Below the pieces are notes generated by a model. The model made no database searches, was not told the origin of the DNA, and saw only the letters and a list, made by a program, of their open reading frames with translations. From Candidatus Spechtbacteria bacterium (lineage in GTDB: Bacteria; Patescibacteriota; Minisyncoccia; Spechtbacterales; JACPHP01): a stretch of 64,000 nucleotides of DNA. The DNA is taken from positions 2,846-66,845 of the forward strand of contig JACPHP010000013.1 in the NCBI GenBank assembly GCA_016188605.1. The letters are read 5' to 3'. Both the position numbers and the translations under genes were made by a program. How positions within the stretch are numbered: position 1 is the stretch's first letter; each line of letters opens with the position of its first letter. Shown here piece by piece: positions 1 to 64,000 of this stretch.

Positions 1-2877
1 GTGACCCGTTTTGTAATCAACCACAATCACATCGTAGCCGTTCGGCTGAATTTCTAACTTATCTAGTTTACCCGTCAGGCGAATTATATCGCTTAGCGGT
101 ATAGAAATAGAACGTTCGTTCTCGGTGTTTTTGTTCCACGCGCCTCTATACTCTTCGTAGTATTTATCGAGCGTTTCCTCACCTCTAGCTTTGGCAGACT
201 GATAATCATGTTCATTAAGAAGTTCTGTTGCAAGGGCAAAATTAAATCGCTCAAGCAAGAATTCTTTAGGCGTGTTTGCATCTGTTTTTAAACGCTCAAA
301 AAAATCATGAAGTCCCGCGTGAATTGCCGTGCCATACATTTGCTGTTTGCTTGGCGCGTGCGGCACGCGAAGTAAATTGATATAAAAATATTTCCATGGA
401 CATTCAAGATAGTTATTAAAAGCTGTTACGGGTAAGCCGCGTTTTGTAAATAATTCAGCAACGAATTCGCGCTCTTGCAGTGGCGGCGTGGTTGCGATAG
501 ATGATGAAAAGAATAACGCTGGGTTTTGTTGTGCCTCAAGCTCGTATGCCTCGGTGCCACCGCGAGCAACAAGTTCACTTCTGATCTCGGATATAAAATT
601 GGTTGGGATTTGTTCTCTGCCAGCATCGTTTAATAAAGTACAGCTGATATGCGCGCCGTGGCGAGCGCGAGTAAGCGCGACAAAGAAAAGACGGCGCTCG
701 TCTTCATATTTGTCTATTTTGGGGTCAGTATCTATTAAAGATGGCCGAGGAGGGTCTGACCCTCCTTTTAGGAGGGTCAGACCCTCCTCGGACGCTGTTA
801 TTAGTTGAGGCAAGCGAAACAGACGTGGCTTTACCCGCCCACCCCATTTTGAGTCCGCCGCATTTGGCACAAAAACATAATCAAACTCAAGGCCTTTCGC
901 GCCATGAACGCTCATCACGCGCACAGCTCGCAGCGATGCTTTAAATGAGCTAGTCTTTATTTTAATGTTATGCTTTTCTACAAGATCGAGATGCTGTAGA
1001 AAATCCGCAAGATTCGCTTTACGCGAAGTCCCACCGCTGCTGGGATGAGATGAAAGAAAATTCTTCAATTCACGAAAAAGCGCGTGAATACCCGCCATCA
1101 TTCGCGGGTCATCGCCATTCTGTTTTACTATATCCAAAAATTTTCCTTCGCGGACAATGCGTTCGAAAAGCACCAGCGCGTTTTCGCTCGCCAAATCCTG
1201 TCTTATACCCGAAAGTAAGGAGTAGGCATGAAAAATAGCCGGCGAATTTTCAAAATGCAGTTTTTTATGCACCTGCGTAGCGCCCATTAGCTCTATAACT
1301 GTCGGTTTTACGTCGTCGGTCTTTTTTTTCGAATCTAAGTTATCCACATAGGGTATCCCGAGCACCCCATGTCTATGGTGCGCATATTCTATTTTGTTGC
1401 GATAAGCAAAAAGACGATATATATCAATTGGCGGAATGCCAAGCGTATCAATATGTAATACTGGGAGAAGCTTTTCGTCACTTCCAAAATCAACCGCGTA
1501 GCGCATGATGCTAAGTATTTTTTTAACTTGCGCGTCTTCCAGCATGTCGTGCTGTGATTCCCAAACATAAGGTATGCCTAGCTTTGCAAAAATGGAAGTC
1601 ACGGGAACAGCGCTTTCGTGCTCGCGCACGAGAACCGCAATTTCGCGCGGATCAACGCCGTTTGCAATTAACTCCTCAATTTTTTTGCCGATAAAATAGT
1701 TTTCTGACTGGGTATCAGCGAATTCCCAAAACTCAATCGGTTTTTTAGGTTCATACCTAGGGCCTCCGGGAGGCCCTAGGTATGAACCTTCTCTGTTCGC
1801 ATACAAAGCATCGTTTACTTCGGGGAGAATGTTGCTGATTCTGCTTTGGTTTTGCTTTATTAAATCCATTGCGCCGTCGAGTATTGGCTGTGATGAGCGA
1901 TAGTTCTGATGTAGCGTAATCAGCTTTGCGCCACTAAAGCGTTTATGAAAGTACAGAAAGTTAGCAAGCGTCGCGCCTTGAAAGCGAAAAATTGCCTGCT
2001 TCTCATCCCCCACCACAAAAAGATTTGGCGCTTCATTTTCAGAACATAGCAATGCCAGCACATTATTCTGGCCGTTGTTTGTGTCCTGATGTTCATCTAC
2101 TAGAATATAGTCGTATGCTTCCGAAACACGCATGCGGAAGTTCTCGTCGTTTTGCAGTTTCTTTACCACAAACAAAATCATATCGTTATAGTCGTAACGT
2201 TTTTGCTGTGCTAATTCCTGCTGATAGCGCTCATATACAACCACGAGTTCCCTATTTTTATTGATAAACTTTTCCTGATCTTGATATTTTCCCTTCATCT
2301 TGCCTTCATGTGCGCCTTTTTCGTGGTACAAGTCATCAATTTGTAAAAACGCGTTATGTTCTTTTTCAACAAGCTCGCTAAGTGCGGCTGGCGTGACTCC
2401 TTCGCGTTTTAACGTGCTGATTTCGGCGAGCGCGGATTTGATGTAAAAATATGGGTCGCCGAATGGGCGCAGCAGCGAGAGGGGTGTGTTGTCGAAAATT
2501 TGCTCAAGCAATTGTACTTGCTCAACCTCGCTTACGTTTTCCGCGGTGCCAACTTGCGGAAAATCTTCCGGATATCGCTGGATAAGCGCGTTGCAAAAAC
2601 TGTGAAATGTTAAAACCGTCACGTAATATCCTTGCGTGCCAATGAGCTCGCTCAAACGCTTACGCATGGCAGAAACACCCGCTTCACTGAATGTAAGCGC
2701 GAGAATTCTTTGCGGCGCAATTTTTTTCTGGCGCAAAATATTGGCGATACGAAGAGCCAATATTTGTGTTTTGCCAGTCCCCGGCCCCGCAATAACCATA
2801 ACCGGGCCGTCGAGCGTGTCTACGGCCTGCTTTTGCTCAGGATTTAACTTTTGATAGAGGGTATCGAAAGAGGACAT
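1..2877 (-). CDS. ATP-dependent DNA helicase, UvrD/PcrA family (C-terminus runs off the window start)
   Basis: Minus-strand translation gives the Walker A sequence AGPGTGKT near the N-terminus (about 2790), the DEHQDTN (DExx) box, and motif VI EDERRLFFVALTRAR (about 660-730). The reading frame stays open to position 1. No complete ORF is listed because the gene leaves the window. Confidence 0.85.
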   Translation of the reverse strand, partial: MSSFDTLYQKLNPEQKQAVDTLDGPVMVIAGPGTGKTQILALRIANILRQKKIAPQRILALTFSEAGVSAMRKRLSELIGTQGYYVTVLTFHSFCNALIQRYPEDFPQVGTAENVSEVEQVQLLEQIFDNTPLSLLRPFGDPYFYIKSALAEISTLKREGVTPAALSELVEKEHNAFLQIDDLYHEKGAHEGKMKGKYQDQEKFINKNRELVVVYERYQQELAQQKRYDYNDMILFVVKKLQNDENFRMRVSEAYDYILVDEHQDTNNGQNNVLALLCSENEAPNLFVVGDEKQAIFRFQGATLANFLYFHKRFSGAKLITLHQNYRSSQPILDGAMDLIKQNQSRISNILPEVNDALYANREGSYLGPPGGPRYEPKKPIEFWEFADTQSENYFIGKKIEELIANGVDPREIAVLVREHESAVPVTSIFAKLGIPYVWESQHDMLEDAQVKKILSIMRYAVDFGSDEKLLPVLHIDTLGIPPIDIYRLFAYRNKIEYAHHRHGVLGIPYVDNLDSKKKTDDVKPTVIELMGATQVHKKLHFENSPAIFHAYSLLSGIRQDLASENALVLFERIVREGKFLDIVKQNGDDPRMMAGIHALFRELKNFLSSHPSSGGTSRKANLADFLQHLDLVEKHNIKIKTSSFKASLRAVRVMSVHGAKGLEFDYVFVPNAADSKWGGRVKPRLFRLPQLITASEEGLTLLKGGSDPPRPSLIDTDPKIDKYEDERRLFFVALTRARHGAHISCTLLNDAGREQIPTNFISEIRSELVARGGTEAYELEAQQNPALFFSSSIATTPPLQEREFVAELFTKRGLPVTAFNNYLECPWKYFYINLLRVPHAPSKQQMYGTAIHAGLHDFFERLKTDANTPKEFLLERFNFALATELLNEHDYQSAKARGEETLDKYYEEYRGAWNKNTENERSISIPLSDIIRLTGKLDKLEIQPNGYDVIVVDYKTGH
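748..794. repeat. Perfect GC-rich palindrome CCGAGGAGGGTCTGACCCTCC-TTTTA-GGAGGGTCAGACCCTCCTCGG inside the helicase CDS (in frame)
   Basis: Read directly. The minus-strand frame stays open through it, encoding EEGLTLLKGGSDPPRP. The same GGAGGGTCAGACCCTCC unit forms the recR/rplU terminator. Confidence 0.9.
1747..1787. repeat. Perfect 41-bp palindrome GGTTCATACCTAGGGCCTCC|GGGAGGCCCTAGGTATGAACC inside the helicase CDS (in frame)
   Basis: Read directly; encodes YLGPPGGPRYEP. It shares the CCTAGG/GGAGG modules with the palindromes at 12052-12075 and 63520-63558. Confidence 0.9.
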
Positions 2878-2884
2878 AAAAAAT

Positions 2885-2990
2885 GACCATCAACGAATAA
2901 CGAATCTGCTACGAATTTACGAATATGGTTAGCAAATTCGTTTATTCGCACAGGATTCGTTATTCGTTGATGATAGATGTGTGGTATTCC
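2885..2990. repeat. Word-based imperfect palindrome (word CGAATAACGAAT)
   Basis: CATCAACGAATAACGAATCTGCTACGAATTTACGAAT ... ATTCGTTTATTCGCACAGGATTCGTTATTCGTTGATG. Same word family as 42630-42716. Confidence 0.85.
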
Positions 2991-3385
2991 CTCGGCTTAT
3001 AAGCCTTCATCACTCGAACAACAATTTTCGCCCCGTTTTCTTTCATCCAGCGGTAAATATCTTTTTTAAGTTCTTTCTGGTCATATCCAAGGCATACCAC
3101 GTCTGGTTTGAGGCGTTTTAGCGCAAGATACTCCCCCGTTTCCTTGTCTCCGAGCACCGCCCTATCAACGAGATGATGTGCCGCAACGCGACTGCGGCGT
3201 TGGCGTTCATTTAGCTGAGATGTTTTGCCTTTTAATTGAAGCGCTATTTCATCTCTTCCTACAATAACAACAATCTCATCGCCGTATGCTCGCGCCTGTT
3301 GTAAAAAATGTTCGTGCCCTAAATGTAGGCCGTCAAAAATACCAAAAACCACTACTCTCTTTTTTAATTTATTATTTTGTTCCAT
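2960..3385 (-). CDS. HxGH-type nucleotidyltransferase (cytidylyltransferase / FAD-synthetase-like family)
   Basis: N-terminal VVVFGIFDGLHLGHEHF matches the (T/H)xGH nucleotidyltransferase signature seen in RibF N-domains and TagD-like cytidylyltransferases. Product is 141 aa. Confidence 0.5.
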   Translation of the reverse strand: MEQNNKLKKRVVVFGIFDGLHLGHEHFLQQARAYGDEIVVIVGRDEIALQLKGKTSQLNERQRRSRVAAHHLVDRAVLGDKETGEYLALKRLKPDVVCLGYDQKELKKDIYRWMKENGAKIVVRVMKAYKPREYHTSIINE

Positions 3386-3420
3386 GTCTTTATTAAAGCA
3401 AGATGGGAGTAAAAAGACAA

Positions 3421-3545
3421 ATAATTTCGAATTTTTAATTTTGAATTTCGAATGAATTTTGAATGACTAAAATTAGAAAAACTATCTGTAATCTTGTTAG
3501 CTTATAGGCTTTCGAAATTAAATATTTCTAATTTTATTCAAAATT
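3421..3545. repeat. Word-based imperfect palindrome (word GAATTTCGAAT / ATTCAAAATTC)
   Basis: Lies upstream of lipB. Confidence 0.7.
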
Positions 3546-3609
3546 CAAGTCCTCTTGTACTTTCTCCAAATACAATGTACGTAAAAGCTATAGAGAGGTG
3601 TGATACGAC

Positions 3610-4359
3610 ATGCTGACATGGCTCTGGCTCGGCCTATATGATTTTTTAGAAATGCTGGAACTGCAAGAGCGATTGTTCCTTAACAAGCAACAAGGCGATG
3701 ACAAGAATTATCTCATTTTCGCGGAACATTCGCCCGTTTATACATATGACGAACGAAAGCCGCGAGATCATCTTTGGCGCTTGCCAAAGCCAGCTAGTGT
3801 GCCGCTAATCCATGCGCCACGCGCTGGCAGTATCACTTATCATGGCCCGGGTCAGCTTGTTTGTTACTGTATTCTAGATTTGAAAACGCTCGACCTTGAT
3901 GGTCCTCTTGCCTTGAATTGGGTTATAGAGGAAACGATCATCCGCACGCTTGCCGAATTTGGCATTGTCGGACATCGGCGCAAAGAACCAGTCGCGGCGC
4001 AAGGCGTATGGGTTACAGGCAGTGACGGCGTAGAGCGTAAAATTGCCTCGCGCGGCATTTCTACAAATAAAGGCATTGCTCGTTTCGGCTTTGCGCTTAA
4101 CGTCACGACCGAGCTGTCTTATTTTGATTACATATATCCGTGCGGCATTAATATACAGATGACTTCCGTATACCGCGAGTGTCGTAAATACATTGATTTA
4201 AACGCAGTCGCGCGCCTCCTCGTGTATCATTTTGAAAAAGTTATCGATGATAGAAAAGAGGCGATGCCGCACGACGAGATTGCTTTTCCGCCAGCGGCAT
4301 CTGCCCGCCTCTGGCGTGGCCTGCCCGCCTCTGGCGGGGATCGCGATGACAAAAAGTAG
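3610..4359 (+). CDS. lipB: Lipoyl(octanoyl) transferase LipB
   Basis: RAGSITYHGPGQLVCY matches the LipB R-G-G-x-x-T-Y-H-G-P-G-Q motif. The gene lies next to E2/E1 genes. The 3' end (4290-4345) is made of two tandem copies of the CTGCCCGCCTCTGGCG repeat motif. Confidence 0.8.
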   Translation: MLTWLWLGLYDFLEMLELQERLFLNKQQGDDKNYLIFAEHSPVYTYDERKPRDHLWRLPKPASVPLIHAPRAGSITYHGPGQLVCYCILDLKTLDLDGPLALNWVIEETIIRTLAEFGIVGHRRKEPVAAQGVWVTGSDGVERKIASRGISTNKGIARFGFALNVTTELSYFDYIYPCGINIQMTSVYRECRKYIDLNAVARLLVYHFEKVIDDRKEAMPHDEIAFPPAASARLWRGLPASGGDRDDKK

Positions 4360-4387
4360 CGACATTTCTACAAAAGTAAAACCCCGC

Positions 4388-4425
4388 CAGATAAAACTGA
4401 CGGGGTAATTTTTTATAAAAAAGAT
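4388..4425. terminator. Bidirectional hairpin terminator between convergent lipB and E2
   Basis: AAACCCCGCCAGATAAAACTGACGGGGTAATTTTTT has a 9-bp stem with one mismatch and a T-run. Confidence 0.5.
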
Positions 4426-4428
4426 TAA

Positions 4429-5994
4429 TTAACACTTGCCACAAAGTTCTTGCAATTCCGGAATGATGTGTTCGTCAAGCTCACCGAACACTGTGTCTAT
4501 AAATCGTGTTATGAATCCACCGCCCACCGCGCGATGATCAAAAGTAATGGGAATTGTCGCCCAACCATCTCTGTCAATCTCGCCAAGATCTACTTGCAGA
4601 GAAACATCCTTTGTTAGAAGCGAATAACCAGACCGCTGACGAACCTTCGAGCGACGCGCGGGAGGAATCAGCGTCTTTAATCCTCCGATATTATTAAAAA
4701 TAAAAGTAAATCCTTTTTGCTCCATTAAAGTAAAGGTGCGATCCTGCGACTTTCGCTGAAGAGTAGCAGTCGCGCGAGCAAGATCAACAAGAGAAAGTGT
4801 GTTTGCCTGACGCACTGTCAAAATTACGAGCTCATCTCGTGGCGTATTAAACGCGATGCCGAGATTTATATTCATGCTTCGCACAAACACCAACTTACCT
4901 TTTTCATCGGTATCTATATATCCATTCAAAAACGCGGCGAACTCGTCTCGCGCAAGCACTCGAACAAGCGCGGCAACAAAAGGAAACGCAAGCTGAAGTT
5001 TCACTCCGACCCTTTTTTCAAATTTTTGTCCATACCATTGCCGAAACGAAGTAAGAATGGATACATCGTGATCTTTTTCATCTTGACCAGTTGGTTTTTT
5101 CCAACCCTCCTCAAGATTTCGCGCGATGGCTTGTTGCACAGGCGAAAGAGGAATTATTTTTGTTTCCGCGCCATTGCTGACAGCGGGAGTTGTGGAAGGA
5201 GCAGGGGTAGTAGGAGTTGGTAAAATTTGCTTATCAAAAACAAGGAATTTTTCAACATCTGCGGGAAGAATTATTCCATCGGGACCTGTTCCCGCTATTC
5301 CCGCAGCATCAAGATCAATGCCGCGTTCTCGCGCAAGCGCACGCGCTGCTGGGCTTGCCCTGAGCTCTTTATTGTCGAAGGGGCTTGCCTTGATAGCCAC
5401 ATTTGATGGAACAACCGACATTTTCGATTCTACATTTTGCGTAGCAAGAATAGCAGAAGAAACTTCACGCACTAATTGTTGTGTATCCGTTACATGGCGC
5501 TCATACGCCTCAACCTGTTCTTTTCCAATTCTTCCCGTGGAGTCAACGCCAACGATTTTATAAACAGCTGCCGGGTCGATATTGCGCGCGCGCATCATTT
5601 GCCAGGCAAGAGGAGTTATTTTATAAGGCATATCAATTGTTTCTTCTGGCTCAATAGACGCGCTATTGGACAAAATTGAACGGCCGATAGACAACACCGG
5701 CTCATCTTCAATATAACCAAGAACGGTGCGATAAAACGTTATGCCGCCGCTCTGTTCTTGCAGATCGCTAGTTACCTGAAATTCACCGCCGTCAGTGTAA
5801 ATAATTTCTACCAAAACGCCTAATATTTTTGCTTTCAGCGTTACTTCTGCTTTTTCCGTTTGAATTACTACAAGATCATCGCCAATTTTTATCGTTTCGC
5901 CTTGTTTGCGCAGCCATTGAATAACGGACATTTCCAAAGTTCCGGGATAAGAACCTCCCGTGTCTTCGGTTGATACGCGTATTGGGTGGCGCAT
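4429..5994 (-). CDS. Dihydrolipoamide acyltransferase, E2 component of a 2-oxoacid dehydrogenase complex
   Basis: N-terminal lipoyl domain (VIQTEKAEVTLKA), two peripheral-subunit-binding domains (ASPAARALARERGIDLD; TPLAWQMMRARNIDPAAV), Pro/Thr linker, and catalytic domain with TFDHRAVGGG (DHR-x-G). Confidence 0.85.
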   Translation of the reverse strand: MRHPIRVSTEDTGGSYPGTLEMSVIQWLRKQGETIKIGDDLVVIQTEKAEVTLKAKILGVLVEIIYTDGGEFQVTSDLQEQSGGITFYRTVLGYIEDEPVLSIGRSILSNSASIEPEETIDMPYKITPLAWQMMRARNIDPAAVYKIVGVDSTGRIGKEQVEAYERHVTDTQQLVREVSSAILATQNVESKMSVVPSNVAIKASPFDNKELRASPAARALARERGIDLDAAGIAGTGPDGIILPADVEKFLVFDKQILPTPTTPAPSTTPAVSNGAETKIIPLSPVQQAIARNLEEGWKKPTGQDEKDHDVSILTSFRQWYGQKFEKRVGVKLQLAFPFVAALVRVLARDEFAAFLNGYIDTDEKGKLVFVRSMNINLGIAFNTPRDELVILTVRQANTLSLVDLARATATLQRKSQDRTFTLMEQKGFTFIFNNIGGLKTLIPPARRSKVRQRSGYSLLTKDVSLQVDLGEIDRDGWATIPITFDHRAVGGGFITRFIDTVFGELDEHIIPELQELCGKC

Positions 5995-6004
5995 TGCAAT
6001 CCTC

Positions 6005-8209
6005 CTAAAACTTCATTGCGTCGCGAACGGCTTCAGCTAGCCGACGCGAACGAAGTCGAGTGTCATTTTCACGTTTTTCAAGCTCAAAAGGCAAACGATC
6101 CCATTCCAACACCGAGGCGCTAGGAATTGGGATGTCTTTTGCCGCGAGAACAACAATCGGAGCGCGTAACCGTGACCAAACCCCAACATCGCTGTCCAGG
6201 TCATCCTTGATATACGCACCCACACCGCCCTTGCGGCTTGCCTCATGCATAATAATCACTCGGCCGGTCTTTTTGGCAGAAACGGCAATAGTTTCAATGT
6301 CCAAAGGCACCACCGTACGCAAGTCCACAACTTCACATTCAATGCCTTCCTTGGCAAGCTCTTCTGCTTCGTTAAGTGCCGCTTGCACCGCGCAAGCGCC
6401 ATATACAACAACAGTTACATCTTTACCCTCACGCTTAACAGCTGCCTTGCCCAACGGAATCATGTATGGCTCGTTAGGCACCAACCGTCGAAATTCACGC
6501 TTGCCGTGCGCGTAAATCTGCATATATATGACGACGGGATTAGGATCCTCGTTTGCTGCCCGTAAAAGGCCGGCGAGGTCGTAGGCATCCGCGGGAAATA
6601 CGACCTTCCATCCCTGATTGTGAAAAAAATCCGCTTCCGTACAATCGCTATGGTAATGGCCGGAACCTCCCTCTCCCACAACGCCGAAATGGTTAAGAAG
6701 AACTATGGGATAGAGCCGCTTTTTTTGATAAAAATTAGCCCCAACAACATAGTCCACTATTACTAAAGATTCTTTGCCAAAAGGCGCGTATTCGTACTCT
6801 CCCCATGGTTTCAATCCCATTGAAGCGCGGCCAACAAGATTTGCAACAAGCGCTTCTTCGGAAATAGGAGTATTAAAAACTCTGCCGTTGCCAAATTTTT
6901 CTTCTAACCCGCGCCATAGGGCAAACACACCGCCTGTGGGATGAGCAATGTCCTCTCCGCAAAATGTAACGCTAGAATCATTGCGCAGACATTCCTCCAA
7001 TACCATCAAAGCGGCAGTATTGTATGGCACAAGACGACTATTTTCTTGCGCTGGTTTGACTTCTTGCAAAGTATAAACGTGAGGAGCAAAACGCGCAGAG
7101 TCTTTCTGGTCTTCCTCGAGTGATACGTTTTGTTCTTCCAAGGCACTTTCGGAACGAGCATTCATCTCGTCTTCAGCCCGATTTTCTATCTCATCAATCT
7201 CGCGTTCGCTTAAAATCTGATGCGAAATAAGATAATTCGCAAACCGTTTAAGCGGTTCGCTTGCCCAAGAAGCTTCAAGCTCCATTTTTTCTTCTGAGGT
7301 TAACGTTCCGTGCTGGTCTTCGTTATGCGCAGTGCGCCGATAGGTATGAGCGATAATAAGCGAGCTTCCTTCAAGCCGCTGCGCCCTATGAGCTGCAATT
7401 TTTATCGCATCCGCAACTTCAAGCGGATCATCGCCATCTACATCAAGTCCACACCAACCGGGATATCCAAGCGCGCGCTGAGCAAAGTGGGAGGGACGCC
7501 CTTTATGCGCATTTCCATGTTCTTCGCGGGGGTCAGTATAAAGAGATTTTTGATTAACCTGTATAACTACAATAAGCGGAGCTCCCCGCTGAACGCCCGT
7601 CTTGCGAGCAAGATCGTCCAAAAACGGCTCCTGCTCAGACAATTCTTTTTCGGAAAGAGGAGCATTGGACGCCGCAACCCAATTCATCACCTCGTGAACA
7701 ACACCCTGCTGCGCGGCGCCCTCTCCAAAGCATGATACGACCACAGGCCGTTTTGATGGTTCGCGGCCGTCGTACTCCAACATACGAAGAGCTTCTGCGC
7801 GCCCAGCCGATACCCCGATCATTGCCGCCATGTGAGACACATCGAATCCACCGATGCGGTGTTCTGGAAATCCAAAATGCACATTTGCATCACGCCCGCG
7901 GTCTGGGCTCGTGGCTTTCAAGTAGTGATTTTTTATAAACTCATAAGAAAGATCCACGCCAAGAATATCACTCATTGCGGGTGTCAATGACCACAACGTT
8001 CGATGATCGCCATCTTTCCACGATTTTTCAGCAATACCAAGTTCGTGCAACCCCCACACAATGCCAGCGCCTATAGCTTCCTGACCCATCGCCGTAAGTA
8101 ATGGGCCGTGAATTTTAGCGCGATTTCTCTTTAATACATTGCAAAGCGCGCGGGCTGAAGCAAGCCAGTAATATAACCTGGATAATTCCTCGCGTTTTTT
8201 CGTACTCAT
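6005..8209 (-). CDS. 2-oxoacid dehydrogenase E1 component, fused alpha/beta subunits (TPP-dependent)
   Basis: The 734-aa product has an N-terminal half with E1-alpha features (GQEAIGAG, SCFGEGAAQQG) and a C-terminal half with E1-beta / transketolase-like features (HPTGGVFALWRGLEEKFG, NTPISEEA, C-terminal transketolase-C-like region). Confidence 0.8.
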   Translation of the reverse strand: MSTKKREELSRLYYWLASARALCNVLKRNRAKIHGPLLTAMGQEAIGAGIVWGLHELGIAEKSWKDGDHRTLWSLTPAMSDILGVDLSYEFIKNHYLKATSPDRGRDANVHFGFPEHRIGGFDVSHMAAMIGVSAGRAEALRMLEYDGREPSKRPVVVSCFGEGAAQQGVVHEVMNWVAASNAPLSEKELSEQEPFLDDLARKTGVQRGAPLIVVIQVNQKSLYTDPREEHGNAHKGRPSHFAQRALGYPGWCGLDVDGDDPLEVADAIKIAAHRAQRLEGSSLIIAHTYRRTAHNEDQHGTLTSEEKMELEASWASEPLKRFANYLISHQILSEREIDEIENRAEDEMNARSESALEEQNVSLEEDQKDSARFAPHVYTLQEVKPAQENSRLVPYNTAALMVLEECLRNDSSVTFCGEDIAHPTGGVFALWRGLEEKFGNGRVFNTPISEEALVANLVGRASMGLKPWGEYEYAPFGKESLVIVDYVVGANFYQKKRLYPIVLLNHFGVVGEGGSGHYHSDCTEADFFHNQGWKVVFPADAYDLAGLLRAANEDPNPVVIYMQIYAHGKREFRRLVPNEPYMIPLGKAAVKREGKDVTVVVYGACAVQAALNEAEELAKEGIECEVVDLRTVVPLDIETIAVSAKKTGRVIIMHEASRKGGVGAYIKDDLDSDVGVWSRLRAPIVVLAAKDIPIPSASVLEWDRLPFELEKRENDTRLRSRRLAEAVRDAMKF

Positions 8210-8477
8210 CCCCTGCCTCCTTCGGTTGCCGTAGCTTTTCCGCCCGAGGCGGACATGTCCGCCCGAAATGCCTGCCCGCCTCTGGCGTAGACCATCTGTA
8301 ATTATTGCCCTGGCTGAAACGTAGAAGACCCACTAAATTGTTAAATAACTCGGCAGGCTCCTCAAGCAGGAGTCTACGATGTCACACATATCACTTTATT
8401 ATATGGCTAGCAATAGAATTAAGTTGTATAATAATACTACGAATATCGGAATGAAACATCTTTAAATAAGTTTGAGT

Positions 8478-8590
8478 TGTAAAAAATTTCAACGATTTAA
8501 AAATGAATACAGAATTTAGAATACAGAATACAGGAAAACGTCGTGTTTAGTCCCTATATTCGGTATTCTGTATTCATTATTCAAAACAAG
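8478..8590. repeat. Word-based imperfect palindrome (word GAATACAGAATAC)
   Basis: GAATACAGAATTTAGAATACAGAATACAGG ... CCCTATATTCGGTATTCTGTATTCATTATTC. Same word as 44461-44570, 17941-18005 and the in-CDS repeat at 47811-47850. Confidence 0.8.
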
Positions 8591-8660
8591 GATTAGATTC
8601 ATAAAACCTTACATTGAATGGTCATTACGATTTCTCATCTGACTATTTGTTAATTAACCT

Positions 8661-9575
8661 ATGCTTCGCTCTGTCAATTCCCAAACAATAACCTGGATTG
8701 ATATACAAGATCCTACTAAAAAAGATGTTGCTTTTTTGCAGCAAAATTTTCATTTTCATCCGCTTATTTTAGATGAGCTTATCCCTCCTAGCTATCGCCC
8801 TAAAGTTGAGCATCACGAAGATTACATGTTCCTTGTGCTTCATTATCCCGCATATAATAAATACTTGCGGGAAACCGAGCGGAAAGAATTGGATATTATC
8901 ATTACTAAAACCCACGTTGTTACAACCCACTTTGGGTCAGCTCTGCCTATCAAGTCTTTGTTCGATAAAACGAATCTTTACGCGGAGAAAAAGAAAGAAT
9001 ATCTTGGTCCCACAACAGGCCATCTACTCTATCATGTGATTTCTGCTATTCTTTCAGCATCAACACGCAAAGCTGATGAACTTGAAAATGAAATAGAGAA
9101 AATAGAGAAAGATATTTTTCAAGGACACGAAAGGGCGATGCTCTCTAAAATTTCACGCTCAAAGCGTGACGTAATTGACGTGAGACGTATTTTGGCGCCG
9201 CAAGAAAAGATCTTTGTATCTTTGGCAGCAGAAGAGAGAAAGTATTGGGATGGAAATTTAAAGCCATACTTTGAAGATATTATGGGCATGTATAACGGAA
9301 TATGGAATATTCTTCAGGAACATCGCGAAACTCTTGCTTCTTTGGGTGAAACCAACGAATCATTGCTATCAACAAAAACAAACAATATTATTTCAGCCCT
9401 GACTATAATAACCGCCATGTCGCTTCCCGCAATGACTATCACTTCTATATGGGGTATGCGAACAAACTACATGCCACTAATGAATGCGCGAAATGATTTC
9501 TGGATTATAATTAGCATCATTGCGATTGCGGAGGTTGTAGCTTATTATATTTTGCATCGGAAAGGTTGGGTTTAA
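8661..9575 (+). CDS. CorA-family divalent cation transporter (Mg2+/Co2+)
   Basis: The 304-aa product has a soluble N-domain and two C-terminal TM helices. WGMRTNYMPL aligns with the CorA GMN loop, here GMR. Confidence 0.65.
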   Translation: MLRSVNSQTITWIDIQDPTKKDVAFLQQNFHFHPLILDELIPPSYRPKVEHHEDYMFLVLHYPAYNKYLRETERKELDIIITKTHVVTTHFGSALPIKSLFDKTNLYAEKKKEYLGPTTGHLLYHVISAILSASTRKADELENEIEKIEKDIFQGHERAMLSKISRSKRDVIDVRRILAPQEKIFVSLAAEERKYWDGNLKPYFEDIMGMYNGIWNILQEHRETLASLGETNESLLSTKTNNIISALTIITAMSLPAMTITSIWGMRTNYMPLMNARNDFWIIISIIAIAEVVAYYILHRKGWV

Positions 9576-9587
9576 CGGTCTTAGGAT

Positions 9588-11048
9588 ATGTTTCTCTACG
9601 ATACTTTGTCTTCCAAGAAAAAACGGTTCATTCCTCGCAATAAAAAAAGCGTGGATTTATTCGTTTGCGGGCCGACGGTATACGATTATTCGCACATTGG
9701 CCACGGTCGCACATATATTTTCTTTGACGCGCTGACGAAATATCTGCGTATGCAAAAATTCAATGTTCGCTATGTGCAAAATATTACTGACATTGATGAC
9801 AAAATTATCGCGCGCGCTCAAAGAGAAAGCACGCCTTGGAATGAACTCGCGCATAAATTTGAGCAAGAATACTACGCCGACATGCAAGCGCTTGGCGTTT
9901 CCTCGATTACGAAGTATGCTCGCGCCACGGATTATATGGCGGCAATAATTCATCAAATAGAAACGCTAATTAAAAAAGGATTTGCCTATCAAACCAAAAC
10001 GGGCGTATATTTTGAAGTTGCAAAGTTCTCTGACTACGGCAAATTATCTGGCCAAAAGCTTGCCATGATTCGCAAGGCCGCGCGCACGGAGATTGACCCA
10101 ACTAAAAAACAGCCGGAAGATTTCGCGTTATGGAAGATGTCTAAGATAGGTGAACCCTTCGGTGGCACTCAGGGTGAACCTTCATGGAGTTCGCCGTGGG
10201 GTGATGGCCGCCCCGGCTGGCATATTGAAGATACCGCGATTACCGAAACTGAATTTGGAGCGCAGTATGATATTCACGGCGGCGCGCGCGACCTCATCTT
10301 TCCGCACCATGAATCTGAAATTGCGCAGATGGAAGCTTCTTCGGGCAAGAAACCGCTTGTGCGATATTGGCTTCATACTGGATTTTTGACAATCGGCGCG
10401 GAAAAAATGTCTAAATCTCTGGGCAATTTTATTACAATTCGTTCATTGCTTTCGCGTTATAGCGCGCAAGATTTTCGTTTGTTTGTGTTGGGAAAGCATT
10501 ATCGATCCCCTATTTCCTACGACGAAAAATATATGCGGGAAGCGCGCGGGCAAAGAATGCGCGTAGAAGAATTTATTCGAAGGCTTTCTGATGTACTCGC
10601 CTCGAGCAGTGCTCGTTCTGAACTTGTCGAACGGGTCGAGGAGAAAGGAAAAAGTTCTGTAACTACAGCCGCCGCAATAACTCGTTTCCAAAAACAATTT
10701 TGGACAAAGCTCGCTGATGATTTTAATACGCCCCAAGCACTTGCCGTCCTCTCTAAATTAATGACATATTTTAACGCTCGGCTTGATAAAAACACTGTTG
10801 ATAAGGCTGACGCTAAAAAAATTATAGCTTTCTTGCATTCCGTGGATGATGTGCTGGGTATTATTGAATGGAATAAAACACAGACGCAAGAAATACCTGT
10901 TGCCATTCAAGATTTAGTCGCAAAGCGTGAGTTCTTACGCGCGGAGAAAAAATGGCAGGAGGCCGATGACGCGCGAAAAGAAATTGACTCGCAGGGGTAT
11001 GTTATTGAGGATACATCAGAAGGGCCAAAAATTCACGCTAAAGGATAG
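9588..11048 (+). CDS. cysS: Cysteinyl-tRNA synthetase
   Basis: Class I aaRS signatures are present: CGPTVYDYSHIGHGRTY (HIGH) and KMSKSLGN (KMSKS). Length is 486 aa. Confidence 0.9.
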   Translation: MFLYDTLSSKKKRFIPRNKKSVDLFVCGPTVYDYSHIGHGRTYIFFDALTKYLRMQKFNVRYVQNITDIDDKIIARAQRESTPWNELAHKFEQEYYADMQALGVSSITKYARATDYMAAIIHQIETLIKKGFAYQTKTGVYFEVAKFSDYGKLSGQKLAMIRKAARTEIDPTKKQPEDFALWKMSKIGEPFGGTQGEPSWSSPWGDGRPGWHIEDTAITETEFGAQYDIHGGARDLIFPHHESEIAQMEASSGKKPLVRYWLHTGFLTIGAEKMSKSLGNFITIRSLLSRYSAQDFRLFVLGKHYRSPISYDEKYMREARGQRMRVEEFIRRLSDVLASSSARSELVERVEEKGKSSVTTAAAITRFQKQFWTKLADDFNTPQALAVLSKLMTYFNARLDKNTVDKADAKKIIAFLHSVDDVLGIIEWNKTQTQEIPVAIQDLVAKREFLRAEKKWQEADDARKEIDSQGYVIEDTSEGPKIHAKG

Positions 11049-11070
11049 CGGAGTTAAAATTAAAAAAAAT

Positions 11071-11574
11071 ATGCAAAATCAACAAAAACACTTCGGCGTC
11101 TTGGAAAAGATTGCCATAAAATTAACAGAAATGGCGGGAACCCCCGTATCCTTAATTGTGCATTCGTTTTTATTTGTGGGAATTTTCGGTTTGCGATACG
11201 TCGGGTTTTCCGTAGATAGTATTTTGTTAATTTTAACAACAGCAGTATCACTTGAGGCAATTTACTTGGCTATATTCATTCAAATGACTGTCAATAGAAG
11301 CGCGGAACATATTGAAACTGTTACGGAAAACGTGATGGATATTCACGAAGATGTGCAGGAATTAGAGGGCGATGTAGATAAATTGGAAGAAAATGTTGAT
11401 GAAATAGAAGATGATATTAAGGAAATATCCGAGGATGTAGACGAAATTCAGGCGGAAGAAGAAAAAGAAGAACAAAAAACAACGTTTGCAACAGCCAAAG
11501 CATTTTCATTGATTGAAAAACAATTACAGAAAGTTATAGAAGAGTTGGAGATATTAAAGAAGAAAGAGCGCTAA
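11071..11574 (+). CDS. Small membrane protein with acidic C-terminal coiled coil (DUF1003-like)
   Basis: Two hydrophobic helices are followed by an EDVQELEGDVDKLEENVDEIEDDIKEISEDVDEIQAEEEKEE repeat region. The listed ORF start at 10927 overlaps cysS, so the ATG at 11071 was chosen. Confidence 0.45.
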   Translation: MQNQQKHFGVLEKIAIKLTEMAGTPVSLIVHSFLFVGIFGLRYVGFSVDSILLILTTAVSLEAIYLAIFIQMTVNRSAEHIETVTENVMDIHEDVQELEGDVDKLEENVDEIEDDIKEISEDVDEIQAEEEKEEQKTTFATAKAFSLIEKQLQKVIEELEILKKKER

Positions 11575-11603
11575 TAAAGCTTTGTTATCAAAATAGAAAA
11601 AGC

Positions 11604-11631
11604 GGCTACTAAGATTAGTAGCCGCGCGTTG
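11604..11631. terminator. Bidirectional hairpin terminator
   Basis: GCGGCTACTAAGATTAGTAGCCGC, flanked by A/T runs, lies between the convergent DUF1003-like gene and arfB. Confidence 0.55.
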
Positions 11632-11675
11632 ATGGGTCAATTTTGCCGAATGTAACCGCTCACAGTATTGGTCAA

Positions 11676-12035
11676 TTATTCTTTTGCCATCTCTTTTCTG
11701 CCTGCCTTTTTTTCTGACTGCTTGCGTTTTTCCTCTCGTCGCTTGCGTTTTTCACTGCGCGGAACTTTTGTTGGCACGCGCGGCTCTGGCGGATTATTCA
11801 GCTCTTCCAGCTTCTCGCGCAATCGTTCAAAGGCGAGTTCCCTATTTTGCGATTGCGATCTGCTCTCGGTTACAGTCACCACAATACCAGACGGACGATG
11901 CGTTAAACGCACGCTGGTTTCCACCTTGTTGACGTTTTGCCCGCCGGGACCTGAACCACGACGAAAAAACTCCATGTCGCTATCGCGCTCCATGCCTTCC
12001 CTATCTGTCGCGTAATGAACTTGTTCGTCGGCCAT
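11676..12035 (-). CDS. arfB: Alternative ribosome-rescue factor ArfB (peptidyl-tRNA hydrolase, GGQ domain)
   Basis: [19 protein letters not shown] is a GGQ motif. The basic C-terminal tail is [18 protein letters not shown]. Length is 119 aa. Confidence 0.75.
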
Positions 12036-12175
12036 AATTATTATCTCCTTTACTAGGGAGTCCCGGCCTCCCTAGTTAGACTAGTTAGACTTAACTTACT
12101 TATTCTATTCTTATCATACGAAATGCATAGAAAATTAAAAGTCCCCTAGCACAATTGCAAGGAGACTTTTTCTTT

Positions 12176-13729
12176 TTAATCAACTGGCGCGACTGGATAT
12201 TCGCCAGTAAAGCATCCGTCACAAAAATTTGCGCGCGGCTTGCCAATTGCGCGGTACAAGCCCTCTACACTTAGATAGCCGACATAGTCCGCTCCGATTG
12301 CCGCGCGAATTTCTTCTAGAGAATGATCGTACGCGATTAAACCTTCGCGCTTCGGGATGTCTATGCCCAAATGACAGGAATATTGTATTTGCGGCGACGC
12401 GGAAAGAAAGATAATCATACGTGGATCAAAAGTTCGCAAAATTCGCACAACCGCCTTTGATGCGTTGCTTCTTACAATAGAATCATCTACTATTACGACA
12501 ATGCAACCACGCAGAAGTTCGGGAATCCCGTTGTGCTTGAGAGCTTGCAGAAGCCATCGCTGGTCTTCAATGGGATCCATGAATGTCCTGTTTACCCGCC
12601 CCTTAATAAGCGCGGTCTCAAAAAGATGAGTAAACATCCCACGCGTATATTCAAATTCTTTGGCGTAACCCATGGCAGCCGGCAAACCAGAATCCAGTAC
12701 TGGAACCACAATATCCACATCTATTCCAGTTAAAGGATGTTCGCGCGCTAGCTCTCGACCCATGGCTTGACGTGTTAGATATATGCGCTTGTTATCCAAA
12801 AGTGAGTCGGGGCGAGAAAAATACACACGTTCAAACATGCAGCCGCGCCGTTGCTCTGCCTGGCACCATTGCTCCACGCAAATTCCCTCGCGGGACAGCG
12901 TAACGAGAGTACTTGGAGCAAGTTCCTGAATGCTCGAGCACGAAAAAGCATTCAAAGCGCATGTTTCCGATGCGACAAGAGCGTATTCTTCATTTTCCCC
13001 CACGCAAAGAGGGCGAATAGCAAAGCGATCGTTTACCGCATAAACTATATTGTCATACAGTAAAACCAACGAAAAAGATCCTTTCAATAATTCCAGCGTT
13101 TCAATCAGGGCTTCCTTGAATGTCGGCGCGCTGGATGTTTGAATGAGCACCGCGATAAGCTCGGTGTCAGTGGTTCCCTCCAGCGCGTAACCCCCGCGTC
13201 CTTGAATAATTGCCTTCAACTGTTCAAGACCAATAAGATTTCCATTATGCGCTATAGCTGCCTGTTTATGCTGAAAAATAAACAGAATAGGATGAATATT
13301 ACGCGAAGTGCTCTCCCCTGTTGTTGAGTAGCGCACATGCGCAATGGCGGCATCGCCATGCATATCATCTAGCGGGCTCCGAACATCCGTCAGCTCCATT
13401 TTGTTGAGCGGCTTTTTCATGTTACGCTTGTCGGCGTCAAACTGTTCCGCCAACCACCGCGCAAGATAGCTTGCGATGTCGGCATTTGCCATAGCCAAGT
13501 TATTAACTACTAGATCCACAATTTTTTCTTCCGGGATGCGTTTACGAAACACCCAGTCAATTGTGCCCATCTCCCGATGAGTTACTAAATCAGCATTATA
13601 GGAAACAGTAATGCCAGCGCTTTCTTGACCGCGATGTTGAAGCTGAAATAGGCCGGTGAAGGCAACCTTGGCGATAGTTGTTGCATCTATTTCTTTCATG
13701 CGAGAGACGACCCCGAACACTCCGCACAT
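12176..13729 (-). CDS. purF: Amidophosphoribosyltransferase
   Basis: N-terminal MCGVFGV carries the Ntn-hydrolase catalytic Cys. A PRTase domain follows. C-terminal CDGCFTGEYP are the Fe-S ligand cysteines. Confidence 0.9.
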   Translation of the reverse strand: MCGVFGVVSRMKEIDATTIAKVAFTGLFQLQHRGQESAGITVSYNADLVTHREMGTIDWVFRKRIPEEKIVDLVVNNLAMANADIASYLARWLAEQFDADKRNMKKPLNKMELTDVRSPLDDMHGDAAIAHVRYSTTGESTSRNIHPILFIFQHKQAAIAHNGNLIGLEQLKAIIQGRGGYALEGTTDTELIAVLIQTSSAPTFKEALIETLELLKGSFSLVLLYDNIVYAVNDRFAIRPLCVGENEEYALVASETCALNAFSCSSIQELAPSTLVTLSREGICVEQWCQAEQRRGCMFERVYFSRPDSLLDNKRIYLTRQAMGRELAREHPLTGIDVDIVVPVLDSGLPAAMGYAKEFEYTRGMFTHLFETALIKGRVNRTFMDPIEDQRWLLQALKHNGIPELLRGCIVVIVDDSIVRSNASKAVVRILRTFDPRMIIFLSASPQIQYSCHLGIDIPKREGLIAYDHSLEEIRAAIGADYVGYLSVEGLYRAIGKPRANFCDGCFTGEYPVAPVD

Positions 13730-13885
13730 GAGTGACCTCCTTCTGCGGTTTGTTATTTAGGACTGACGCGTTTAGCGCAAATTATGTTGTTATGAGCATG
13801 TAAAAGTACGTAATGAATTACTATACCCCGTCATTCAGTATATAGTCAATTGTTCATTGTTCGTTGTTCATTGTAATATACCCAT

Positions 13886-16600
13886 ATGCCAAAAGACACT
13901 CAGTCAGACAAACTTCCCCCGCAAAGTATTGAAGCAGAGCAGTCGGTTTTGGGCTGTTTAATGATTGATCGCGACGCGATATACAAAGTTTCCGATGCTT
14001 TGTTTGCCGATGATTTCTATCGCGGCACGCATCGCGGTATTTATTCTGCCATGGTTGGGTTATATGAGCGGCGAGAACCGATTGATATTGTCAGTCTTTC
14101 TCAACGTCTCAAAGAAGAAAATCGGCTAGAGGAAATCGGCGGGCACAGCTATCTTGCCGAACTGATTAATCGCGTGCCCACCGCGACTCACGTTGTGCAT
14201 TATGCAAATATCGTACGCCAAAAGCGCGTTTTGCGCGATTTAATTACCGCGGCATACGACATAGGCCAGCTTGGCTATCGTGAGGGCGATAATATTGACG
14301 AGCTGCTGGATGAAGCGGAAAAAAGAATTTTCCAAATTTCGCAGCACAGTCTTTCACAAACGTTTGTGCCGTTTAAGCAAGAATTAGAATCGGCATTTAA
14401 CCGCATTGACCAGCTTAATAATTATGACGGCACTTTGCGCGGTATGCCAACCGGTTTTCATGATCTTGATAATATACTCGCGGGACTGCAAAAATCTGAT
14501 CTCATTATTCTTGCTGCGCGCCCCAGCCGAGGAAAAAGTTCCCTCGCGCTTGATATTGCGCGCCAAGCGGCGTTACAGGCCAAGCAACCCGTCGGCTTGT
14601 TTAGCTTGGAAATGTCAAAAGACCAGCTAGTTGACCGTATGCTCGCGTCGCAGGGTTCTGTAGATCTTTGGCGTATTCGCACGGGCAAACTTTCTTCACA
14701 AGGAGAATACAATGATTTTACAAAATTGCAACATGCTCTGGATACTCTTTCGCAAGCACCAATTTTTATTGACGACGCGGCAAGCGCCAGTATGCTGCAA
14801 ATTCGTTCTATGTCGCGCAGGTTGCAGGCAGAGCGAGGACTCGGGCTGATTATTGTTGACTATTTGCAACTTATTCAACCACGCAATCCCAGCGACCCGG
14901 TAGTGCAACAGGTTACCGAAATTTCGCGTTCCTTGAAAGGACTGGCACGCGAGCTAAACGTGCCCGTGCTAGCGCTGTCGCAGCTGTCGCGCGCTGTAGA
15001 ACAAAGAGGCGGTTCCCCTCGCCTTTCGGATTTGAGAGATTCTGGATGTCTTGCTGGAGATATGCTTATTACACGCGCAGATACCGGAGAACGAGTTTAT
15101 ATCAAAGAGCTTGTCGGACAAAAAGATATTCCTGTTTTTACTCTCAACCAAGATCATAGGATTATTTCCACAAAAATAGAAAAAGTCTTTTCAAATGGCG
15201 TTAAAGAGATCTTTGAACTTAAAACCAAAACCGGACGAACTATTAAGGCTTCGTCTAATCACAAATTCTTTACGCTTCACGGCTGGCAGAGAATTGATGA
15301 ACTTGAACCAGGCGCTAGAATTGCTTTACCGCGCGCTTTAGAAATAAAAAAATCAAGCGCAGACCTTTCAAGAAACGAACTTACTCTACTTCCTCACCTC
15401 ATTGGCGATGGATGCATTTTACCGCGCCAACCTATGCACTATACAAGTGCCGATTGGGAGAACATACAGACCGTCGCGCAAGCTGCTGCAAATCTTTTTG
15501 GCATTTCGCCCCGCATAGTAAGGCAAAAAAATTGGTGGCATGTATATCTACCATCACCTTATCGTCTTACACGGGGCAAATATCACCCAATTACTTTATG
15601 GTACAAAAAGTTAGGGTTGGAGAGAGTGCGTTCCTACAATAAACAGATTCCTGTCGCGCTTTTCAATGCTTCGCCGGAGCAGATTTGTCTATTCCTCCAT
15701 CATTTATGGGCAACGGATGGAAATATTTCATGGAAAAAAATTGCAGGGAGAAAGCCGACTGCGGCAATTTATTACGCAACTTCCAGCAAACAACTTGCGC
15801 AAGATATTCAGCACCTTCTTTTGCGTATTGGGATTTGGAGCTCGTTAAGAAAAGTGTCTCAACATGATTATAGGTCAATGTATCATATTATTATTCAAAG
15901 CGCTCCCATACAACTCAAATTCCTTAAAACAGTAGGATGCGCCGGAGAACGCGGAAAAATAATTCCAAAACTTATTTCGGCATTACGCGCGATTTCACCT
16001 AATACAAATACCGACACTATCCCTAATGAAATTTGGGATATGCTAGTGGAACCTGAAAAAGAAAAAATTGGCATAAGCTGGCGTGGCGTGGCAAGGGGTA
16101 TGAACGTCGCCTATAACGGTTCGGCGCTTTTTGCAAGCGGCATGTCGCGGGAACGTTTGACGCGTGTCGCAACCGTCTTGTCCAGTAACGAGTTGCGCCA
16201 TTTTGCCGAATCTGATATTTATTGGGACGAGATTACTTCTATAACTCCATGTGGAAAAGAAGAGGTTTATGACGCAACTATTCCTGGTACGCATAATTTC
16301 GTAGCAAACGATTTTATTGTGCATAACAGCATAGAACAAGATGCCGACGTAGTTTTGTTTATTCATCGTGACGATAAAGACCAAGAGGACGCGGAGCGCA
16401 ATAACATCGCTGATATTATTGTCGCCAAACACCGCAATGGTCCGACAGGAAAAATTCAGCTTTACTTCGATGATAGAGTGGTTAGTTTTAAGAATCTAAC
16501 GAGCCAAGCCAGCGCGCCGCAAGAGCCAGTTGCTATGCCCTCGCCAACACCCAAAGAGACTTCGAATGAAGAGATTAGTTTAGAGGATTTTGAGATATAA
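13886..16600 (+). CDS. dnaB: Replicative DNA helicase DnaB interrupted by an intein
   Basis: DnaB N-domain (QSIEAEQSVLG) is followed by the RecA-like domain (ARPSRGKSS Walker A, IIVDYLQL). At the conserved LSDLRDSG site an insertion beginning CLAGDMLI and ending VHN|SIEQDADV (C-extein) interrupts the gene. The 904-aa product is about twice normal DnaB length. Confidence 0.9.
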   Translation: MPKDTQSDKLPPQSIEAEQSVLGCLMIDRDAIYKVSDALFADDFYRGTHRGIYSAMVGLYERREPIDIVSLSQRLKEENRLEEIGGHSYLAELINRVPTATHVVHYANIVRQKRVLRDLITAAYDIGQLGYREGDNIDELLDEAEKRIFQISQHSLSQTFVPFKQELESAFNRIDQLNNYDGTLRGMPTGFHDLDNILAGLQKSDLIILAARPSRGKSSLALDIARQAALQAKQPVGLFSLEMSKDQLVDRMLASQGSVDLWRIRTGKLSSQGEYNDFTKLQHALDTLSQAPIFIDDAASASMLQIRSMSRRLQAERGLGLIIVDYLQLIQPRNPSDPVVQQVTEISRSLKGLARELNVPVLALSQLSRAVEQRGGSPRLSDLRDSGCLAGDMLITRADTGERVYIKELVGQKDIPVFTLNQDHRIISTKIEKVFSNGVKEIFELKTKTGRTIKASSNHKFFTLHGWQRIDELEPGARIALPRALEIKKSSADLSRNELTLLPHLIGDGCILPRQPMHYTSADWENIQTVAQAAANLFGISPRIVRQKNWWHVYLPSPYRLTRGKYHPITLWYKKLGLERVRSYNKQIPVALFNASPEQICLFLHHLWATDGNISWKKIAGRKPTAAIYYATSSKQLAQDIQHLLLRIGIWSSLRKVSQHDYRSMYHIIIQSAPIQLKFLKTVGCAGERGKIIPKLISALRAISPNTNTDTIPNEIWDMLVEPEKEKIGISWRGVARGMNVAYNGSALFASGMSRERLTRVATVLSSNELRHFAESDIYWDEITSITPCGKEEVYDATIPGTHNFVANDFIVHNSIEQDADVVLFIHRDDKDQEDAERNNIADIIVAKHRNGPTGKIQLYFDDRVVSFKNLTSQASAPQEPVAMPSPTPKETSNEEISLEDFEI
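15047..16327 (+). mobile_element. Intein (about 427 aa) with LAGLIDADG homing-endonuclease domain inside dnaB
   Basis: N-terminal Cys (CLAGD), internal LLPHLIGDGC (LAGLIDADG-like), C-terminal HN followed by Ser of the extein. The intein is in frame, 1281 nt. Confidence 0.8.
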
Positions 16601-16720
16601 TCAATCTAAAATCTTAAATGGCAAATCTCAAAACTGAATCTTAAAACTCAAATCTTCGCTAGTAGTTTTACGATTTACGTTTTAGTTTTGAGATTTTAGT
16701 TTTGAGTTTTAACATTTTTT
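16601..16720. repeat. AT-rich word palindrome, CAAATCTCAAAT family
   Basis: Left arm A-rich (AATCTTAAATGGCAAATCTCAAAACTGAATCTTAAAACTCAAATCTTC). Right arm is its T-rich complement. Confidence 0.8.
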
Positions 16721-16723
16721 ACA

Positions 16724-17335
16724 ATGTTTCCAAAACCAATCCAACAGCTCATAGAGCAATTAAGCGAACTTCCCGGCGTAGGGCCGCGGCAAGCGGCTCG
16801 TTTTGCGTTTTTTCTGATGAAGGACGAACAACGCCTGACATCATTACAGAACTCATTGCGGACACTACAAAACGAGATTGCTTTATGCGCTAACTGTTAT
16901 CTTCCTCACGAAAGAAATGATCAAAATCTTTGCGCAATCTGCTTGCATCCCAAACGCAACGCCTCAACTATTTGTGTGGTAGAAAAAGAAAGTGATGCAA
17001 TGCGCGTAGAAAAAGCGGGGGTGTATAATGGCATTTACTATATTCTGGGCGGAATGTTAACCCCGATGCGACAGGATAATAACATCAAAGAGCGCGTATC
17101 TGGCCTACGCAAAAAATTTGAACAACGTGGAGTAGGCGGCAAGGAGCTCATACTCGCGCTCAATCCTACTCGCGAGGGCATGTTTACATCTCTGTATATT
17201 GAAGAGGTATTAAAAAAATTGCCCGACTACGGCAATCTTCGCGTTACGCGGCTTGCTCGCGGCCTTGCGACTGGATCAGAGCTGGAATATGTGGACGAAG
17301 AAACATTGCGCAATGCGCTAGAGGGAAGGAAGTAA
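16724..17335 (+). CDS. recR: Recombination protein RecR
   Basis: HhH motif LPGVGPRQAARFAF, C4 zinc finger CANCYLPHERNDQNLCAIC, and a Toprim region. Confidence 0.9.
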   Translation: MFPKPIQQLIEQLSELPGVGPRQAARFAFFLMKDEQRLTSLQNSLRTLQNEIALCANCYLPHERNDQNLCAICLHPKRNASTICVVEKESDAMRVEKAGVYNGIYYILGGMLTPMRQDNNIKERVSGLRKKFEQRGVGGKELILALNPTREGMFTSLYIEEVLKKLPDYGNLRVTRLARGLATGSELEYVDEETLRNALEGRK

Positions 17336-17340
17336 GCAAA

Positions 17341-17370
17341 AAAGGAGGGTCAGACCCTCCTTTTTTGCTT
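17341..17370. terminator. Bidirectional terminator built from a GGAGGGTCAGACCCTCC palindrome
   Basis: AAAAAGGAGGGTCAGACCCTCCTTTTTTGC lies between convergent recR and rplU. The same palindrome core occurs in frame inside the helicase gene at 748-794. Confidence 0.7.
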
Positions 17371-17491
17371 TGCCCTGTATTCTGTAGGGTTGCTCAGTTA
17401 TCTAAATAAAATAACTGAGTGCTCGTAATTGCAACCAAGAGGACTGCGTTAAGCATAACTTGCCCTCTTGGACAATTACGGCATCTGTCTT

Positions 17492-17890
17492 CTATTTTTT
17501 CACGGTCTTCGCGCGAGTTCTGGTCTGCAGTTTGGCTGTGACAACTTTTTCTGACTTAACTACCGTCTTCGGAACAGCACCCTCTTCAATAGCCACAACT
17601 TCTACTTCCGTGAAAGGTTGGCGATGTCCCTTCAATTTCCTAGTGCGCTTTTTGCTTGTGTATTTAAATACAATAACTTTGTCTGCCTTGCCTTGCTCCG
17701 TTACCTTGCCACGGACAAACACACCTGGCACAAACGGCTGACCAACAACAACGCCTTTCGGTGAATCGTAAACAAGCACGGAATCAAAAATGACTTCCGC
17801 GTCTTTTTGAAATTCAAGCTTCTCCACCCGGACCCTTTTTCCAGGTTCTACTATATATTGCTTTCCTCCTGTTTTAATTACTGCAAACAT
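17492..17890 (-). CDS. rplU: 50S ribosomal protein L21 (with Lys-rich C-terminal extension)
   Basis: MFAVIKTGGKQYIVEPGKRVRVEKL is the canonical L21 N-terminus. The start was moved to the internal Met. Confidence 0.85.
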   Translation of the reverse strand: MFAVIKTGGKQYIVEPGKRVRVEKLEFQKDAEVIFDSVLVYDSPKGVVVGQPFVPGVFVRGKVTEQGKADKVIVFKYTSKKRTRKLKGHRQPFTEVEVVAIEEGAVPKTVVKSEKVVTAKLQTRTRAKTVKK

Positions 17891-17953
17891 AGTATTCTTT
17901 GTACCAAATAATAAACAATGCGTCAACATCGAGAATGCGGAATACAGTATTTA

Positions 17954-18979
17954 TTACTCCGCGTCTTGTACGGTGTATTCGGTATTCTGTATGCTATTTT
18001 TAATCTCCGAATGTGTAAAATTTAATAAAATGGGCATAATACATACTGTAACAAGTACCGCGCCAGCGCTTACGAATCCCAGGCCATATAGACTACTTAT
18101 AATACCTAACAGAGCAAAGACTGCGGTGCCACCAACATAAAGCAATACAATTTTCTTCGCGCCCCAGCCCATATCAACAAGCCGGTAATGCAGGTGGCGG
18201 CGGTCGCCTCCTTGCCACGGAAGACGTGCAGCTAAAATTCGCTGTGCGATAACGGAAAACCAGTCTCCCAGCGGCAAGGCAAAGGCGCATAGAAAAAGTG
18301 GAGTTAATTCCCACCTTATTGCCGGAGCGAGCGCGATTAACAATCCCATGCCCATGCTTCCCGCAGTACCCATGTATAAACGCGCCGGAGAATAGTTTAA
18401 AAATAAAAAACCGGCAAGCGATGATGCAAAAACAAACGAGTACAGCGCGTACAAGCCGTTACCAGCGAGCCAAAAAAATAATCCTAGAATCAACAAGCCA
18501 GTTATGCCCACGCTCGCAGCGAGCCCGTCAACGCCATCAACCCAATTAAAAGCATTCATTGAGTTAATCATAGCTATCGCAATAATTGCCATCCCGCCAA
18601 TGCTTAAAAATGAAATGGTGTCGTGTCGCAGCTGAACGAAACTCAAAGCAATTGAGGCTGCTACAAAAATTTGCATAGCAAGCTGCGGAAAAGGAGAAAA
18701 CCCCACGATATCATCAAGCAAGCCGAACAGCGCCAGGGAAAGAATTGCGAGCAAGATTATAATTGATTGCCCAGTATCTGCACCCATAACTAACGGCGCA
18801 ATGATAAGCATCGGGGCAACAAAGGCGATTCCGCCCCACATTGCGATCTTGCTTCCATCTGTCAGTGTATAAATACCCATTTTAAGAGCATAATGCCCAA
18901 CTATTTTAGCAACAAAAAAACTCACGGCACCAGCTGCGATCGCTAAAGCTGTTAGAAGTAGAAAAAAATCATCATTCAT
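17954..18979 (-). CDS. Glycosyltransferase family 4 polyprenyl-phosphate sugar-1-phosphate transferase (MraY/WecA family)
   Basis: Polytopic membrane protein with NAFNWVDGVDGLA (N-x-x-N-x-x-D-G-x-D-G-L motif). Length is 341 aa. Confidence 0.7.
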   Translation of the reverse strand: MNDDFFLLLTALAIAAGAVSFFVAKIVGHYALKMGIYTLTDGSKIAMWGGIAFVAPMLIIAPLVMGADTGQSIIILLAILSLALFGLLDDIVGFSPFPQLAMQIFVAASIALSFVQLRHDTISFLSIGGMAIIAIAMINSMNAFNWVDGVDGLAASVGITGLLILGLFFWLAGNGLYALYSFVFASSLAGFLFLNYSPARLYMGTAGSMGMGLLIALAPAIRWELTPLFLCAFALPLGDWFSVIAQRILAARLPWQGGDRRHLHYRLVDMGWGAKKIVLLYVGGTAVFALLGIISSLYGLGFVSAGAVLVTVCIMPILLNFTHSEIKNSIQNTEYTVQDAE

Positions 18980-19048
18980 GTTTTGAGTATTCTGCGTTTT
19001 TCTGCGTAAAGTCTGCGTCTGTCCGCGAGTGCCGTTTTACCAACGGCA

Positions 19049-19396
19049 CTAATATCCATTTACCGCGCGCAGCGATAGAACGCCAAAAAGAAAAATAATT
19101 TCGCAAATAATTCCACTAGACAAAAATGTTAACGATAGTGTTCTTTCGCGATGAAAAAATACGAAAGACAAAATAATGTTTATCGTAAATAATAGCAGCG
19201 CGAGCAGGGGTAAATATGAAAATGATGATGGATCTCCAACTTCTTCAATACCGCTAAGAATCGTATATCTAGTTACGAGTGGCGCATCGCTTTGTACGCG
19301 CGCAAGCAACGAGGTAATTGCATTCAGACCCAAAGCAATACCTAGAGCGGCGAAAACAAATTTATGGGAAATAAATATTCGTATTTGCGTAATCAT
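19049..19396 (-). CDS. Hypothetical small membrane protein
   Basis: 115 aa, three predicted TM segments, 4-nt overlap with rmuC. No recognisable motif. Confidence 0.3.
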   Translation of the reverse strand: MITQIRIFISHKFVFAALGIALGLNAITSLLARVQSDAPLVTRYTILSGIEEVGDPSSFSYLPLLALLLFTINIILSFVFFHRERTLSLTFLSSGIICEIIFLFGVLSLRAVNGY

Positions 19397-20529
19397 TCTT
19401 CTATTACTTGCGCCTCTTCCAGTATGCTTGCCGGGGAACCATTTGCTTCCGGCAAAGTGTCGGCGCTTCTAATTTTATCTACTACGGATGTGAGTTTCTT
19501 TGCGCGTGTTACAGAAACTGTCTGATACTGATTTTGGACAGACTGGATGCGCGCGCCGAGCGTATCTACTTCTTTGTTGTATTTTTCGTACTCATCCTCA
19601 AATTGGCGGAATAAATTAGTGATTTGGCGGATATTTGTTTGGTATGTAAAATTGCGATATGCCTGAAAAATCATGCGTAAAATTGCCGTGAAGCTAAACG
19701 GGCCCGCGAGAATAACTTTTTTAGCCATTGCTTCATTCCATACGTCATATAGCTGATCGTAAATAAAGCTAAACACCATCTCATTTGGCACGAACAAAAT
19801 TACAAAATCAACCGTGTTTTCTTCTGGATTAATGTAATCGCGCGTTGTTACCTCTTTAATTTTTTGTTTTACGTCGCTAGTAAATTGCTTGAGATAGTGC
19901 TGTTTGTCCACCTCTTTTTCCGATTCCTGAAATCGCAACAGCGCGTCCAGTGGAAACTTTACGTCAACGTTTACTTTTGTTTTGTCGGGAAGCAAAATAG
20001 TAAAATCTGGCCGCGTGGTAGTGTTCTCCTGCGCTTGCTCTACTAAATAAGTCTGTCCTTTCACAAAGCCAACAGCGCGGAGAAGATTTTCTGCCACTTC
20101 CTGGCCGTAATGTCCGCGCATTTGGTTATTAGAAAGGATAGAACGCAAGTTGTCCGTCGATTCTCTCAAACTACCCACCAAACTTTTATGCTCCTCTAAA
20201 ACAGTGGATAACTTGCTAAATGCCATTACCTGCTTTTCATTTGTTCCCTGGTTTTGTTGTTGCGCCCGTACCAGTTCGCTATGGATTTTATCAATCGCCT
20301 CTTTTACGGAGTCTTTTTTATTTTCAATAAATTGCTCTTCTTTCTTCATTTTTTCCTCAAGCACATTAAAGGCATTTTGCAACTGTTCCATCATGCGTTC
20401 ACGCTCAAAAGACATATTCCTTGAAGCTTCATTTGCCATCATGCGAACAAGCGGGCCGCGCAACGCGAAAAACAAGGCAATAGATATACCCACAGCAACG
20501 ACCAGAATTATTATGAGTTCAGTAAACAT
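19393..20529 (-). CDS. rmuC: DNA recombination protein RmuC
   Basis: N-terminal TM helix, long coiled coil, and a conserved C-terminal region (RGHYGQ, VDFVILFVPNE). Confidence 0.75.
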   Translation of the reverse strand: MFTELIIILVVAVGISIALFFALRGPLVRMMANEASRNMSFERERMMEQLQNAFNVLEEKMKKEEQFIENKKDSVKEAIDKIHSELVRAQQQNQGTNEKQVMAFSKLSTVLEEHKSLVGSLRESTDNLRSILSNNQMRGHYGQEVAENLLRAVGFVKGQTYLVEQAQENTTTRPDFTILLPDKTKVNVDVKFPLDALLRFQESEKEVDKQHYLKQFTSDVKQKIKEVTTRDYINPEENTVDFVILFVPNEMVFSFIYDQLYDVWNEAMAKKVILAGPFSFTAILRMIFQAYRNFTYQTNIRQITNLFRQFEDEYEKYNKEVDTLGARIQSVQNQYQTVSVTRAKKLTSVVDKIRSADTLPEANGSPASILEEAQVIEE

Positions 20530-20540
20530 GGCTGTTAAAA

Positions 20541-20650
20541 TTTATTTATCGCAAATCTCAAATGGCAAAACTCAAATCGACATCGCAAATCTAAAATCTT
20601 CACAGTAGTTTTAAGATTTGAGTTGTAGTTTTGCGATTTAAGATTTGAAA
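20541..20650. repeat. AT-rich word palindrome, CAAATCTCAAAT family
   Basis: CGCAAATCTCAAATGGCAAAACTCAAATCGACATCGCAAATCTAAAATCTTC / AGATTTGAGTTGTAGTTTTGCGATTTAAGATTTGAAATTTGAG. Confidence 0.8.
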
Positions 20651-21282
20651 TTTGAGTTTCTTGTCGCAAAAACCCAGAACTTATACCCCACAAAGTTCCA
20701 TAGCAAAGAAAGAATGGTCGCTGCGAGAAACCCAACATTGTCCCAGCGAGTTTGAGAAAGCCCGCCCATTGCAGGAATGTAATTTACAAAAAGAGTCGCG
20801 ATGCCAACGTTAATTGCAAATCCTAATACGCTTACAACAACAAACTGCCCGAACTCTGTCGCGCCCCCACCGGCAGTTTTATGGAATGTCCAATATTTAT
20901 TCCAAAAATAACTGTTTATTACCGCAACTATAAAGCCGACTGCCTTAAAGCCCGACACTTCCCATCCCACTACGATGCTAGTGAAAAAGATTAAGCTGTT
21001 AGTCACGCCAAAATCAACAGCTGTGTTTAATACCCCAACAAGCGCGAATTTAGCTCCCTGATACGCGATTGAAATATATTTATTCAGCCAAAACGCGACA
21101 TATAGTCCGATAACCGAAAGAATTGGAAATACAAATGGCAGAGTGTTTGCAAATGGCAAATTAACCGCGATATTCTGCGCGATAAAATGAAATAAAACGG
21201 CGACAGCTTCACCGATGATTAAAGAGCCAACAATATCGCCCCAGCCGAAACGCTCCTGCATAACTTGAGTGTTGTTTTCCAT
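20638..21282 (-). CDS. GtrA-family membrane protein (polysaccharide synthesis associated)
   Basis: FALVGVLNTAVDFGVTNSL and further TM helices are typical of GtrA. Confidence 0.65.
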   Translation of the reverse strand: MENNTQVMQERFGWGDIVGSLIIGEAVAVLFHFIAQNIAVNLPFANTLPFVFPILSVIGLYVAFWLNKYISIAYQGAKFALVGVLNTAVDFGVTNSLIFFTSIVVGWEVSGFKAVGFIVAVINSYFWNKYWTFHKTAGGGATEFGQFVVVSVLGFAINVGIATLFVNYIPAMGGLSQTRWDNVGFLAATILSLLWNFVGYKFWVFATRNSNFKS

Positions 21283-21442
21283 GATTATACGAAAAAAATT
21301 AGTTAATAATTCTTATATGAGTTCTGAATAACGAATCATGAATCGTGCATGCGACTACGCTGTTAACTAGCATTCATAATTCGTGATTCACTATTCACGA
21401 TTCAAAGTTCTGTAGTAATTATACTTCAAAACAAAAAGGGTT

Positions 21443-21470
21443 GCCATGTTAGCAGCCCTTTAGCTCTATG
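21443..21470 (-). terminator. Rho-independent terminator downstream of pncB
   Basis: On the minus strand the sequence reads AAAGGGCTGCTAACATGGCAACCCTTTTTGTTTTG. Confidence 0.5.
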
Positions 21471-21491
21471 ATTACAATTAGGTTGTACTGG

Positions 21492-22997
21492 TTACGCTGC
21501 GCGTTGTAGCGCTCGCACTCGCTCCTGCGCTTCTGCGCGCATTTGGCGGAATTTTGTCATCCATTCTGAAATCAGGGGAGAAAATTCGTAATGGGTGTAT
21601 TGACTCCATGTCTCCTCGGCACGCCGAGCCTGACGCTGGAAATCCATATCCTCGCTGTAGACGATCCGACCTTTCCGTACCAGAGGTACGTAAAGCGGGA
21701 TTCCGTCGATGTTCTCGCTTTCGTCAGCAACGACCATGCAGTCACCGCGACCATAAACTCGAATGATGCCCGGGACTGATTCTTTTCCAGGACTGTTCGA
21801 GAATTTGGTGTTTGGGTGTCCATTGGTCGACGACCGTTTGAACGCCGCAGACACCGTGTCGCGATGGAACGCCCTGTAATAATATCCGCCAGCACCAGGG
21901 AATAGCATCGTGGGCTCCACCCCGGTATGTTCCAGGAAGTATGCAAACACTTCGCGCACCTTGTCCGGTGTTACTTCATCCTCGAAGACGATGGTTCGAC
22001 CCTCAATTCCCTCGGCCTTCATGCGCAGATAGATCTGCACGCATTGCGCTGCAATGTCGCCAGAGTCCACTCGAATTCCGAGAGCTCTTACCTCGATGTG
22101 GTTCTTGAAAACTCGGATGGCATTTTCCAGGCCAACTGTTTCTGCGTCGACTAGATCGCAGAGCAGCGACCCATTGCCATGTGCGGTGACGAACAACTCC
22201 ATAGCCTCGCGCTCCGCTTGATCAAGACCCTTTAGGAAATCCTGCAAGGCACACATGAATTCATGCCCTATCGTTCCAATCGTCTTGAACAGCCAAGGAA
22301 ACATGAATTCAGCGATATCCGCGGATGTAAGAATTCGGCTTCCGCCATTTCCAATATAGATAGCGAGAAGCTTGGCCATGGTCATCGGCTCATTGGGGTC
22401 GGCACGGTATCCAAATTCAGCGCTTCTGTCACCTGCCGCCTCGTGCATCAAACGGCCCTTGGTCGCATGAATCACTGGACCATAATACCGGCACATCTGA
22501 GGCTCCAGGAAAGACACAATGCCACCAACGCCCGTGAACACAAGAGCTGGCACGCCGGCAAGAAAAGTCTGCCCGCCGGGAAAGCCATCGATGTCGATCG
22601 GCAGGTAGATGTTCTGGCCTGACTGCGTGCGAAGAAGGTCATCAAAGATTTCTACTGGAAATAATGGCACCGCCGACTTGGTCGTGTACCAGTCGATGGC
22701 AAGCTCAATATCCCTGCGCTTTAACGGCTTCAGGAACCATTGCCGCAGCATCCACTCATGCCCTGCCATAATCAGGCGGTTGTTAGCACCTGTTTCAGGT
22801 AGGCCTTTGCGTAACGTAAGATGATATGCCGCAGGAGATCGAGAAAGATCGTAGTTGGCGCTCCACATGGTTCTCTTGTATGTGTCAGACGAAATAAATC
22901 CGCCCAATAAGAACCAACGCTGGAGAAATTCGCCAATCATTGCCTTGCGCTTAGCCCCTAACTCGCGCGATAGCGCCTCTGAATAAGAAGTTCTCAT
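21492..22997 (-). CDS. pncB: Nicotinate phosphoribosyltransferase (NAPRTase family)
   Basis: The 501-aa product contains GIRVDSGD (the R-x-DSGD motif of the NAPRTase/NAMPT family). It sits in a nadK-nadD-pncA context. GC content is clearly higher than in neighbouring genes. Confidence 0.7.
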   Translation of the reverse strand: MRTSYSEALSRELGAKRKAMIGEFLQRWFLLGGFISSDTYKRTMWSANYDLSRSPAAYHLTLRKGLPETGANNRLIMAGHEWMLRQWFLKPLKRRDIELAIDWYTTKSAVPLFPVEIFDDLLRTQSGQNIYLPIDIDGFPGGQTFLAGVPALVFTGVGGIVSFLEPQMCRYYGPVIHATKGRLMHEAAGDRSAEFGYRADPNEPMTMAKLLAIYIGNGGSRILTSADIAEFMFPWLFKTIGTIGHEFMCALQDFLKGLDQAEREAMELFVTAHGNGSLLCDLVDAETVGLENAIRVFKNHIEVRALGIRVDSGDIAAQCVQIYLRMKAEGIEGRTIVFEDEVTPDKVREVFAYFLEHTGVEPTMLFPGAGGYYYRAFHRDTVSAAFKRSSTNGHPNTKFSNSPGKESVPGIIRVYGRGDCMVVADESENIDGIPLYVPLVRKGRIVYSEDMDFQRQARRAEETWSQYTHYEFSPLISEWMTKFRQMRAEAQERVRALQRAA

Positions 22998-23143
22998 TGT
23001 CGCCCTCCTTCTTTGGCTCGCCGACTAGTCCGCCATAACTTTAGTGACGGCGGAAGCTTAAGCGTAGGCGGCTTTCCTTCCCACGCTTCTATGAAAAGAG
23101 CCCCGCACACGCAGGGCCCCGTTGTGAACAGATTGCGCCTATT

Positions 23144-23767
23144 CTACTTAACTTCTTGACTGTTGTCAATAAAAGTTCTCATTAACTTAACGCCAGCTTG
23201 CGCCATTTCCTCAAGAGCGCGGTCGCCATCACCCTCATGAATATCAACCGCGCGACATGCGTCCACGAGCAAAACGGTCGTAAATCCATTGCGAACCGCG
23301 TCTAGCGCGGTTGCTTTCACGCAGTAATCCGTTGCAAGACCTCCGATCCAGACTGTTTCTACGCCCTCGGTCTTCAATATCTCGGCGAGAGACAGGCCGT
23401 CATCACCCTGTTCCTCGTGCCCTTGGAACGCGGAATACGCGTCTTCGTCTTTTAATGTTCCCTTGGAGAGAACATGAGCGGTAGCAGGGAGATGAAGATC
23501 TGGATGAAATGCCGCGCCTTCGGTATCCTGAACGCAGTGCGTGGGCCATACTCCGCCAAAGTCAGCAAAATGACTTGTTTCGGCCGGATGCCAGTCACGC
23601 GAGGCGAATACGAGCACGTCCAACTGCTGCGCGAGTTCAAGCACAGCATTCAGCGCACTAATAACTTCATTGCCATTGGGAACGGGCAAAGACCCACCGG
23701 GACAAAAATCATTCTGAACGTCAACTACAATGATGGCTCCTCTGTAGCGTTTAGTCGCGTTTACCAT
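23144..23767 (-). CDS. pncA: Nicotinamidase / isochorismatase-family cysteine hydrolase
   Basis: AIIVVDVQNDFCPGGSL; catalytic Asp and Lys; Cys in YCVKATALDA. Confidence 0.75.
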   Translation of the reverse strand: MVNATKRYRGAIIVVDVQNDFCPGGSLPVPNGNEVISALNAVLELAQQLDVLVFASRDWHPAETSHFADFGGVWPTHCVQDTEGAAFHPDLHLPATAHVLSKGTLKDEDAYSAFQGHEEQGDDGLSLAEILKTEGVETVWIGGLATDYCVKATALDAVRNGFTTVLLVDACRAVDIHEGDGDRALEEMAQAGVKLMRTFIDNSQEVK

Positions 23768-24377
23768 AGCGCGCCTCCTCTGTGTTGCTATACAGTTCGT
23801 TCTGATTGATATAGTAGGCGATTTGTTCGCCTACAAGGCTAGCGACATCTTCATGCCTATGTATCAACTCGCGCGCGAGGGTGCTTGACTGGCATCTCAC
23901 CTCGCTATCATGAAGACGAATAAATCTTTCTGGAACGTCGCTCTCACAAATTGGATAACCCGACCTATCAATCACGATGAACCTGATCATATTTTTGAGT
24001 TCGTCCCAGTTATGCCATTGCAGATATTCTCCGCGAGCGACAATATCCGAGCCGATTACCCAGAAAAATTCATAGTCTGGGTGACGCTCGCGTAAAGCCG
24101 CGACAGTGTCAGCAGTGTAGCTAACAACAGTACGCTCGCCTTCAATCTCGCATACGATAATCCCTGGCTCTTCCAAAAATTTTGTCATGGCAACACGATG
24201 GCGCCACGGCGCGAAGTCCGGCTTATTGAACGCGTGCGCAAATACAGGAATCAGCCATACTTCATCAACGAGCCCAGATTTCAGCACCGCCCGCGCCGCG
24301 GCCAAATGGCCAAGGTGCGGCGGGTTCGCGCTAAGGCCAAGGCAGCCGATACGCTTTTTGTTAGTGCTGTTCGTCAT
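23751..24377 (-). CDS. nadD: Nicotinate-nucleotide adenylyltransferase
   Basis: GCLGLSANPPHLGHL (G-x-F-x-P-x-H-x-x-H) and SxT/ISST-type C-terminal motif. Overlaps pncA by 17 nt and nadK by 4 nt. Confidence 0.85.
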   Translation of the reverse strand: MTNSTNKKRIGCLGLSANPPHLGHLAAARAVLKSGLVDEVWLIPVFAHAFNKPDFAPWRHRVAMTKFLEEPGIIVCEIEGERTVVSYTADTVAALRERHPDYEFFWVIGSDIVARGEYLQWHNWDELKNMIRFIVIDRSGYPICESDVPERFIRLHDSEVRCQSSTLARELIHRHEDVASLVGEQIAYYINQNELYSNTEEARYGKRD

Positions 24378-25234
24378 TCTAAGAGACCTGCTTTTTGATG
24401 CAGCGCGTCAATGAATTGATGGCTGCCAAAGCTGATAAAGTTAGTGCGTGTCTGTGACGCGCGCACAACTATCGTCTGGCCAACGTTAATATTGATAGCC
24501 GGGCTGCCATCAACCTTTAGAAAAGCGGCTTGATTTTGTCGTTCTGCCCGCGTTGCCACAAGGGTAATACGGATTATAGAATTAGGCGAAATGACTATTG
24601 GCTTAGCATTCAGTGCGATAGGCGCAACGGGCGTTACTAGCAAGCAATCCATGCTATACATAACAATTGGCCCGCCTGCCGACATGTTATAAGCAGTTGA
24701 ACCAATAGGCGTTGCGATAACAACCCCATCGGCTACAAGTCGATTAAAGACAGTCTTTTCATCAACTTCTAGCTTAACAACTACCATGCCGTCCGGATGG
24801 CGCAGATACACGTCGTTAGCTGCGTGTTGAACACTGGAACTACCGTCGATAAGCACGTCCAGCATTAACCGTTTTTCCACGGCGAAGCTTCCCGCAATGA
24901 CGCGAGAAAGCACCTCGCGCCAATCATCAGGCCCGGCGATAGTCAAAAATCCCTTATCGCCAGCATTGATGCCTAAAATCGGTATTTTTGTCGAAGCTAA
25001 TGCGGATGCCGTGTGTATTAAATACCCATCGCCGCTCAAGACGACAACGAGGTCGTAGTGAGGAGATGGCTTAAATTTTTCGGTGAAGATTTCCGCCGTT
25101 ACATTTTTTTGTTGTGCGAGCCACGCCGCAACCTCACGGGCCATTGTTTGCGCCTCCGGTTTTTTCGGATGAGCGATAATGCCGATGCGCCAGTTTTTAG
25201 CAGTCATTGCCATGCCTCCTTTGTAGCTTTGCAT
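24374..25234 (-). CDS. nadK: NAD kinase
   Basis: DLVVVLSGDGYLIHT (GGDG-like motif), NDVYL, and IATPIGSTAYNMSAGGPIV are typical of NadK. Confidence 0.8.
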   Translation of the reverse strand: MQSYKGGMAMTAKNWRIGIIAHPKKPEAQTMAREVAAWLAQQKNVTAEIFTEKFKPSPHYDLVVVLSGDGYLIHTASALASTKIPILGINAGDKGFLTIAGPDDWREVLSRVIAGSFAVEKRLMLDVLIDGSSSVQHAANDVYLRHPDGMVVVKLEVDEKTVFNRLVADGVVIATPIGSTAYNMSAGGPIVMYSMDCLLVTPVAPIALNAKPIVISPNSIIRITLVATRAERQNQAAFLKVDGSPAININVGQTIVVRASQTRTNFISFGSHQFIDALHQKAGLLE

Positions 25235-25764
25235 CGTTTTTATTTAGCCCACAATATCTCAAAGCTTGCTTTGAGATTAGCATAAACAGAAGCTAAAATA
25301 TCCTGAGCGAGCTTGCGTTTACGCTGAGCCCGTCAAAGCGAGTCGAAGGATTACCTTCGGATACTCCGCTGCTTGCGGCGAGGTAATTAATTTGTAAATG
25401 TTCCGCTCGCAAAATATATCACAAAGACACTTTTTGCACATTCTTTGTGTATATTTAACACTATATATCCGTGCGTAAAATTTAGCAAGCCCCAAGAGGT
25501 TGATAGCGAGATATCCTAATAGCAATATATTTTTGATAAGATTGGCACTATATTATTGGTACTGATCATGTAGACAAACCTCTAACAGGGCAAGAGCTAT
25601 TACAAACAACGGCACAATCATTGATTTGACACAAACGCCTCTATGGGTAACAATATCATTAGAGGCGTTTGTGCCTCAATTCAAAAACAACTAGCGCGGA
25701 ACTGCCATCTCTTTTGATAGGTCGGAAATCTACATAGCGAACGGGTATCCTTGGCCGGTTATCG

Positions 25765-26571
25765 GTGAAGGCTAGCGGTTCGATATGTAGGAGATTGGCG
25801 TCTGCGCGTAATTCTTACGCGGTGGAAATCTCTTTTGCGGCTGAGACCATAGGGCATCTCGGCGGACTCCCCATCACCAATAGTTTGTTAATGTCCTGGA
25901 TAACCATGGCTATTCTTTTTGTTGTTGGGCTTATGGTCGGATATCGTCCAACCCTTATTCCTGGACGCTTGCAGAATGCCTTTGAAATGATAATAGATAC
26001 TATGCTGAACTTTTTTGCAGAGATCATGGGATCCCGTAAAGAAGCGGAAAAGGTCTTTCCGATTGTTTTTACGTTTTTTATTTTCATTCTTCTATCTAAT
26101 TGGCTTGGTATTCTGCCTGGCATTGGCGCGATTGGATTTGAAGAAACAGCAGAAGGCGCGGAACATGGTACAAAGTTCATTCCCCTCTTGCGTTCTTCAT
26201 ATAGCGACCTTAATATGACCTTGGCGCTTGCGATTTGCTCGCTTGTGATAACTCATATTATAGGCATCAGCGCCATTGGTATCGGAAAGCATATCGGTAA
26301 ATTTATTTCTTTCAAGAGCCCCATGGCTTTTTTCGTGGGAATATTGGAAACCATAGCGGAGGTCGCGAAGATCCTTTCATTCTCGTTTCGATTGTTTGGT
26401 AATGTGTTCGCGGGTGAGGTTTTGCTTACTGTGATGCTGTTCTTAATGCCCTATATAGCGCCCGCACCATTTTTGGGAATGGAACTGTTTGTAGGATTTA
26501 TTCAAGCGCTAGTATTCTCTATGTTAACTTTGGTATTCATTAAAGTCGCTATGATGCAAACAGAGCATTAG
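25765..26571 (+). CDS. atpB: F0F1 ATP synthase subunit a
   Basis: Polytopic protein with a C-terminal conserved Arg region (LSFSFRLFGNVFAGEVLL). The true start may lie downstream of the listed ATG. Confidence 0.8.
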   Translation: MKASGSICRRLASARNSYAVEISFAAETIGHLGGLPITNSLLMSWITMAILFVVGLMVGYRPTLIPGRLQNAFEMIIDTMLNFFAEIMGSRKEAEKVFPIVFTFFIFILLSNWLGILPGIGAIGFEETAEGAEHGTKFIPLLRSSYSDLNMTLALAICSLVITHIIGISAIGIGKHIGKFISFKSPMAFFVGILETIAEVAKILSFSFRLFGNVFAGEVLLTVMLFLMPYIAPAPFLGMELFVGFIQALVFSMLTLVFIKVAMMQTEH

Positions 26572-26580
26572 TTTAAATTA

Positions 26581-26700
26581 AAAATTAAAAGTCAAAAATT
26601 TAAAATTATAGTATATACGTCGCGCGGAGCGCGCGACACCATAATTTTTCACTTTTCATTTTTAACTTTTAATTATCAGGATAATTTATTAATTAATTTC
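26581..26700. repeat. Composite palindrome: AT-rich arms around GC core GTCGCGCGGAGCGCGCGAC
   Basis: Lies between atpB and atpE. Confidence 0.7.
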
Positions 26701-26732
26701 ATGGCTTTCAATCATAATAAATAAATTGATAG

Positions 26733-26972
<240 letters not shown>

Positions 26973-26975
26973 TCG

Positions 26976-27056
26976 CTGCTAACCGCAAACCGACGACCGC
27001 ATACTGCCACTCGGCGACGGTTGACGGTTGGCGGTAGTCGGTCGACAGCATTAGCT
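26976..27056. repeat. ACCGAC/TACCGC-word palindrome (GC-type family)
   Basis: GCTAACCGCAAACCGACGACCGCATACTGCC...GGTTGGCGGTAGTCGGTCGACAGC, between atpE and atpF. Confidence 0.75.
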
Positions 27057-27566
27057 ATGTCCGAACTTCTCACAAGTCTTCACATCGATTGGCACATTCT
27101 GCTCGCGCAGATAGTGAATTTTTTGATTCTTCTTTTTTTGCTCGCCAAGTTTGCTTATAAACCAATAATTAAGCTTTTAAACGAACGTCGAAAGATGGTT
27201 GAAGATTCCGTTGAGCGCGCGCAGGCAATTGAACAAAAATTCCAAGAATTTAAGGAATATCGCGCTAAACAGCTTCAAGAAGTACGCAAAGAAGCCCAGC
27301 AGATACTAGTACAAGCGCATGAGTCAGCGGAAAAAGAAAAAGAAGATATTCTTGCCAAAACACGTAAACAGCTGGATGTACTTTTTACGCGAGCAGAAAA
27401 GCAAATTGAACAGCAAAAGGTTGAAATGGTGGCGAACGCGGAAAAAGAAATCGTAACCCTGCTTATTCCTTCGCTGACGCGAGTATTGAAAGATTCGGTA
27501 GACGAGCAGACGCAAAAGACTATTTTGGATCAAGCCGCAAGGCGCATTAAAACGATGTACTCGTAA
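27057..27566 (+). CDS. atpF: F0F1 ATP synthase subunit b
   Basis: Single N-terminal TM helix followed by a long charged helix. Start set at the ATG after the upstream palindrome. Confidence 0.8.
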   Translation: MSELLTSLHIDWHILLAQIVNFLILLFLLAKFAYKPIIKLLNERRKMVEDSVERAQAIEQKFQEFKEYRAKQLQEVRKEAQQILVQAHESAEKEKEDILAKTRKQLDVLFTRAEKQIEQQKVEMVANAEKEIVTLLIPSLTRVLKDSVDEQTQKTILDQAARRIKTMYS

Positions 27567-27690
27567 CAAAATCTCAAAATGCAAATCTCAAATCGCAAAA
27601 CTACAACTCAAATCGCAAAACTACGAACTGTGGCGATTTTAGATTTGCGATTTCGATTTGAGATTTAACATTTTAGATTTGAGATTAAAA
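27561..27690. repeat. AT-rich word palindrome, CAAATCTCAAAT family (atpF/atpH spacer)
   Basis: Read directly. Confidence 0.85.
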
Positions 27691-27691
27691 T

Positions 27692-28069
27692 ATGCAATAT
27701 TCTCCTCGTTTTTACGCCAAAGCATTAGTTGCTTCGCTAAAAGAAGTATCGCCAAAAGAGCAGGGCGCGATTATTAAGCGTTTTGCAAAAATGCTGGAAC
27801 AACAAAAAGCGCTTGGGCTAGCCAAGCAGATTTACGCGGCAGTAGAAACAGAGCTTGCAGAAGAGAAAAAAAAGAATACCGCAAGAATTGTCACCGTCAC
27901 TTCTCTATCCGAATCAGAAAAAAAGAAAATGAAAGAGCAATTTCCCGCGAAAGAATACGAATTTACTACAAATTCCGAATTGATTGGCGGGTTGGTGGTG
28001 CAGCATGGGACGAGGCTATATCAGGCAACTTTGCGGAAAATACTGGAGGGCTTAACCTCAAGTATTTAA
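27692..28069 (+). CDS. atpH: F0F1 ATP synthase subunit delta (short form)
   Basis: C-terminal ELIGGLVVQHGTRLYQATLRKILEGL resembles delta/OSCP. Only 125 aa. Position in the operon supports the call. Confidence 0.65.
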   Translation: MQYSPRFYAKALVASLKEVSPKEQGAIIKRFAKMLEQQKALGLAKQIYAAVETELAEEKKKNTARIVTVTSLSESEKKKMKEQFPAKEYEFTTNSELIGGLVVQHGTRLYQATLRKILEGLTSSI

Positions 28070-28080
28070 AAATATAATTA

Positions 28081-28210
28081 TAATACTAAATGTCAAAATC
28101 CAAATTACAAATGTCAAATCAATGTCAAAGTTCAAAAATCAAAAATTTTGACATTAAGTCATTTGGATTTCATTTGTAATTTGAAATTTGGACTTTGAAA
28201 TTTATTCGCT
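28081..28210. repeat. AT-rich word palindrome, TGTCAAA/TTTGACA subfamily; direct copy A (5' of atpA)
   Basis: About 97% identical over about 120 bp to 29771-29900. My alignment gives 3 substitutions and 1 indel. Confidence 0.9.
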
Positions 28211-28213
28211 ACT

Positions 28214-29770
28214 ATGGATTCCTTAATCCAAAAACTGCAAAAAGAATTAGAGGGATACAAATCTCCGACCATGGCTTCGGAGTCTGTTGGTCGTGTAGAA
28301 AAAATGTACGATGGAATTGCGATTTGCTCCGGCATTGACGAAGCGCTTGCTTCTGAAATGATCGAGATTTACCCGCGCACAGCCGGAAAAAATTCAGAAG
28401 ACGTAAAAGGCGCGCCGCTTTTTGGCCTCGCGCTTAATATTGAAGAAAGCCAGATCGGAGTCGTGGTGCTTGGTGATTACGCGCAAATCCAAGAGGGCGA
28501 TGTTGTAAAAACTACAAAACGCGTACTGGAAGTGCCTGTCGGCGAGGAGTTACTTGGCAATGTTGTAAATGCTCTGGGACAATCGCTTGAAAATAAAGCT
28601 TTAAATACTAAAACCCGCTACCCTGTTGAGCGTGTGGCGTCTGGCGTTATTAGCCGCGAGGCAGTTAACGAGCCAATACAAACAGGTATTAAAGCGATTG
28701 ATTCCATGATTCCTATCGGCCGCGGCCAGCGTGAGCTTATCATCGGTGACCGTCAAATTGGGAAAACCGCTCTCATCATAGACACCATCTTAAGCCAGCT
28801 CAATGAACCAGAAGACAAGCGTCCGTATTGTATTTATGTTGCTATCGGCCAAAAGGCATCCAAAGTTGCAAGGGTCGTGCAGACTCTGCGCGAGCGTGGA
28901 GCTATGGAATACACTATAGTAGTAGCTTCATTCTCGTCTGATCCCGCGGCTCTTTGGTATATCGCGCCTTACGCCGGATGCGCAATCGGCGAATATTTTA
29001 TGGACAAAGGCAAGGATGCGATTGTTTTTTACGACGATCTCACCAAGCACGCGTGGGCTTATCGCCAAATGTCACTTTTACTTCGCCGCCCGCCAGGTCG
29101 CGAGGCATATCCTGGCGATGTTTTCTATTTGCATTCTCGCCTACTTGAGCGTTCCGCAAAGCTTAACAAAGAACTTGGCGGCGGTTCGCTCACCGGTATT
29201 CCCGTAATTGAAACCCAATCGGGTGATGTGTCCGGCTACATTCCAACTAATGTTATTTCCATTACCGACGGCCAGATTTATCTTGAGCCAAACCTTTTCT
29301 ACAAAGGCATCCGCCCCGCGCTTAATGTCGGTCTTTCCGTGTCGCGCGTGGGTGCGGCGGCGCAAACAAAAGCAATGAAGAAAGTTGCGGGCAAACTTCG
29401 CCTGGAGCTTGCGCAGTATCGCGAACTTGCCGCTTTCGCGCAGTTTGGCTCTGATCTTGATGAGGCAACACAGAAACGATTGCGCCGCGGTGAAAGATTG
29501 AGTGAGCTGCTAAAGCAAGGCCAGTACGTCCCAATGGCTTGGTATAAGCAGACGCTTTCTATTTATGCCGGAGTAAATGGCTTACTAGACCAGGTGCCCG
29601 TGAGCGATGTTCAACGCTGGGAGAGCGAGTTTCATACATATTGCGATGCATACGCGGCTGATATGCTTGAAAAGATGAAAGAAAAGAGAGAGATTACGCC
29701 CGAGATTGATGAGCTGATTAAGGCGGCAATTATGGAGTTTAATGGACAGTTTGTGACTGGAAAACAATAG
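28214..29770 (+). CDS. atpA: F0F1 ATP synthase subunit alpha
   Basis: [10 protein letters not shown] (P-loop) and further conserved alpha regions. Length is 518 aa. Confidence 0.95.
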
Positions 29771-29900
29771 CTTACTAAATGTCAAAATCCAAATTACAAA
29801 TGTCAAATCAATGTCAAAGTTCAAAATTCAAAAATTTTGATATTAAGTCATTTGGATTTCATTTGTAATTTGACATTTGGACTTTGAAATTTTATTAGCT
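29771..29900. repeat. AT-rich word palindrome, direct copy B (3' of atpA)
   Basis: See 28081-28210. Confidence 0.9.
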
Positions 29901-29902
29901 TT

Positions 29903-30880
29903 ATGCCTATCTCCACTCGTGAAGTAAAAAATCGCCAGCGTTCCATTTTTAATATTCGCCAGGTTACAAAAGCCATGGAGATGGTTTCAGCATCCAAAAT
30001 GCGTAAAGCCCAAATGATTGCCTTACGCACTCGTCCGTATGCTTACAAGGCGCTGGAAATGCTCTCGCATTTAACCGCCGAAGAGATTGACCAAGAGATT
30101 GGAAACACTGGAAATATATTTATCGCGCCAAAGAATGCTTCTCCCGCAGAGCTTCTTCGCAATCCCAAGGGCAAGGTGCTTATAGTTGCCATAACGTCAG
30201 ACAAAGGACTTATCGGCGGCCTTAATGCCAACGTAATGAAAGAAACTTTGGCAATCGTTCGCCAGTATCAAAAACAAGATACGCTAGTGGAGCTAATTCT
30301 TGTTGGTGAAAAAAGCAAAGCATCGTTTCAGCGGCTGGGCGTGCCAATAGAAAAAGTTTTTACTGGCGCGGGAGACTACGCTACTACCGAGCAGACTATG
30401 CCTATCGCAGAACTTATTCGTAATAGATACGAGGCAGGCTGGGTTTCTCGCGTCGTAGTTGTGTATTCCGAATTTATTTCTACTTTGAAGCAGCGCGTCA
30501 CGCATCGTTTGTATCTTCCAGTAACGGCAAAAATTTTAAACGACGTGATTAATGACATTATTCCTCAAACCGGAAAGTTTTCCGAACTGCGAAACGAGGA
30601 GTATGCGACAGAAAAAACAATGCCAGATTTTACATACGAACCAAATAAACAAGAGCTTATTTCCACGCTAGTCCCCTTCTTTCTTGATTTGTACTTGTAT
30701 CATATTATTTTAGAATCTAATGCTTCAGAGCATTCAGCGCGCATGGTGGCAATGAAGAGCGCGTCGGATAACGCCAAAAACCTCCTTGATACACTGACAC
30801 TTACATATAATAAAGCGCGCCAAGCTGCTATTACGCGGGAAATTAGCGAAATTACGGCAGGCGTGGAGGCGATGAAATGA
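29903..30880 (+). CDS. atpG: F0F1 ATP synthase subunit gamma
   Basis: N-terminal REVKNRQRSIFNIRQVTKAMEMVSASKMRKAQ and C-terminal ITREISEITAGVEAMK are gamma-subunit helices. Confidence 0.9.
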   Translation: MPISTREVKNRQRSIFNIRQVTKAMEMVSASKMRKAQMIALRTRPYAYKALEMLSHLTAEEIDQEIGNTGNIFIAPKNASPAELLRNPKGKVLIVAITSDKGLIGGLNANVMKETLAIVRQYQKQDTLVELILVGEKSKASFQRLGVPIEKVFTGAGDYATTEQTMPIAELIRNRYEAGWVSRVVVVYSEFISTLKQRVTHRLYLPVTAKILNDVINDIIPQTGKFSELRNEEYATEKTMPDFTYEPNKQELISTLVPFFLDLYLYHIILESNASEHSARMVAMKSASDNAKNLLDTLTLTYNKARQAAITREISEITAGVEAMK

Positions 30881-32397
<1,517 letters not shown>

Positions 32398-32399
32398 CT

Positions 32400-32520
32400 A
32401 TCTCAAAACGCAAATCTTAAATCGCAAAACTAAAACTCAAATCTGAAAACTACGGCGAAGATTTTAGATTTGCGATTCAGATTTGAGATTTGCCATTTGA
32501 GATTTTAGCTTTATTTATGC
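32400..32520. repeat. AT-rich word palindrome; direct copy A (5' of atpC)
   Basis: About 96% identical over about 108 bp to 32755-32880 (4 substitutions). Confidence 0.9.
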
Positions 32521-32753
32521 ATCTAACCATTCTCAACCTAAACGAAACCCTCTACGATGGCGAAGCAAGCGGCATCACTGCCCCTGGTACTGTTGGTGAG
32601 TTTACCGTACTTCCCCATCATATAGACCTTTTAACGTCTCTTAAAAAAGGCGTAATTACCGTGCATACAAAAGGCGTGGAAAAAACCTATATTGAAGCCC
32701 CGCGCGGCGGGATTTTTGAGCTGGCGGGTGAGAAGGCGACTATACTGTTGTAA
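32517..32753 (+). CDS. atpC: F0F1 ATP synthase subunit epsilon (N-terminal beta-sandwich only)
   Basis: LNLNETLYDGEASGITAPGTVGEFTVLPHHIDLLTSL is epsilon-like. Start taken at the ATG after the upstream palindrome. The C-terminal helical hairpin is absent. Confidence 0.7.
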   Translation: MHLTILNLNETLYDGEASGITAPGTVGEFTVLPHHIDLLTSLKKGVITVHTKGVEKTYIEAPRGGIFELAGEKATILL

Positions 32754-32754
32754 T

Positions 32755-32880
32755 CTCAAAATGTAAATCTTAAATCGCAAAACTAAAACTCAAATCTGAA
32801 AACTACGGCGAAGATTTTATATTTGCGATTCAGATTTGAGTTTTGCCATTTGAGATTTTAGATAAAATAGTAATTTAACT
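32755..32880. repeat. AT-rich word palindrome; direct copy B (3' of atpC)
   Basis: See 32400-32520. Confidence 0.9.
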
Positions 32881-32886
32881 AATTCT

Positions 32887-33339
32887 ATGGAAAAACAAGA
32901 AACCAAAATAATCCCCGTATCTCATGAATTATTGAGCAGCCACTCCTGCCCCGCCACAGTCGTAATGTGCATGGATTTTCGCTTTGTTAAGGCAACGCAG
33001 GAATTTGTGCAAAAAAACCTTGCAACTCCAAATTTTGATTTGTTGATTGCACCCGGTTGCATAAAGGGCTTGCTTCAAGAAGGCACGCTAAAAAATTATT
33101 TGTTGGAAAATATAGCGCTATCAATCAAGCTGCATCTTACGCATGAGTTAGTCCTAGTCTGCCACTCCACTTGCGGCGCATACGGCATCCCGGATAGGGC
33201 GCAAGAACACGAACAGCAAGAAAAAGATCTCGCCGAGGCCGCAAAAATCCTAACAGAATCATTCCCATCGCTTTCTATTCATGCTTGTATTGCAAACGGT
33301 GATGCGGAGAAAGAAGAAATAGTATACGAAAATATATAA
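32887..33339 (+). CDS. Hypothetical protein with beta-carbonic-anhydrase-like zinc-ligand motifs
   Basis: CMDFR (C-x-D-x-R) and HSTCGA (H-x-x-C-G) are spaced as in beta-CA, but the protein is only 150 aa and lacks other beta-CA blocks. Confidence 0.3.
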   Translation: MEKQETKIIPVSHELLSSHSCPATVVMCMDFRFVKATQEFVQKNLATPNFDLLIAPGCIKGLLQEGTLKNYLLENIALSIKLHLTHELVLVCHSTCGAYGIPDRAQEHEQQEKDLAEAAKILTESFPSLSIHACIANGDAEKEEIVYENI

Positions 33340-33344
33340 CAACT

Positions 33345-33373
33345 TAAACAAAAAATCCCGCTTAGGCGGGATT
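33345..33373. terminator. Bidirectional hairpin terminator
   Basis: AAAAAATCCCGCTTAGGCGGGATTTTTTG is a perfect stem flanked by A- and T-runs, between convergent genes. Confidence 0.7.
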
Positions 33374-34003
33374 TTTTGTTTCTATTTTTACTTCTTTATT
33401 CAACAACGGCAGAATCACCGGCCTCGCCGCTTCCAGCGCATATCTGCGGTGAGTGATTTTTGCTTCTTCTTCCAGCGGAAGCTCGCCTAATGTTTTGCCC
33501 AGCTCCGGCATGTAGAAAATTGTGCGAAAGGGATAGCCGGAAATGCGCATCGGGACTGGCTCTGTGGTGATGTAACCGTTAAGCCGGCCTTCAAAAGTTG
33601 GGGTTTCTTTAATTTCTTTTAGCGCAAAGGCAATCTCAACCACAAAATGCGCCGTGCGCTTTTCCTGTGGCACACCATCTAACTTTTTGAGTGTTAGCGC
33701 AATCAATTCTTCATCCGTTGCTTCATGGCCGGGCCAGCGGCGTGAATATATTCCTGGCTCGCCGTTAAGATAGTCAATTTCAATTCCCCCATCATCAGCC
33801 AACGTAGGCAAACCGCTAAGCGCGAAATAAAACTGCGCTTTTTTTATTGCATTTTCCTTGAACGTCTTTCCATCCTCCTCACATTTTTTATCACCAAGAC
33901 CAACATCATTCAAAGATAAAAGCTCGCATCCCCAGTCGCGCAAAAGGATGCGATATTCTTCCAGTTTTCCATTGTTGGTTGTGGCGATTAAGAGTTTCAT
34001 CAC
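33362..34003 (-). CDS. rdgB: Non-canonical purine NTP pyrophosphatase (RdgB/Ham1 ITPase)
   Basis: LLIATTNNGKLEE and DDGGIEIDYLNGEPGIYSRR are Ham1 family motifs. Confidence 0.8.
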   Translation of the reverse strand: MMKLLIATTNNGKLEEYRILLRDWGCELLSLNDVGLGDKKCEEDGKTFKENAIKKAQFYFALSGLPTLADDGGIEIDYLNGEPGIYSRRWPGHEATDEELIALTLKKLDGVPQEKRTAHFVVEIAFALKEIKETPTFEGRLNGYITTEPVPMRISGYPFRTIFYMPELGKTLGELPLEEEAKITHRRYALEAARPVILPLLNKEVKIETKNPA

Positions 34004-35475
34004 TCAGTATTCTGTTTTTTCTGCCTCATCGTCGGAAACAAAATTACCTCTCTCAAGCTGTGAGTATTGGTAATAAAGGCAGTTAATCTATCGAGGCCAA
34101 AGGCAAAGCCAGCGGCCGGGGGCATGCCGTATTCCATGGCTTCAACGTAGCTCTCATCCATTCTCTGCGCCTCCGCGTCTCCTCTTTTATGCAAGTCTTC
34201 TTGATCTTCAAAGGCTTTGCGCTGAAGCACTGGGTCGTTCAGCTCTGAAAATGCGTTTACAAGCTCCCAGCCATCAATGACAAGCTGGAACCTTGCGGCG
34301 TACGCGGGGTTATCTTCTAAAGCTTTGGCAAGCGGCGTAAGCTCAATTGGCTGATGAATAATAAACGTTGGATTTTTAATTTCCGGTTTACAGGCTTTTT
34401 TGTACAGCAAATCACCGATCTGCCCTTTAGTGGCAAATTCTTCTACTGCTATTCCGAGTAACTCCGCCTTCTTTTTTAGAGCATCTCTGCTTAATGTTTC
34501 GTAATCAATATCAAGATATCTATTTAATAATGCCGTAAACTCAATCCTCGGCCAAGGAGTTTCTAGATTTATACTTTTCCCTTCGTGCTCAAATTTTGGG
34601 TAAGTTCCTAGTTTCTTAAAAATATGCGTAAACATCTTTTCTGAAAACTTCATCAATTCTTTGTAGTCAGCATAAGCCCAGTAAAATTCCAATGCAGTGA
34701 ACTCGGGGTTATGCGAAAAATCCATTCCTTCGTTACGGAATAATCGCCCTATTTCATATACTTTTTCAAATCCTCCCACAAGCAGCTTTTTCAGATCAAG
34801 CTCTGGCGCCACGCGAAGATACAAATCCATATCAAGCGCGTTTAAATGTGTTTTAAATGGCTTGGCAGACGCGCCGCCGGGAATTGGCTGAAGAATAGAT
34901 GTTTCAACTTCCATAAAGCCCGCGCCGTCCAGAAATTCGCGCGTTGCTTTTACTATCGTGCTGCGCGCTTCAAATACTTTGCGGGTTTCCCCGTTCATCA
35001 ACAAATCCAAATATCGCTTGCGGTAACGTTCTTCAACATCCTGCAAACCATGCCATTTTTCCGGCAAAGGCCGCGTGGCTTTAGAAATAACTTTTAGGGA
35101 TGCCACCTGTAAAGTTTGCTGTCCTGATTTAGTGATAAACAAAATGCCGCGGATTTCAATAAAGTCACCGACGTCAACAAAATCGCCAATCTCGTCGTAT
35201 TTGCCCGCTCCCAGCTGATCGCGCCCAGCAAAAAACTGAAAGGTTCCCGTGCCATCCTGAATATCGCCAAAAGTTGCTCCGCCATGGCGGCGCATAGTGA
35301 GAACACGCCCCGTCAAAACAACTTCCTTTTCGCCATCAACTAGCTTCTTAAACCCCTCCTGCGCCTCTAAAACGGTATGCGTGCGCTTCGTATATATGGG
35401 ATATGGTAAATTGCCCCCAGAAAGCATCTTATGTCGCTTCTGCAGCTGGCTTTGTTGGTAGTCTTCAAGTGCCAT
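34000..35475 (-). CDS. lysS: Lysyl-tRNA synthetase (class II)
   Basis: OB-fold anticodon-binding domain and class II motifs (FRNEGMDFSHNPEFTALEFY; GLDRLTAFITN). Length is 491 aa. Confidence 0.9.
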   Translation of the reverse strand: MALEDYQQSQLQKRHKMLSGGNLPYPIYTKRTHTVLEAQEGFKKLVDGEKEVVLTGRVLTMRRHGGATFGDIQDGTGTFQFFAGRDQLGAGKYDEIGDFVDVGDFIEIRGILFITKSGQQTLQVASLKVISKATRPLPEKWHGLQDVEERYRKRYLDLLMNGETRKVFEARSTIVKATREFLDGAGFMEVETSILQPIPGGASAKPFKTHLNALDMDLYLRVAPELDLKKLLVGGFEKVYEIGRLFRNEGMDFSHNPEFTALEFYWAYADYKELMKFSEKMFTHIFKKLGTYPKFEHEGKSINLETPWPRIEFTALLNRYLDIDYETLSRDALKKKAELLGIAVEEFATKGQIGDLLYKKACKPEIKNPTFIIHQPIELTPLAKALEDNPAYAARFQLVIDGWELVNAFSELNDPVLQRKAFEDQEDLHKRGDAEAQRMDESYVEAMEYGMPPAAGFAFGLDRLTAFITNTHSLREVILFPTMRQKKQNTE

Positions 35476-35589
35476 AGTAATTACTATTATAGACGTTACT
35501 AAACATTTCGCAAATCTTTTGTATAGTAACCCCTTGCACCCCCAGATAATGATTGGCTTACATAAACCATTTTTGAAGACGCATGAGCA

Positions 35590-35700
35590 GTTATTGCCAA
35601 CCGTTCCATTGCCCCTTCATTGCTCCATTGTTTCATTGTCTTATGGTTACACAAACAATGAATCAATGGAGCAATGGAGCAATGAAGCAATGTAAGCTGG
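35590..35700. repeat. Word-based palindrome (word CATTGCTCCATTG)
   Basis: GTTCCATTGCCCCTTCATTGCTCCATTGTTTCATTG ... CAATGAATCAATGGAGCAATGGAGCAATGAAGC. Lies in the divergent lysS / greA-like promoter region. Confidence 0.8.
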
Positions 35701-35829
35701 TGAGGTTTAACCTCAACGTAAAGTCATTTATGAGAGGGTGTGAGCAGTTACTCGTTATGTCATTTACAAATTTTGTTTATATGTTATACTCGTTTCATTG
35801 TCGGAGGTATATATTCATAGGAGGAAAAC

Positions 35830-36372
35830 GTGATGTCTGTACAGAATTTCACCGCAACGGTTAAGGACCTTGCATTCGATACAGTCATCGCTTCGTTGGA
35901 AGATGAGATTGTACAATACCACGCCAAGCTTAGGCGGGGCATAGAATGCTTGCAAGGTGCGCGAGCCGCGCTCGACCAACCCGATGAATACTTAGACCGC
36001 GTAGAGACTATTCGTAAAAATGAAGAATGCTTGGAACGAATACGACAAGCCGAGCAGTACCTCAGGGAAGTTAAGCGCCTCTCTCTTGAGCGCAAATGCG
36101 ATATCGTACAAACAGGAGCTTTGGTTGAGGTTGTGGACGGCGACAATCCACCGGAGATATATTTTGTTCTCGTTGCAAACATGGGAATTGACTATGCTTC
36201 CAGAAGGGCTGGTATAGTAAATAGACAATTTATTATTGAGGGAGTTAAGGTTATTGGCCTTAACCCGCAAGCCCCCGTTGGAAAGGCGCTGCTCGGTCAT
36301 CGAGCCGGTGATACCATAACGGTGCAAACACCGGGCGGACCTCGCACGATCCAAATAAATTCAGTCGCCTAG
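35830..36372 (+). CDS. GreA/GreB-family protein (divergent N-domain, conserved C-terminal FKBP-like domain)
   Basis: C-terminal NPQAPVGKALLGHRAGDTITVQTPGGPRTIQI matches the GreA C-domain. The N-terminal region is non-canonical. Confidence 0.55.
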   Translation: MMSVQNFTATVKDLAFDTVIASLEDEIVQYHAKLRRGIECLQGARAALDQPDEYLDRVETIRKNEECLERIRQAEQYLREVKRLSLERKCDIVQTGALVEVVDGDNPPEIYFVLVANMGIDYASRRAGIVNRQFIIEGVKVIGLNPQAPVGKALLGHRAGDTITVQTPGGPRTIQINSVA

Positions 36373-36396
36373 CGTAGCGTAGCGCAACTAAACAAA

Positions 36397-36428
36397 ACCC
36401 CGCCAGCACACTTGGCGGGGTAATTTAT
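36397..36428. terminator. Bidirectional hairpin terminator between the convergent GreA paralogs
   Basis: AAAACCCCGCCAGCACACTTGGCGGGGTAATTT. Confidence 0.65.
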
Positions 36429-36442
36429 TTTAGTTTAAGAGT

Positions 36443-36907
36443 TTACGCTAGCATTATTTTTGTAATCTTATATTGCTTACTTCCACTTGGTGTAAATATA
36501 TCAACCGTTTCACCTATTCTGCGCCCAAGCATAGCTTTACCAAGCGGCGATTCAGAAGAAATTTTATTAGTAATTGGATCTGCTTGCTCTTTGCCCACCA
36601 ATACAAAAGTACGCTTTTGCTCATCTGCGATTACCTCAATCGCGCATCCGATTTCTATCAATTCTACGCCACTTGTAGTTTTAGTGACAACCTGAGCATT
36701 GCGCAGCACCTCTTCCAGTTCATCAATGCGACCCTCCAAAAACGCCTGATCTTCCTTTGCTTCCATGTATTCGGCGTTTTCCGAAAGATCGCCAAAAGAA
36801 GCTGCCTCTTTCAGGCGACTTGCAATTTCCGCACGCTTTGTAGTTTTAAGTTCATTAAGCTCTTTGCGAAGCTGTTCTAATCCTTCTTTTGTGAGATAGT
36901 CCATCAT
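36443..36907 (-). CDS. greA: Transcription elongation factor GreA
   Basis: MDYLTKEGLEQLRKELNELK...ASFGDLSENAEYMEAKE is the canonical GreA coiled-coil domain. The C-terminal SPLGKAMLGRRIGETVDIFTPSG follows. Start set at the internal Met. Confidence 0.85.
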   Translation of the reverse strand: MMDYLTKEGLEQLRKELNELKTTKRAEIASRLKEAASFGDLSENAEYMEAKEDQAFLEGRIDELEEVLRNAQVVTKTTSGVELIEIGCAIEVIADEQKRTFVLVGKEQADPITNKISSESPLGKAMLGRRIGETVDIFTPSGSKQYKITKIMLA

Positions 36908-36988
36908 ATTAGTTTTTAATTTAAAAGGTATACAAATCTCTCTACGAGTAACCGCAATGAAAGTATTATACATGTCCAGTGCTTATGG

Positions 36989-38941
36989 TCAACGTGTGGA
37001 CAAAGGATGCGCCTCGTTATATTTTTGCAAAATATCTCGCGTAACATACACTGCTTCCGCGCTTTCTCCTCCTCTCTCCATCATAACCAAAATAACAAGC
37101 CGAGGATTATCATATGGCGCGAACCCCACAAACCACGCATGGTTGTCACCGGCAGTTGCTTGCGCCGTTCCAGTTTTGCCCGCCATATTAAACGGCAAAA
37201 CTCTCAAAGATTGGCTGGATCCTGAAGTTACAGCCATACGCATGCCTTCTTGCACCACTTTATAAATATCTGACGAAAAAGGAAGGGTTCGCCGCGCCCA
37301 GTTCAAAACAGTATCTTGAATACTACTAACAACATGGGGAATAAAATATGTGCCGCTATTTGCAATTGAAGAAATACTCGCCGCTACTTGAAGCGGCGTC
37401 GCTATCACATCCCCCTGCCCTATGCTTGCGTGATAAGTATTCCCAATAAACCAATCCTCGCCCTTTGATTTTTTCTTCCATTGTGGCGATGGTACAAAGC
37501 CATTCCCCTCGCCGGGTAAATCAATGCCTGTTTTAAATCCCCAATTGAATATTTGTAAATATTTAGCTATACGATCAATGCCTAGACCTTGTTGGCCCAT
37601 ATAACCACCGCCGATAATATAAAAATACACATCCGACGATACTGCGAGGGCTTTACGCATATCTACGGGTCCATGATTCTTCCAATCTAAAAATGTATAG
37701 CTTACGGAAGGATCGTATATGCTTGGGACTGTAATAGAGCCGCGAGTCTCAATAATCTTGTTAGGATCTATCACATGCTCTTGCAGTGCCGCCGCGGCAA
37801 GAAGTGGCTTAATAACCGAACCGCTCGGATACGATCCTGCCGTAGCACGATTAATAAATGGATTTGATGAATCATTAATAAGCGCGTTATATTCATCGTA
37901 GTTAATGCCTTTTACGAAGCTGTTGGGGTCAAAGCTCGGCAGGCTAACAAGCGCGCGCACAGCGCCGTCTTTAGGATCAATAGCAACGACGCTTCCTGCT
38001 TTCAAGTCCCTTTCTTTAAGCGCGGCTGATAAAGTATCGTACGCGATTTTCTGCAGATCTATATCAATCGTCGTATTAACTGTCTGCCCTTTTTGGGGTT
38101 GAGAAATTACCCGTTCGCCTAAAGTTTGCCCTTTGGCATTGATAAAATTTGCCGCCATGCCGGGTACTCCACGCAATTCTTTTTCATAAGTCAATTCAAG
38201 ACCATATTTTCCAATCCGATCATCCGCGATATAATTTACGTCATTGTACTTAAAAAGCTCGTTGGGAGTAATGGGAGCAGTATAGCCCAAGACATGCGCG
38301 GTATATAATCCGTACGGATAATAGCGCATAGGATGCTCGCGAAATGCAATGCCGACAATATCACCGATTTGCCCTTGAATCACGCTCACTTCCTCAATAG
38401 AAAGATTGCGAGCAAGAATAGCGCGGGCAATATTTTTTTGTTTCACGTCATCAATTTTTGTTTGAATTATTTTAGCTCCGTCTTCATTTCGGCCAAGCGC
38501 TTGCGCCAACACGCTAATCTGCTCTTGTGTTGCCTTCATGTCTTTGGGTCGTAATTCCACATCAAACCCTGAAATACTTGTAGCCAGAACCCTTCCCTTG
38601 TAATCGAAAATATCCCCGCGGGGCGCTTGTAGGGTAAACGTCCTCTCCGCGTTTTGCGCCGCCATCGTGGCATATTTTCCACCCTGGCCAAAATTTAAAT
38701 ATACAACATACAAAAATAAAAATAAAAAAATAGCAAATGTAACCAATTGAATCGCGATCGGAATAAAATTAGGCGTCGAAATTTCCAATTTTTTTTCTTG
38801 TTCGTAAGATGAATCTTTATCCAGAACAAATGATGCGTCGGGGAATATTTCCTCGGGCTCAATTGATTCTTTGCTTTGACTAATAGTGCCAAGGGAATCA
38901 AGACTATTTTTTCGGTGGAAGAACATTATATTTAATCTCAA
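36989..38941 (-). CDS. mrdA: Penicillin-binding protein 2 (peptidoglycan D,D-transpeptidase)
   Basis: N-terminal TM helix, SVIKP (SxxK), SSD-like motif and KTGTAQ (KTG). Lies adjacent to mreB. Confidence 0.8.
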   Translation of the reverse strand: MRLNIMFFHRKNSLDSLGTISQSKESIEPEEIFPDASFVLDKDSSYEQEKKLEISTPNFIPIAIQLVTFAIFLFLFLYVVYLNFGQGGKYATMAAQNAERTFTLQAPRGDIFDYKGRVLATSISGFDVELRPKDMKATQEQISVLAQALGRNEDGAKIIQTKIDDVKQKNIARAILARNLSIEEVSVIQGQIGDIVGIAFREHPMRYYPYGLYTAHVLGYTAPITPNELFKYNDVNYIADDRIGKYGLELTYEKELRGVPGMAANFINAKGQTLGERVISQPQKGQTVNTTIDIDLQKIAYDTLSAALKERDLKAGSVVAIDPKDGAVRALVSLPSFDPNSFVKGINYDEYNALINDSSNPFINRATAGSYPSGSVIKPLLAAAALQEHVIDPNKIIETRGSITVPSIYDPSVSYTFLDWKNHGPVDMRKALAVSSDVYFYIIGGGYMGQQGLGIDRIAKYLQIFNWGFKTGIDLPGEGNGFVPSPQWKKKSKGEDWFIGNTYHASIGQGDVIATPLQVAASISSIANSGTYFIPHVVSSIQDTVLNWARRTLPFSSDIYKVVQEGMRMAVTSGSSQSLRVLPFNMAGKTGTAQATAGDNHAWFVGFAPYDNPRLVILVMMERGGESAEAVYVTRDILQKYNEAHPLSTR

Positions 38942-39100
38942 ATCTTAAATCACAAATTTCAAATCTAAATCTTAAATGTAAAATCTTCGACGTCAGATTA
39001 AAAGTTTTTCCGCCAGAGGCGCCTGCCCGCCTCTGGCGGGGATCAGCCTTTGGCTGAGAAATTTGAGTTTCAGTTTTGCGATTTAAGATTTGATATTTTA
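38931..39100. repeat. Composite element: AT-word arms plus GC core (RC of CCGCCAGAGGCGGGCAGGCGCCTCTGGCGG and TCAGCCAAAGGCTGA); inverted near-identical copy of 48480-48600
   Basis: The central 100 bp match the reverse complement of 48480-48600 almost base for base. Lies between mrdA and mreB. Confidence 0.9.
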
Positions 39101-39102
39101 GA

Positions 39103-40155
39103 TTATCTTGGTGCCTTCTGAAAATCTGTTGTCACCAAAACATCGTGCAGCTTATCAATATTTTCAAGCACAACACCGGTACCGCGAGCGACTGCAGTTA
39201 AAGGGTCTTCCGCGATTACAACGGGCATCATAGTTTTTTCTGATACAAGTTCATCTAAACGCCTTAGCAACGACCCTCCGCCTGCAAGGATAATACCGCG
39301 CTTCATAATATCCGCGAGCAATTCAGGTGGAGTTTCTTCTACCGTTGATTTAATCGCGCCAACAATCGCGTCAATAGACGACGCGAGAGCTCTGCGTACA
39401 TGATCGTCATTAATAACAATTTCTTTTGGCAGACCTGTTACAAGGTCGCGCCCGCGCATCGTGGCCTCCAACGGCTCGCTAAGCGGCAAAGCCGAGCCAA
39501 TCTCAATCTTAATATCTTCAGCGGTGCGTTCGCCCAAAAGCAAATTAAACTCTTCGCGAGCGTAATGAATAATATCCTCATTAAGTTTATCTCCCGCGAC
39601 GCGCAAACTCCGCGCTCTTACAATGCCGCCAAGCGAGATGACCGCGACTTCCGTAGTTCCTCCGCCAATATCCACGATAATATTACCTGCTGCCTCCTGC
39701 ACGGGCAGGCGCGCGCCAATTGCCGCGGCCATGGGTTCCTCCATCAAAAAAACTTCTCTCGCGCCAGCGTTGCTTGCCGCATCCTCCACTGCGCGTTTTT
39801 CTACTTCGGTTACGCCATAAGGAATTGCGATAACTACGCGCGGACGAGGAAAAATAGAGAAAAAATCGCTATGCACTTTTTCAATAAAATACCGAAGCAT
39901 CTGCTCGGTAATTTCAAAATCGGAAACAACACCATCCACAAGCGGACGGCAAGCAACAATATGCGCGGGAGTTTTACCCACCATTCTGCGCGCATCCTCG
40001 CCAATTGCAAGAATCCTGCCAGTTTTTTTGTTAATCGCGACAACAGAGGGCTCATTGATTACAATCCCCTTACCCCGTACATAAACGAGGGTGTTGGCGG
40101 TTCCCAAATCTATGCCGATGTCTTTTGAAAATTTACCCCAAAGTTTGTCTAACAT
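39103..40155 (-). CDS. mreB: Rod-shape determining protein MreB
   Basis: IGIDLGTANTLVYVRGKGIV and actin-fold ATPase motifs. Length is 350 aa. Confidence 0.9.
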   Translation of the reverse strand: MLDKLWGKFSKDIGIDLGTANTLVYVRGKGIVINEPSVVAINKKTGRILAIGEDARRMVGKTPAHIVACRPLVDGVVSDFEITEQMLRYFIEKVHSDFFSIFPRPRVVIAIPYGVTEVEKRAVEDAASNAGAREVFLMEEPMAAAIGARLPVQEAAGNIIVDIGGGTTEVAVISLGGIVRARSLRVAGDKLNEDIIHYAREEFNLLLGERTAEDIKIEIGSALPLSEPLEATMRGRDLVTGLPKEIVINDDHVRRALASSIDAIVGAIKSTVEETPPELLADIMKRGIILAGGGSLLRRLDELVSEKTMMPVVIAEDPLTAVARGTGVVLENIDKLHDVLVTTDFQKAPR

Positions 40156-41392
40156 AATTCCCTATTGTTTCAAACGAAAAAATGCTTCCCCTTCCTTCTT
40201 CTTTGCGTGGTTTTATCTCCGCTCCACCCGATTCCAAGCTTTTCTTGCTCACTACCGCGCGCATCGGAATGCCAACGAGGTCGGCATCGGCGAATTTTTC
40301 TCCAGCTGTCATCTCTAAACGATCGTCGTATAACACTTCAATGCCTTGCTTTTCTAAAATTTCATATAGCTCTGTCGCTTTGCGTTCAGTTTCCTCATCA
40401 TCCGACAACCGCAATAAATTAACCTGATATGGCGCTATGTTGCCAGGCCAAATAATACCCTTATCATCATGGCTAACTTCAACTACAGCGCCCATGGTAC
40501 GCCCGACGCCAATTCCGTACGAGCCCATCACCACCAGATCCCTATCGCCTTTTTCATTAACAAACATTAAGTTAAATGCTTTGGAATATTTAGTGCCAAG
40601 GGGAAAAATGTTTCCTACTTCTATTGCTTTCTTTTCTTCAACAGTTCCACCGCATTTTGGACAAGCAACGCTTATATTCAAATGCGATATTTCGCTATTT
40701 TCCGCGTAATTGCATGATGAACATATATAAATCGTATCTTCTCCCACCGGACATATGACTTGAAACTCGTGCGTGTTGCTTATCGTAAAGTCGCCGCCGC
40801 TTGCAACTGTGTATACAGCATCGAGTCCACAACGCTTAAATGTTTTCATGTACGCACCCTTCACTTCTTCATAATAGCGAAATAAATCTTCCTCGCTTGA
40901 GTGAAAGCTGTACAAATCTTTCATCATGAATTCTCGCCCACGAAGTACGCCTGATTTGGCGCGCGGTTCGTTACGAAATTTTGTTTGTATTTGATACGCG
41001 GCAAAAGGCAAATCCTTGTAAGAATTGATAAAGCGCGAAGCGATCTCGGTTAATACTTCTTCGTGCGTCCATCCCAATATAAACGACGCTTTATCATCTT
41101 TCTTGCCACGCGCTTCAAATCCTACTTCCACATCAAAACGGCCTGTCGCGTCAAGGTACCTTCTTTCAACCAGCGCTGGCATTAATATTTCCTGCCCGCC
41201 GATTGCGTTCATTTCTTCACGAATAATCGAGTTTATCTTAGAAATTACTCGCCAGCCAAGCGGCAAATACGAATACACTCCTGCTGAATTTTTGTAAATA
41301 AACCCCGCGCGCTCCAGCAGCTGCGCGTTTACGCTCGCCTCATCGCGCGGATTTTCTTTGGTTGTTTTAGTGAATAAATGTGACTGGCGCAT
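40133..41392 (-). CDS. proS: Prolyl-tRNA synthetase (short bacterial form without editing insertion; Cys-rich insert)
   Basis: MRQSHLFTKTTKENPRDEASVNAQLLERAGFI N-terminus, class II motifs, Zn-like CSSCNYAENSEI...CPKCGG insertion, and a C-terminal anticodon-binding domain. Confidence 0.8.
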   Translation of the reverse strand: MRQSHLFTKTTKENPRDEASVNAQLLERAGFIYKNSAGVYSYLPLGWRVISKINSIIREEMNAIGGQEILMPALVERRYLDATGRFDVEVGFEARGKKDDKASFILGWTHEEVLTEIASRFINSYKDLPFAAYQIQTKFRNEPRAKSGVLRGREFMMKDLYSFHSSEEDLFRYYEEVKGAYMKTFKRCGLDAVYTVASGGDFTISNTHEFQVICPVGEDTIYICSSCNYAENSEISHLNISVACPKCGGTVEEKKAIEVGNIFPLGTKYSKAFNLMFVNEKGDRDLVVMGSYGIGVGRTMGAVVEVSHDDKGIIWPGNIAPYQVNLLRLSDDEETERKATELYEILEKQGIEVLYDDRLEMTAGEKFADADLVGIPMRAVVSKKSLESGGAEIKPRKEEGRGSIFSFETIGNYVRQTLG

Positions 41393-41436
41393 ACAAATTG
41401 AGTAATAGTATATCCTTCGTTCTTTGTGATAGGTGT

Positions 41437-41497
41437 CATCTCGAGCGAGCAGCAGCGACGAGAGATCTCTCGCGTGCGCGCTCGAGATGACACCTTT
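41437..41497. repeat. Palindromic element, copy 1 (GGTGTCATCTCGAGCGAGCAGCAGCGACGAGAGATCTCTCGCGTGCGCGCTCGAGATGACACC)
   Basis: Arms and internal CGAGAGATCTCTCG are shared with 60601-60655. Confidence 0.8.
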
Positions 41498-41507
41498 ATT
41501 TTACTTT

Positions 41508-42629
41508 TTAAAAAAGTTTAGCCACATCGCGAATTGTGATAACAATCGTCAGCAAAATTAGCAGCGCAAACCCAACTATGTGCGCGGCATTTTCAAATTT
41601 TTTATTTACAGGCGAGCCTTTTATTGCCTCAATTACAATAAATAATAGCCGCCCGCCATCAAGCGCTGGAAAAGGAATAACATTTATAATCGCGAGATTC
41701 AATGAAAGAAATGCGACAAACTGCAAAACATAAATAAATCCTAAATTACTTACCTGATACACAAGATGCGCCACGCCTACGGGCCCGGCAATATCAGCGC
41801 TTAGCTTGCCAGTGGTGAAAATGCCGCTGATTAGTTGCCAAAAACCCTGCGCCAACGCGCCAAGATTATAGAATGTTGTCTGCGCGCCTTGCCATACTGC
41901 CGCGTACCATGGATAAGAGATAATTCCGCTTCGTATCATGCCTATACCAAGCGCGCCTTCGCCCGCAGGTGGATTTTCGCGCGGAGTTACAGAGATAGAG
42001 AGGTGCTGAGAACCACGCAAAATCTCTACATGTATTTCATGCCCTTTATTTTGATCAATAATATTTTTAACGTCATCAACTGAATCAATTTTAATACCCG
42101 CAAGCCATGGCTCAATCCATGTTGGAGGAATAGCTATCCTATCTATAACATCGCCCATCTGAATACCTGCTTGCGAAGCAGGCGAATTTGGCACAACCTC
42201 TATAATCTGCACGTGTACGTCGCGCGCTTGAGCTGCTTGAGAATCACTTTCAATAATAGTCGGCAAGCCAACTATATGCCCGCCAGTATATAAAACGAAT
42301 GCAAGAAAAACATTCATTGTAACTCCGGCTGCTATTACAAGCGCGCGCGCCCAAATCGGTTTGGACGCAAAACTTTCAGGATTTTGCGCTTCCTCGCCAC
42401 TCTCGCCCATAATTCGCACAAACCCTCCAAACGGCAGAGCGTTAATTGAGTAAATTGTTTCGCCCCTTTTTACGCCATAAACTCTGGGAGGAAAACCAAA
42501 ACCAAATTCCTCCACCTTGGCTCCCGCAAGCTTTGCAACAACAAAATGCCCAAGTTCGTGAACGAATACGAGTAAAGAAAATGCGACTACAAGAATAACA
42601 ATAGTAAGTATCATCGGCGTTAGCATCAA
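41508..42629 (-). CDS. rseP: Site-2 protease RseP (M50 zinc metalloprotease with PDZ domain)
   Basis: HELGHFVVAK (HExxH), a PDZ region, and C-terminal TM helices. Confidence 0.8.
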   Translation of the reverse strand: MMLTPMILTIVILVVAFSLLVFVHELGHFVVAKLAGAKVEEFGFGFPPRVYGVKRGETIYSINALPFGGFVRIMGESGEEAQNPESFASKPIWARALVIAAGVTMNVFLAFVLYTGGHIVGLPTIIESDSQAAQARDVHVQIIEVVPNSPASQAGIQMGDVIDRIAIPPTWIEPWLAGIKIDSVDDVKNIIDQNKGHEIHVEILRGSQHLSISVTPRENPPAGEGALGIGMIRSGIISYPWYAAVWQGAQTTFYNLGALAQGFWQLISGIFTTGKLSADIAGPVGVAHLVYQVSNLGFIYVLQFVAFLSLNLAIINVIPFPALDGGRLLFIVIEAIKGSPVNKKFENAAHIVGFALLILLTIVITIRDVAKLF

Positions 42630-42716
42630 CGAATAACGAATAAAGTACTAATATACGAATATCTTACAATTAGTTGATTCGTTTATTCGTAAGGGATTCG
42701 TTATTCGTTGATTCAG
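42630..42716. repeat. Word-based palindrome (word CGAATAACGAAT), second locus
   Basis: AACGAATAACGAATAAAG ... GATTCGTTTATTCGTAAGGGATTCGTTATTCGTTGATTC. Confidence 0.85.
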
Positions 42717-43265
42717 TTATTGTTCCATCAAATCTTTCTCTTTTTCTGCCCCTATATCGTGAATCTTTTGATTATACTCCTCAACCGCTTTTTGCACGAG
42801 CTCTCGCTGCTTAAATTTTTCGTCTTCCGAAATATCGCCGGTCTCCTCCGCTTTGTCAATTTCCTTGATAGCATCTTCGCGAACGCGCCTAATGCTAACC
42901 CTTGATTCCTCTATCCTCGTGCCAACAATCTTCACCAGTTCTCTTCGACTCTCTTCAGTCAAAGGCGGTAAATTAATACGTATATGATCCCCCTCAACAA
43001 CTGGACTAATGCTAAGCTCGGTTTGGCGCAATGCTTTCTCAATAGCGGGGATTATTCCTCTGTCCCACGGCTGAATAAGAATAGTGCGGACTTCTGGTGT
43101 AGAAATAGAACCTAATTGCTTAATTTCCATCATTGTGCCATATGCCTCCACTTTAATATCCTCCACCAATTCAGCAGATGCGCGCGATGTGCGCAGTTTA
43201 TGCAATTCAGATTCCAAAGAATCTATCTGTTCGTCAAAATTTTTTCGTAATATATTTATATCCAT
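42717..43265 (-). CDS. frr: Ribosome recycling factor
   Basis: The 182-aa product has conserved RRF motifs (IRINLPPLTEERRRELVK...). Confidence 0.9.
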   Translation of the reverse strand: MDINILRKNFDEQIDSLESELHKLRTSRASAELVEDIKVEAYGTMMEIKQLGSISTPEVRTILIQPWDRGIIPAIEKALRQTELSISPVVEGDHIRINLPPLTEESRRELVKIVGTRIEESRVSIRRVREDAIKEIDKAEETGDISEDEKFKQRELVQKAVEEYNQKIHDIGAEKEKDLMEQ

Positions 43266-43315
43266 AATAATCTCAAATCTAAGTAGTTTTGCGATTTAAA
43301 ATTTGAGTTTTAAGA

Positions 43316-44446
43316 TTAATGTTTCGTTCCTATAAATATAATGTTTGAATTAAAAGGATTAACTGCTAAAATATTTACTGTTTCTTGCGCCGGAATGTTG
43401 CGTGCCTGCCAAGTTATGCCAGCATCTTTACTAACATATATCTGACTATCGACTAAGGCGAAAAGATCGTTGTTAGAAGCGCCTATCTGGAAGTCAGAAA
43501 TTGGAGCAGCTCCAGCAGTAATTAAGAACGGAATGAGAGTAAATTTTACCCCTTTGTCACGTGAACGTAAAATACCATAGTCGGTAGCAAGATACAATAA
43601 AGATGAATTGCCCCTTGCAACTCTCAAGCCGTTAACTTGCTGCGCTTGTCGAGAAAATGATGCCAGGGCTGATGAACCGTCGCGCCATGTTTTTCCTTTA
43701 TCAATAGATTGAAAGAATCCATTTGGCCCTGAAGAATAAACATACAAATTGCTTGAATTGTTGGTATCCATAACCAGCCCTCTTACTTCTACACCTTGAA
43801 AGGTATGTGCTACTTTCCATGAAAATCCCATGTCATTGCTTTGCAGTAGCGACCCAGTGCTTGTAAGCGCAAATACATTTCTCGGATCACTGAAATCAAC
43901 CGCGAGGCTATTTATCACTCCGCCCCTTGAAAGACCCGAATAAACATTCTGAAATGTCTTACCTTTATCCGATGAACGCCACAGTAAACTCGTTTGCTGG
44001 TCAACCACTGAAGCCGCAAAAATTATCGATGGATTTTGTGCGTTAACTGCTACAGCTGTTATTGTTGTTCCGCTTGGTAATGTATCCACGCCAAGCTGAG
44101 TCCAAATATTTTCATCTTGATTGTGCACAAAAAATCCATACGATGTTGCCGCTAAAAGACGCCGTGCGTCAGTTGGATCAAAAAGAAAACTGTAGATATC
44201 GGCTCCTGCTATATTTACACCAGTTGCTTTTTGCGCTCCTTGCCATGTACCGCTTTGTTGATTGAAAGAAAGCACTGCCGAGGAAATGTTTCTCACTCCG
44301 GGTATATTCGGCGGAGTTATGGTAATACTAGGTGCCTTAGGGCTACCCGACAACCCCGGAAAAACACTCCTAGCCGCTTTATATGCAAGCGCTATAGCGG
44401 AAACGAGAAGAGTAGCGAAGAGTAATACAAATAATGAGTTCTTCAT
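43316..44446 (-). CDS. Secreted BNR/Asp-box repeat beta-propeller protein
   Basis: Signal peptide is followed by four S-x-D-x-G-x-T-W/F Asp-box motifs (SDKGKTF, SNDMGFSW, SIDKGKTW, SKDAGITW). Confidence 0.5.
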   Translation of the reverse strand: MKNSLFVLLFATLLVSAIALAYKAARSVFPGLSGSPKAPSITITPPNIPGVRNISSAVLSFNQQSGTWQGAQKATGVNIAGADIYSFLFDPTDARRLLAATSYGFFVHNQDENIWTQLGVDTLPSGTTITAVAVNAQNPSIIFAASVVDQQTSLLWRSSDKGKTFQNVYSGLSRGGVINSLAVDFSDPRNVFALTSTGSLLQSNDMGFSWKVAHTFQGVEVRGLVMDTNNSSNLYVYSSGPNGFFQSIDKGKTWRDGSSALASFSRQAQQVNGLRVARGNSSLLYLATDYGILRSRDKGVKFTLIPFLITAGAAPISDFQIGASNNDLFALVDSQIYVSKDAGITWQARNIPAQETVNILAVNPFNSNIIFIGTKH

Positions 44447-44460
44447 AATCTATAGATTTA

Positions 44461-44570
44461 TCAAAAGTATACTCGCGAATATAAAAGAATACAGAATTGA
44501 GAATACGGAATACAGGAACCGCGTCCCTGTATTCTTTATTCTGTATTCTTTATTCTAATTCCCGCGTACT
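44461..44570. repeat. Word-based palindrome (word GAATACAGAAT), second locus
   Basis: GAATACAGAATTGAGAATACGGAATACAGGAACCGCGTCCCTGTATTCTTTATTCTGTATTCTTTATTC. Confidence 0.85.
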
Positions 44571-45459
44571 CAAGCGCAATTTGTGCGTTTCCGTTGGCAC
44601 GAATCGCCTCGCGCGCCTCTTGGATGCATTGAACTGCATGAAATGCAGACGCTTGCGCAAAAAAAATAATCCACCTCTCTAGTATATCACTAATTTCGAC
44701 ACGTTCTTTTTTACCAACAATTTCCGCGAGAGCAAATCGCTGATCAATTGAACCGCGAAGGAACAACTCTGCCTCGTTTCTAGCTTCACTTATCTGTTTC
44801 CGCATAACTTCGCTATTTTGAAGCTCAAATAAAAGACCTGGCCTACCCCTACCGTAGACAATGAACTCTTCACTTAGTTTAACATTCTCAAGAAGCTCAA
44901 TTTCTTTTTCGGGTACCAAACGAAATCGTAAAATTGTACTTCGTGATGCAATAGTTGGAAGTACCGAATCGCTCGTGCGTGTTATGAGAAAAAAAATTGT
45001 ATGCGATGCCGGCTCCTCAAGTTCTTTAAGCAATGCTTGGCCCGCCCCATGCATTAACGAATCGGCTCCGTCAATAATAATTAAGCGATACTGACCGAAA
45101 AACGGCGTATGCCTGCATGCGCGCTTAATTTCCCGCGCATTTTCCATGGTCAGGGGCGCGGAAAAAATCCGCACATCCGCGTAATCCCCGCCGTCTATCG
45201 ATACACAGGTATCGCAGACGCATAATTTTTTAGTAAATTCAAAAAAAGAATCACTGTGTTTACCCTCAAGCCATTTTGAAAACTCGCGCGCGATATGCTT
45301 TTTGCCAACGCCTTCTGGCCCCACAAAAAGATATGCCTGCGAAAGCATATCGTGTCTTACTGAAGCATCAAGAAAGTCTATTACTCTTTTGTGACCGACT
45401 ATCATAAACTTAATTATATCATTCTTTGCAATCCGACCAAACATATAATACAAAATCAT
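44536..45459 (-). CDS. holB: DNA polymerase III delta prime subunit
   Basis: AYLFVGPEGVGK (AAA+ P-loop), Zn module CVCDTCVSID, and SRS sensor. Its ATG overlaps the stop of the upstream glycosyltransferase (ATGA). Confidence 0.75.
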   Translation of the reverse strand: MILYYMFGRIAKNDIIKFMIVGHKRVIDFLDASVRHDMLSQAYLFVGPEGVGKKHIAREFSKWLEGKHSDSFFEFTKKLCVCDTCVSIDGGDYADVRIFSAPLTMENAREIKRACRHTPFFGQYRLIIIDGADSLMHGAGQALLKELEEPASHTIFFLITRTSDSVLPTIASRSTILRFRLVPEKEIELLENVKLSEEFIVYGRGRPGLLFELQNSEVMRKQISEARNEAELFLRGSIDQRFALAEIVGKKERVEISDILERWIIFFAQASAFHAVQCIQEAREAIRANGNAQIALEYAGIRIKNTE

Positions 45460-46598
45460 TTTTCCATTTTGCTAGCTAAAATATCACGTAAAAATCTGCG
45501 GAGTTCCTGTGCAAATCTTTCTTGGCTAAAAAGCTCGGCTCTGCGGCGTATTATCTCGGGGTCATAATTTTGATAATTTTTATTCAGTCGGCGCACTGCG
45601 TCCGCAAGCACAGCCGAATCGGGGTCGTCAAAAAACTCTCCATGCACACCCTCCATTACCGATTCCTGAACTCCGCCTCTGCGTAAAGCTATCACGGGCT
45701 TGCCATATAGCATAGCTTCAACCGGAGCGATGCCAAAATCATCATCACTAGGGAATACAAACGCCTTGCATTCCTTTAAATACTCATGCACTACCGCATC
45801 TGATTGAGCGCCTAGAAATGTTATGGAGTTACCGGCAATCCCTCGTAGATATTCACGCTCCGGCCCATCGCCAATTACAACTAATGGCAGGCCAATTTTA
45901 GAAAATGCCTCAACGGCTATATCTACATTTTTATATTTCTGAAGATATGAAACGATTAGAAAATATTCGCCCCTTCTTACATCGACTTCATTGAGCAAAT
46001 TATTACGCGGTGCTGTAACTGGTGGATATATAACTTGAGCATCGCGACGATAAAATTTTTGTACGCGAGCGCGCACGGCGTTAGAGTTGGCAATAATATA
46101 ATCAGGCCGCTGTGCCGCCTCAAAATCCCACGTACGAAGTAAATGAAGAGCGATACGGCCAATACCGCCCGCAAACCCCTGCGTTTGCGCGGCGTATTGC
46201 TGAGTAAAGTCCCACAAAAAACGAGTTGGGGTATGACAATACCAAATATGCACAGTATGAGGGCTTGTGATAATGCCTTTTGTAAATGAAGCGGATGAAG
46301 AAATTACAATATCAAAATCGTGAAAATCAAACTGTTCTGTAGCGGAAATTAAAAGAGGAGCTAAGTATTTGTAATGCCGGTGCGCAAACAAGGGCAGGCG
46401 CTGCAGCCACGACGCGCGAACGTCGGCATCCGCAAAACGCTCACGCGCAATTTTTTTATCGGCAAATAATGTATATATAGGAGCGCTGGGAAAAAGCGAG
46501 TGCATAGCCGAAAGCACGCGTTCAGCTCCACCGTAACGAATCAAAAAATCGTGAACGAGCGCAATGCGCAATGGTTTATCGGGTGTCATATAACACAC
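45456..46598 (-). CDS. Glycosyltransferase family 1 (GT4-type)
   Basis: DDDFGIAPVEAMLYGKPVIALRRGG is the EX7E-type GT1 motif region. Confidence 0.7.
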   Translation of the reverse strand: MCYMTPDKPLRIALVHDFLIRYGGAERVLSAMHSLFPSAPIYTLFADKKIARERFADADVRASWLQRLPLFAHRHYKYLAPLLISATEQFDFHDFDIVISSSASFTKGIITSPHTVHIWYCHTPTRFLWDFTQQYAAQTQGFAGGIGRIALHLLRTWDFEAAQRPDYIIANSNAVRARVQKFYRRDAQVIYPPVTAPRNNLLNEVDVRRGEYFLIVSYLQKYKNVDIAVEAFSKIGLPLVVIGDGPEREYLRGIAGNSITFLGAQSDAVVHEYLKECKAFVFPSDDDFGIAPVEAMLYGKPVIALRRGGVQESVMEGVHGEFFDDPDSAVLADAVRRLNKNYQNYDPEIIRRRAELFSQERFAQELRRFLRDILASKMEK

Positions 46599-46622
46599 TC
46601 TATCGCTTTCACGTTGCTTGCG

Positions 46623-47177
46623 TCAACAAAGACCCTGATGCGTATTTTTTAAAATCTCTGGCAAATCCAGCACATCCACTCTTTGCAGTTTATCCCCATC
46701 ATCAAATACGCAGTGATACTGCATTGGCTTTTCGCTGATAATCATGTGGGAGAGAAAATGAGGCACATTATCAGCTATTTCCGGATTGCCTATCGTGCAG
46801 ACCCAGTCAATTGGCTTCCACGCTATTATTCCCTCGTTTATTGCGCGATCCTCTTCCCATGTTAGCTGATGAGGCGCGAGATCTGACACAAACGCAAACA
46901 TTCCAGAAGTAATCCTGTCAGCTTGTTGATTCTGCCATCCTTCCCATGTCACGACACCGGCGTAACGTAGACTGCTTGCTTGAGTTAAATCAATTTCCGT
47001 CTCCTCCATCATCTCGCGGCAAACACTTTCGTAAGGCGTTTCGCCGGGCTCAATTTTTCCTCCGGCGCCATTCCAGCGATTCAGCCATGGCTGCTTATGG
47101 CGATAGATCATGGCAACTTTGCCGTCTTTCAAGGGGAAGCAAATTGTAAACTTCATATCAAAATTGCCGATTTGCAT
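46623..47177 (-). CDS. NUDIX hydrolase
   Basis: GGKIEPGETPYESVCREMMEETEI is the Nudix box G-x5-E-x7-REUxEExGU. The start is uncertain; Met 20 or Met 27 of the listed ORF. Confidence 0.7.
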   Translation of the reverse strand: MQIGNFDMKFTICFPLKDGKVAMIYRHKQPWLNRWNGAGGKIEPGETPYESVCREMMEETEIDLTQASSLRYAGVVTWEGWQNQQADRITSGMFAFVSDLAPHQLTWEEDRAINEGIIAWKPIDWVCTIGNPEIADNVPHFLSHMIISEKPMQYHCVFDDGDKLQRVDVLDLPEILKNTHQGLC

Positions 47178-47278
47178 ATGCCATAATTGCCCAAGAGGGC
47201 AAGTTACTTTGTAATACAGCCCTATTAGCTGCAATTATGAGCACTCGGTAATTTGAGCTTTGCTCAAATTACCGAGAT

Positions 47279-48433
47279 TCAATATATACCTTTTTGTTCG
47301 ATAAATTCTAAAGTCTCTCCTGCGCATCTTCCCCATGTAAAACGCATAGAATTTTCGCGAGCTTTCCTTTGCATATCTCCGTATAATATTTTATTTGACA
47401 TTATTTTCAGCAAAGATTCCGCGATACTTTCTGGCCTGGCAGGGTCGCAATATATCGCCCCCTCGCCTCCTATTTCTTGCAAAAAAGACGAGGCTATCAC
47501 GGGTATGCCATGGCTTTGCGCTTCCAAGATAGGCATGCCAAAGCCCTCATCGAATGAAGGGAAAAGCAAAATGTCAGAATTTTGATAAATTATTTCTTTT
47601 TCCTGATCAGTAATAAATCTATTGATATTAATAAGTGTCGCATTATTAAAAAGTTGGTCTTGCAAGCTTGAGGCAAACGTATCATTGCCTCGCGGGCCTA
47701 CGATGTTGATGGTAAAAGATATAGATGTTTTCTCGCGCAAAATATGAAACGCCTCGGTGATTCCCTTAATATTCTTCCTCTTATCCTTACGGCCGATAAA
47801 TAAGATGTTTTTAGCTCCTGTATTCTGTATTCTGTATTCTGTATTCTGTTGCATATTCATGCCATGATGAATTATCTTAATGGGCGTTTCTGTCGGGAAA
47901 AACTCCTCAATCCCCCTTTTTGTATGCTCCGAAATCGCAATTATTCCTTTTGCATTTTGAATAGTTTTTTTAGTAGTCCAACGCAAATACTGCCTTTGCA
48001 AGAATAAATACGCCCACGGAACTCGCTCCCATTCAACGCCATGGATGGTGGCAACGCCTGGAATCCCAACCGATGACCATCTGATTGGCAGTGGATGTGC
48101 TGGGCTAAAAAAAATATCTGGTTTTATTTTGTTAACAAGGCTTGGCAAAATTATTTGATGCCACATTGGCCGATATGGCGAATAAACAATTCTTGTATTC
48201 TGTGGCAGTTTCCCTAAGGTTTTAGAAACTTCCTGTAAATTATTACCCCCCTTCGCGCCGATTGACATTGGCGCTTCGAAGGGGTTATTCTCCTCTGCAG
48301 AGGAGAATAAAAAAAACTCGTGCTCGCGGGCGCTATCTAGCGCCAGCATATGAGTAATGAGCTGATAAGTATATTCTTCTACTCCGGTTCTCTGTGATTT
48401 CAGGGCTGAGGTGATGTCGATACCAATTTTCAT
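47279..48433 (-). CDS. Glycosyltransferase family 1 (GT4-type) containing an in-frame heptanucleotide tandem repeat
   Basis: EGFGMPILEAQSHGIPVIASS motif. Positions 47811-47850 carry four copies of TGTATTC, encoding QNTEYRIQNTG. Confidence 0.7.
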   Translation of the reverse strand: MKIGIDITSALKSQRTGVEEYTYQLITHMLALDSAREHEFFLFSSAEENNPFEAPMSIGAKGGNNLQEVSKTLGKLPQNTRIVYSPYRPMWHQIILPSLVNKIKPDIFFSPAHPLPIRWSSVGIPGVATIHGVEWERVPWAYLFLQRQYLRWTTKKTIQNAKGIIAISEHTKRGIEEFFPTETPIKIIHHGMNMQQNTEYRIQNTGAKNILFIGRKDKRKNIKGITEAFHILREKTSISFTINIVGPRGNDTFASSLQDQLFNNATLININRFITDQEKEIIYQNSDILLFPSFDEGFGMPILEAQSHGIPVIASSFLQEIGGEGAIYCDPARPESIAESLLKIMSNKILYGDMQRKARENSMRFTWGRCAGETLEFIEQKGIY

Positions 48434-48449
48434 AGCTGAATCTGATAAA

Positions 48450-48640
48450 TTATCTTATCTTAAAACGCAAATCTAAAATGGCAAAACTAAATCTCAAAAT
48501 TCTCAGCCAAAGGCTGATCCCCGCCAGAGGCGGGCAGGCGCCTCTGGCGGAAAAACTTTTAATCTGACGTCGAAGATTTTACATTTAAGATTTAGATTTG
48601 AGATTTGCCATTTGAGATTTAAGATAATAACTGATTCTAT
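48450..48640. repeat. Composite element (AT-word arms, TCAGCCAAAGGCTGA, core hairpin CCGCCAGAGGCG-GGCAG-GCGCCTCTGGCGG); 3' of the second mreB
   Basis: Read directly. Core is identical to 49716-49760 and to the reverse complement of 39010-39050. Confidence 0.9.
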
Positions 48641-49650
48641 TTGCGTGCCATGACGCTTCGTTTGTATATTTCAAGATTTTCAAGCGCGATGCCAGTACCT
48701 TTCACCACGCAGAGCAAAGGTTCCTCAGCGATATAGGCGGGAACACCGGTTGCTTCCGCAAGCAGCGCGTCAATGTTGCGCAGCATTGCTCCACCTCCGG
48801 AAATAATCATGCCGCGATCCATCACGTCTGCTGAAAGTTCCGGTGGTGTTTCACGGAGCACAGATTTCACAGCATTTATAATTTCTTTCATCTGTTCTGA
48901 TATTGCAAAAGTAATTTCATTTGATTTTATGTCCACAATTCTAGGCAGACCCGTCACAAGATCTCTCCCGCGAACTTCATAATGTTCTTCTTTTTTCTGC
49001 GGCACCGCGGAGCCAATGCGAATTTTAATATCTTCCGCGCTGCGCTCGCCAATTGCAAGATTATATATCGCTTTCATATACTGCGTGATTGTTTGATCGA
49101 TTTTATCGCCTCCAACCCGCACTGAAGCTACAGACACAATACCGCCAAGTGAAATTATTGCTACTTCCGTCGTTCCGCCACCAATATCAACAATCATATT
49201 TCCGGCAGGTGAATTAATGGGTATACCCGCACCAATAGCAGCCAAAATTGGCTCTTTAACCACATAGACAGCTTTAGCTCCTGCTTTTAGTGACGCTTGA
49301 ATTACTGCGCGCCGTTCTGTGGAAGTAATCCCGGCGGGCACAGACACCATCACCTCTGGCTTGAATAGCCGCACTCTACCACTTGCTTTATTGATAAAAT
49401 AGCGCAGCATGGCTTCTGTAACGCGGTAATCTGCAATAACACCGTCCTTCAGCGGACGGTGTGCCACAATTGTTTCTGGAGTGCGCCCTATCATTTCCCG
49501 CGCTTCCAGCCCCACTGCAAGAACAGTGTTGTCTTCAAGTGATACGGCAACAACCGACGGCTCATTTGCGATAATTCCAAGCCTAGGCACGAAAACAAGG
49601 CTATTAGCCGTGCCAAGATCTATACCAATTCTTGTTGGAGAGAAAAACAT
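48637..49650 (-). CDS. MreB/Mbl-like actin homolog (second paralog)
   Basis: RIGIDLGTANSLVFV and DIGGGTTEVAI are actin-fold motifs. About 45% identical by eye to the mreB at 39103. Confidence 0.85.
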   Translation of the reverse strand: MFFSPTRIGIDLGTANSLVFVPRLGIIANEPSVVAVSLEDNTVLAVGLEAREMIGRTPETIVAHRPLKDGVIADYRVTEAMLRYFINKASGRVRLFKPEVMVSVPAGITSTERRAVIQASLKAGAKAVYVVKEPILAAIGAGIPINSPAGNMIVDIGGGTTEVAIISLGGIVSVASVRVGGDKIDQTITQYMKAIYNLAIGERSAEDIKIRIGSAVPQKKEEHYEVRGRDLVTGLPRIVDIKSNEITFAISEQMKEIINAVKSVLRETPPELSADVMDRGMIISGGGAMLRNIDALLAEATGVPAYIAEEPLLCVVKGTGIALENLEIYKRSVMARK

Positions 49651-49660
49651 ATCAATCTCA

Positions 49661-49840
49661 AAATGTAAATCTCAAATGGCAAAACTAAAATCTGAATCGC
49701 AAATCTTCAGCCTGAGGCTGATCCCCGCCAGAGGCGGGCAGGCGCCTCTGGCGGAAAAATACCGTAGTTCGTAGTTTTTAGATTTGAGTTGTAGTTTTAC
49801 GTTTTGCGATTTGAGCTTTAAGATATAATATCAAAATAGT
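49661..49840. repeat. Composite element with the same GC core; 5' of the second mreB
   Basis: The core TCAGCCTGAGGCTGATCCCCGCCAGAGGCGGGCAGGCGCCTCTGGCGGAAAAA is shared with 48480-48600. Confidence 0.9.
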
Positions 49841-49841
49841 A

Positions 49842-51116
49842 CTATACTCTTTCAATCTTCGCCCCCAATCCCTGCAATTTCTTATCTATAGACTCATATC
49901 CTCTATCAATATGCTCAACGCCATAAACTACGCTCTCGCCCCGCGCGCATATGGCGGCAATTACAAGCGCGGCAGTTCCGCGCAAGTCGTGTCCCTCTAC
50001 ATTTGCGCCAGAAAGTTTGACTCCACCTTCAATAACCGCGCGATGTTCATCAAGTATCTTAACACTTGCTCCCAACTTTACTAATTCACCAAGAACTTTC
50101 ATGCGTCCCTCATATAAAGGATCGTGAATAAGAGTTTGTCCCGGTGTTTGTGTGGCAAGCACCGCGAACAAAGACTGCAAATCTGTTGGAATACCAGGAT
50201 ATGGCATTGCCTGCACTCGACCCAAAGATACTACGTCACACGACCGCACGTGTAAACTTGCATCGCCTTCCTCAATCAACGCGCCGTGTTCGCGAAGTAG
50301 TTTAAGAATCAAGGCAAGATGCTTTGGCGCCGCGTTTTGAATTTGCACGTCTCCTTTTGTGGCAAGGGCGGCAATCAAAAACGTTCCCGTTTCAATAGGG
50401 TCTGGAATAATTCTATGATTAGCGCCATGCAGAGATTTTGCACCTCGCACAGTAAGGTCATGCGAGCCAATCCCCTTTATTTCCACGCCAATAGCTTCGA
50501 GGAACCCGCACAGATCTTGCACGTGCGGTTCTGCCGCGGCAATATGAATCGTGCATTCTCCATTGCCCAATGCCAAAGCCATTAAAATATTTTCTGTTGC
50601 AGTAACACTAAACTCCGAAAGGATAATCTCACTCGGCCTCTCGTGGGATGTCTTGTAAATCTTGATCCATTTTTCTTCCTCTCGTATTTCATAACCCATA
50701 TCACGGAAGGCGTTCAGATGTGTATCGATTGGCCGCGCGCCAATATCACACCCGCCGGGATAAGGTAAATCCACTTCCCCAAAACGCGCGAGCAAGGGTC
50801 CAAAGAATAAAACCGATGAGCGCATACGCCGCATCAGCACGCGCGCTTCTTCGGTAATAACCGGCTTTATATCTTTTGCTTCAATAACAATAGTATGCTC
50901 ATCTTGCCATGTTGCTTGAGCGCCTAACATTCGCAAAACCTCAATCATACTTTCCACGTCCTGAATGCGTGGCACATTCTCAAGCCGGCATGGTTCACTG
51001 GTAAGAAGCGTGGCAGCTAAAATCGGCGTCGCCGCGTTCTTGGAGCCGCCGATGCTTACGATACCATTTAGAGGTACGCAGCCTTGTATGTGAAATGCGT
51101 TAATATTATCTACCAT
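49842..51116 (-). CDS. murA: UDP-N-acetylglucosamine 1-carboxyvinyltransferase
   Basis: MurA N-terminus (FHIQGCVPLNGIVSIGGSKNAATPILAA), catalytic Cys region, and EPSP-synthase fold. Length is 424 aa. Confidence 0.9.
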   Translation of the reverse strand: MVDNINAFHIQGCVPLNGIVSIGGSKNAATPILAATLLTSEPCRLENVPRIQDVESMIEVLRMLGAQATWQDEHTIVIEAKDIKPVITEEARVLMRRMRSSVLFFGPLLARFGEVDLPYPGGCDIGARPIDTHLNAFRDMGYEIREEEKWIKIYKTSHERPSEIILSEFSVTATENILMALALGNGECTIHIAAAEPHVQDLCGFLEAIGVEIKGIGSHDLTVRGAKSLHGANHRIIPDPIETGTFLIAALATKGDVQIQNAAPKHLALILKLLREHGALIEEGDASLHVRSCDVVSLGRVQAMPYPGIPTDLQSLFAVLATQTPGQTLIHDPLYEGRMKVLGELVKLGASVKILDEHRAVIEGGVKLSGANVEGHDLRGTAALVIAAICARGESVVYGVEHIDRGYESIDKKLQGLGAKIERV

Positions 51117-51246
51117 AAATAAGTATCAAAATCATAGCAGAAATAATGATGTGAGGCAAAAATTGGAGAATCGCTTAAAATGGTGTACGTGTACAGTACA
51201 TTGAAATTTGACGTTTTTTATAGCATAATCATATTGAGCATTATTT

Positions 51247-52722
51247 ATGACCAAACGCGCAAGAACCATCTTATTTCTCTCATTTGTTCTACTCTTTCTT
51301 ATTTCCGTTCCTCCGGTAATTTTTTATGCTGACGGCTATAGAATTGATTTCGCGCATTTCCGCATAGTTAAGGTGGGCGCGCTTCGTATCAATGCCCGTC
51401 CGTTTCCCGCAAATATGTATGTTGACGAAAAATTTATTGAATCTACAAGCTTTCTATTTAGAACTACATTCATAACGGACCTGCTACCGCAAAATTATCT
51501 AGTGCAAGTCAAAAAAGACGGTTATCAAACATGGCAAAAACAACTAGCCGTATACGAAGGATCAATAACCAGCGCGACGGCAATCACCCTTTTCCCCATA
51601 TTTCCATTGCAAACAATAATTCAATCCGATGCTGTAAGTAGCGGTTTTTTCCCCGAACCCAAAGGTAGGGCTGCTTTAATTGCTTACAACGCGCAGGATA
51701 GGTCTTATAACATAGGAGCGTATAACAGCCAAACCCATCAACTACTAAATCTTGATATTCCAAATTCAGTCGGGGTGCTTACCGATGTAGTTTGGTCAAA
51801 CGATGCAAAAAAAGCACTTTTAATATTTACAAAATCTAACGGCGCATTCTCGTATATTATTGCGGACAACCTTGGAGAGACTCCAACGATAACATTTGCC
51901 AGCAGTCTCTCTACGCTTCTTCCTTCGAAAGGAATGTTTAGCCGAACACAATGGAGTAATGACAATTCTCACCTCTTAACTATTGTTTCTTACACTGCTA
52001 CAACCAAAAAAACACAACAAGATTTGTATTATATCGACCTAGATACCAATACTTCGACTAAACCCGTACGAGCTAGGTTGGAAAATTACGTGTTAGATGT
52101 AAAAGATTTTCTTGTGCTGCAAGATGGCATATATACTATTGAGGGCGCAATAAATACCATGAATCACTATTCCGCAACCCTGTCAAACAGAACGCAAATC
52201 TCTTCAACGCCCTATCCCGTAACCTTTAACACGCCGAGTGCCGCCTTTCGCCTAATCGGCGATTCGTCAATGATATTTGCTCTACATTCCGACGGTCAAC
52301 TCCTGCGCTTTAATCAAGCAAAGCAAACGTTTGATAAAATTGCGGATGGCGTTAGGAACATCATTCCCGCTCCAGATGGGCTGAAAGTCGCTTTGCAAAA
52401 AGACAACGAGGTATATCTATACTGGGTAAAAGACATTAATGATATACCCAACCATAAAAAAGATGACGTAGAACTTATCTGGAGGCTTTCGGAGCCAATC
52501 AAATGGATAACATGGCTGTCAGCACCTTATCAATATCTTGCCATTGGCACCACAACCTCACTTAGAATAAGCGAGCTTGACACGCGTGACGGCCGCAATA
52601 TTGTATCTTACAAGCAAATAGCGCCAAATTCTGGCATGGTGTGGAATGATCAAAACCAAGAACTGCTACTGGTAAATAAAAATGATTTTGTTGGAGTCTC
52701 GCTGGACAAGACAACGCAATAA
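51247..52722 (+). CDS. Membrane-anchored protein with PEGA-like domain and beta-propeller-like C-terminal region
   Basis: N-terminal TM helix. YLVQVKKDGYQTWQKQLAV resembles PEGA. The rest is repetitive and beta-rich. Confidence 0.4.
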   Translation: MTKRARTILFLSFVLLFLISVPPVIFYADGYRIDFAHFRIVKVGALRINARPFPANMYVDEKFIESTSFLFRTTFITDLLPQNYLVQVKKDGYQTWQKQLAVYEGSITSATAITLFPIFPLQTIIQSDAVSSGFFPEPKGRAALIAYNAQDRSYNIGAYNSQTHQLLNLDIPNSVGVLTDVVWSNDAKKALLIFTKSNGAFSYIIADNLGETPTITFASSLSTLLPSKGMFSRTQWSNDNSHLLTIVSYTATTKKTQQDLYYIDLDTNTSTKPVRARLENYVLDVKDFLVLQDGIYTIEGAINTMNHYSATLSNRTQISSTPYPVTFNTPSAAFRLIGDSSMIFALHSDGQLLRFNQAKQTFDKIADGVRNIIPAPDGLKVALQKDNEVYLYWVKDINDIPNHKKDDVELIWRLSEPIKWITWLSAPYQYLAIGTTTSLRISELDTRDGRNIVSYKQIAPNSGMVWNDQNQELLLVNKNDFVGVSLDKTTQ

Positions 52723-52763
52723 GTTTCAATGCTACTTCATTGCTTCAAAAAACAACCCGCATA

Positions 52764-52793
52764 GTTTGCGGGTTGTTTTTAATAATATAGTTA
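52764..52793. terminator. Bidirectional hairpin terminator
   Basis: AAAAACAACCCGCATAGTTTGCGGGTTGTTTTT lies between a convergent gene pair. Confidence 0.7.
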
Positions 52794-52796
52794 AGT

Positions 52797-53357
52797 TTAG
52801 CGTTTCTGCCATTGAGGCGCTCTGCGAGCTTTCTTATATCCAAACTTCTTACGCTCCACTTCGCGCGGATCGCGGCGCAAATACCCCGCGCGCTTAAGGC
52901 GCGTGCGTAATTCATCGTTGTACAGTACCAACGCTCTAGCCGTGCCAAGGCGCATCGCCTCTGCCTGACCCCTCACACCGCCTCCCTGAGTTTTAACAGA
53001 TACAAAAAATCTATCCATTATCTTTGCTTTGCGCAATGCACCATTTGCAAGCATACGTAATTCTTCCGTAGAAAAAAACTCTGCGAACTCGCGCTCGTTA
53101 ACCATAATCTTTTTATCACCCTCTACATATAGACGGACGCGTGCAATCGCTGCCTTTCGTCTGCCGACTGCTTCATAATAAGAGCGGTCTGGAGTCTTAA
53201 AAGCCTCCTCCGCTTCGTTTTCCGCAGGAGCAACTTTAACCGTTTCATGTTTTAACGGTTTTACATCCTCTATCGCAAATGACTGCGCTACTTTTGGTGT
53301 TGCGGCGGTCTTTATGCGAGCTGGCGTTTTGTGCGTTGTTTTCTTTGTTTCTGGCAT
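52797..53357 (-). CDS. rpsI: 30S ribosomal protein S9 with N-terminal Lys/Ala/Pro-rich extension
   Basis: The C-terminal 130 aa are canonical S9 (YYEAVGRRKAAIARVRL ... KKARRAPQWQKR). Confidence 0.85.
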   Translation of the reverse strand: MPETKKTTHKTPARIKTAATPKVAQSFAIEDVKPLKHETVKVAPAENEAEEAFKTPDRSYYEAVGRRKAAIARVRLYVEGDKKIMVNEREFAEFFSTEELRMLANGALRKAKIMDRFFVSVKTQGGGVRGQAEAMRLGTARALVLYNDELRTRLKRAGYLRRDPREVERKKFGYKKARRAPQWQKR

Positions 53358-53363
53358 AATCCT

Positions 53364-53732
53364 TTATTTCTTTATAGTTAAACGCTTCATCCTGTCGTTT
53401 CGCAATTTATTTTTCGGAAGCATTCCATATACTGCGCGCTTCAAAACATCTGCCGGATCTTTCTGCCAAAGCTCTGTCAATGAACGTGTTTTTAAACCAC
53501 CGGGATAACGGCTGTGATGATAATATAGTTTGTCTGTCATTTTTTTCCCCGTTACTTCCACTTCTTTCACGTTTTCAATTTCTACCGCATGACCTTCGTC
53601 TTTGTTTGGCATCCAGGTAGCCTTATCTTTGCCTTGTAGCAAAACAGCGACTTCAGTTGCGAGCCTTCCGAGCGTTTTGCCTTTTGCGTCAATCACAATC
53701 GGCGATTCAGTTGTTGCTTTTATGATTTTCAT
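53364..53732 (-). CDS. rplM: 50S ribosomal protein L13
   Basis: WIVIDAKGKTLGRLATEVA-type N-terminus and a YHHSRYPGGLK-like region. Length is 122 aa. Confidence 0.9.
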   Translation of the reverse strand: MKIIKATTESPIVIDAKGKTLGRLATEVAVLLQGKDKATWMPNKDEGHAVEIENVKEVEVTGKKMTDKLYYHHSRYPGGLKTRSLTELWQKDPADVLKRAVYGMLPKNKLRNDRMKRLTIKK

Positions 53733-53806
53733 GTTGATTACTGCCGATCGCCTACCGACTACCGTCGTTAAGCGGTTTGCGGTAGACGGTAAGCGGTAGT
53801 CAATTA
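53733..53806. repeat. ACCGAC/TACCGC-word palindrome (rplM/rplQ spacer)
   Basis: CTGCCGATCGCCTACCGACTACCGTCG ... GCGGTAGACGGTAAGCGGTAGTC. Confidence 0.75.
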
Positions 53807-54154
53807 TTATACAAATTCAATAATAGCTCGAAGGGCTGAATCTCCCTTGCGCGGTTCGCGCTTCGTAATTCTGGTATACCCTCCGTTTCGTTCCATATAG
53901 CGTGGCGCTACAACATCTACAAGATGCTTCGCCGTTTCCGCTGTAAGAAATTTACGTATAACTCGACGATTTGCCACAGAACCAGTTCGAGCTCTTGTTA
54001 TCAATCTCTCTACAACAGGACGAATTTCTTTTGCTCTCACTTCGGTTGTAGTTATTTTTTCATGCAAAATAAGCGACTCCGCCAAGCTCTTAATAAGTTG
54101 GCTACGCGCATCTCTCTTCAAGCTCATTTTTCGTCCCTTTTTATTCTTAGCCAT
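53807..54154 (-). CDS. rplQ: 50S ribosomal protein L17
   Basis: LKRDARSQLIKSLAESLILHEKITTTEVRAKEIRPVVERLIT is L17. Start trimmed to an internal Met. Confidence 0.85.
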   Translation of the reverse strand: MAKNKKGRKMSLKRDARSQLIKSLAESLILHEKITTTEVRAKEIRPVVERLITRARTGSVANRRVIRKFLTAETAKHLVDVVAPRYMERNGGYTRITKREPRKGDSALRAIIEFV

Positions 54155-54159
54155 ATTTA

Positions 54160-54221
54160 TTACTGCTGACCGCATACCGTCAACCGACTACTGTCGTCGG
54201 TAAACGGTTGTCGGTTAGCTG
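54160..54221. repeat. ACCGAC/TACCGC-word palindrome (rplQ/rpoA spacer)
   Basis: CTGCTGACCGCATACCGTCAACCGACTACTGTCGTCGGTAAACGGTTGTCGGTTAGC. Confidence 0.7.
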
Positions 54222-55187
54222 TTAGCTTTTCAATGACAATTTAACTTTCTTCAATGCTTTCTTAATTTCATCTACTCCTTTTTGCCCCATGCCCTCCACT
54301 TCTAGCAAGTCATCTTCGGTCTTCTTTACAAGCCCCGCCACTGTCTTAATTCCGCCCCCTTCAAGCACATTACTCGTTCTTGTAGAAATTTTCAACTCCG
54401 ACGCTGGCATTTTCATTATAGCTTCCTCGCCCCCCCTCTCCTCTACTTCCTCCGTTTCTTTAGAGGCGGCTGATTTCTGGCTTGTCTCAATTTGCAGTAG
54501 TGTTAAAAACTGATCGACAAGCACCTGTACGGCGGTTTGAAAAGCCGCCTCCGGTGAAATACTACCGTCTGTTTCTATCTCAAATTTAACCCTATTATAA
54601 TCCGTGCGATCGCCTACACGCATATCCTCAACTACGAAGTTCGCTTTGCGTACCGGAGTAAAGATTGCGTCCAGAGGAATAACTCCAACCGAAGCTTTAT
54701 CGCCCTTGCGCTGCGCTACGCTCTCGTAGCCCATGCCTGCCTGCACTTCCATTTCCATTTCTAATGTAACATTTTTGTCTGTCAAGGTTGCTATATGCGC
54801 GTCTTTGTTGATTATTTCAACTTGGCTAGGGGTCTCAATGTCTCCCGCCGTAACATCTTTCTTGCCCCTTACCTTCAATGTTATTCTTTGCGACTCATCG
54901 CCGTGAAGCATGATGCGGATAGCCTTCAAATTCAAGGTGATTTCTAAAACGTCTTCGAGCACGCCCTCAATGGTTGAAAATTCGTGATTGACTCCGCTTA
55001 TTTTTACTGAAGTAATTGCCGCACCGGGAATTGAAGAAAGCAAAACACGGCGCAAAGCGTTGCCAAGGGTCACGCCAAAGCCAGGGTATAAATCCTCAAT
55101 TTCAACAACTGTACGCATGGTATCTCCGACACGAGTTTTATCATGCTCCATTACACGTGGTGATTTGGGTAAAGAAATAGATGGCAT
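54222..55187 (-). CDS. rpoA: DNA-directed RNA polymerase subunit alpha
   Basis: GFGVTLGNALRRVLLSSIPGAAI N-domain and a C-terminal alpha-CTD. Length is 321 aa. Confidence 0.9.
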   Translation of the reverse strand: MPSISLPKSPRVMEHDKTRVGDTMRTVVEIEDLYPGFGVTLGNALRRVLLSSIPGAAITSVKISGVNHEFSTIEGVLEDVLEITLNLKAIRIMLHGDESQRITLKVRGKKDVTAGDIETPSQVEIINKDAHIATLTDKNVTLEMEMEVQAGMGYESVAQRKGDKASVGVIPLDAIFTPVRKANFVVEDMRVGDRTDYNRVKFEIETDGSISPEAAFQTAVQVLVDQFLTLLQIETSQKSAASKETEEVEERGGEEAIMKMPASELKISTRTSNVLEGGGIKTVAGLVKKTEDDLLEVEGMGQKGVDEIKKALKKVKLSLKS

Positions 55188-55395
55188 AAAAAATAAATTT
55201 AATTTTCAATTTTCAATAATCAATTTTCAATGAATTTACAATGTTTCAATTACTAATCGTGTGTTTTCAGCCATAGGCTGATCCGCCTCAGGCGGAGAAA
55301 ATTAGTTAGTTACGTCATTGATTGCGTAAAGCAACGTGGTTGCCACGCAACTATACGTTGAAAATTGGAAATTGATAATTGAAAATTTAGCATTA
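55188..55395. repeat. Composite element: CAATTTTCAAT-word arms plus a degenerate GC core (TCAGCCATAGGCTGATCCGCCTCAGGCGGAG)
   Basis: Lies in the rpoA/rpsD spacer. Confidence 0.75.
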
Positions 55396-55887
55396 TTATC
55401 TACTATAAAACTCTATTACTGAATGAATATTAACCTCCATACCCGCCTCTTCAACTGCCGCACGACCAACCACCGTCCCCTCTTTCTTCTCTTTGTCTAA
55501 ACGAATCCATGTGGGGGCTTGATGTTTTTTGAGTCGCTCGTCTAAATCAATAAATATCCCCCTTTGCGTATGAGCAAGCCTTATACCCACCACATCGTTT
55601 ATTTTACTCTGATATGATGGTGTATTTAACACTTTACCATTTACGGTGATGTGCTTATGGCCAACCATCTGGCGGGCCATTGGGCGTGTCATCGCAAAAC
55701 CAAGACGATATACAACGCTATCTAGTCTCATTTCTAAAAGATTAAAAACGTCATCTGGCTTTTGCGCCTTCTTAAAATAGTTATGGAATTGGCGTTCGCG
55801 CAACCCATAGCCATTTCGCAGTTTCTGCTTTTCAGCAAACTGCTGGCCGTATTCTGATTTTTGTCGTCTTGCTCCGCCTTTTGGCAT
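55396..55887 (-). CDS. rpsD: 30S ribosomal protein S4 (short, no zinc finger)
   Basis: LRERQFHNYFKKA...LEMRLDSVVYRLGFA, followed by an S4 RNA-binding domain. Confidence 0.9.
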   Translation of the reverse strand: MPKGGARRQKSEYGQQFAEKQKLRNGYGLRERQFHNYFKKAQKPDDVFNLLEMRLDSVVYRLGFAMTRPMARQMVGHKHITVNGKVLNTPSYQSKINDVVGIRLAHTQRGIFIDLDERLKKHQAPTWIRLDKEKKEGTVVGRAAVEEAGMEVNIHSVIEFYSR

Positions 55888-55956
55888 AAAATATAAAATT
55901 TAAATCTCAACCCTTAAAGTAATTTTGAGTTTTGAGATTTGCATTTTGAGATTTAT

Positions 55957-56409
55957 TTATACGTGTCTTACTCTCTTTGGCCTGCATCCATTATGAGCAA
56001 TCGGCGTAATATCTTTTAGTGATACAACGTTTACTCCGCGACCCGTTACTGCGCGCAGAGCTGCATCACGGCCGCCTCCAATACCGCTTACTAATACAGA
56101 GATCTGCTCAATTGCGACTTTTCCCAAGCGCTCAAATGCAGTTTCCACTGCTTTTGATGCCGCAAACGGCGTTGCCTTTTTGGGACCCTTAAAGCCTAGA
56201 TTGCCGGAAGAAGCCCAGGAAAGCACGCTTCCCTTCTCATCTGTAATTGTTATCAATACGTTGTTGTAAGAAGCTTTGATGTAAACTTTGCCGTTTTTTA
56301 TGCCGGCGACTTTCTTTCCAGCATTTTTGGACGCCAAGCCAGCCTCGGATTCATCCGATTCTTTTAATACCTCTTCTTCAGGTTTTCCTGCTACGCGTTT
56401 TTTACCCAT
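55957..56409 (-). CDS. rpsK: 30S ribosomal protein S11
   Basis: GKVYIKASYNNVLITITDEKGSVLSWASSG ... CRPKRVRHV. Confidence 0.9.
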   Translation of the reverse strand: MGKKRVAGKPEEEVLKESDESEAGLASKNAGKKVAGIKNGKVYIKASYNNVLITITDEKGSVLSWASSGNLGFKGPKKATPFAASKAVETAFERLGKVAIEQISVLVSGIGGGRDAALRAVTGRGVNVVSLKDITPIAHNGCRPKRVRHV

Positions 56410-56538
56410 AATTTATTATTTGCTAACTGCTGACCGTCTACCGCAAACCGCTTAACGACGATTGACAGTAACATGTGTACGGTTGTCGGTATGCGGTAGA
56501 CGGTATGCTGTCGTCAGTTAGCATTAGTCATTTTATTA
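56410..56538. repeat. ACCGAC/TACCGC-word palindrome (rpsK/rpsM spacer)
   Basis: GCTAACTGCTGACCGTCTACCGCAAACCGCTTAACGACG ... GTCGGTATGCGGTAGACGGTATGCTGTCGTCAGTTAGC. Confidence 0.8.
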
Positions 56539-56925
56539 TTATGTTGGGCTCGCTGACGGCTTGCGGCCCGAACCCATGGTCTTGCGAACGTTGCCACGCA
56601 CGGTGCGTGAGTTGGTTCTGGTGCGCTGGCCGCGTGTCGGCAAACCTTTTGCGTGTCTTGTTCCACGATAAGCTCCGATATCCTTCAAACGTTTAACATT
56701 TCCCGAGATCTCTCTGCGCAAATCACCCTCAATCTTATATACTTCCATTAAATTACGCAAGACATTGACCTCCTCAGCCGTAAGCTCTTTGGCTCGGCGG
56801 TCAGGACTAATTTTGGCTTGGGCTAAAAGTTTTTTACTCAAAGTCGGACCAACGCCAAAAATATAGGTCAATGATACCTCTATACGCTTATTCTCTGGTA
56901 TTTCAACTCCTGCTATACGTGGCAT
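56539..56925 (-). CDS. rpsM: 30S ribosomal protein S13
   Basis: [26 protein letters not shown] ... [20 protein letters not shown]. Confidence 0.9.
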
Positions 56926-56930
56926 AACAA

Positions 56931-57060
56931 TAATTTAAATTTCAAAATCCAAATGTCAAATTACAAATGAATGTCAAAATCTAAAGTTTAAAATTTTGAT
57001 ATTGATCATTTGAACTTGATTTGACATTTGAAATTTAGACTTTGACATTTTGCATTTTAC
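56931..57060. repeat. AT-rich word palindrome, TGTCAAA/TTTGACA subfamily, third (diverged) copy
   Basis: Related to the atpA-flanking copies. Lies in the rpsM/rpmJ spacer. Confidence 0.8.
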
Positions 57061-57061
57061 T

Positions 57062-57178
57062 TTATCCCTGTCGCTGTTTATGCTTCGGAGTAGTCTTGCA
57101 TATAACAAAAATCACACCTCTGCGGCGGACTATTTTACACGATCTACACATTGTTTTTACGGATGCTCGTACTTTCAT
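57062..57178 (-). CDS. rpmJ: 50S ribosomal protein L36
   Basis: Not in the ORF table because it is under 60 aa. Minus-strand translation gives [38 protein letters not shown], the canonical C-x2-C...C-x4-H L36. It sits between infA and rpsM as expected. Confidence 0.85.
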
Positions 57179-57278
57179 AGTTTTTAATCTAATTATAGCA
57201 ATGCTCTAATTAGACTCGCGAAATAACGCAGACTTAACGCGGAAACACGCGGAAAGCAAGTTAACTTAATTGCTAAAA

Positions 57279-57500
57279 TTACTTCTGACGATAAACAATG
57301 CGCCCCTTCGTAAGATCGTAGGGGCTCATCTCAACGGTTACGTGATCACCGGGCAAAATGCGAATAAAATTCACACGCATCTTCCCCGAAAGATGGGCTA
57401 GAATTTCTGGCTTTCCTTCTTCGCTTATCTGTACACGAAATGTCGTGTTGGGAAGCGCTTCAATTACAATACCCTCCTTTCTAATTACGTCTTTGTTCAT
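57279..57500 (-). CDS. infA: Translation initiation factor IF-1
   Basis: [17 protein letters not shown]...[33 protein letters not shown] is an S1-like OB fold. Confidence 0.9.
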
Positions 57501-57654
57501 ATAAAGTATATTGAAAGATTAGCAAGATTGAGTTAAATCGTCAAGAGCGGCCTATGTTTGGGTTGTTTAGTGCTAGTACAGCCACGCCCCGCACTGTCAT
57601 AATTATCTAATAAATTGCCTGTAGAGGCAAGTTCCCATAACCTAAATCGTTAAA

Positions 57655-57678
57655 AAGGCTCCGAAGTTACTCGGAGCC
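57655..57678 (-). terminator. Rho-independent terminator
   Basis: GGCTCCGAGTAACTTCGGAGCC stem followed by TTTTT on the minus strand, immediately 3' of the NDT-like gene. Confidence 0.7.
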
Positions 57679-57685
57679 AATAATA

Positions 57686-58372
57686 TTAAAAAGTAAATTC
57701 TGGTAAAACTACTTTGGGAAGATCTGGGTCTGGCTTTAACACAAAGCTAATATCCTGGCCATTTACCTTGCATATAAATCGGCCGGAATCGATATCCGCT
57801 CGCATCACTTTAAGGCAAGCCTCAAAATCCCCTTCTACCAATACCCCGCCCCCAAACATCATGCCACACTGCATCATTAGGTTAATCGATGTTCCAAAAT
57901 CATCGACGACAATGTATCCGTCACGGTCAACGTACACGCCGCCTTCAAATGGCTTGCATTGATATCCCGCAAGCGTCCGCTCAACTAGCCCTCTTAAATC
58001 GCGAATATATCCGTACGAAGGCTTGCCCAGGGCATTCCCATAGCCAAGCTCGTAAGCCGTGCCATCGTCCATGCACACGCCACGGAACGAGTTGCAGTTC
58101 GCGACCACGAAATGGCATTGCTGAATCTGCTGAATGTCGCCGCGATAAATTTTCATCGCGGTGTCCATGCCGCCATTAAAATCTATGCCGGAGTTGTTAT
58201 CCATCGGATGAAGAGGCGTAAAACCGTACTTACGGCATAGTTGGCGCTGAATTTCAGCATTCTCAACCGCGTTGGGAAGAAACACCTCGGGACCAGCTAG
58301 ATAAAGCTTTGGCCGCATTTTATCTCCTCCATTAAAAACTTCATTAAGATTATCAAATATATTATCGAACAT
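57686..58372 (-). CDS. Nucleoside 2-deoxyribosyltransferase-like protein (NDT family) with about 70-aa C-terminal extension
   Basis: KLYLAGPEVF corresponds to the NDT YFGAGWF motif. DDGTAYELGYGNALGKP corresponds to NDT D-x-G-x-x-(F/M)-E-(L/M)-G-Y-A with the catalytic Glu. Overlaps the PurM-like gene by 11 nt. Confidence 0.55.
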   Translation of the reverse strand: MFDNIFDNLNEVFNGGDKMRPKLYLAGPEVFLPNAVENAEIQRQLCRKYGFTPLHPMDNNSGIDFNGGMDTAMKIYRGDIQQIQQCHFVVANCNSFRGVCMDDGTAYELGYGNALGKPSYGYIRDLRGLVERTLAGYQCKPFEGGVYVDRDGYIVVDDFGTSINLMMQCGMMFGGGVLVEGDFEACLKVMRADIDSGRFICKVNGQDISFVLKPDPDLPKVVLPEFTF

Positions 58373-59492
58373 CGAGAGCCGCCGAAGAATACTCTAGCAT
58401 CTTTGGTCTTATGACTACCTTCTTCTCGTCGCTTCGCTCGATATGTCCGGCATAACACGCGCCAAACCTATTAGGATACGAATATCCTTCGAGTACATCC
58501 AAAACTTTCTTCACGTCTGCTTCTGGTACATAAATGGCAAAACCTGCTCCCATATTGAAGTTGCCGTAGGCTTCCTGATCATCTATAGGACCCTGCTTTT
58601 GTAAAAAATCAAAAATCGGCAGTTGCTTGGGCAAAGATTCAATAATATAGGCAAAAGGTTGCGTTGCGCGCATGAGCTTGCGCCAACCATGACCTGTAAT
58701 GTTTACAGCGTAATGAATATTCACGCCTCGATTTAGGCAATCTTCTACCAATGGGGTATAGATGCAAGTAGGGTCTAGAAGCGCATCTCCATAGGTTCGT
58801 CCATCACTAAGTTGAGTGAGGTAACCGTCCGGCAACCTATCAGCAATCTTTCGAGCCATAGTAAGGCCGTTAGCATGTATCCCCGAGCTCTCGATCATAA
58901 TAATTGCATCGCCATGCTGGATATTACTTGTTGCGATCAATCGCTTTTTTGGCTTAATGATACCTATTGCCGAGCCAGATAAAACAAAAGTTCCTGGAAT
59001 GATAATGTCTTTAAGAGTAGGAGTTTCCCCTCCGCCCCACGTACAACGAGCTAAGTCGCAAGCCTTCTTGTGTCCCTCGATAAGATCCATGCATCGCCTC
59101 TCGTCATCAAACCAACTTGAATCGCCGACAGCAAGATGCATAGCTACTGAAAGAGGCAACGCGCCAAGTGTAACCATATCATTAACAATCATTGCCACAT
59201 TGCATTGCGCGATATTACCGTAATAATACTTCCCCGTAAGACGATGCATTGCGTCAGCAATGAGACTCTTTGTACCAAGTCCTTCTTCGACATGAGCGAG
59301 ATAACTGTCTTCTGTCTCAATAAGATAAACGCTTTCTCCCCTGCTCGTTCGTACTTCCTTAAACTCTCCATTATTGAATCGACTAATATTACCTGCGGTT
59401 TCGCGCGCCGCGAGTTGCGCCATTCGCTTAAATGGATCCATGGCCTCGTAGTCAACACCAACACCAGCGTATGTCATTTTTTTGTCCATCAC
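58362..59492 (-). CDS. purM: AIR synthetase-like protein (PurM family)
   Basis: PurM blocks are recognisable: YAGVGVDYEAMD, EEGLGTKSLIA, VAMIVNDMVTLGALPL, WGGGETPTL, GDAIIMIESSGIHANGLTMARKI, AVNITGHGW, YGNFNMGAGFAIYVPE. At 376 aa it is somewhat longer than typical. Confidence 0.7.
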   Translation of the reverse strand: MMDKKMTYAGVGVDYEAMDPFKRMAQLAARETAGNISRFNNGEFKEVRTSRGESVYLIETEDSYLAHVEEGLGTKSLIADAMHRLTGKYYYGNIAQCNVAMIVNDMVTLGALPLSVAMHLAVGDSSWFDDERRCMDLIEGHKKACDLARCTWGGGETPTLKDIIIPGTFVLSGSAIGIIKPKKRLIATSNIQHGDAIIMIESSGIHANGLTMARKIADRLPDGYLTQLSDGRTYGDALLDPTCIYTPLVEDCLNRGVNIHYAVNITGHGWRKLMRATQPFAYIIESLPKQLPIFDFLQKQGPIDDQEAYGNFNMGAGFAIYVPEADVKKVLDVLEGYSYPNRFGACYAGHIERSDEKKVVIRPKMLEYSSAALDVR

Positions 59493-59527
59493 CCACTCCT
59501 TGTCAGATTATTGCCCGCCGCCAAAGA

Positions 59528-59588
59528 AAAAGCCCTATTTGAAACAGGGCTTAAGAAATCAAAGAATTACTTCTTCTTTGATTTCTTT
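59528..59588 (-). terminator. Tandem hairpins; rho-independent terminator region downstream of the isochorismatase-like gene
   Basis: AAGCCCTGTTTCAAATAGGGCTTTTTCTTTGG on the minus strand. An adjacent perfect 12-bp hairpin GAAATCAAAGAA..TTCTTTGATTTC follows. Confidence 0.55.
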
Positions 59589-59700
59589 GGCTTTTTCTTT
59601 TCTCTGCGCGGAGCGCTATTTCCTTTTGCCATAAAATGTATGTATTTACATTAACTAAAGACCTTTAGTGTCTAAATATATTATAGCATAATAAATCTAT

Positions 59701-60327
59701 CTACCAACTTTCTAATAGCTCGTTTGCATTAACTACTCGAGCAAACAAATAAGGAAAGGTATGGTCCAAAAGCTCTTTTTGTATATTTTGCCTAATAGGA
59801 ACGTCTGTAGTTTCCACTAAATCCCTTAAAACTACAAAGTTATAACCCTTGGAAAAGCCGCCTGCTACCGTAGCCAGCACACAGCCATCGGTAAAAGCGC
59901 CGGCGATTACAATATATTTGATGCCTCTTTTTTGCAGATCTTCTTCTAAAGCAGGGTTTGCTATGGCATCGTTGGTATTCTTCACTATTACTAAATCGTT
60001 TTCCTTGGGCTCAATTCCGTAGAATTGCTCGGGAAAACCCGTAGTATCTTTTGAATAATACGCGAATCTGGAATCGGAATAGAGATTGTTAATGTTTTCA
60101 GCCAAATATTCTTTAGTCCAAGGGACATTTTTGGTAAACACTATCAACCCGCCAATTTTATTGCGATACTCTTCAATAAACCTAGCGAGTCTAGGAACCA
60201 TCATTCTAATTTTTGAAAAATGAATACCCCACTCCGGAATCTCGCATTTTTCATTGGCGCTGGAATTAATAACGTCAATAACAAGAAGAGCAGAATTTGC
60301 AGTATTCATTTCTGGAAATGGTTTCAT
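59701..60327 (-). CDS. Isochorismatase-family cysteine hydrolase (second paralog in window)
   Basis: ALLVIDVINS (catalytic Asp), a conserved Lys, and IVIAGAFTDGCVLATV (catalytic Cys). Start set at the Met of MKPFPEMNTANSALLVIDV. The longer listed ORF overlaps tRNA-Trp. Confidence 0.6.
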   Translation of the reverse strand: MKPFPEMNTANSALLVIDVINSSANEKCEIPEWGIHFSKIRMMVPRLARFIEEYRNKIGGLIVFTKNVPWTKEYLAENINNLYSDSRFAYYSKDTTGFPEQFYGIEPKENDLVIVKNTNDAIANPALEEDLQKRGIKYIVIAGAFTDGCVLATVAGGFSKGYNFVVLRDLVETTDVPIRQNIQKELLDHTFPYLFARVVNANELLESW

Positions 60328-60395
60328 AGATATGTATTTGCGGGGGCTGAGAGAATCGGACTCCCGATCGTGATTTTGCCTGCCCGCCATACTTG

Positions 60396-60466
60396 CGGGA
60401 GTGCCAGGACTCGAACCTGGATACCTAGTTTTGGAGACTAGAGTCCTGCCGTTGGACGACACTCCC
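60396..60466 (-). tRNA. tRNA-Trp (anticodon CCA)
   Basis: Minus strand: GGGAGTG-TC-GTCC-AACGGCA-GGAC-T-CTAGT-CTCCAAA-ACTAG-GTAT-CCAGG-TTCGAGT-CCTGG-CACTCCC-G. All four stems are perfect. 71 nt. CCA 3' end not encoded. Confidence 0.85.
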
Positions 60467-60600
60467 ATAGAGGCAAGGTAGGCGGGGAGACCACAGTTAT
60501 ACCACTTAACTAAGCCCCCCGACTAAATTAGAATTTCCAATTTCGAATTTTGAATAAAATTAGAATACTTTAATATCCTAATTCTTAAACAACCCAAATG

Positions 60601-60655
60601 TCATCTCGAGGCGCTTTGCGACGAGAGATCTCTCGCGCCACGCTCGAGACGACAA
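60601..60655. repeat. Palindromic element, copy 2 of the GTCATCTCGAG...CGAGAGATCTCTCG...CTCGAGATGAC family
   Basis: Lies immediately 3' of rpmG. The other copy at 41437-41497 has identical arms and an identical internal palindrome. Confidence 0.8.
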
Positions 60656-60669
60656 ACTTACCAAAACGC

Positions 60670-60837
60670 TTATTTCCCTTTCTTCTTGCCTTCGGAGTGC
60701 TTGGTATGAGATCCGCATTCTTTGCAGAACTTCATATATTCAAGCTTGCGTTCTACCTTCTTTTTGTTCTTTGATGACCAGTAATTCACATTACTGCACT
60801 TTGAACACTGGAGTTTAATGAGATTATCTTGTGACAT
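60670..60837 (-). CDS. rpmG: 50S ribosomal protein L33
   Basis: Not in the ORF table because it is 55 aa. Minus-strand translation gives MSQDNLIKLQCSKCSNVNYWSSKNKKKVERKLEYMKFCKECGSHTKHSEGKKKGK, the L33 C-x2-C...C-x2-C zinc ribbon. Confidence 0.8.
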   Translation of the reverse strand: MSQDNLIKLQCSKCSNVNYWSSKNKKKVERKLEYMKFCKECGSHTKHSEGKKKGK

Positions 60838-60975
60838 ATGTGATAGAATTTGTTCGAAGCGAAGCGAGATTACAAATTCATCATCCCGCCCGCATCCCGC
60901 GTGGCGGGATTACATTTAATTATATCTTACGGCTTGGCGTGAACCCCGAGGGAGGGGTAATACCAAGTTACCTTG

Positions 60976-61048
60976 AGCCTGAGGGCGGGATTGAACCGCC
61001 GACCTCGTCCTTACCAAGGACGCGCTCTGCCAACTGAGCTACCCAGGC
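60976..61048 (-). tRNA. tRNA-Thr (anticodon GGT)
   Basis: Minus strand: GCCTGGG-TA-GCTC-AGTTGGCA-GAGC-G-CGTCC-TTGGTAA-GGACG-AGGTC-GGCGG-TTCAATC-CCGCC-CTCAGGC-T. 73 nt. Confidence 0.85.
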
Positions 61049-61059
61049 TATTATATACG

Positions 61060-61143
61060 TGGGCGGTGAGAGAATCGAACTCCCGTAGGCATGAAGCCAG
61101 CAGATTTACAGTCTGCCCCGATTGACCGCTCCGGCAACCGCCC
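61060..61143 (-). tRNA. tRNA-Tyr (anticodon GTA), long variable arm
   Basis: Minus strand: GGGCGGT..GCAGA-CTGTAAA-TCTGC-TGGCTTCATGCCTAC-GGGAG-TTCGATT-CTCTC-ACCGCCC-A. 3-bp D-stem as in bacterial tRNA-Tyr. Confidence 0.8.
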
Positions 61144-61229
61144 AATAGCACGCCTGAAATTGGCAGGGTGTGCAACGTCAGTATCTTACCATATATTAGC
61201 AGAAAGTTTAATAAGGACAGGGACTGTAA

Positions 61230-61340
61230 GCCCCAAATCCCAATGACCAATGCCCAATCAAATCCTAATACTCAAAATCTCAAAAACGTTTTGGTCATTT
61301 AGTCATTAGGTCATTGATTGGTCATTTGAAATTGGTCATT
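61230..61340. repeat. Word-based palindrome (word CAATGACCAATG / CATTGGTCATTG)
   Basis: Lies between tRNA-Tyr and typA. Confidence 0.8.
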
Positions 61341-61415
61341 GGTCATTCTCTTACGATAAACTCAGCAAAAAAGATTATAAATTGAATTCGTTTACCAAGC
61401 TAAGAGCCCCAACCC

Positions 61416-63299
61416 TTATTTCATTCCTTTCTTTCGTCTCTTTTCCTCATCCTCATCAAGAACAACCTTGCGAATACGTACATTGAGTGGGGTGATTTCC
61501 ACCAACTCATCATCGCCAATATACTCAAGCGCATCTTCCAACGTCATCACCCTTGGCTCATCAAAGTGCTCGGACACGCCTTCACCCTTTGAGCGCATGT
61601 TGGAAAGCTGTTTTTCTTTGCACACGTTAACAGCAATATCGTCACCTCTGCTATTCTGCCCGACAACTTGCCCCTTATATACTTCCTGGCCAGGTCCGAC
61701 AAAAAGCGTTCCACGATCTTGCACGTTTAGCAAGCCATACAAGCGCGTTGTGCCTGTTTCGTGCGCTACAAGTGAACCGTGTTCGCGCTCCAAAACCTTG
61801 CCACCCTTTGGGTGGTAGGCATCGAACAAAGTGTTGATAATCCCAAGCCCGCGCGTATCAGTTAAAAATTCGTTGCGATAACCAAACAAGCTCGCTGTTG
61901 GCACACGGAACTCGAAGTTCGTTACGCCATTATCTGTTTTCATGTTTATAAGCTGACCTTGGCGGCTGCCTAATTTCTGAATAATAACGCCGCCATATGG
62001 TTCAGGAACATCAATAAACAACAGCTCGTACGGCTCCATTTTTTGCTTCGGCCCGCTGGAGCCATCTGGCAAAAGGGGCCCGTCAATTTCTTTTTCAATA
62101 ACCTGCGGGCGTGATACTTGAAACTCATATCCTTCGCGGCGCATGCGCTCGATAAGAATAGCGAGGTGAAGCTCTCCACGGCCTGAAGCAATCCATCCGC
62201 CATTTATATCTTCAATGCGCAAAGCCATATCTGTTTCAAGCTCCTTGTAAAGACGATCGCGGATTTGGCGTGACGTGCTGTACTCGCCTTCCTTTCCCGC
62301 AAATGGCGAAGAGTTTATGGAAAAAGTCATCTTCACTGTTGGCTCGTCAATTTTTAACAAAGGAAGCGCAGTAGGGTTTTCAACAGAGGCGATTGTTTCG
62401 CCGATATTAATCTCCTGAATTCCTGAAATTGCCGCTATATCTCCCGCCTCAACGCTCGCTGCTTCTACACGGCCAAGTCCAACGAAAGTCATCAAGCTTG
62501 TAAGCTTGTATTTCTTTATTTCTCCCAAGTGGTTAATATGCGACACTTCTTGCCCCGCGCTAATTGTGCCGTTATAGACGCGGCCGATAGCAATACGCCC
62601 GCGGAAAGGGTCGCTCGTAATATTTACCGCCAACATTTGAAGAGGACTTTCTGGGTCTCCACCCGGAGCTGGAATGTGTTTTTCAATCGCATCAAAAACA
62701 GGCTTAATGTCTTGCATTGCCTCAAGGTTATTTTCATTTCCGGCTTTGCCAAGTTTTGCGGAAACATATAGCACTGGAAAATCCAAAGTCGCGTCATCAG
62801 CGCCAAGCTCAACGAACAGATCGAACGTTTTGTCCAGTACGTGATTTACTCGAGCGTCCGGACGGTCAATTTTGTTTATTACCACGATAATCTTATGCTT
62901 CATTTCCAGCGCCTTTTTCAAAACAAAACGTGTTTGCGGCATCGGACCTTCCTTGGCATCAACAAGCAACAGACATCCGTCAGCCATTTTCAACACGCGC
63001 TCAACCTCACCGCCGAAGTCGGCGTGGCCTGGGGTATCAATAATATTTATTTTTATTTTACCCGTCGGCTCGTCCGCCAAAGCTTTAGCGTCGGCGGAAG
63101 GATTCCATATTACCGATGCGTTCTTAGAAAAAATAGTAATTCCACGCTCGCGCTCAAGCTCGTTGCTATCCATTATGAGCTCGTTCTGCGCTACTTCTTT
63201 CTCCAGATGAGTTTTTGATTGGCGCAGCAAAGCATCCACTAAAGTGGTTTTGCCGTGATCTACGTGGGCTATGATAGCTACATTTCTAATTTGAGACAT
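61416..63299 (-). CDS. typA: Translational GTPase TypA/BipA
   Basis: [20 protein letters not shown]1 motif, EF-G-like domains II-V. Length is 627 aa. Confidence 0.9.
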
Positions 63300-63519
63300 A
63301 AAATTAGGACTTGCGCGTTTGGCGCATTTCGTTGTTGCGGGCTCCGTTCCTCGACGCCGTATACTATATACGGCTTACTCCAGTACTCACCCGCGCCTAG
63401 AACTGCACTCAAACGCGCAAGTCCGCAATATATACAAAAGAAAAATCCGCCCAAAGGCAGATTGGCTCCTTGTCTAATGATTATATCAGAAAAATGACCT
63501 TATTGCAATAGCTGTAGCC

Positions 63520-63558
63520 CTATCCTAGGGTCGTCAGACGACCCTAGGATAGGGCAGG
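63520..63558. repeat. Perfect palindrome GCCCTATCCTAGGGTCGTC|AGACGACCCTAGGATAGGGC
   Basis: 20-bp arms. Shares CCTAGG and GGGTC..GACCC modules with the palindromes at 748-794, 1747-1787, 12052-12075 and 17343-17363. Confidence 0.9.
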
Positions 63559-63642
63559 TTTTGCGCAAGACTGACTTCTACAACGAACCCTGCAACCGAA
63601 TAACCCTCGCTATAAAGCGAGGGTTATTTTAACCTAACTCAT

Positions 63643-64000
63643 TTAATTCGTAGCAGCGGCCTGTTTCTGTAATAACTGCTGTAATAGTTGGTGATCATGT
63701 AATAGTTGCTGCAACTGATCTTGGTTAATACATGTATTGCCCGCGCATAAAGTATCCCCAATTACGGTATCCGCAGTCACCCTATCCGCCACAATTTCCT
63801 TCACCTGCAAAATCCCCTCTTGAATATACACGCCTAGCTTACGCAGACCTGCTTGAATGTCGCTAATAATGTAATCAATCACTGAAGTAGAAGCTGGGGA
63901 GTTTGAAGCTGTGCCTACCGTGCCTAGCGAGTTTAGCGTAAGCGCTCCATATGGATCCGCAAACCCCACGCTCACAAAGACAAGGATTGCGCCGACTGTT
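63643..64000 (-). CDS. Hypothetical secreted/membrane protein with Gln/Leu-rich C-terminus (N-terminus beyond window end)
   Basis: The frame stays open upstream of the listed GTG (…TVGAILVFVSVGFADPYG…), so the gene probably continues past position 64000. Confidence 0.3.
   Translation of the reverse strand, partial: TVGAILVFVSVGFADPYGALTLNSLGTVGTASNSPASTSVIDYIISDIQAGLRKLGVYIQEGILQVKEIVADRVTADTVIGDTLCAGNTCINQDQLQQLLHDHQLLQQLLQKQAAATN

Follow-up and report, generated by a model that had tools for sequence, protein, structure and literature searches.

The DNA analysed here belongs to a tiny uncultured CPR bacterium, Candidatus Spechtbacteria. The gene at the left end of the window (the whole stretch of DNA analysed, 64 kb) encodes a helicase of the UvrD type and contains two perfect palindromes within its coding sequence, which raises the question of how they came to lie there, in frame. 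A sequence-only reading of this DNA attributed them to the recent insertion of a small mobile palindromic element.

Two palindromes in a helicase-nuclease gene

The helicase gene is truncated at the left window end, and the first 959 of its 1062 codons lie in the window (Table 1). Its translation and P0001, annotated as [quoted passage not shown], share 100% identity, and P0001 contains the Pfam domains UvrD-helicase, UvrD_C and PDDEXK_1.

Table 1. Features of the helicase gene and hairpins of the window (positions are those of the window)
Feature	Position	Strand	Description
UvrD-type SF1 helicase with fused PD-(D/E)XK nuclease	1–2877	−	ORF open throughout; invariant helicase and nuclease motifs all present
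Palindrome 1	745–791		REPIN-like inverted doublet; two hairpin units and TTT spacer; perfect 22-bp stem, 3-nt loop
Unit A of palindrome 1, AGGAGGGTCTGACCCTCCT	748–766		Nested 19-nt hairpin
Unit B of palindrome 1, AGGAGGGTCAGACCCTCCT	770–788		Nested 19-nt hairpin
Third lineage-specific insertion (aa 505–522), VLGIPYVDNLDSKKKTDD	1312–1365	−	Now non-palindromic; pLDDT <50
Palindrome 2, core CCTAGGGCCTCC-G-GGAGGCCCTAGG	1747–1789		Single 43-nt perfect palindrome; 21-bp stem, 1-nt centre
Intergenic full-length hairpin-family copy, AAGCAAAAAAGGAGGGTCAGACCCTCCTTTTTTGCTT	17334–17370		Perfect 18-bp stem
Intergenic 39-nt perfect palindrome	63517–63555		GTCAGAC centre; CCTAGGG module common to palindrome 2

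Palindrome 1 (CCGAGGAGGGTCTGACCCTCCTTTTAGGAGGGTCAGACCCTCCTCGG, 47 nt) is exact and in frame, as had been claimed, while its true position is 745–791 and not 748–794. It is built from the unit GGAGGGTCWGACCCTCC as an inverted doublet: the centre bases of its two units are complementary (T and A) on either side of a 3-nt spacer, and the units thus stand in inverted orientation, which is the form of a REPIN. The encoded peptide SEEGLTLLKGGSDPPR (aa 696–711 of the minus-strand ORF) lies between helicase motifs V and VI, the RNA minimum free energy is −49.6 kcal/mol (z −10.4), and two of the three frames are stop-free, the frame in use among them. Palindrome 2 is also exact, and the 41-mer reported earlier (1747–1787) is the inner part of the 43-nt palindrome, which encodes EGSYLGPPGGPRYEP (aa 363–377, same ORF) after motif IV, has an RNA minimum free energy of −39.3 kcal/mol (z about −10) and is stop-free in one of three frames, namely the one in use. 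The minus-strand ORF translation stays open through both palindromes, in agreement with the sequence-only reading. Neither length, 47 or 43 nt, is divisible by three, so that what was inserted must have been slightly unlike the palindrome now visible. An Rfam scan of the window found three tRNAs, and no match at either palindrome.

Assembly or amplification can create inverted duplications, and palindromes in a metagenome-assembled genome, such as this one, can be chimeras. Such an artefact is nevertheless scarcely credible at this locus: a stretch of about 3.5 kb that takes in both palindromes is identical in three independent assemblies, made from other sequencing runs, a single read is longer than either palindrome, and the helicase ORF is intact.

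Alignment with orthologous helicases, which had been proposed as a check on the insertion, places a gap opposite palindrome 2 in 25/25 aligned orthologues and a gap of 10 residues in 114 of 119 orthologues, and places palindrome 1 in a variable loop. The nearest orthologue is 43–47% identical, no palindrome-free allele (empty site) comes from a close relative, and the signature peptides of the insertions are confined to P0001 among 120 homologues. The predicted helicase structure has a pLDDT below 50 exactly at residues 364–375, with which palindrome 2 coincides, and at residues 696–721, within which palindrome 1 falls; the peptides encoded by both palindromes are therefore placed in low-confidence, predicted disordered loops. 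The orthologues P0004–P0006 contain long loop insertions at the site of palindrome 1 whose DNA is non-palindromic, so that this loop is permissive in general. The third insertion occupies a site with just 4 residues in 105/119 orthologues, and may be a decayed element.

Palindromic repeats recur in orthologous helicases of other CPR genomes, where they differ in sequence yet occupy equivalent loops. One orthologue (L139) contains three in-frame hairpins in three loops corresponding to the insertions of the window helicase, with a hairpin doublet in the loop matching the insertion at aa 505–522, while another (L136) has a 120-nt palindromic element twice, once in the loop of palindrome 2.

Hairpin copies in the window and beside a CPR transposase

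The 17-mer unit of palindrome 1 has 3 copies in the 64-kb window, versus 0.04 expected, and one of them is intergenic. As noticed from the sequence, this copy lies between recR and rplU, two convergent genes, where the unit itself spans 17344–17360 within a longer hairpin (minimum free energy −29 kcal/mol) consisting of an A-tract, a GC hairpin and a T-tract, which is the shape of a bidirectional terminator. The outer arms of this hairpin, AAGCAAAA, match those of transposase-flanking hairpins at four CPR loci (L050, L051, L057 and L066). Two further palindromes had been assigned to the same group. The one placed at 63520–63558 is present, but at 63517–63555; it is probably a related hairpin, as hairpins that flank the transposase most often have GTC-W-GAC as their centre, and its core has no match in viral contigs. 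The supposed perfect palindrome at 12052–12075 has a stem of no more than 8 bp and a loop of 7 nt, upstream of a gene. The kinship drawn between the four palindromes from shared modules is weak.

The 19-mer has 48 sites in species-representative genomes versus about 4 expected by chance, the latter being our own estimate, calculated by hand from the size of the collection under a uniform base composition, and one match in viral contigs; exact unit copies number 2–5 per other CPR genome. In low-GC genomes, 19/25 sites extend into longer perfect hairpins. Matches in high-GC genomes were set aside as ordinary coding sequence free of extended palindromes, and the observation that the unit is always central to a variable palindrome was discarded as a trivial product of the palindromic search pattern. 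Across CPR genomes the hairpin family is mostly intergenic and terminator-like. The unit of the window opens with GGAG at the place where classical REPs have the tag GTAG; sister lineages of the same transposase family carry GTAGGGTCWGACCCTAC, one locus (L036) holds both forms, and GGAG is a one-base variant of the GTAG tag.

The 19-mer lies within about 50 nt of both ends of a Y1_Tnp gene at four loci (L023, L036, L050 and L077), and in 51 of the 68 transposase loci with flanks on both sides the two flanks carry the same hairpin. The flanking hairpin varies in sequence with the transposase lineage and not with the host lineage. At L089, L095, L108 and L114 the transposase genes are bracketed by inverted doublets. 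The gene itself contains an in-frame internal copy of its own hairpin in 40/68 cases; the internal copy occupies two or more positions across transposase lineages and co-varies with the flanking copies, and at L057 an ORF of 852 aa contains five hairpin copies. The 64-kb window encodes no homologue of this transposase.

The transposase, of about 240 aa, is of the IS200-like tyrosine (HUH/Y1) type, with invariant HxH and Y...N motifs. It scores 27.8 bits against Pfam Y1_Tnp (cut-off 23), and its best and only NCBIfam match is REP-associated tyrosine transposase (REP_Tyr_transpos; E about 1e-11 to 1e-12), at 42–47 bits, below the NCBIfam cut-off of 80. As a search of PDB sequences with the transposase profile returned only ISDra2, weakly (E 0.18), placing the enzyme required a comparison of folds, in which the PDB entry ranking first was 4ER8, the E. 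coli RAYT in complex with a REP hairpin (E 8e-5, TM 0.53 on target, with a query model of pLDDT 70).

A short unit that doubles as a terminator-like hairpin (17334–17370) and occurs in a repair gene also recalls the DNA uptake sequences of Neisseria, which pair up as terminators and are enriched in genome-maintenance genes. That the unit is a motif of this kind is very unlikely, since its density of 3 units per 64 kb is far under that of uptake sequences, the hairpin sequence tracks the transposase lineage rather than the host lineage, and the unit brackets a transposase gene.

Palindrome 2 is a different case. Its core is present once in the window (0.00 expected), with no second copy there when up to 3 mismatches are allowed; at the same tolerance it is absent from all 135 loci, it is not among the hairpins adjoining about 80 transposase loci, and it has no match in viral contigs. 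This uniqueness in the window, the 135 loci and the viral contigs, together with its perfect symmetry, would fit an origin in place, above all for palindrome 2, in which no mobile element took part and replication template switching or snap-back synthesis made an inverted copy of part of the gene and perfected a quasi-palindrome. The YEP encoded by the 3′ outer arm, TATGAACCT, may correspond to the post-gap [HY][PE] of orthologues, in which case the 5′ outer arm could be an inverted copy of the ancestral sequence, although the alignment here is poorly constrained. However, the gap of 10–12 residues in nearly all orthologues makes most of both arms extra, the gene contains no source for the GC-rich 25-nt core, true repeated elements lie in the loop of palindrome 2 in the L136 and L139 orthologues, and the unit of palindrome 1 is clearly multi-copy and transposase-linked. 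An origin in place is thus unlikely. As palindrome 2 shares its design with palindrome 1, and its loop is struck by other palindromic repeats in orthologues, it may instead belong to a second hairpin class of the REP-like kind, whose mobility would be presumed from this analogy.

Comparison with known mobile repeats

The two palindromes are probably REP/REPIN-type mobile hairpin repeats inserted in the helicase gene. The CPR repeats resemble the REP/REPIN-RAYT systems in being short hairpins, mostly intergenic and downstream of genes, in the pairing of two inverted units to give one larger hairpin (REPIN), in lying as one hairpin on both sides of a Y1/HUH transposase gene (in other CPR genomes), and in the absence of target duplications, with a transposase fold nearest to 4ER8. 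Their units of 17–19 nt, the doublet of 47 nt and palindrome 2 of 43 nt all form stable stem-loops, as do REPs, whose palindromic units measure about 20–40 nt. They differ in that the hairpins are perfectly palindromic around a single central base, the unit in the window having GGAG for GTAG, that the transposase has about 240 aa versus 165 aa for the 4ER8 chain, that most CPR transposase genes hold a third, in-frame hairpin copy, of which no description was found, and that the hosts are CPR bacteria.

A transposase of this type would, like the IS200/IS605 and RAYT enzymes, bind the hairpin in single-stranded DNA, cut next to it and reinsert it with no duplication of the target. Insertions in an important gene would survive only if they were in frame, stop-free and placed in a tolerant surface loop, and this filter would leave short loop extensions rich in Gly, Pro and Ser. 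Target-site duplications, proposed as a further check and belonging, together with terminal inverted repeats, to the definition of a classical MITE, are absent as direct repeats around both palindromes, as is expected for Y1 transposases. The in-frame insertion of a mobile palindromic element is supported by the gaps in orthologues, the transposase-flanking repeat family, the stop-free frames and the recurrence in CPR orthologues, while the word "recent" in the earlier proposal has the perfection of the palindromes as its sole basis.

The IS200/IS605 TnpA enzymes (IS608 and ISDra2) share the HUH/Y1 fold, as matched in the fold search, and likewise recognise subterminal hairpins in single-stranded DNA without target duplication, but their hairpins end a complete insertion sequence moving as a unit, whereas the hairpins described here are dispersed alone. 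SPRITE of Streptococcus pneumoniae is a dispersed terminator-like MITE, shaped like a rho-independent terminator, as is the 17334–17370 copy; this intergenic hairpin fits a rho-independent terminator, while palindromes 1 and 2 do not.

The Rickettsia palindromic elements (RPEs) are selfish palindromic DNA that entered, in frame, many unrelated genes within a reduced genome, each adding a peptide segment judged compatible with the protein fold (MITE review). The window palindromes are likewise in frame, a resemblance by analogy, but an RPE has about 150 bp and a conserved peptide, versus 43–47 nt here, and no conserved peptide is common to the palindromes and other genes of the window. The 120-nt element of the L136 orthologue is nearer to an RPE in size.

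A published precedent is that of Di Nocera et al. 2013 (PMC3733652), in which REP singles and dimers are found in frame inside genes, often two per gene, and notably frequently in the genes of uvrA/B, UvrD/Rep helicase, recBCD and Pol I; the dimers encode 20–30 amino acids, for which placement in flexible loops was argued. The gene described here, with one dimer and one single in a UvrD-type helicase-nuclease, follows this pattern. That study covers other phyla and families tagged with GTAG or CGTC, whereas here separate lineages have different hairpin families in the equivalent three loops of orthologues. In-frame REP-like insertions are known from other bacteria, and the present case is probably a CPR variant of them; the literature searched contained no report pairing REP or RAYT with CPR.

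The same authors consider the over-representation of REPs among repair genes to be non-fortuitous (PMC3733652), which bears on whether the palindromes are kept for a selected function, such as mRNA pausing or stabilising, binding sites for the transposase or another protein that recognises hairpins, or loop peptides altering helicase activity. Perfect palindromes within coding sequence, the repeated striking of three loops across lineages, and the co-variation of the copies inside transposase genes with their flanks, which suggests constraint or homogenisation, are all in keeping with it. As an explanation it is nonetheless improbable: the insertions are lineage-specific and missing from most orthologues, their peptides are wholly different between lineages, they lie in predicted disordered loops, and such a function would in any case be compatible with a mobile origin. 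Nor are the hairpins terminators at these sites, since the helicase sense strand has no U-tract 3′ of palindrome 1 (next sequence CCAUCUUUAA) or of palindrome 2 (next sequence AAAAAACCGA), which rules out this role inside the gene; a terminator scan reports palindrome 2 on the antisense strand only.

Implications for CPR genomes

Beyond the origin of the two palindromes, it is possible, though as yet a tentative suggestion, that the CPR bacteria contain an undescribed REP-RAYT branch, in which a hairpin-bracketed Y1 transposase with an internal copy, hairpins acting as portable bidirectional terminators, and hairpins in helicase loops would belong together. The pattern of the internal copy suggests self-regulation or an unusual transposition geometry, and the decoration of the same three loops of this helicase-nuclease of recombinational repair in independent lineages could reflect, beyond tolerance, a targeting of or an interplay with this enzyme as a processor of hairpin DNA.

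With the palindromes read as mobile hairpin repeats, odd palindromic Gly/Pro-rich insertions in CPR proteins would be explained as footprints of mobile DNA and not as functional motifs, which matters for the annotation and structure prediction of these poorly known organisms. REP/RAYT-type systems would also be extended to the streamlined, ~1-Mb genomes of episymbionts, in which one would not expect selfish repeats to survive. Di Nocera et al. 2013 (PMC3733652) raised the question of why DNA-repair genes accumulate hairpin repeats, and orthologous helicases struck independently in equivalent loops would offer a natural test case in which tolerance and targeting can be compared, while the role of the in-frame hairpin within the transposase gene in self-regulation is directly testable.

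Two palindromes within a helicase gene

The gene carrying both palindromes encodes a protein identical to 'ATP-dependent helicase [Candidatus Spechtbacteria bacterium]' of the CPR/Patescibacteria (Table). The sequence-only reading had rightly recognised two exact palindromes within it, its coordinates for palindrome 1 being 3 nt too high. Palindrome 1 is composed of a nested pair of 19-nt hairpins, AGGAGGGTC[T/A]GACCCTCCT, with centre bases that complement each other, and is therefore an inverted doublet rather than a tandem duplication. Translation confirmed that the helicase frame is open through both palindromes, which encode SEEGLTLLKGGSDPPR (palindrome 1; residues 696–711) and EGSYLGPPGGPRYEP (palindrome 2; residues 363–377).

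Table. Coordinates of the helicase gene, hairpins and other repeats
Feature	Sequence	Position	Strand	Description
UvrD-type helicase and PD-(D/E)XK nuclease fusion	window	1–2877, past left end	minus	first gene; encodes first 959 of 1062 aa
Palindrome 1	window	745–791		47 nt; stem 22 bp, loop 3 nt; exact; in helicase gene
Palindrome 2	window	1747–1789		43 nt; stem 21 bp, single-base centre; exact; in helicase gene
Spacers with inverted repeats of ~7-nt motifs	window	2888–2972, 8496–8584, 16598–16721, 27582–27681, 30893–30976, 32406–32477, 35615–35687, 44486–44556, 55886–55956, 56426–56511
~130-nt repeat	window	38960–39090 (reverse complement), 48470–48600, 49675–49805		intergenic
In-frame hairpins in helicase orthologue P0016	L139	2092–2128, 2488–2524, 2941–2963		stem CAAGGT/ACCTTG
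120-nt element in helicase orthologue P0036	L136	1363–1482, 3019–3138		in frame
Hairpin copies inside transposase genes (examples of many)	L052	2298–2326		in frame
	L053	3164–3184		in frame
	L063	3165–3195		in frame
	L068	1189–1231		in frame
	L130	5172–5200		in frame

A chance origin is ruled out, as the window holds three copies of the 17-mer unit of palindrome 1 (0.04 expected), one of the palindrome 2 core (0.00 expected) and 23 strong hairpins against 2–6 in shuffled sequences, almost all of those besides the two palindromes being intergenic. Assembly error is likewise ruled out by three assemblies made independently from different sequencing runs, which show zero mismatches to the window over ~3.5 kb. 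On the helicase sense strand the hairpins have free energies of -49.6 (palindrome 1) and -39.3 kcal/mol (palindrome 2) and are not followed by a U-tract; they should thus not terminate helicase transcription, while such very stable mRNA hairpins might slow ribosomes.

Alignment of orthologues for gaps at the palindromes placed the palindrome 2 peptide opposite a 12-column gap in all 25 aligned sequences (41–47% identical), and in 114/119 orthologues only two residues stand opposite residues 364–375 (12 aa). The loop that holds palindrome 1, between helicase motifs V and VI, is variable, and neither of the palindrome's signature peptides, GGSDPP and EGLTLL, is present in the other 119 proteins. 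The orthologues P0004–P0006 carry long insertions in this loop whose DNA is non-palindromic, so the loop is permissive in general. In the AlphaFold model (mean pLDDT 81.5), the palindrome-encoded segments 364–375 and 696–721 fall below 50 and are flanked by well-folded elements. Of the three frames, one is stop-free in palindrome 2 and two are in palindrome 1, and the frames used are among these. Gaps, loops and open frames are what would remain if insertions persisted only when they kept the frame, lacked stops and fell in tolerant loops.

Two further lineage-specific insertions of the helicase, now non-palindromic, are low-confidence loops: residues 505–522 (VLGIPYVDNLDSKKKTDD; window 1312–1365) and 614–618 (SGGTS). 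A perfect 26-nt AT-rich palindrome (TTATTCTCCTCTGCAGAGGAGAATAA; 48285–48310) lies within a glycosyltransferase-like gene, reading FLFSSAEEN.

A hairpin family and a linked Y1 transposase

Palindrome 1 belongs to a family of hairpins that is multi-copy and linked to a Y1 transposase. Its unit lies between recR and rplU at 17344–17360, as had been reported, within a full-length hairpin (17334–17370) whose outer arms AAGCAAAA are common to transposase-flanking copies in four loci (L050, L051, L057 and L066). Scanning a single genome for each bacterial species (596 Gb) located the 19-mer at 48 sites, where ~4 are expected by our own arithmetic assuming uniform composition. Sites in high-GC genomes fall in ordinary coding sequence, where the symmetry is not extended. 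Among the low-GC genomes, which are mostly CPR (Saccharibacteria, Campbellbacteria, Nomurabacteria) and have several copies apiece, 19 of 25 sites lengthen into bigger perfect hairpins, often with A- and T-tracts.

In two of these genomes (L023 and L036), a pair of units brackets a gene for a 240-aa protein matching Pfam Y1_Tnp of the IS200-like transposases (27.8 bits; cut-off 23), whose sole NCBIfam match is 'REP-associated tyrosine transposase' (E ~1e-11 to 1e-12, under the curated cut-off). The HxH and Y...N motifs of this protein are invariant. Its family numbers at least 518 members, of which some carry the labels Spechtbacterales and Paceibacterota. The best fold match of the transposase model (pLDDT 70) is 4ER8, the E. 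coli RAYT bound to a REP hairpin (E 8e-5), followed by the IS200, IS608 and ISDra2 transposases. Of the metagenome loci, 68 extend past both ends of the gene, and in 51 of these the same perfect hairpin lies up- and downstream, an arrangement known as the REPtron in REP/REPIN-RAYT systems. The hairpin sequence varies with transposase lineage (GTAGGGTCWGACCCTAC, GCGGGGTC.., GGAGGGACWGTCCCTCC, GAAGTCSGACTTC, CAAGGT-NNN-ACCTTG and others), and several lineages contain inverted doublets resembling palindrome 1. The 64-kb window holds no homologue that could be the transposase of its own genome.

One transposase contig (L131) has both ends (1–27 and 2082–2108) inside the hairpin repeat and many others are only ~1–2 kb long, which suggests that these repeats break metagenome assemblies and that CPR genome bins may under-report them.

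Other repeats occur in the window. The ~130-nt repeat lies downstream of two mreB-like genes and one murA-like gene, with copies in both orientations, and contains a 12-bp-stem hairpin (CCGCCAGAGGCG-N6-CGCCTCTGGCGG) and a smaller one (TCAGCC-N3-GGCTGA), with zero Rfam matches. Long imperfect inverted repeats of degenerate ~7-nt periodic motifs occupy many of the intergenic spacers, and the motif changes between spacers (e.g. ACGAATN, AGAATAC, AAATCTC/AAAACTC, ACCGNNT, CATTGNT).

In-frame copies inside coding sequences

The transposase gene itself holds an in-frame copy of its flanking hairpin in 40 of the 68 loci. This internal copy co-varies with those on the flanks and usually lies at ~aa 55–75, reading GSDP or GTVP, but two lineages (L118 and L120) have it at ~aa 167 instead. 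Other large ORFs carry one in-frame copy. An 852-aa ORF adjoining a transposase gene (L057 4526–5769) contains five in-frame AAGGAGGGACWGTCCCTCCTT copies, each reading EGGTVPPL within Pro/Glu-rich linkers.

Orthologues of the window helicase have been hit independently by palindromic insertions. P0016, from another CPR bacterium, carries three in-frame hairpins of one family, in the loops of palindromes 2 and 1 and in that of the non-palindromic insertion at residues 505–522, where it holds a hairpin doublet. P0036 contains a 120-nt element twice in near-identical form; the element is bounded by 14-bp terminal inverted repeats and has a hairpin at its centre. One copy occupies the palindrome 2 loop and the other a site just ahead of the nuclease motif VNVVDYKTG; a decayed copy lies in the palindrome 2 loop of P0107 (L137), near aa 391.

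Origin of the palindromes and relation to known systems

REP/REPIN-type insertion is the best explanation of both palindromes and a probable one, more firmly so for palindrome 1 than for palindrome 2. The proposal of small mobile palindromic elements inserted in frame is supported by the repeat family and transposase link (palindrome 1), the orthologue gaps, the loops and the frame filtering. By analogy with IS200/IS605 and RAYT enzymes, the transposase would recognise the hairpin in single-stranded DNA, cut beside it and reinsert it without target duplication; the window sequence displays no target duplications at the palindromes.

No further copies of palindrome 2 were found in the window, transposase-adjacent hairpins, viral contigs or 135 loci (up to 3 mismatches in the window and loci), and origin in place by template switching is a less probable alternative to insertion. 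A perfect palindrome near the right end, noted previously, is present at 63517–63555; it shares with palindrome 2 only the CCTAGGG module, as do the L068 hairpins. The supposed perfect palindrome at 12052–12075, upstream of a gene, proved to be a hairpin with a stem of only 8 bp and a loop of 7 nt. The palindrome 1 unit lies, in one low-GC uncultured bacterium (L011 2489, L033 3747, L049 5324), within a longer shared repeat ggaggtATACCTAGGAGGGTCAGACCCTCCTAGGTAT with an outer arm ATACCTAGG that palindrome 2 also has.

Where REPs have been reported inside genes, dimers make up more than half and two in one gene are common; uvrA/B, UvrD/Rep helicase, recBCD and Pol I genes frequently contain such REPs, and location in flexible loops has been suggested (Di Nocera et al. 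2013, PMC3733652). The literature searched yielded no paper pairing REP or RAYT with CPR. Unlike known systems, the present one has CPR hosts, a larger and more distant transposase whose gene in most loci holds its own in-frame hairpin copy, and strictly perfect palindromes with GGAG replacing the GTAG tag, and the same three loops of orthologous helicases are hit repeatedly. In-frame coding copies are normal for this CPR hairpin-transposase system, and the palindromes of the window are the same kind of phenomenon as intragenic REPs and the Rickettsia palindromic elements, the classic case of in-frame insertion.

Follow-up and report, generated by a model that had tools for sequence, protein, structure and literature searches.

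Palindromic arrays of short tandem units in the intergenic spacers of a Spechtbacteria genome: a probable bloom of MITE/REP-like repeats

In an uncultured member of the Spechtbacteria, a candidate-phyla-radiation organism with a tiny genome, hairpin-forming repeats occupy almost all of the gaps between genes. We studied them in a 64-kb stretch of this genome (hereafter, “the window”), to which the counts and proportions of elements given below refer. It is probable that these elements represent a lineage-specific bloom of non-autonomous, MITE/REP-like palindromic repeats, made up of several families and spread by copying. On the best reading of the evidence, they behave as selfish DNA with fast turnover, not as conserved regulatory signals.

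Architecture and placement of the elements

An ungapped palindrome scan of the window found 34 palindromes scoring 14 or more, whereas three shuffles yielded none (maximum 13.5). Nearly all of them fall in non-coding DNA, which makes up 12% of the window. The window holds about 27 long, imperfect palindromes built from repeated words; they measure 46-193 nt and account for 4.7% of the window and ~40% of its non-coding DNA. A preliminary description had placed palindromes of 60-180 bp in more than 30 spacers, nearly every one, between positions 16601 and 57060. The number in that range is about 23, several spacers contain canonical terminators or plain hairpins (the latter, which are not word-array elements, at 41431-41495 and 47244-47276), and more elements lie outside it, at 2886-2974, 3441-3548, 8497-8590 and 61233-61347. 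The word families named in that description exist, and at least eight core words coexist in the window. The features are as follows; a strand is assigned only to the direct array upstream of dnaB.

2886-2974: F4 palindrome (ACGAAT words) between an addA-like gene and gene 2960-3385, whose stop codon it overlaps; z = -11.4
3441-3548: GAATTTY-word palindrome, divergent spacer; lag-7 maximum 0.71
8497-8590: F5 palindrome (AGAATAC words), divergent spacer
13845-13885 (approximate), + strand: direct-only heptad array (CATTGTT-like) directly upstream of dnaB; lag-7 maximum 0.74, no palindrome
16598-16721: F1 element (CAAATCT heptads), dnaB-recR, starting at the dnaB stop codon; z = -5.2
20548-20669: F1 element downstream of a gtrA-like gene, providing its last codons and stop
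21320-21395: GAATC/ACGAAT-word palindrome
26572-26678: AAAAGTC/AAAAATT-word palindrome, atpB-atpE, with an apical GC hairpin (CGTCGCGCG...CGCGCGACA); z = -6.4
26975-27055: F3 element (ACCGCAT/ACCGACT heptads), atpE-atpF
27565-27686: F1 element, atpF-atpH; z = -6.0
28087-28204: F2 element (CAAATGT/TGTCAAA heptads), atpH-atpA
29769-29900: F2 element, atpA-atpG, 96% identical to the 28087-28204 copy; short-read unitigs break within it
30886-30985: F3 element, atpG-atpD, with a perfect outer stem of 19 bp; z = -8.7
32394-32511: F1 element, atpD-atpC
32745-32863: F1 element between atpC, whose stop codon it overlaps, and a carbonic-anhydrase-like gene; 96.6% identical to 32394-32511
35613-35689: CATTGCTC-word palindrome with an 8-nt unit, filling a doubtful 93-aa ORF
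38934-39107: composite downstream of mreB-1, with F1-type arms and a nested GC-rich core (39000-39058)
42623-42712: F4 palindrome (ACGAAT words) between an rseP-like gene and frr
43266-43315: short F1 fragment (one arm plus)
44482-44558: F5 palindrome (AGAATAC words) providing the holB stop codon; z = -8.1
48455-48630: composite downstream of mreB-2, with F1 arms and a GC-rich core (48502-48560); 92% identical to 38934-39107, in opposite orientation
49652-49826: composite upstream of mreB-2, with F1 arms and a GC-rich core (49706-49762)
53733-53806: F3 element, rplQ-rplM
54162-54226: short F3 element, rpoA-rplQ
55198-55390: CAATTTT-word palindrome, rpsD-rpoA, with a variant GC core (TCAGCCATAGGCTGATCCGCCTCAGGCGGAG, ~55267-55297) and a further central hairpin
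55886-55956: short F1 element, rpsK-rpsD
56421-56527: F3 element, rpsM-rpsK; z = -6.1
56937-57050: F2 element, rpmJ-rpsM
61233-61347: CCAATGA-word palindrome, tRNA-Tyr/typA

Pfam matches bear out the gene identities assumed earlier, namely atpB-E-F-H-A-G-D-C on the forward strand and rpsM-rpsK-rpsD-rpoA-rplQ-rplM-rpsI on the reverse. As had been reported for the junctions from atpF to atpC and from rpsM to rplM, an element is found at each atp junction (B-E and E-F included), in spacers of 85-173 nt, and at each junction from rpmJ through rplM (rpmJ-rpsM-rpsK-rpsD-rpoA-rplQ-rplM); the rplM-rpsI spacer, only 6 nt long, has none. The foot of the hairpin lies 0-3 nt from the upstream stop codon and 5-25 nt ahead of the next start. 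At 2960, 20530, 32753 and 44536, the elements overlap the ends of genes and supply their stop codons.

Each arm repeats a 7-nt unit (8 nt in a few families) in tandem, not the 10-12-nt word first described: the autocorrelation has maxima at lags 7 and 14 (0.45-0.6) in both AT-rich and GC-rich families, while for coding DNA it stays level at 0.25-0.29. Of the 42 spacers in the window, 18 (43%) are strongly 7-periodic, compared with 11 of 305 (4%) in 44 other Patescibacteria loci and 7 of 269 (3%) in Chloroflexi loci. Positions of the periodic core do not vary and in all cases complement those of the other arm (227/227), whereas the variable positions pair in only 64% of cases, and 23 of 27 elements have a 5' arm rich in A+C and poor in G. 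A selfish origin alone leaves both the 7-nt period common to unrelated words and this skew in composition without explanation. They would sit well with another proposal, in which the 7-8-nt units are sub-sites, direct and inverted, for a DNA- or RNA-binding protein; possible binders would be a nucleoid protein, Rho, a single-strand binder of the cold-shock type or a transposase with numerous subterminal sites. The strictness of the period in all families, whatever their composition, the invariant cores and the retention of the F1 consensus across very divergent hosts also speak for such arrays. We nonetheless think them quite unlikely: at least eight core words in one small genome would call for a large number of specificities, the genes next to the elements encode no candidate binding protein, positions are not kept between relatives, and some families have 8-nt units.

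A conserved, GC-rich, two-hairpin module is nested at the apex of three to four of the AT-rich elements, and this core recurs within different arm contexts. All three full composites of F1 arms and core flank the two mreB paralogs, which could be chance or could hint at a function.

Copies, relatives and turnover

Copies of an element are 80-97% alike overall, but the arms within one copy are only 65-75% complementary. The closest pairs are 96% (28070 and 29771), 96.6% (32398 and 32754) and 92% (38942 and 48434) identical, and the most similar copies are neighbors. The elements are polar, each pair of copies having its best alignment in one orientation only. They also occur in both orientations: the copies at 38942 and 48434, each located between genes on the same strand, are inverted with respect to each other, and relative to transcription six F1 copies are “sense” and four “antisense”. 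An F1 profile recovers full-length copies of 115-130 nt. An assembly artefact is ruled out, as six independent short-read assemblies reproduce positions 29866-32428 exactly; their breaks fall inside multi-copy elements.

The main AT-rich family, F1, extends well beyond this genome. It lies between housekeeping genes (ksgA, pth, rpoC, rsmI, rpoA/rplQ), on contigs that come from a wide range of environments, and is present in distant Patescibacteria, one host sharing only 39-55% ribosomal-protein identity with the window; full-length profile matches in unrelated organisms reach E ~1e-15. To hold a 120-nt consensus across such divergent hosts, a non-coding element must either have been transferred horizontally in recent times or be under sequence constraint, and the latter would point to a function or to a conserved recognizing protein.

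In the relatives, the elements of the atp operon are absent. In L091, a relative within the Spechtbacterales, the atp junctions range from -10 to +17 nt, and in other Patescibacteria the F-H-A-G-D-C junctions measure 0-48 nt. Because these junctions are compact, the elements are best regarded as insertions. No clean empty site was found for the window's own elements, since the nearest available relative shares only 59% AtpG identity. Turnover is evident in a different Patescibacteria lineage, in which two strains, L193 and L221, are 90-95% identical across rpsK-rpsD-rpoA-rplQ-rplM-rpsI and yet carry different elements, or none, at the same junction: their spacers differ by indels of 93 nt and 27 nt, and two hold entirely different word families. 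In L193, an AGAATCT palindrome sits at the center of an F1 element. On a smaller scale, two samples with identical AtpG (L089 and L090) have (AGCTTGA)5 and (AGCTTGA)3, respectively, in the atpD-atpC spacer. The presence/absence polymorphism that had been put forward as a sign of mobility is seen in that other lineage, but not the target-site duplication that was to accompany it: none could be defined for elements of the window or for the L193/L221 spacers. Nor do the ~60 annotated genes of the window include a transposase, RAYT/Y1 protein, integrase or other mobilizing candidate.

Could each palindrome have arisen where it stands, through replication slippage and snap-back or template-switch break repair in its own spacer, with similar words converging in AT-rich DNA and no movement between loci? 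The polymorphism in unit number is consistent with this idea, as are the arrays that have no inverted partner (~13845-13885 in the window; CTATTGYT arrays in L221), the adjacency of the closest copies and the multiple pairing registers described below. However, slippage accounts for growth and not for dispersal. Collinear identity of 92-97% over 87-161 nt, non-periodic apex included, between loci that lie as far as 10 kb from each other and run in opposite directions, the full-length matches in unrelated organisms and the GC core in different arm contexts make a purely local origin very unlikely.

Of the four roles suggested in the preliminary description, a MITE-like selfish element fits best, given copies that resemble each other more than their arms complement each other, both orientations, compact relatives and turnover. 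The elements are short and non-coding, each a tandem array of a 7-nt (sometimes 8-nt) unit followed by its inverted counterpart, and in the bloom that we propose they would be non-autonomous. Copying from locus to locus may proceed by transposition in trans or by recombination/gene conversion, with new copies often landing nearby, and those that survive would be the ones that break no gene: in the gap from stop to start, over last codons or at the apex of an existing palindrome. Arrays would then lengthen and shorten by slippage of units, and the flanking genes would change much more slowly than whole elements come, go and are replaced. Such a bloom in this Spechtbacteria lineage would have filled nearly all junctions of operons that are compact in relatives.

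Folding, transcription and termination

All 18 of the elements folded as RNA are far more stable than 200 dinucleotide-preserving shuffles (z = -3.2 to -11.4), and for 17 of them no shuffle folds equally well; together with the palindrome scan, this bears out the earlier claim that the palindromes are real, structured and unusually dense. Their minimum-free-energy structures have low ensemble frequencies, and therefore the arms can pair in several registers. Elements within operons are very probably co-transcribed, as had been supposed, because the genes are co-directional and terminator-like features are absent.

Could the RNA hairpins be the purpose of the elements? As RNase III/E processing sites or 3'-end stabilizers, they would cleave or shield single cistrons and fix the relative amounts of ATP synthase and ribosomal proteins; analogous features are RNase III sites that separate the early genes of phage T7, the REP stabilizers of E. 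coli operons and plastid 3' inverted repeats. Stable long hairpins are predicted at all junctions of two operons that need unequal amounts of their subunits, they sit closely between stop and start codons, and transcription should pass through them because they are not terminators. Genes downstream of elements also lack Shine-Dalgarno motifs, but this lack is general in the genome, and no excess of such motifs is stranded upstream of the elements (6 of 32 junctions, against a background of 25%). Further, the sense strand has no folding advantage (sense more stable in 13 spacers, antisense in 17; Wilcoxon p = 1.0). Among F1 elements, we compared the fit of left arms to right arms of the same copy, of other copies and of other organisms, and found no compensation: a left arm scores 23.6 with its own right arm and 25.2 with the others. 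These results lend no support to RNA-specific selection. With elements in both orientations, spacers lacking from the same operons in relatives, and near-identical strains of another lineage that differ in or lack elements at the same junction, we regard such a function as unlikely.

The elements are not canonical terminators. A consensus scan for a GC stem followed by a T-run flags no element, whereas terminators of this classical type are used at convergent gene ends (4381, 17334, 33346, 36397 and 52748), those at 33346 and 36397 being the only strong sites in the scan. The attenuator/terminator role raised earlier is not supported. Unconventional terminators or attenuators punctuating the operons could still be imagined from the strong hairpins directly after stop codons and the U-rich 3' arms of AT-rich families, but each spacer would then require a promoter, and promoter-like matches are not enriched (47 found, 37.9 +/- 6.5 expected). 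We judge this reading highly improbable. RNA polymerase probably passes through, because a GC stem with a U-run behind it is missing from the elements, and would leave long, register-slippery hairpins in polycistronic mRNAs. For the selfish repeats that we favor, these hairpins are probably a tolerated by-product, not the reason for existence.

Comparison with known repeats

In the literature that we searched, with incomplete coverage, we found no description of a system with this density and word-array architecture, which is consistent with what had been stated. The companion statement that Correia elements are far shorter is mistaken: they measure ~100-155 bp, and Rickettsia palindromic elements (RPEs) likewise are not far shorter than the elements here.

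REPs are single GC-rich hairpins of 20-40 nt that bear a conserved GTAG or CGTC tag at one terminus and are accompanied by a RAYT gene. By contrast, the elements here span 46-193 nt, are mostly AT-rich, have 7-nt tandem arrays in each arm and share no terminal tetranucleotide, and the window has no RAYT gene. They are nevertheless like the proteobacterial REP/BIME elements, which are mobilized by RAYT (TnpA-REP) Y1 transposases (PMC3333891, PMC8266576, PMC3733652), in being high-copy, imperfect intergenic palindromes that lie within operons in either orientation, often form clusters or composites, and are transcribed as hairpins. In size and composition, the nested GC-rich core (CCGCCAGAGGCG...CGCCTCTGGCGG) itself resembles a REP.

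Further comparators are the Correia/NEMIS elements of Neisseria and MITEs such as ERIC, RUP, BOX and Nezha. Correia elements are bounded by 26-bp terminal repeats, duplicate a TA target and contain functional promoter, IHF and RNase III sites. The present elements showed neither a target duplication nor a partner IS; short repeats make up their whole arm and not the tip alone, and there are at least eight word families side by side. Shared with Correia elements and MITEs (the bacterial ones are reviewed in PMC3184786) are a length of ~100-150 bp, the non-coding nature, terminal inverted repeats, many copies between genes and at gene ends, co-transcription as long hairpins, and presence/absence polymorphism between strains.

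Phage T7 RNase III hairpins and plastid 3' inverted repeats also place a non-terminator hairpin at each cistron junction; those are positionally conserved and functionally required, whereas position, family and orientation are not conserved here, and the analogy would bear only on possible consequences. The omega repressor of pSM19035 is a ribbon-helix-helix protein that binds operator/centromere arrays of 7-bp heptads. These arrays, too, consist of contiguous 7-bp units in direct and inverted orientation, but they are few, one-word arrays in plasmid promoter regions, whereas those described here are chromosomal, number in the dozens, use many words and have no known binder.

RPEs and yeast mitochondrial GC clusters are small, hairpin-forming selfish repeats. 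Like the elements here, they and the repetitive hairpin elements of organelle genomes, e.g., those of sponge mitochondria (PMC2800124), bloom in reduced, compact genomes, with several families per genome, no recognizable transposase, a patchy, lineage-specific distribution and an occasional reach into coding sequence. They are not built from 7-nt tandem arrays, however, and RPEs typically lie in-frame inside genes, whereas nearly all of the elements here are intergenic or at last codons.

Number, placement and anatomy of the elements

The preliminary description of this DNA, a 64-kb stretch from an uncultured member of the Patescibacteria (candidate phyla radiation), placed long palindromes, built from 10-12-nt words, in more than 30 intergenic spacers, and offered four possible roles for them. 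The palindromes are real. A palindrome scan returned 34 matches scoring at least 14 in the window and none in shuffled sequence, and nearly all of these matches lay in non-coding DNA, which makes up 12% of the window. Further, 18 elements folded as sense RNA form stable hairpins (z = -3.2 to -11.4 relative to dinucleotide-preserving shuffles); in 17 cases, not one of 200 shuffles reached equal stability. We count about 27 palindromes composed of word arrays, 46-193 nt in length, which add up to 3.0 kb, equivalent to 4.7% of the window and to some 40% of its non-coding DNA. Pfam upheld the earlier gene assignments for two operons:

25765-32753, + strand: atpB-atpE-atpF-atpH-atpA-atpG-atpD-atpC
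52797-56925, - strand: rpsM-rpsK-rpsD-rpoA-rplQ-rplM-rpsI, with rpmJ and infA directly upstream of rpsM

An element is present at every atp junction, from atpB through the gene after atpC, and at every junction from rpmJ to rplM; the rplM-rpsI junction, of only 6 nt, has none. Several elements provide a gene's stop codon. The remaining genes are ordinary housekeeping genes, and Pfam revealed no transposase, integrase or Y1/HUH enzyme among the genes of the 64-kb window. Six independent short-read assemblies match positions 29866-32428 without any difference; thus, the sequence of the elements is not an assembly artefact. These same assemblies are interrupted within the AT-rich elements that occur in several copies.

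The arms repeat a 7-nt unit in tandem, not one of the longer words first proposed. Both AT-rich and GC-rich families show maxima of base autocorrelation (0.45-0.6) at lags of 7 and 14, whereas coding DNA gives a flat profile. Units of 8 nt occur in a few families (35613-35689 and, in part, 42623-42712). Each unit has an invariant core of 4-5 nt and 2-3 variable positions; the cores are CAAAT-nn (families F1 and F2), ACCG-nnn (F3), ACGAAT-n (F4), AGAATAC (F5), CAATG-nn and CAATTTT. Core positions are complementary between arms in 227 of 227 cases, variable positions in 64%. The arms can pair in several registers, and the best structure often represents only 1-6% of the ensemble. Most elements are 20-35% GC. 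In 23 of the 27, A and C predominate and G is scarce in the 5' arm, while the 3' arm is rich in G and T, a polarity that reads the same on either strand because the elements are palindromes.

Three AT-rich F1 elements carry at their apex a conserved, GC-rich module of about 58 nt with two hairpins (the GC core), TCAGCCnnAGGCTGA-TCCCCGCCAGAGGCG-GGCAGG-CGCCTCTGGCGG. All three full composites flank mreB paralogs:

38934-39107: F1 + GC-core composite
39103-40155: mreB paralog
48455-48630: F1 + GC-core composite
48637-49650: mreB paralog
49652-49826: F1 + GC-core composite

The two MreB proteins are only 52% identical, whereas two of the flanking composites, mutually inverted, are 92% identical. 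These two composites therefore arrived independently. A variant of the apex module is present in a CAATTTT-type element at 55198-55390. Further copies of the GC-core motif (CTGCCCGCCTCTGGCG) lie at 4296-4345, as two tandem copies inside the 3' end of an LplA-like gene (3610-4359), and at 8236-8294, as one copy in the divergent spacer upstream of an E1 dehydrogenase gene.

Some individual genes deserve mention. Within the DnaB replicative helicase (13886-16600) lies an intein that includes a LAGLIDADG homing endonuclease domain. An RmuC-family gene (19393-20529) directly adjoins an F1 element; in E. coli this family restricts inversions at short inverted repeats, but the juxtaposition is probably a coincidence. 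An ORF of 93 aa at 35583-35864, probably not a genuine gene, has no Pfam match, contains the palindrome 35613-35689 and overlaps the beginning of a GreA-like gene (35830-36372).

Inheritance and turnover of the elements

Between loci, copies share 80-97% identity, and they do so in a single orientation (28070/29771, 96%; 32398/32754, 96.6%). The pair 38942/48434 (92%) is inverted, one copy relative to the other, between same-strand genes. The two arms within one copy, by comparison, are only 65-75% complementary. Because identity between copies exceeds complementarity within them, mismatches between arms must have been inherited, not corrected. Indeed, when an F1 left arm is scored against right arms, its own (23.6) fits no better than those of other copies, copies from other organisms included (25.2). 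Compensation within elements is absent, and compensatory evolution of the arms was rejected.

The more stable fold is the sense strand in 13 spacers and the antisense strand in 17 (p = 1.0), a result on which RNA-strand-specific selection was rejected, and F1 elements are oriented six one way and four the other with respect to transcription. RNAalifold gave no consensus structure for 15 F1 copies, because slippage of the heptads leaves the alignment ambiguous. The identity of copies, the lack of compensation, the equality of the strands and the occurrence of both orientations argue against hairpins that evolved locally or were selected.

The same operons are compact in relatives. In a Spechtbacterales relative with 52% AtpG identity (L091), the atp genes overlap or lie 1-17 nt apart, and in about a dozen other Patescibacteria the junctions from atpF through atpC (F-H-A-G-D-C) measure 0-48 nt. 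Another relative at 52%, sampled twice (L089/L090), is intermediate, with palindromes made of other words at the B-E, E-F and G-D junctions. Its D-C junction reads (AGCTTGA)5 in one sample and (AGCTTGA)3 in the second, although AtpG is identical; the array thus slips by whole units. Of the spacers in the window, 43% are strongly 7-periodic, versus 4% across 44 further Patescibacteria loci and 3% in loci of Chloroflexi. The window, set against the compact junctions of relatives and the low periodicity elsewhere, therefore shows a bloom, specific to its lineage, of elements inserted into operons that were compact ancestrally. For this lineage the contrast is with distant relatives only: an AtpG search returned nothing between 59% and 100% identity, and no relative above 45% appeared among the matches listed in a scan of genome contigs.

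F1 itself is more widely distributed. A word with 18 specified bases matched at least 120 stretches of metagenome contigs; among the matches listed, at least about 20 lie in 7-periodic spacers, and these are mostly palindromic. An F1 profile recovered full-length elements of 115-130 nt from these contigs (E down to 1e-17), flanked by housekeeping genes, among them ksgA, pth, rpoC and rsmI. Outside the window, profiles of F2, F3, F4, F5 and the GC core retrieved no copies from the loci ascertained with the F1 pattern, which says little because those loci were chosen by that pattern. A phage origin was rejected on the lack of any blastn match in 50,697 phage records, and no full F1 copy occurred among viral-contig pattern matches.

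One of these loci, contig L193, holds the same ribosomal-protein operon as the window and allows orthologous spacers to be compared, as the preliminary description proposed, in a second Patescibacteria lineage carrying F1. Its proteins are 39-55% identical to those of the window, and its nearest named relatives are Torokbacteria, Portnoybacteria and Doudnabacteria (RpoA identity about 50-55%). The F1 copy of L193 has an AGAATCT-word palindrome nested at its apex. A related locus, L221, is 90-95% identical to L193 in nucleotide sequence across genes, yet elements are missing or replaced in four spacers: those of rpsK-rpsD differ by 93 nt and those of rpsD-rpoA by 27 nt, while the rpoA-rplQ and rpsI-downstream spacers hold wholly different word families. 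Turnover of elements by gain, loss and replacement therefore far outpaces the divergence of genes. A third locus, L222, is from the same strain as L221 (5 mismatches), and this comparison is thus uninformative on slippage. In L221 (and L193), an 8-nt CTATTGYT array opens four spacers right after the stop codons (3195-3250, 4626-4660, 5975-6010 and 9169-9195 in L221). All four have one orientation relative to transcription, which hints at an orientation preference in this family.

Known repeat classes and a proposed mode of spread

The elements differ from REP/BIME units, which are GC-rich imperfect palindromes of 20-40 nt; only the nested GC core is REP-like. REP/BIME palindromes also end, on one side, in a conserved GTAG or CGTC tetranucleotide (PMC3733652). 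The flank alignments show no common terminal tag: the feet, or outer ends, are family-specific (ATCTCAAAA..., CTAAATGTC..., GCTAACCGC...), and in F1 a CTAC/GTAG lies near the apex, not at the foot. A gene for a RAYT (Y1 transposase) is typically flanked by REPs, and Pfam identified none among the window genes. Thus, the elements are too long, mostly too AT-rich, untagged and unaccompanied in the window by a RAYT gene to be typical REPs.

Of the roles initially suggested, that of a terminator or attenuator is disfavored. Intrinsic terminators are short GC-rich stem-loops followed by a T/U run, an arrangement that word-array elements lack. A consensus scan flagged hairpins at 33346 and 36397, between convergent genes, and no word-array element. 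Classical terminators with a GC stem and T run are found separately at convergent gene ends (4381, 17334, 33346, 36397 and 52748). These results rule out canonical terminators.

Other classes were also rejected. Integron attC sites are imperfect palindromes with RYYYAAC / GTTRRRY core sites that accompany promoterless cassettes and an intI integrase; here, the flanking genes belong to core operons, the window encodes no integrase, and no core sites are common across families. TIGR arrays are long clusters of ~36-nt dual-spacer units with box C/D motifs and an adjoining Nop-domain Tas gene (PMC12045711), whereas the present elements are scattered, lone palindromes of 7-nt units that lie between housekeeping genes, with no Nop-domain gene in the window. 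Only three tRNAs pass the Rfam gathering score, and an e-value search of 26500-33400 gave only sub-threshold matches resembling microRNA precursors (best, 33.7 bits versus a gathering score of 90); no element therefore belongs to a known Rfam family. Translation offered another candidate. A GGAGG-type Shine-Dalgarno (SD) sequence is found in only about 10 of 60 window genes, mostly those without a preceding element, and most genes, including all atp and ribosomal-protein genes there, have AT-rich leaders without one. The end of atpG (GGAGGcgatgaaATGA) prompted the idea of a “split SD”, in which the hairpin places an SD in the upstream gene beside the downstream AUG. SD-like motifs precede only 6 of 32 element junctions, versus a background of 25%, and the idea was discarded.

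The suggestion of MITE-like selfish elements fares best. Like MITEs, with their terminal inverted repeats and small non-coding body, each element consists entirely of an imperfect inverted repeat (46-193 nt) and contains no ORF, and presence/absence polymorphism at orthologous sites is observed in the L193/L221 lineage. Flank alignments revealed no consistent direct repeat around aligned copies and no convincing target-site duplication; the only tidy candidate is the 27-nt indel between L221 and L193, bounded by TTAA. For copies in the window itself, the relatives compared offered no empty site. As for a cognate autonomous IS, the window holds no transposase, and no F1 copy flanks such a gene in the loci scanned.

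The elements are thus most likely non-autonomous selfish repeats. Each would be an inverted pair of short-unit arrays that spreads by copying, often into nearby spacers, and that would persist only in the short gap of a few bases from a stop to the next start, in last codons, or at the apex of an existing palindrome. The arrays would then change through slippage of units. Inheritance is the simplest explanation for the 7-nt period that the families have in common: whole-unit slippage would keep the period while the word drifts and is homogenized within an array. That the F2 profile cross-matches F1 copies fits such relatedness of the word families. Transcription through the elements likely yields long hairpins in polycistronic mRNAs, which we view as a tolerated by-product.

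The F1 consensus is retained across hosts, many unrelated words have one unit length, the arms are polarized, and composites flank mreB; we therefore allow a small but appreciable chance that the inverted 7-8-nt arrays are the substrate of a trans-acting system common to several deep Patescibacteria lineages. It could be a new mobilization machinery that recognizes short sub-sites in arrays, or hairpin DNA prone to slip. Instead, a host factor (a single-strand binder, Rho-like protein or RNase) could have co-opted the arrays as intercistronic punctuation in genomes largely without SD-led translation. Such a system would account for the common period, the A+C-rich, G-poor 5' arm, and an F1 consensus kept across hosts with about 40-55% ribosomal-protein identity. 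A 120-nt non-coding consensus across such divergent hosts needs either recent horizontal transfer or sequence constraint.

The elements belong among bacterial intergenic palindromic repeats, and are notable for their heptad arrays, their many families, their density in a streamlined genome and their occurrence in several Patescibacteria lineages. The searchable literature yielded no earlier description of them in CPR/Patescibacteria. Bacteria within the candidate phyla radiation are usually described as streamlined, with tight operons; such a genome can evidently carry a heavy load of non-coding hairpin repeats, at every junction of two essential operons. Short-read assemblies break at gene junctions inside the elements, which probably adds to the fragmentation of genomes from these lineages. 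The elements are also fast-evolving strain markers. They pose a mechanistic puzzle, with many word families, one 7-nt unit and no transposase in sight. If transcribed, the hairpins must influence how mRNAs are processed, how stable they are and how their translation is coupled, in an organism in which most genes lack SD sites.

Other repeats in the window

Two perfect palindromes, 745-791 and 1747-1789 (arms of 22 and 21 nt, loops of 3 and 1 nt), lie inside an ORF on the - strand (1-2877), in the UvrD_C region of an AddA-like helicase-nuclease gene. The former has a GGAGGGTC core in common with the bidirectional terminator 17334-17370, and the latter has CCTAGGG in common with a perfect palindrome at 63517-63555. 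Both may represent a different class of element, inserted in frame. In a GT4 glycosyltransferase gene (47279-48433, - strand), four tandem copies of the F5 word AGAATAC occupy an inter-domain linker (47820-47848). A change of one unit would shift the frame, and this array could therefore be a phase-variable switch. Finally, a GC-rich hairpin at 41431-41495, with a 21-bp stem (AGGTGTCATCTCGAGCGAGCA...) and no heptad structure, has a second copy, 83% identical, at about 60599-60654, in a spacer near rpmG and tRNAs; the two constitute a separate small repeat family.

Follow-up and report, generated by a model that had tools for sequence, protein, structure and literature searches.

Near-identical heptamer-periodic palindromes on either side of atpA in a Candidatus Spechtbacteria genome, belonging to a pervasive class of elements in intergenic spacers

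We analyzed a stretch of 64,000 nucleotides from Candidatus Spechtbacteria bacterium (GCA_016188605.1, JACPHP010000013.1:2846-66845; hereafter the window, with positions counted from its first letter). The source organism is an uncultured member of the Patescibacteria (CPR). The + strand encodes an entire F-type ATP synthase operon, and its AtpA matches a protein from a metagenome-assembled genome labeled 'Candidatus Spechtbacteria bacterium' at 100% identity. The spacers on either side of atpA hold two copies of a palindromic element, which we term c1 and c2, and comparable elements lie in other spacers of the operon and elsewhere in the window. The relevant features are:

25765-26571, + strand: atpB
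26745-26972, + strand: atpE
27021-27566, + strand: atpF
27569-27689, + strand: palindrome of the CTCAAA/CGCAAA flavor in the atpF-atpH spacer (from folding and repeat analysis)
27692-28069, + strand: atpH (delta/OSCP), the upstream neighbor of c1
28070-28213, + strand: atpH-atpA spacer, holding c1
28084-28203, + strand: c1, a 120-nt heptamer-periodic imperfect palindrome
28204-28213, + strand: linker (ATTCGCTACT) between c1 and the atpA start codon; it contains no Shine-Dalgarno motif
28214-29770, + strand: atpA (F1 alpha subunit, 518 aa), between c1 and c2
29771-29902, + strand: atpA-atpG spacer, holding c2
29773-29892, + strand: c2, a direct repeat of c1
29893-29902, + strand: linker (TATTAGCTTT) between c2 and the atpG start codon; it contains no Shine-Dalgarno motif
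29903-30880, + strand: atpG (gamma), the downstream neighbor of c2
30893-30987, + strand: palindrome of the (NNACCGC)n flavor in the atpG-atpD spacer, -56 kcal/mol (from folding and repeat analysis)
31006-32397, + strand: atpD
32400-32508, + strand: first copy of the atpC pair (CTCAAA/CGCAAA flavor), in the atpD-atpC spacer (from self-comparison)
32517-32753, + strand: atpC, bracketed by this second near-identical pair
32753-32861, + strand: second copy of the atpC pair, directly after the atpC stop (from self-comparison)
33346-33381, unstranded: canonical bidirectional intrinsic terminator (GC stem, T-runs) closing the atp operon (from the terminator scan)
38935-39092, unstranded: one copy of a 158-nt pair, 11 nt past the mreB-1 stop (from self-comparison)
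48468-48625, unstranded: its partner, 12 nt past the mreB-2 stop (from self-comparison)
56936-57050, unstranded: c3, located upstream of rpsM, the third member of the TGTCAAA sub-family; its identity to c1 and c2 is 81-83% whichever orientation is compared

A preliminary description of this DNA had held that two directly repeated palindromic copies of 120 bp, about 97% identical, flank atpA, and alignment bears this out: c1 and c2 match at 117 of 120 positions (97.5%; BLAST E-value 1.4e-55) in direct orientation, with their starts 1689 nt apart. The interval it gave for the second copy (29777-29898) is displaced by about 4 nt from the true start at 29773, its account of the pair being otherwise accurate. 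The three substitutions are 28138A/29827T, 28152C/29841T and 28185A/29874C, and the single indel lies just past the 3' end of the element, in the 10-nt linker. The longest perfect blocks shared by the copies measure 54, 32, 18 and 13 nt. Whereas c1 begins 14 nt past the atpH stop, c2 begins only 2 nt past the atpA stop; at the other end, the next ATG is found exactly 10 nt beyond the 3' end of both. The onset of identity is sharp, falling at a common TAC that lies outside the palindrome, and in the 3' linker identity is about 70%.

Both copies open with TACTAAATG. Their 5' arm, TGTCAAA ATCCAAA TTACAAA TGTCAAA and so on, conforms to (NNNCAAA)n, and their 3' arm, with TTTGTAA TTTGAAA TTTGGAC TTTGAAA, is the complementary (TTTGNNN)n. 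Tandem Repeats Finder assigns both arms a period of 7 or 14, and lags 7 and 14 stand out in the base autocorrelation. As RNA, the predicted fold energy is -31.2 kcal/mol for the first spacer (z = -4.9 against shuffles) and -28.5 kcal/mol for the second (z = -3.8), and as DNA either strand of c1 and c2 folds at about -22 to -23 kcal/mol. With a GC content of 22-23%, against roughly 44% for the genome, these spacers are AT-rich. A part of the linker between c2 and atpG, TTAGCTTTAT, is encountered again upstream of atpC, and this linker motif shows no enrichment across the window as a whole.

A pair of 120-nt repeats comes close to read or k-mer length and could in principle be produced by an assembler that collapses or duplicates a repeat, or by faulty binning; indeed, the Logan unitigs break within both repeats, showing that the assembly graph branches there. 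However, the same unitigs tie each copy to its own surroundings. Unitig L006, recovered in 6 samples, matches window positions 28155-29802 exactly, and unitigs L131-L134, from four runs, begin at 29866 and agree exactly with the window over as much as 2.5 kb; L131 ends at 32428, within another repeated element. Between them they join 28185A to the 5' flank of atpA and 29874C to the 5' flank of atpG, and their ends fall where 31-mers become common to c1 and c2. A look-up with AtpH, aimed at a unitig across the 5' arm of c1, returned no record. The atpA and atpG junctions are intact in all independent unitigs recovered, which stem from at least 4-6 runs. In addition, the preliminary description had proposed a comparison of synteny, in which the canonical atpH-atpA-atpG order proves common to all the relatives examined. 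Since private bases of each copy are linked to unique flanks in independent runs, we conclude that both copies are real in the sequenced population, and regard an artefactual origin of the pair as extremely improbable.

The pair does not stand by itself in this genome. When spacers of at least 40 nt were scored for period-7 structure, 26 of 49 exceeded the 99th percentile of coding controls, as did 2 of the 400 controls. Heptamer palindromes fill more than half of the spacers, among them almost all those within the atp operon and within the ribosomal alpha operon, rpsM-rpsK-rpsD-rpoA-rplQ-rplM-rpsI. They come in multiple flavors, with NNNCAAA, NNACCGC, ACGAATA, GAATACA and CATTG-type heptamers, each accompanied by a complementary second arm; those of the CAAA type are about 110-124 nt long and form a hairpin of about 45 bp. 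Two further near-identical pairs emerged from comparison of the window with itself. The copies bracketing atpC are directly repeated and 96.3% identical over 109 nt. The other pair, 93.7% identical over 158 nt, is inverted, with its copies 9.5 kb apart (38935-39092 against 48625-48468); its element, which follows two mreB paralogues, is a heptamer palindrome inside which a GC-rich one is nested. The existence of the atpC and mreB pairs indicates that near-identity is a matter of spacer elements generally and not of atpA. Hence, the earlier statement that all other copies are far more diverged is correct for the TGTCAAA sub-family, where c3 reaches 81-83% identity with c1 and c2, and fails for the wider class with its pairs at 96.3% and 93.7%. 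A 21-base degenerate motif for the arm matches only the three copies of the sub-family in the window. Among 25 elements compared with each other, both of the pairs with the highest similarity, c1/c2 and the copies around atpC, consist of immediate neighbors; over all 25, the effect of adjacency is weak (permutation p of about 0.05 and 0.08). In summary, c1 and c2 are the freshest pair of a pervasive, genome-wide class of heptamer intergenic palindromes.

We then considered whether this arrangement extends to other genomes. AtpA identity is 77% for the nearest relative and 66-77% for the relatives examined, whose spacers at the atpH-atpA and atpA-atpG positions hold other elements or none, their respective lengths being, for instance, 29 and 77 nt in locus L003, and 121 and 3 nt in locus L001. 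As orthologous spacers differ in this way among relatives, the turnover of elements is fast relative to the divergence of the proteins. Elements are shared between spacers of one operon in 2 of 4 relatives' atp loci, with unrelated sequences. In L001 (AtpA 73%), a 104-nt element upstream of atpB occurs again upstream of atpA with 84.6% identity. In L005 (AtpA 66%), TAGGTNN hairpins are present in three neighboring atp spacers, and its atpE-atpF and atpH-atpA spacers are 76% identical over 76 nt. A comparable arrangement, a near-identical direct repeat of about 85 nt whose copies lie 1625 nt apart, was recovered at locus L130.

Across a wider genome collection, the matches listed for the 21-base arm motif number more than 120, all in other organisms and spread over many phyla. 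Roughly one in four of these listed matches is of the hairpin type, with both CAAA and TTTG runs; the rest are tandem arrays on one strand, such as the one-strand CAAA-heptamer arrays found, among the matches listed, in Bacteroidota. A scan of JGI metagenomes with exact 24-mers yielded 4 loci, all in other genomes, and a search of 2.9 million viral contigs with the arm motif gave zero matches. Elements of the same design as c1 are 82.6% identical to it over 115 nt (L117), 85% over 87 nt (L012), 82.7% over 104 nt (L100), 80% over 115 nt (L099, an AT-rich copy in a contig of 53% GC) and 77% over 121 nt (L042). The genes flanking the L117, L099, L100 and L012 elements are co-directional, and those flanking L042 are oppositely oriented. 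Given that elements of this design from elsewhere reach 77-85%, an identity of around 80% is what the shared heptamer 'grammar' yields by itself. Against this background, and against the 81-83% of c3, the 97.5% of c1 and c2 is a true outlier, well removed from the 70-80% that the preliminary description had taken as the usual level between any two family members.

The near-identity of c1 and c2 is therefore best read as the product of a recent local copying or conversion event. The earlier proposal of recent duplication or gene conversion was thus of the right kind, 97.5% being far above the background of 77-85%. In the scenario that we envisage, the element of one spacer would have been copied into the adjacent spacer, or would have overwritten an older hairpin there, by ectopic gene conversion or by replication template switching between nearby hairpins with common heptamer cores, and the three point changes would have been gathered after copying. 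The heptamer cores, being common to all elements, could seed the misalignment, and template switching at quasipalindromes, a process known from the literature on replication misalignment, would keep the arms complementary with no bias for either strand. Such a process, whether template switching or ectopic conversion, could account at once for the complementary arms, for the confinement of identity to the palindrome and for the homogenization of neighbors.

Several lines of evidence lead us to favor recombination or template switching over a transposase as the means of copying. Firstly, a Pfam search of the about 57 ORFs of the 64-kb window detected no transposase, RAYT, integrase or Tas. Secondly, no consistent target-site duplication is discernible at c1, c2, c3 or the elements of other genomes: the flanks read ATAA/TAC...TTT/ATTC for c1 and AGCT/TAC...TTT/TATT for c2, and the TA is inseparable from the palindrome. 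Thirdly, copying between neighbors recurs in the window, in L001 and in L005, with unrelated sequences. Finally, the heptamer cores are common to all elements. Taken together, we place a probability of roughly 0.6 on the joint reading that c1 and c2 belong to the pervasive class, that one was recently copied from its neighbor, and that the mechanism was driven by homology or microhomology and not by a transposase.

The principal competing explanation is that c1 and c2 represent a non-autonomous mobile element, akin to MITEs or REPINs and mobilized in trans by a transposase whose gene would lie elsewhere in the genome, one copy of which recently transposed next door. The defined length and sharp edges of identity would be typical of such an element, and its mobility might account for the recurrence of this design, at the same length, in several other genomes, one example being the contig of 53% GC carrying L099. 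The inverted mreB pair also indicates that copying is neither strictly local nor strictly direct. These last two observations, the 9.5-kb inverted pair and the similarly designed elements from elsewhere, keep this explanation alive. On the other hand, the about 57 window ORFs include neither a transposase, a RAYT nor a TnpA, no target-site duplication is consistently present in the flanks, and the arm motif is missing from the 2.9 million viral contigs. Moreover, the 64 kb hold just two near-identical copies of the c1/c2 type, side by side, and one further copy at 82%, and the many coexisting flavors would each require their own recognition. We accordingly consider a mobile element unlikely, though a contender of some weight. 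With turnover favoring neighbors, local recombination or template switching offers a better fit than dispersive transposition. On this preferred reading of neighbor copying, the pair serves as a time-stamp, indicating that heptamer palindromes are still turning over, preferentially between neighbors.

We also explored the potential functions of the elements. In Rfam searches at the gathering threshold, 3 tRNAs passed in the window and nothing was reported on c1 or c2; a permissive scan of 25500-33500 gave sub-threshold matches to generic hairpins, none of them on c1 or c2. As candidate intrinsic terminators c1 and c2 were rejected, their stems being AU-rich and none being called by the terminator scan. 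The convergent spacers that we read carry terminators with a GC stem and a T-run, e.g. at 4381-4420, 17336-17370, 33346-33381 and 52750-52785. Promoter-like matches number 22 in the window, against 15.2 +/- 3.3 in shuffles, and none on the + strand lies within c1 or c2. A Shine-Dalgarno-like motif precedes 10 of 55 genes and none of the twenty-odd genes that start just downstream of heptamer hairpins, which end 3-28 nt before the start codons.

These observations are compatible with a model in which the elements would be co-transcribed and fold into AU-rich intercistronic hairpins upstream of start codons lacking a Shine-Dalgarno motif. The hairpins would then serve as RNA punctuation, in processing, stability or the insulation of translation, as opposed to termination. 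The location of the elements within operons, their nearness to starts with no Shine-Dalgarno motif and their absence from convergent spacers suggest such a role. If it were exerted by the RNA, one strand might be expected to differ from the other; in a test of 23 oriented elements, fold energies of sense and antisense are equal (10 versus 13 elements), and G.U pairs, at 53 versus 60, reveal no strand asymmetry either. With the strands thus alike, the comparison lends the RNA role no support, and a neutral or selfish origin of the elements is equally compatible with the data.

A related possibility is that selection has kept c1 and c2 identical, either as joint sites for a protein or RNase that set the expression of atpA or through long-range pairing of the c1 5' arm with the c2 3' arm, which would enclose the atpA mRNA for processing. 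The 5' arm of c1 is 84% complementary to the 3' arm of c2 over 25 nt, and the placement of both copies 10 nt before a start codon with no Shine-Dalgarno motif would agree with a shared regulatory task. Yet, hairpins local to each copy would be the first to form in transcription, the expected strand asymmetry is absent, and the orthologous spacers of relatives carry different elements or none. Nor is there a stoichiometric logic to such an arrangement: the alpha subunit is present at 3 per complex, but near-identical pairs are also associated with atpC, coding for epsilon at 1 per complex, and with mreB. Hence, we view joint selection as highly unlikely and retain recent copying as the source of the identity.

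In their behavior the elements resemble REP/BIME/REPIN and ERIC sequences, and in their periodicity the heptamer repeats described from other bacteria. REP, BIME and REPIN elements are co-transcribed intercistronic hairpins subject to within-genome copying and turnover, and REP hairpins stabilize the upstream mRNA. Like these, the elements described here are multi-copy extragenic palindromes that are located within operons, can form hairpins and are copied within the genome. REPs are GC-rich imperfect palindromes of 20-40 nt with GTAG or CGTC at one end (PMC3733652), and overviews of the REP/REPIN family portray short extragenic palindromes present in many copies and mobilized by RAYTs (PMC3733652, PMC3116915). 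In contrast, c1 and c2 are 120 nt long, lie in spacers of 22-23% GC, consist of tandem heptamers and have no GTAG or CGTC head, and the cognate RAYT, a Y1 transposase, is lacking among the about 57 ORFs of the 64-kb window. A likeness to MITEs of the ERIC and Correia type is seen in the length of about 120 nt, the imperfect palindrome and the intercistronic or UTR position. The ERIC/IRU and Correia/RUP MITEs of enterobacteria, Neisseria and pneumococci are imperfect palindromes of about 100-150 bp in transcribed intergenic regions, and long RNA hairpins of the ERIC/Correia type can change the stability of the flanking mRNA. However, there is no kinship in sequence and no clear target-site duplication, and c1 and c2 have a heptamer periodicity that is not known from those families and are part of a class with many flavors, as opposed to a single consensus. 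The terminal inverted repeats of MITEs are matched only trivially, the whole of c1 and c2 being palindromic.

With respect to periodicity, the closest parallel is offered by the TAACTGA heptamer repeats of Beggiatoaceae, cyanobacteria and Bacteroidetes, which are intergenic and often lie just upstream of starts, occur as several related heptamers per genome and are suspected of a role in translation or rearrangement (PMC4679880). The elements share with these repeats and with the cyanobacterial STRR sequences the 7-nt tandem unit in intergenic DNA near start codons. They differ in that the TAACTGA-type repeats are direct arrays on one strand, with inversion in 1 of 170 sets (PMC4679880), whereas here an array is combined with its complement into a hairpin of defined length.

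Two other kinds of repeat were considered as candidates and set aside. TIGR arrays are composed of tandem dual-spacer units of about 36 nt beside a gene for the Nop-domain protein Tas (PMC12045711). The elements have a period of 7 and not 36, occur as single hairpins dispersed in core operons, and are accompanied by no Nop or Tas domain among the window ORFs. The attC sites of integrons have RYYYAAC...GTTRRRY core sites around an imperfect palindrome and occur in cassette arrays with an adjacent integrase. No such core sites are found at the ends of c1 and c2, which are flanked by the conserved atp operon, and no integrase is encoded in the window.

In the searchable literature on CPR/Patescibacteria, we found no description of such heptamer palindromes; what we regard as new is an element class for which no prior description was found in Patescibacteria and which is currently active. 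Should the elements act on mRNA, they would form a major layer of operon expression, so far unstudied, in organisms not yet culturable. One could go further and imagine a self-homogenizing operon punctuation, hitherto undescribed in Patescibacteria, propagated from spacer to neighboring spacer by a transposase-free copy-and-paste process, with hairpins that replace the Shine-Dalgarno motif and govern the processing or translation of each cistron; the c1/c2 and atpC pairs would then be snapshots of it at work. This is a speculative proposition that we hold to be doubtful.

The consequences of the repeats for atpA itself were also raised in the preliminary description. In E. coli, the minimal processing segment for RecA recombination is roughly 20-40 bp. 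As the longest perfect block shared by c1 and c2, at 54 nt, exceeds this minimum, there is no physical obstacle to atpA being deleted or duplicated in tandem, though no evidence of either came to light. The unitigs of the region contain intact junctions only, with the qualification that unitigs built from 31-mers could miss rare variants. Repeat-mediated deletion or duplication of atpA might thus be entertained, speculatively, as a side effect of the elements, and could be argued equally for atpC. In practical terms, such repeats break short-read assemblies right at gene boundaries, as the unitigs show.

Near-identical element pairs occur around further genes besides atpA, which is flanked by c1 and c2, two 120-nt palindromes of the CAAA heptamer type. 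We observed two such pairs in the window:
32400-32508 and 32753-32861, direct: element pair in adjacent spacers, 96.3% identical over 109 nt
38935-39092 and 48468-48625, inverted: 158-nt element pair, 93.7% identical

The first pair brackets atpC (32517-32753) and belongs to a heptamer sub-family other than that of c1/c2; one Logan unitig starting at 29866 (L131) ends at 32428, within the first of these copies. In the second pair, each copy lies 11-12 nt past the stop codon of an mreB gene, the two paralogues being at 39103-40155 and 48637-49650. As the similarity of the mreB genes themselves is limited to one 52-nt patch of 81% identity, the 158-nt elements either arose long after the mreB duplication or underwent homogenisation. 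The atp locus of a relative (L001; AtpA 73% identical) carries a non-heptamer element of about 104 nt, CCCGTACGAAAT...ATTTCGTACGGG, closed by a 12-bp stem, at 3505-3608 and 5897-6000. Its two copies are 84.6% identical, one ending precisely at the atpB start codon and the other at that of atpA, and this pair is a further instance of leader elements shared within one operon.

Three of the AT-rich heptamer hairpins contain, nested in their loops, a distinct GC-rich palindrome:
39010-39039; 48521-48550; 49725-49754: perfect 30-nt palindrome, CCGCCAGAGGCG-N6-CGCCTCTGGCGG
4288-4317: degenerate copy, within an lplA-like ORF

Its 6-nt loop is found both ways round (CCTGCC versus GGCAGG), in the manner of a flip-flop, and a similar GC-rich palindrome is present in L001 at 5390-5420. 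The GC-rich palindrome appears to be a further element, of smaller size, that inserts into hairpin loops.

Across the window, translation start regions fall into two classes, the first including, for example, those of the genes at 4429-5994, 6005-8209, 12176-13729 and 21492-22997, as contrasted with the starts at 27692, 28214, 29903 and 31006. A strong GAAGGAGG Shine-Dalgarno motif is seen in a minority of genes; those directly 3' of heptamer hairpins, such as the latter four, are devoid of it, and in these 3-28 nt separate the hairpin base from the ATG. Heptamer elements are found solely in co-directional and divergent spacers of the window and are absent from its convergent gene ends with canonical terminators:
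4381-4420; 17336-17370; 33346-33381; 36395-36430; 52750-52785: GC-stem/T-run terminators, often bidirectional

AT-rich CAAA-heptamer palindromes resembling c1 (about 80% identity) were also recovered between genes on contigs L099 (1238-1353), L027 and L100. These contigs have 43-53% GC and are binned to non-CPR phyla, with MAG labels of Bdellovibrionales for L099/L027 and Gammaproteobacteria for L100. Hence, either they are mis-binned CPR contigs or the element design occurs across phyla.

Besides the elements above, the window contains these arrays and palindromes:
about 13840-13880: TTGTTCA heptamer run on one strand, lacking a complementary arm, just 5' of the DnaB gene
61290-61350: direct, non-palindromic GGTCATT-type heptamer run, with BipA/TypA (61416-63299) on one side and the tRNA-Tyr/Thr genes on the other
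732-804; 1747-1789 (21-nt arms, 100% complementary): near-perfect palindromes

The GGTCATT-type run shows that the Spechtbacteria genome has one-strand arrays too. The near-perfect palindromes lie in a region of about 2.8 kb (1-2850) that holds nothing but short ORFs, with zero Pfam or Rfam matches.

Heptamer hairpins flank the genes for both RmuC (19393-20529) and RecR (16724-17335). The RmuC family is implicated in restricting recombination at short inverted repeats, and the two proteins may bear on the stability of a palindrome-filled genome. An intein carrying a LAGLIDADG homing-endonuclease domain splits the 904-aa DnaB helicase (13886-16600). Genes for a 2-oxoacid dehydrogenase E1 (fused alpha/beta, 734 aa), E2 and a lipoate-protein ligase (4429-8209 and 3610-4359) lie near the complete F-type ATPase, and the energy-metabolism gene set is fairly rich for a Patescibacteria genome.

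Follow-up and report, generated by a model that had tools for sequence, protein, structure and literature searches.

Near-identical heptamer-arm palindromes flank atpC and atpA in the atp operon of a Candidatus Spechtbacteria genome

The ATP synthase gene atpC of a Candidatus Spechtbacteria bacterium lies between two near-identical, directly oriented palindromes, A4 and A5, found in a stretch of 64,000 nucleotides that was analysed as a whole and is called the window here. We consider A4 and A5 to be recent copies of a single member of a palindrome family that is spread through the intergenic regions of the genome, with the pair that flanks atpA (B1 and B2) as a second case, and we give this reading roughly even odds (about 0.5). 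Short-range copy-and-paste into a formerly compact junction may well account for the pairs, and we favour it over gene conversion. The features discussed below are listed in Table 1.

Table 1. Genes, palindromic elements and terminator, with positions counted from the first letter of the window
Feature	Description	Coordinates	Strand	Basis
A1	A family, dnaB|recR junction	16598..16721	.	alignments
A2	next-closest relative of A4/A5, inverted, 12 kb away	20545..20660	.	90-92% local, 82% global identity
AATTAAA type	heptamer palindrome, atpB|atpE junction	26575..26674	.	arms 81-88% complementary; lag-7 self-identity 0.74
A3	A family, atpF|atpH junction	27566..27689	.	75-82% identical to A4/A5
B1	AAATGTC-type heptamer palindrome, atpH|atpA junction	28084..28203	.	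117/120 identical to B2
atpA	alpha subunit, between B1 and B2	28214..29770	+	Pfam families
B2	B1 copy, atpA|atpG junction	29773..29892	.	117/120 identical to B1
TACCGC type	heptamer palindrome, atpG|atpD junction	30881..30995	.	lag-7 regions; fold -56.2 kcal/mol, z -7.8
atpD	beta subunit	31006..32397	+	Pfam families; 100% identical to NCBI F0F1 ATP synthase subunit beta, Candidatus Spechtbacteria MAG
A4	heptamer-arm palindrome, atpD|atpC junction, upstream pair member	32400..32508	.	direct repeat with 32753-32861
atpC	ATP synthase epsilon, 78 aa, beta-sandwich domain only	32517..32753	+	Pfam PF02823, E 3.8e-18
A5	downstream pair member, atpC|Pro_CA_2 junction	32753..32861	.	first base is the last base of the atpC stop codon
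Pro_CA_2	putative carbonic anhydrase, last gene of the atp unit	32887..33339	+	Pfam PF20393; gene order as in L094
Terminator	canonical bidirectional intrinsic terminator ending the atp unit	33346..33381	.	A-tract, GC stem, T-tract; terminator scan
A6	composite member of the A family, GC-rich hairpin nested inside, mreB-1|PBP2 junction	38930..39105	.	alignment to A8
A8	composite element downstream of mreB-2	48455..48630	.	alignments
A9	composite element upstream of mreB-2, 76-78% identical to A8	49650..49830	.	alignments
B3	distant B-family member, 78-81% identical	56933..57052	.	alignments

The pairs flanking atpC and atpA

A4 and A5 are identical at 105 of 109 positions, in direct orientation and with a start-to-start spacing of 353 nt. 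The four mismatches fall at 32409, 32411, 32467 and 32488, and in the 10 nt beyond each end the matches drop to 1/10 and 4/10. A sequence-only reading of this DNA had already described near-identical direct copies around atpC that differ at four positions, and both points stand, with the ends of the identity sharply defined. Its placement of the second copy at 32757-32864 was 3 nt off: only 15 of 108 positions match there, and the correct range is 32754-32861. Each element corresponds to a long imperfect hairpin with 45-nt arms that are 76% complementary (32400-32444 and 32459-32503 in A4). Compared with shuffled sequence, the fold z-scores of the two copies range from -3.8 to -5.9 on either strand, the fold predicted for A4 having an energy of -34.5 kcal/mol (z -5.9). 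Within the window, the best copy outside the pair reaches 90-92% identity in local alignments and at most 82% in global ones. Polarising the four differences against A2 and A3 assigns one change to A4 and two to A5, with the fourth ambiguous, the pattern expected from simple divergence after duplication. An apparent common tail of A5 and A2 past the A4/A5 identity would have made A4 a truncated copy; this idea was rejected, since shuffled sequences do as well (P = 0.75).

Elements of this kind mislead gene callers, which extend starts into them, as in atpC (TTG 32490) and atpF (TTG 27021). The longer atpC reading frame begins at TTG 32490, within A4. Since the frame from ATG 32517 aligns to the Pfam domain from its first residue (residues 1-77 against profile positions 1-76 of PF02823, ATP-synt_DE_N), we regard the longer frame as an over-extension. 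The element had been said to overlap a listed ATG of atpC; the overlap is there, with the listed start being TTG 32490 rather than an ATG. The further proposal that the real start is ATG 32517 is supported, residue 1 meeting position 1 of the profile. An exact-protein look-up with either start choice matched no record.

The pair that flanks atpA had likewise been described as near-identical direct copies, and the alignment of B1 with B2 (117/120, direct orientation, spacing 1689 nt) agrees with this. When the 13 A- and B-family members are compared in a global identity matrix, only three pairs exceed 82%: A4-A5 (96%, direct), B1-B2 (98%, direct) and A6-A8 (90%, inverted). Each of the two pairs, around atpC and around atpA, thus clusters together as closest relatives within the window, which is what had been asked of flanking pairs in general, but the elements on either side of mreB-2 do not (76-78%). 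The claim that all three genes lie between near-identical direct copies therefore holds for atpC and atpA and fails for mreB-2. The similarity of the mreB-2 flanks (48457-48626 against 49655-49825) comes mainly from a GC-rich insert common to A8 and A9, which is itself 93% identical. The close relative of A8 is instead the element downstream of the mreB-1 paralogue (38935-39103), 9.5 kb away and inverted, at 90-92% identity; aligned from the other side, A6 matches 48457-48625 at 91.7% over 169 nt, also inverted. Neither the GC-rich insert nor the A-arm pattern was found in viral contigs, and a phage origin of the elements was rejected on this basis.

The A family aligns in the order A4/A5, then A2, A3 and A1, with A2, A4 and A5 aligning together without gaps. 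The local match of A2 to the atpC pair (20545-20647, inverted) is 90-92% identical. The left arm of A2 encodes the last six codons and the stop of a GtrA-like gene, whose product ends in ...NSNFKS.

Because the two copies of each pair are so similar, a repeat collapsed or misplaced during assembly of the MAG has to be considered, and short-read assemblies do break at the elements. Exact-protein look-ups retrieved short Logan contigs, assembled independently from other sequencing runs, and all of them match the window at 100% identity. In one of them (L001), the A4-specific C32409 and C32411 are linked to atpD. In four others (L096-L099, from runs covering eight samples), the A5-specific T32820 and T32841 are linked to the Pro_CA_2 gene; these contigs begin at 32790, where the first 31-mer reaches T32820. 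A further contig, L088, links the B1-specific A28185 to atpA and ends at 29802, the last 31-mer unique to the left flank of B2. Three of the four element-side contig ends that were checked (both of those in L088 and the start of L096-L099) therefore lie exactly at the uniqueness limit for k = 31. Since contigs from several other runs tie the variants of A4, A5, B1 and B2 each to its own unique flank, the copies and their differences are genuine, and an assembly artefact has a practically negligible probability. A practical consequence is that the elements fragment short-read assemblies, contigs stopping at or inside them and often at the exact k-mer uniqueness limit.

Heptamer-arm palindromes in operon junctions

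The A and B elements belong to a pattern that extends across the window. At a lag of 7 nt, 20 regions show a self-identity of at least 0.62, compared with zero to two regions for the other lags between 2 and 12, and of 48 intergenic gaps about 28 have their best period at 7. With a strict detector, which demands an inverted partner as well as periodic arms, 18 elements are found in the 64 kb; by a looser count, about 29 junctions carry one. The heptamer families represented are AAATCTC, AAATGTC, ACGAATA, GAATACA, TACCGC, AATTAAA and CCAATGA, together with one family of 8-nt period.

In the A and B elements each arm is an array of imperfect 7-nt units (roughly AAATCTN, with the complement on the opposite arm). 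Each arm holds six to eight imperfect heptamers (lag-7 identity 0.55-0.8), organised as two inverted arrays, and conserved 16-mer ends are absent. Complementarity between the arms is 0.66-0.80 in the best register and still 0.60-0.71 after a 7-nt slide, compared with about 0.30 off-phase; the arms are arrays of a consensus unit and not strict mirror images. The sole perfect heptamer run, four copies of GAATACA, lies inside a gene. In 8 of 10 A copies a single GTAGTTTT/AAAACTAC motif marks the edge of the loop, and not both ends. The termini of the A family, AATCTCAAA ... TTTGAGATT, are conserved and mutually complementary, the complementarity being a trivial consequence of the palindromic structure. 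The AT-rich stems extend over 45-70 nt, with about 73% of positions paired. In an Rfam scan of the window only three tRNAs reach the gathering score, and lowering the threshold to E values of up to 1 over 48400-49900 yields nothing meaningful; with no covariance-model match, membership in a known Rfam RNA family was rejected.

Two operons illustrate where the elements lie. One is found at every junction of the atp operon (atpB, atpE, atpF, atpH, atpA, atpG, atpD, atpC, Pro_CA_2) and at every junction of the ribosomal alpha operon (rpsM-rpsK-rpsD-rpoA-rplQ). A terminator scan of 26000-34000 flagged none of the elements; what it flagged, on both strands, is the site at 33346-33381, with 16 pairs and perfect 16-nt arms. 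Since all junctions of both operons are filled and the canonical terminator follows the last gene of the atp unit, the elements are intercistronic and not terminal. Intrinsic termination by the elements was rejected on the scan, the AT-rich stems and their position between cistrons. A role as promoter carriers was also rejected, promoter-like sites inside the elements numbering 17 against an expected 14.0 +/- 3.9.

The geometry of the junctions is regular. In 17 of 18 co-directional junctions the outermost predicted pair lies 0-17 nt past the upstream stop codon, the exception being 35 nt (44447-44535), and in the predicted fold the unpaired sequence from the stop to the following start amounts to only 4-49 nt, with a median of about 15. 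Folds in 16 of the 18 junctions have z-scores of -3.5 to -8.3, A2 (-1.5) and A7 (-2.5) being the exceptions. Folds so much stronger than those of shuffled sequence, set directly after stop codons in operons for multi-subunit complexes, raise the possibility of functional constraint, in which the same signal for intercistronic RNA processing, stabilisation or attenuation would be needed on both sides of a gene; the variants are selective RNA processing and stabilisation, RNase III sites and weak terminators. The arrangement also resembles that in Clostridium cellulolyticum, where subunit stoichiometry is set by stem-loops (PMC4423207). However, members of one family within the same operon are only 75-82% identical, which argues that no particular sequence is required, and elements occur also in divergent, promoter-side gaps and, in the case of A2, within a coding 3' end. 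Close relatives run the same operon without them, and the outcome of the terminator scan, with a canonical terminator downstream, counts against such signals as well.

The mismatches within the arms speak in the same direction. Among 237 mismatches in 20 elements most are non-wobble, and on the sense strand 33 are of the G.U type compared with 40 of the A.C type, so that the transcribed strand has no G.U bias. Minimum free energy does not track gene direction either, and strand-specific RNA selection was therefore rejected. Covariation is weak: in five A copies, 5 of 36 pairs covary and the covariation term is +1.48 kcal/mol, and compensatory evolution was rejected accordingly. Identity between copies (96-98%) far exceeds the complementarity between arms (about 73%), which, with the missing G.U bias and the weak covariation, indicates recent copying and not selection for pairing. 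We consider functional constraint an unlikely explanation of the near-identical pairs. By analogy with the Clostridium intercistronic stem-loops, a part in setting stoichiometry is nevertheless possible.

Origin of the copies

Comparison with relatives bears on the age of the elements. The nearest relatives, whose AtpD is 79-80% identical and which include named Spechtbacteria, have the same gene order with compact junctions. In one (L094), atpD and atpC overlap by 4 nt and 14 nt separate atpC from the Pro_CA_2 gene; in another (L092), the gap between atpD and atpC is 42 nt. The corresponding gaps in the window, atpD|atpC and atpC|Pro_CA_2, measure 119 and 133 nt. No heptamer regions were found in the atp loci of the relatives with about 80% AtpD identity, and no orthologous elements in close relatives among the available genomes. 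The best AtpD match is 75% identical in species-representative genomes and 80% in the protein database, and the best AtpC match in JGI metagenomes is 48% identical. Three high-scoring AtpD matches (P0002-P0004) were rejected as relatives, being longer proteins from unrelated compact operons. Because the junctions of the nearest relatives are compact and free of elements, the elements are recent, lineage-specific gains. Independent decay of ancient terminators, against which the sequence-only reading had argued, can be rejected on the same grounds, the compact junctions of L094 and L092 bearing that argument out.

To assess locality, all 50 intergenic regions of the window were compared with one another (1225 pairs, 49 of them between neighbours) and the ranking was evaluated by permutation. 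Of the three top-ranking pairs two join immediate neighbours (p = 0.005), as do three of the top five (p = 0.0004), which supports local copying. The most similar pair in the window is A6/A8, which is inverted, does not flank a gene and spans 9.5 kb, so copying is neither strictly local nor tied to the bracketing of genes. About 17 genes have a heptamer element on both sides, and only two of these have near-identical flanks. The proposal of a local copy-and-paste or gene-conversion mechanism is thus sustained by the neighbour enrichment and the lineage-specific gains but weakened by the distant, inverted A6/A8 pair and by the failure at mreB-2.

Short-range copy-and-paste, the process we favour, could have run as follows. 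An element resident in one junction would have been duplicated over a short distance (353 or 1689 nt) into the neighbouring, compact junction, and the copies would then have acquired three to four point substitutions. As candidate agents we prefer either a replication fork that stalls at the hairpin and switches template, or a transposase whose gene lies outside the window. Fold-back of the transcript would allow such insertions to be tolerated in essential operons, since the folded hairpin would keep the distance from stop to start close to that of a compact junction and be nearly invisible to coupled translation. Tolerance by folding would suit any palindrome that fills a gap, and a role of the hairpins in mRNA processing or stabilisation would be secondary.

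Signs of transposition were sought at the element ends and among the neighbouring genes. The best flanking direct repeats of 13 elements are 3-6 nt long, none beyond chance. The longest, TAGCTT at B2, would restore a 'TAGCTTTATG' junction if it were a target-site duplication; this was rejected, because composition-matched random flanks give repeats of at least 6 nt at a rate of about 0.09 per element (some 9%) and no other element has one. Transposase, RAYT and Y1_Tnp families gave no Pfam match among the window ORFs scanned (all but lysS and atpE), and eight short or unassigned ORFs had no Pfam match at all.

The lack of a target-site duplication is also what one would expect if diverged family members had already been present in both junctions and had been homogenised by short-range, non-reciprocal recombination. 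Such gene conversion would predict the neighbour-enriched similarity, could be seeded by the long identical runs that family members have in common and is compatible with the few differences (four and three) between copies; with nearly every junction occupied, a resident partner is plausible. Three observations are difficult to reconcile with it. The identity extends to the very ends of the elements and falls to background within 10 nt, whereas conversion between partners of about 80% identity should leave unconverted edges. Once the element is subtracted, stop and start are only 10 nt (A4) or 12 nt (B2) apart, much as in the compact junctions of the relatives, with no heptamer remnants, so that no older resident element is visible there. 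Neighbouring junctions, finally, mostly hold different heptamer families and would offer no starting homology. We therefore regard gene conversion as a serious but doubtful alternative to short-range copying.

Tandem duplication of a segment comprising element and gene, with the second gene copy then lost precisely, predicts the direct orientation and near identity that are seen. It would require two precise events at each of two loci, and neither atpC nor atpA has left any trace of a second copy; the identity stops exactly at the element ends, and the junction sequence outside the elements amounts to only 10-25 nt. We consider this route very unlikely.

A comparable architecture with unrelated heptamers was found in other Patescibacteria loci (L006, L016, L018, L026 and L073) and in none of the non-Patescibacteria loci examined. 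In L073, a hairpin with arms repeating at about 7 nt is present at six of seven atp junctions and in the gap after atpC, one hairpin family occupying three junctions, two of which flank atpF. Across lineages, the architecture recurs and the sequence does not.

Relation to known repeats and significance

The closest described kinds of element are REPINs and other miniature palindromic repeats, on the one hand, and heptanucleotide tandem repeats, on the other. Correia elements, ERIC/IRU, RUP and the Rickettsia palindromic elements are MITE-like, imperfect palindromes of 100-180 nt with complementary termini; such palindromes occupy intergenic or 3'-terminal gene positions and are co-transcribed with their neighbours. 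The elements of the window are of similar size, palindromic with complementary ends and intergenic, and would likewise be co-transcribed with adjacent genes; A2 supplies C-terminal codons as Rickettsia palindromic elements do. They differ in their heptamer-periodic arms and in having neither a target-site duplication above chance nor, as far as seen, a cognate transposase. Although terminal inverted repeats are present, identity with MITEs was rejected on the missing target-site duplication.

REPINs consist of two conserved REP units of 16-40 nt around a spacer, each tied to a RAYT transposase gene, and are regarded as non-autonomous mobile DNA (PMC3116915). Like them, the window elements are extragenic, repeated, hairpin-forming sequences of about 100 nt, of which several flavours exist per genome and for which near-identical local clusters are known (PMC3116915). 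REPIN local clusters, however, are tandem arrays that include flanking sequence (PMC3116915), whereas in the window a gene separates the near-identical copies, which occupy consecutive operon junctions. The arms of the window elements are built from register-degenerate 7-nt units with no conserved REP ends, and none of the scanned ORFs of the 64 kb matched RAYT. Identity with REP/REPIN elements was rejected, as the two inverted, conserved REP units (20-40 nt with a GTAG/CGTC head) are absent.

Heptanucleotide tandem repeats include the STRRs of cyanobacteria. In many prokaryotic genomes no long repeat unit is commoner than the heptamer, and the TAACTGA repeats of Beggiatoaceae and Cyanobacteria form intergenic 7-nt arrays, often beside start codons; proposed explanations are that the polymerase slips by about 7 nt at a time and that each cold-shock protein binds one heptamer (PMC4679880). 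The window elements are likewise head-to-tail intergenic arrays of 7-nt period. TAACTGA repeats, by contrast, are direct arrays of one nearly perfect unit, a single indirect repeat being recorded in BOGUAY (PMC4679880). The elements described here comprise two inverted, imperfect arrays that form a hairpin, and whole units of 110 nt are copied.

Intercistronic stem-loops that act in RNA processing include the RNase III sites of phage T7. In the cip-cel operon of C. cellulolyticum, stem-loops between cistrons mediate selective RNA processing and stabilisation, with processing demonstrated; they are not followed by a U-tract and do not stop downstream transcription (PMC4423207), which makes them similar to the predicted folds of the window, also stable stem-loops directly 3' of cistrons in operons for multi-subunit complexes. 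The cip-cel loops, however, are unique and locus-specific, whereas the window elements form repeat families absent from close relatives and bear no sign of RNA-level selection. Repetitive hairpin-forming elements occur in the organelle genomes of Volvox. Sponge mitochondria also contain such elements, and palindromes are reported to have entered the intergenic spacers of compact genomes in certain lineages whose relatives lack them (PMC2800124), a distribution like the one seen here. Hosts and sequences are other than those of the window elements. To our knowledge, heptamer periodicity has not been reported for organelle hairpin elements. TIGR arrays, known with their Tas proteins from CPR bacteria and phages, consist of 36-nt units in tandem that combine edge and loop repeats with two spacers, beside a Nop-domain Tas gene (PMC12045711); this identity was rejected, given a period of 7 and not 36, single dispersed elements and no Nop-domain protein in the Pfam scans. 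In the literature searched, which covered few subscription journals, we found no description of heptamer-arm hairpins in Patescibacteria.

More speculatively, heptamer-arm, register-degenerate palindromes may constitute an undescribed class of self-propagating intergenic DNA in Patescibacteria. Such elements would arise repeatedly, from 7-nt units that are unrelated between lineages (in this Spechtbacteria MAG and in L073, L026, L016, L018 and L006), grow by 7-nt slippage and palindrome-templated correction, spread over short ranges into junctions of essential operons with no dedicated transposase and be tolerated because folding restores the proximity of stop and start. We put this forward tentatively and think it rather improbable as a whole.

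Patescibacteria are seen as having streamlined, tightly packed genomes. Here, palindromes of about 110 nt occupy nearly every operon junction of one lineage, with none at the same places in relatives of 80% AtpD identity, which provides a before-and-after comparison of how selfish or neutral DNA enters essential operons without breaking them. More interesting than the atpC pair itself is this broader pattern of register-degenerate heptamer palindromes in the junctions of essential operons. That a 7-nt architecture recurs across several lineages while the sequences are unrelated points to a mechanism governed by geometry rather than by sequence, and it bears on the long-standing question of why prokaryotes have so many heptamer repeats.

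A-family elements and the mreB paralogues

The most similar pair of elements in the window belongs to the A family, the AAATCTN-type intergenic hairpins, with one copy directly downstream of each of the two mreB paralogues. The copies match at 91.7% over 169 nt and lie in inverted orientation with 9.5 kb between them, and the coding DNA of the two paralogues is far more diverged than these downstream elements. Only three A-family elements, each adjoining an mreB paralogue, enclose in their loops a GC-rich double hairpin of ∼47 nt (CAGCCAAAGGCTG plus CCGCCAGAGGCG...CGCCTCTGGCGG); searches for this hairpin in viral contigs and Rfam gave no match.

Most A-family copies (A1, A2, A3, A4, A5, A7 and A9) carry a GTAGTTTT / AAAACTAC motif at the loop edge. 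Many REPs bear GTAG as their tag; the A family differs from these in that the tag occurs once per element, away from the ends.

Hairpins in operon junctions and other gaps

As in the window's atp operon, every junction of the ribosomal alpha operon, a conserved gene cluster, holds a heptamer-arm hairpin. At the locus L073 of another Patescibacteria MAG, hairpins with ∼7-nt repeating arms occupy all but one of the seven atp junctions, as well as the gap after atpC. The CTAATNN family occurs there at atpE|atpF, atpF|atpH and atpG|atpD, its copies being 77–84% identical.

A palindrome with an 8-nt period, built of CATTGCTC-like units and 92% complementary in its core, lies in the divergent gap separating lysS from a gene with only a GreA C-terminal domain. 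The 753 nt at 1239–1991 gave no ORF of at least 60 aa and no Rfam match. Several perfect GC-rich palindromes with 3-nt loops, listed in the table, are probably ordinary terminators.

Repeat units and coding sequence

The GtrA-like gene takes its final six codons (NSNFKS) and stop from the left arm of element A2. Within a GT4 glycosyltransferase gene, the linker that joins its two Pfam domains contains four perfect in-frame tandem copies of GAATACA (peptide ...QQNTEYRIQNTGAK...), a heptamer that is also a building unit of two hairpins. An intein bearing a LAGLIDADG homing-endonuclease domain is present in the DnaB helicase gene.

The longest ORFs of atpF and atpC start inside heptamer elements (TTG 27021 and TTG 32490, respectively), and the true starts are probably downstream ATGs, at about 27057 for atpF and at 32517 for atpC. 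In this lineage and its relatives, the epsilon subunit consists of the beta-sandwich domain alone (78–93 aa), without the C-terminal helical hairpin.

Positions of the features described (window coordinates unless a locus is named)
Feature	Position	Strand	Remark
Elements downstream of mreB	38935-39103; 48457-48625
GC-rich double hairpin	39003-39061		reverse complement
GC-rich double hairpin	48497-48555; 49701-49759
Loop-edge motif, example	32450-32457		AAAACTAC
GC-rich palindromes	745-791; 1747-1789; 63517-63555
Alpha operon	53733-56538	-	rpsM, rpsK, rpsD, rpoA, rplQ, then rplM
atp genes, L073	1646-8013
8-nt-period palindrome	35615-35687
GtrA-like gene	20638-21282		end encoded by A2 20638-20665
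GT4 glycosyltransferase	47279-48433	-	GAATACA repeats 47813-47840
GAATACA hairpins	8496-8584; 44484-44556
DnaB helicase	13886-16600
Reduced epsilon gene	32517-32753
Reduced epsilon genes, nearest relatives	L092 9420-9701; L094 9383-9637
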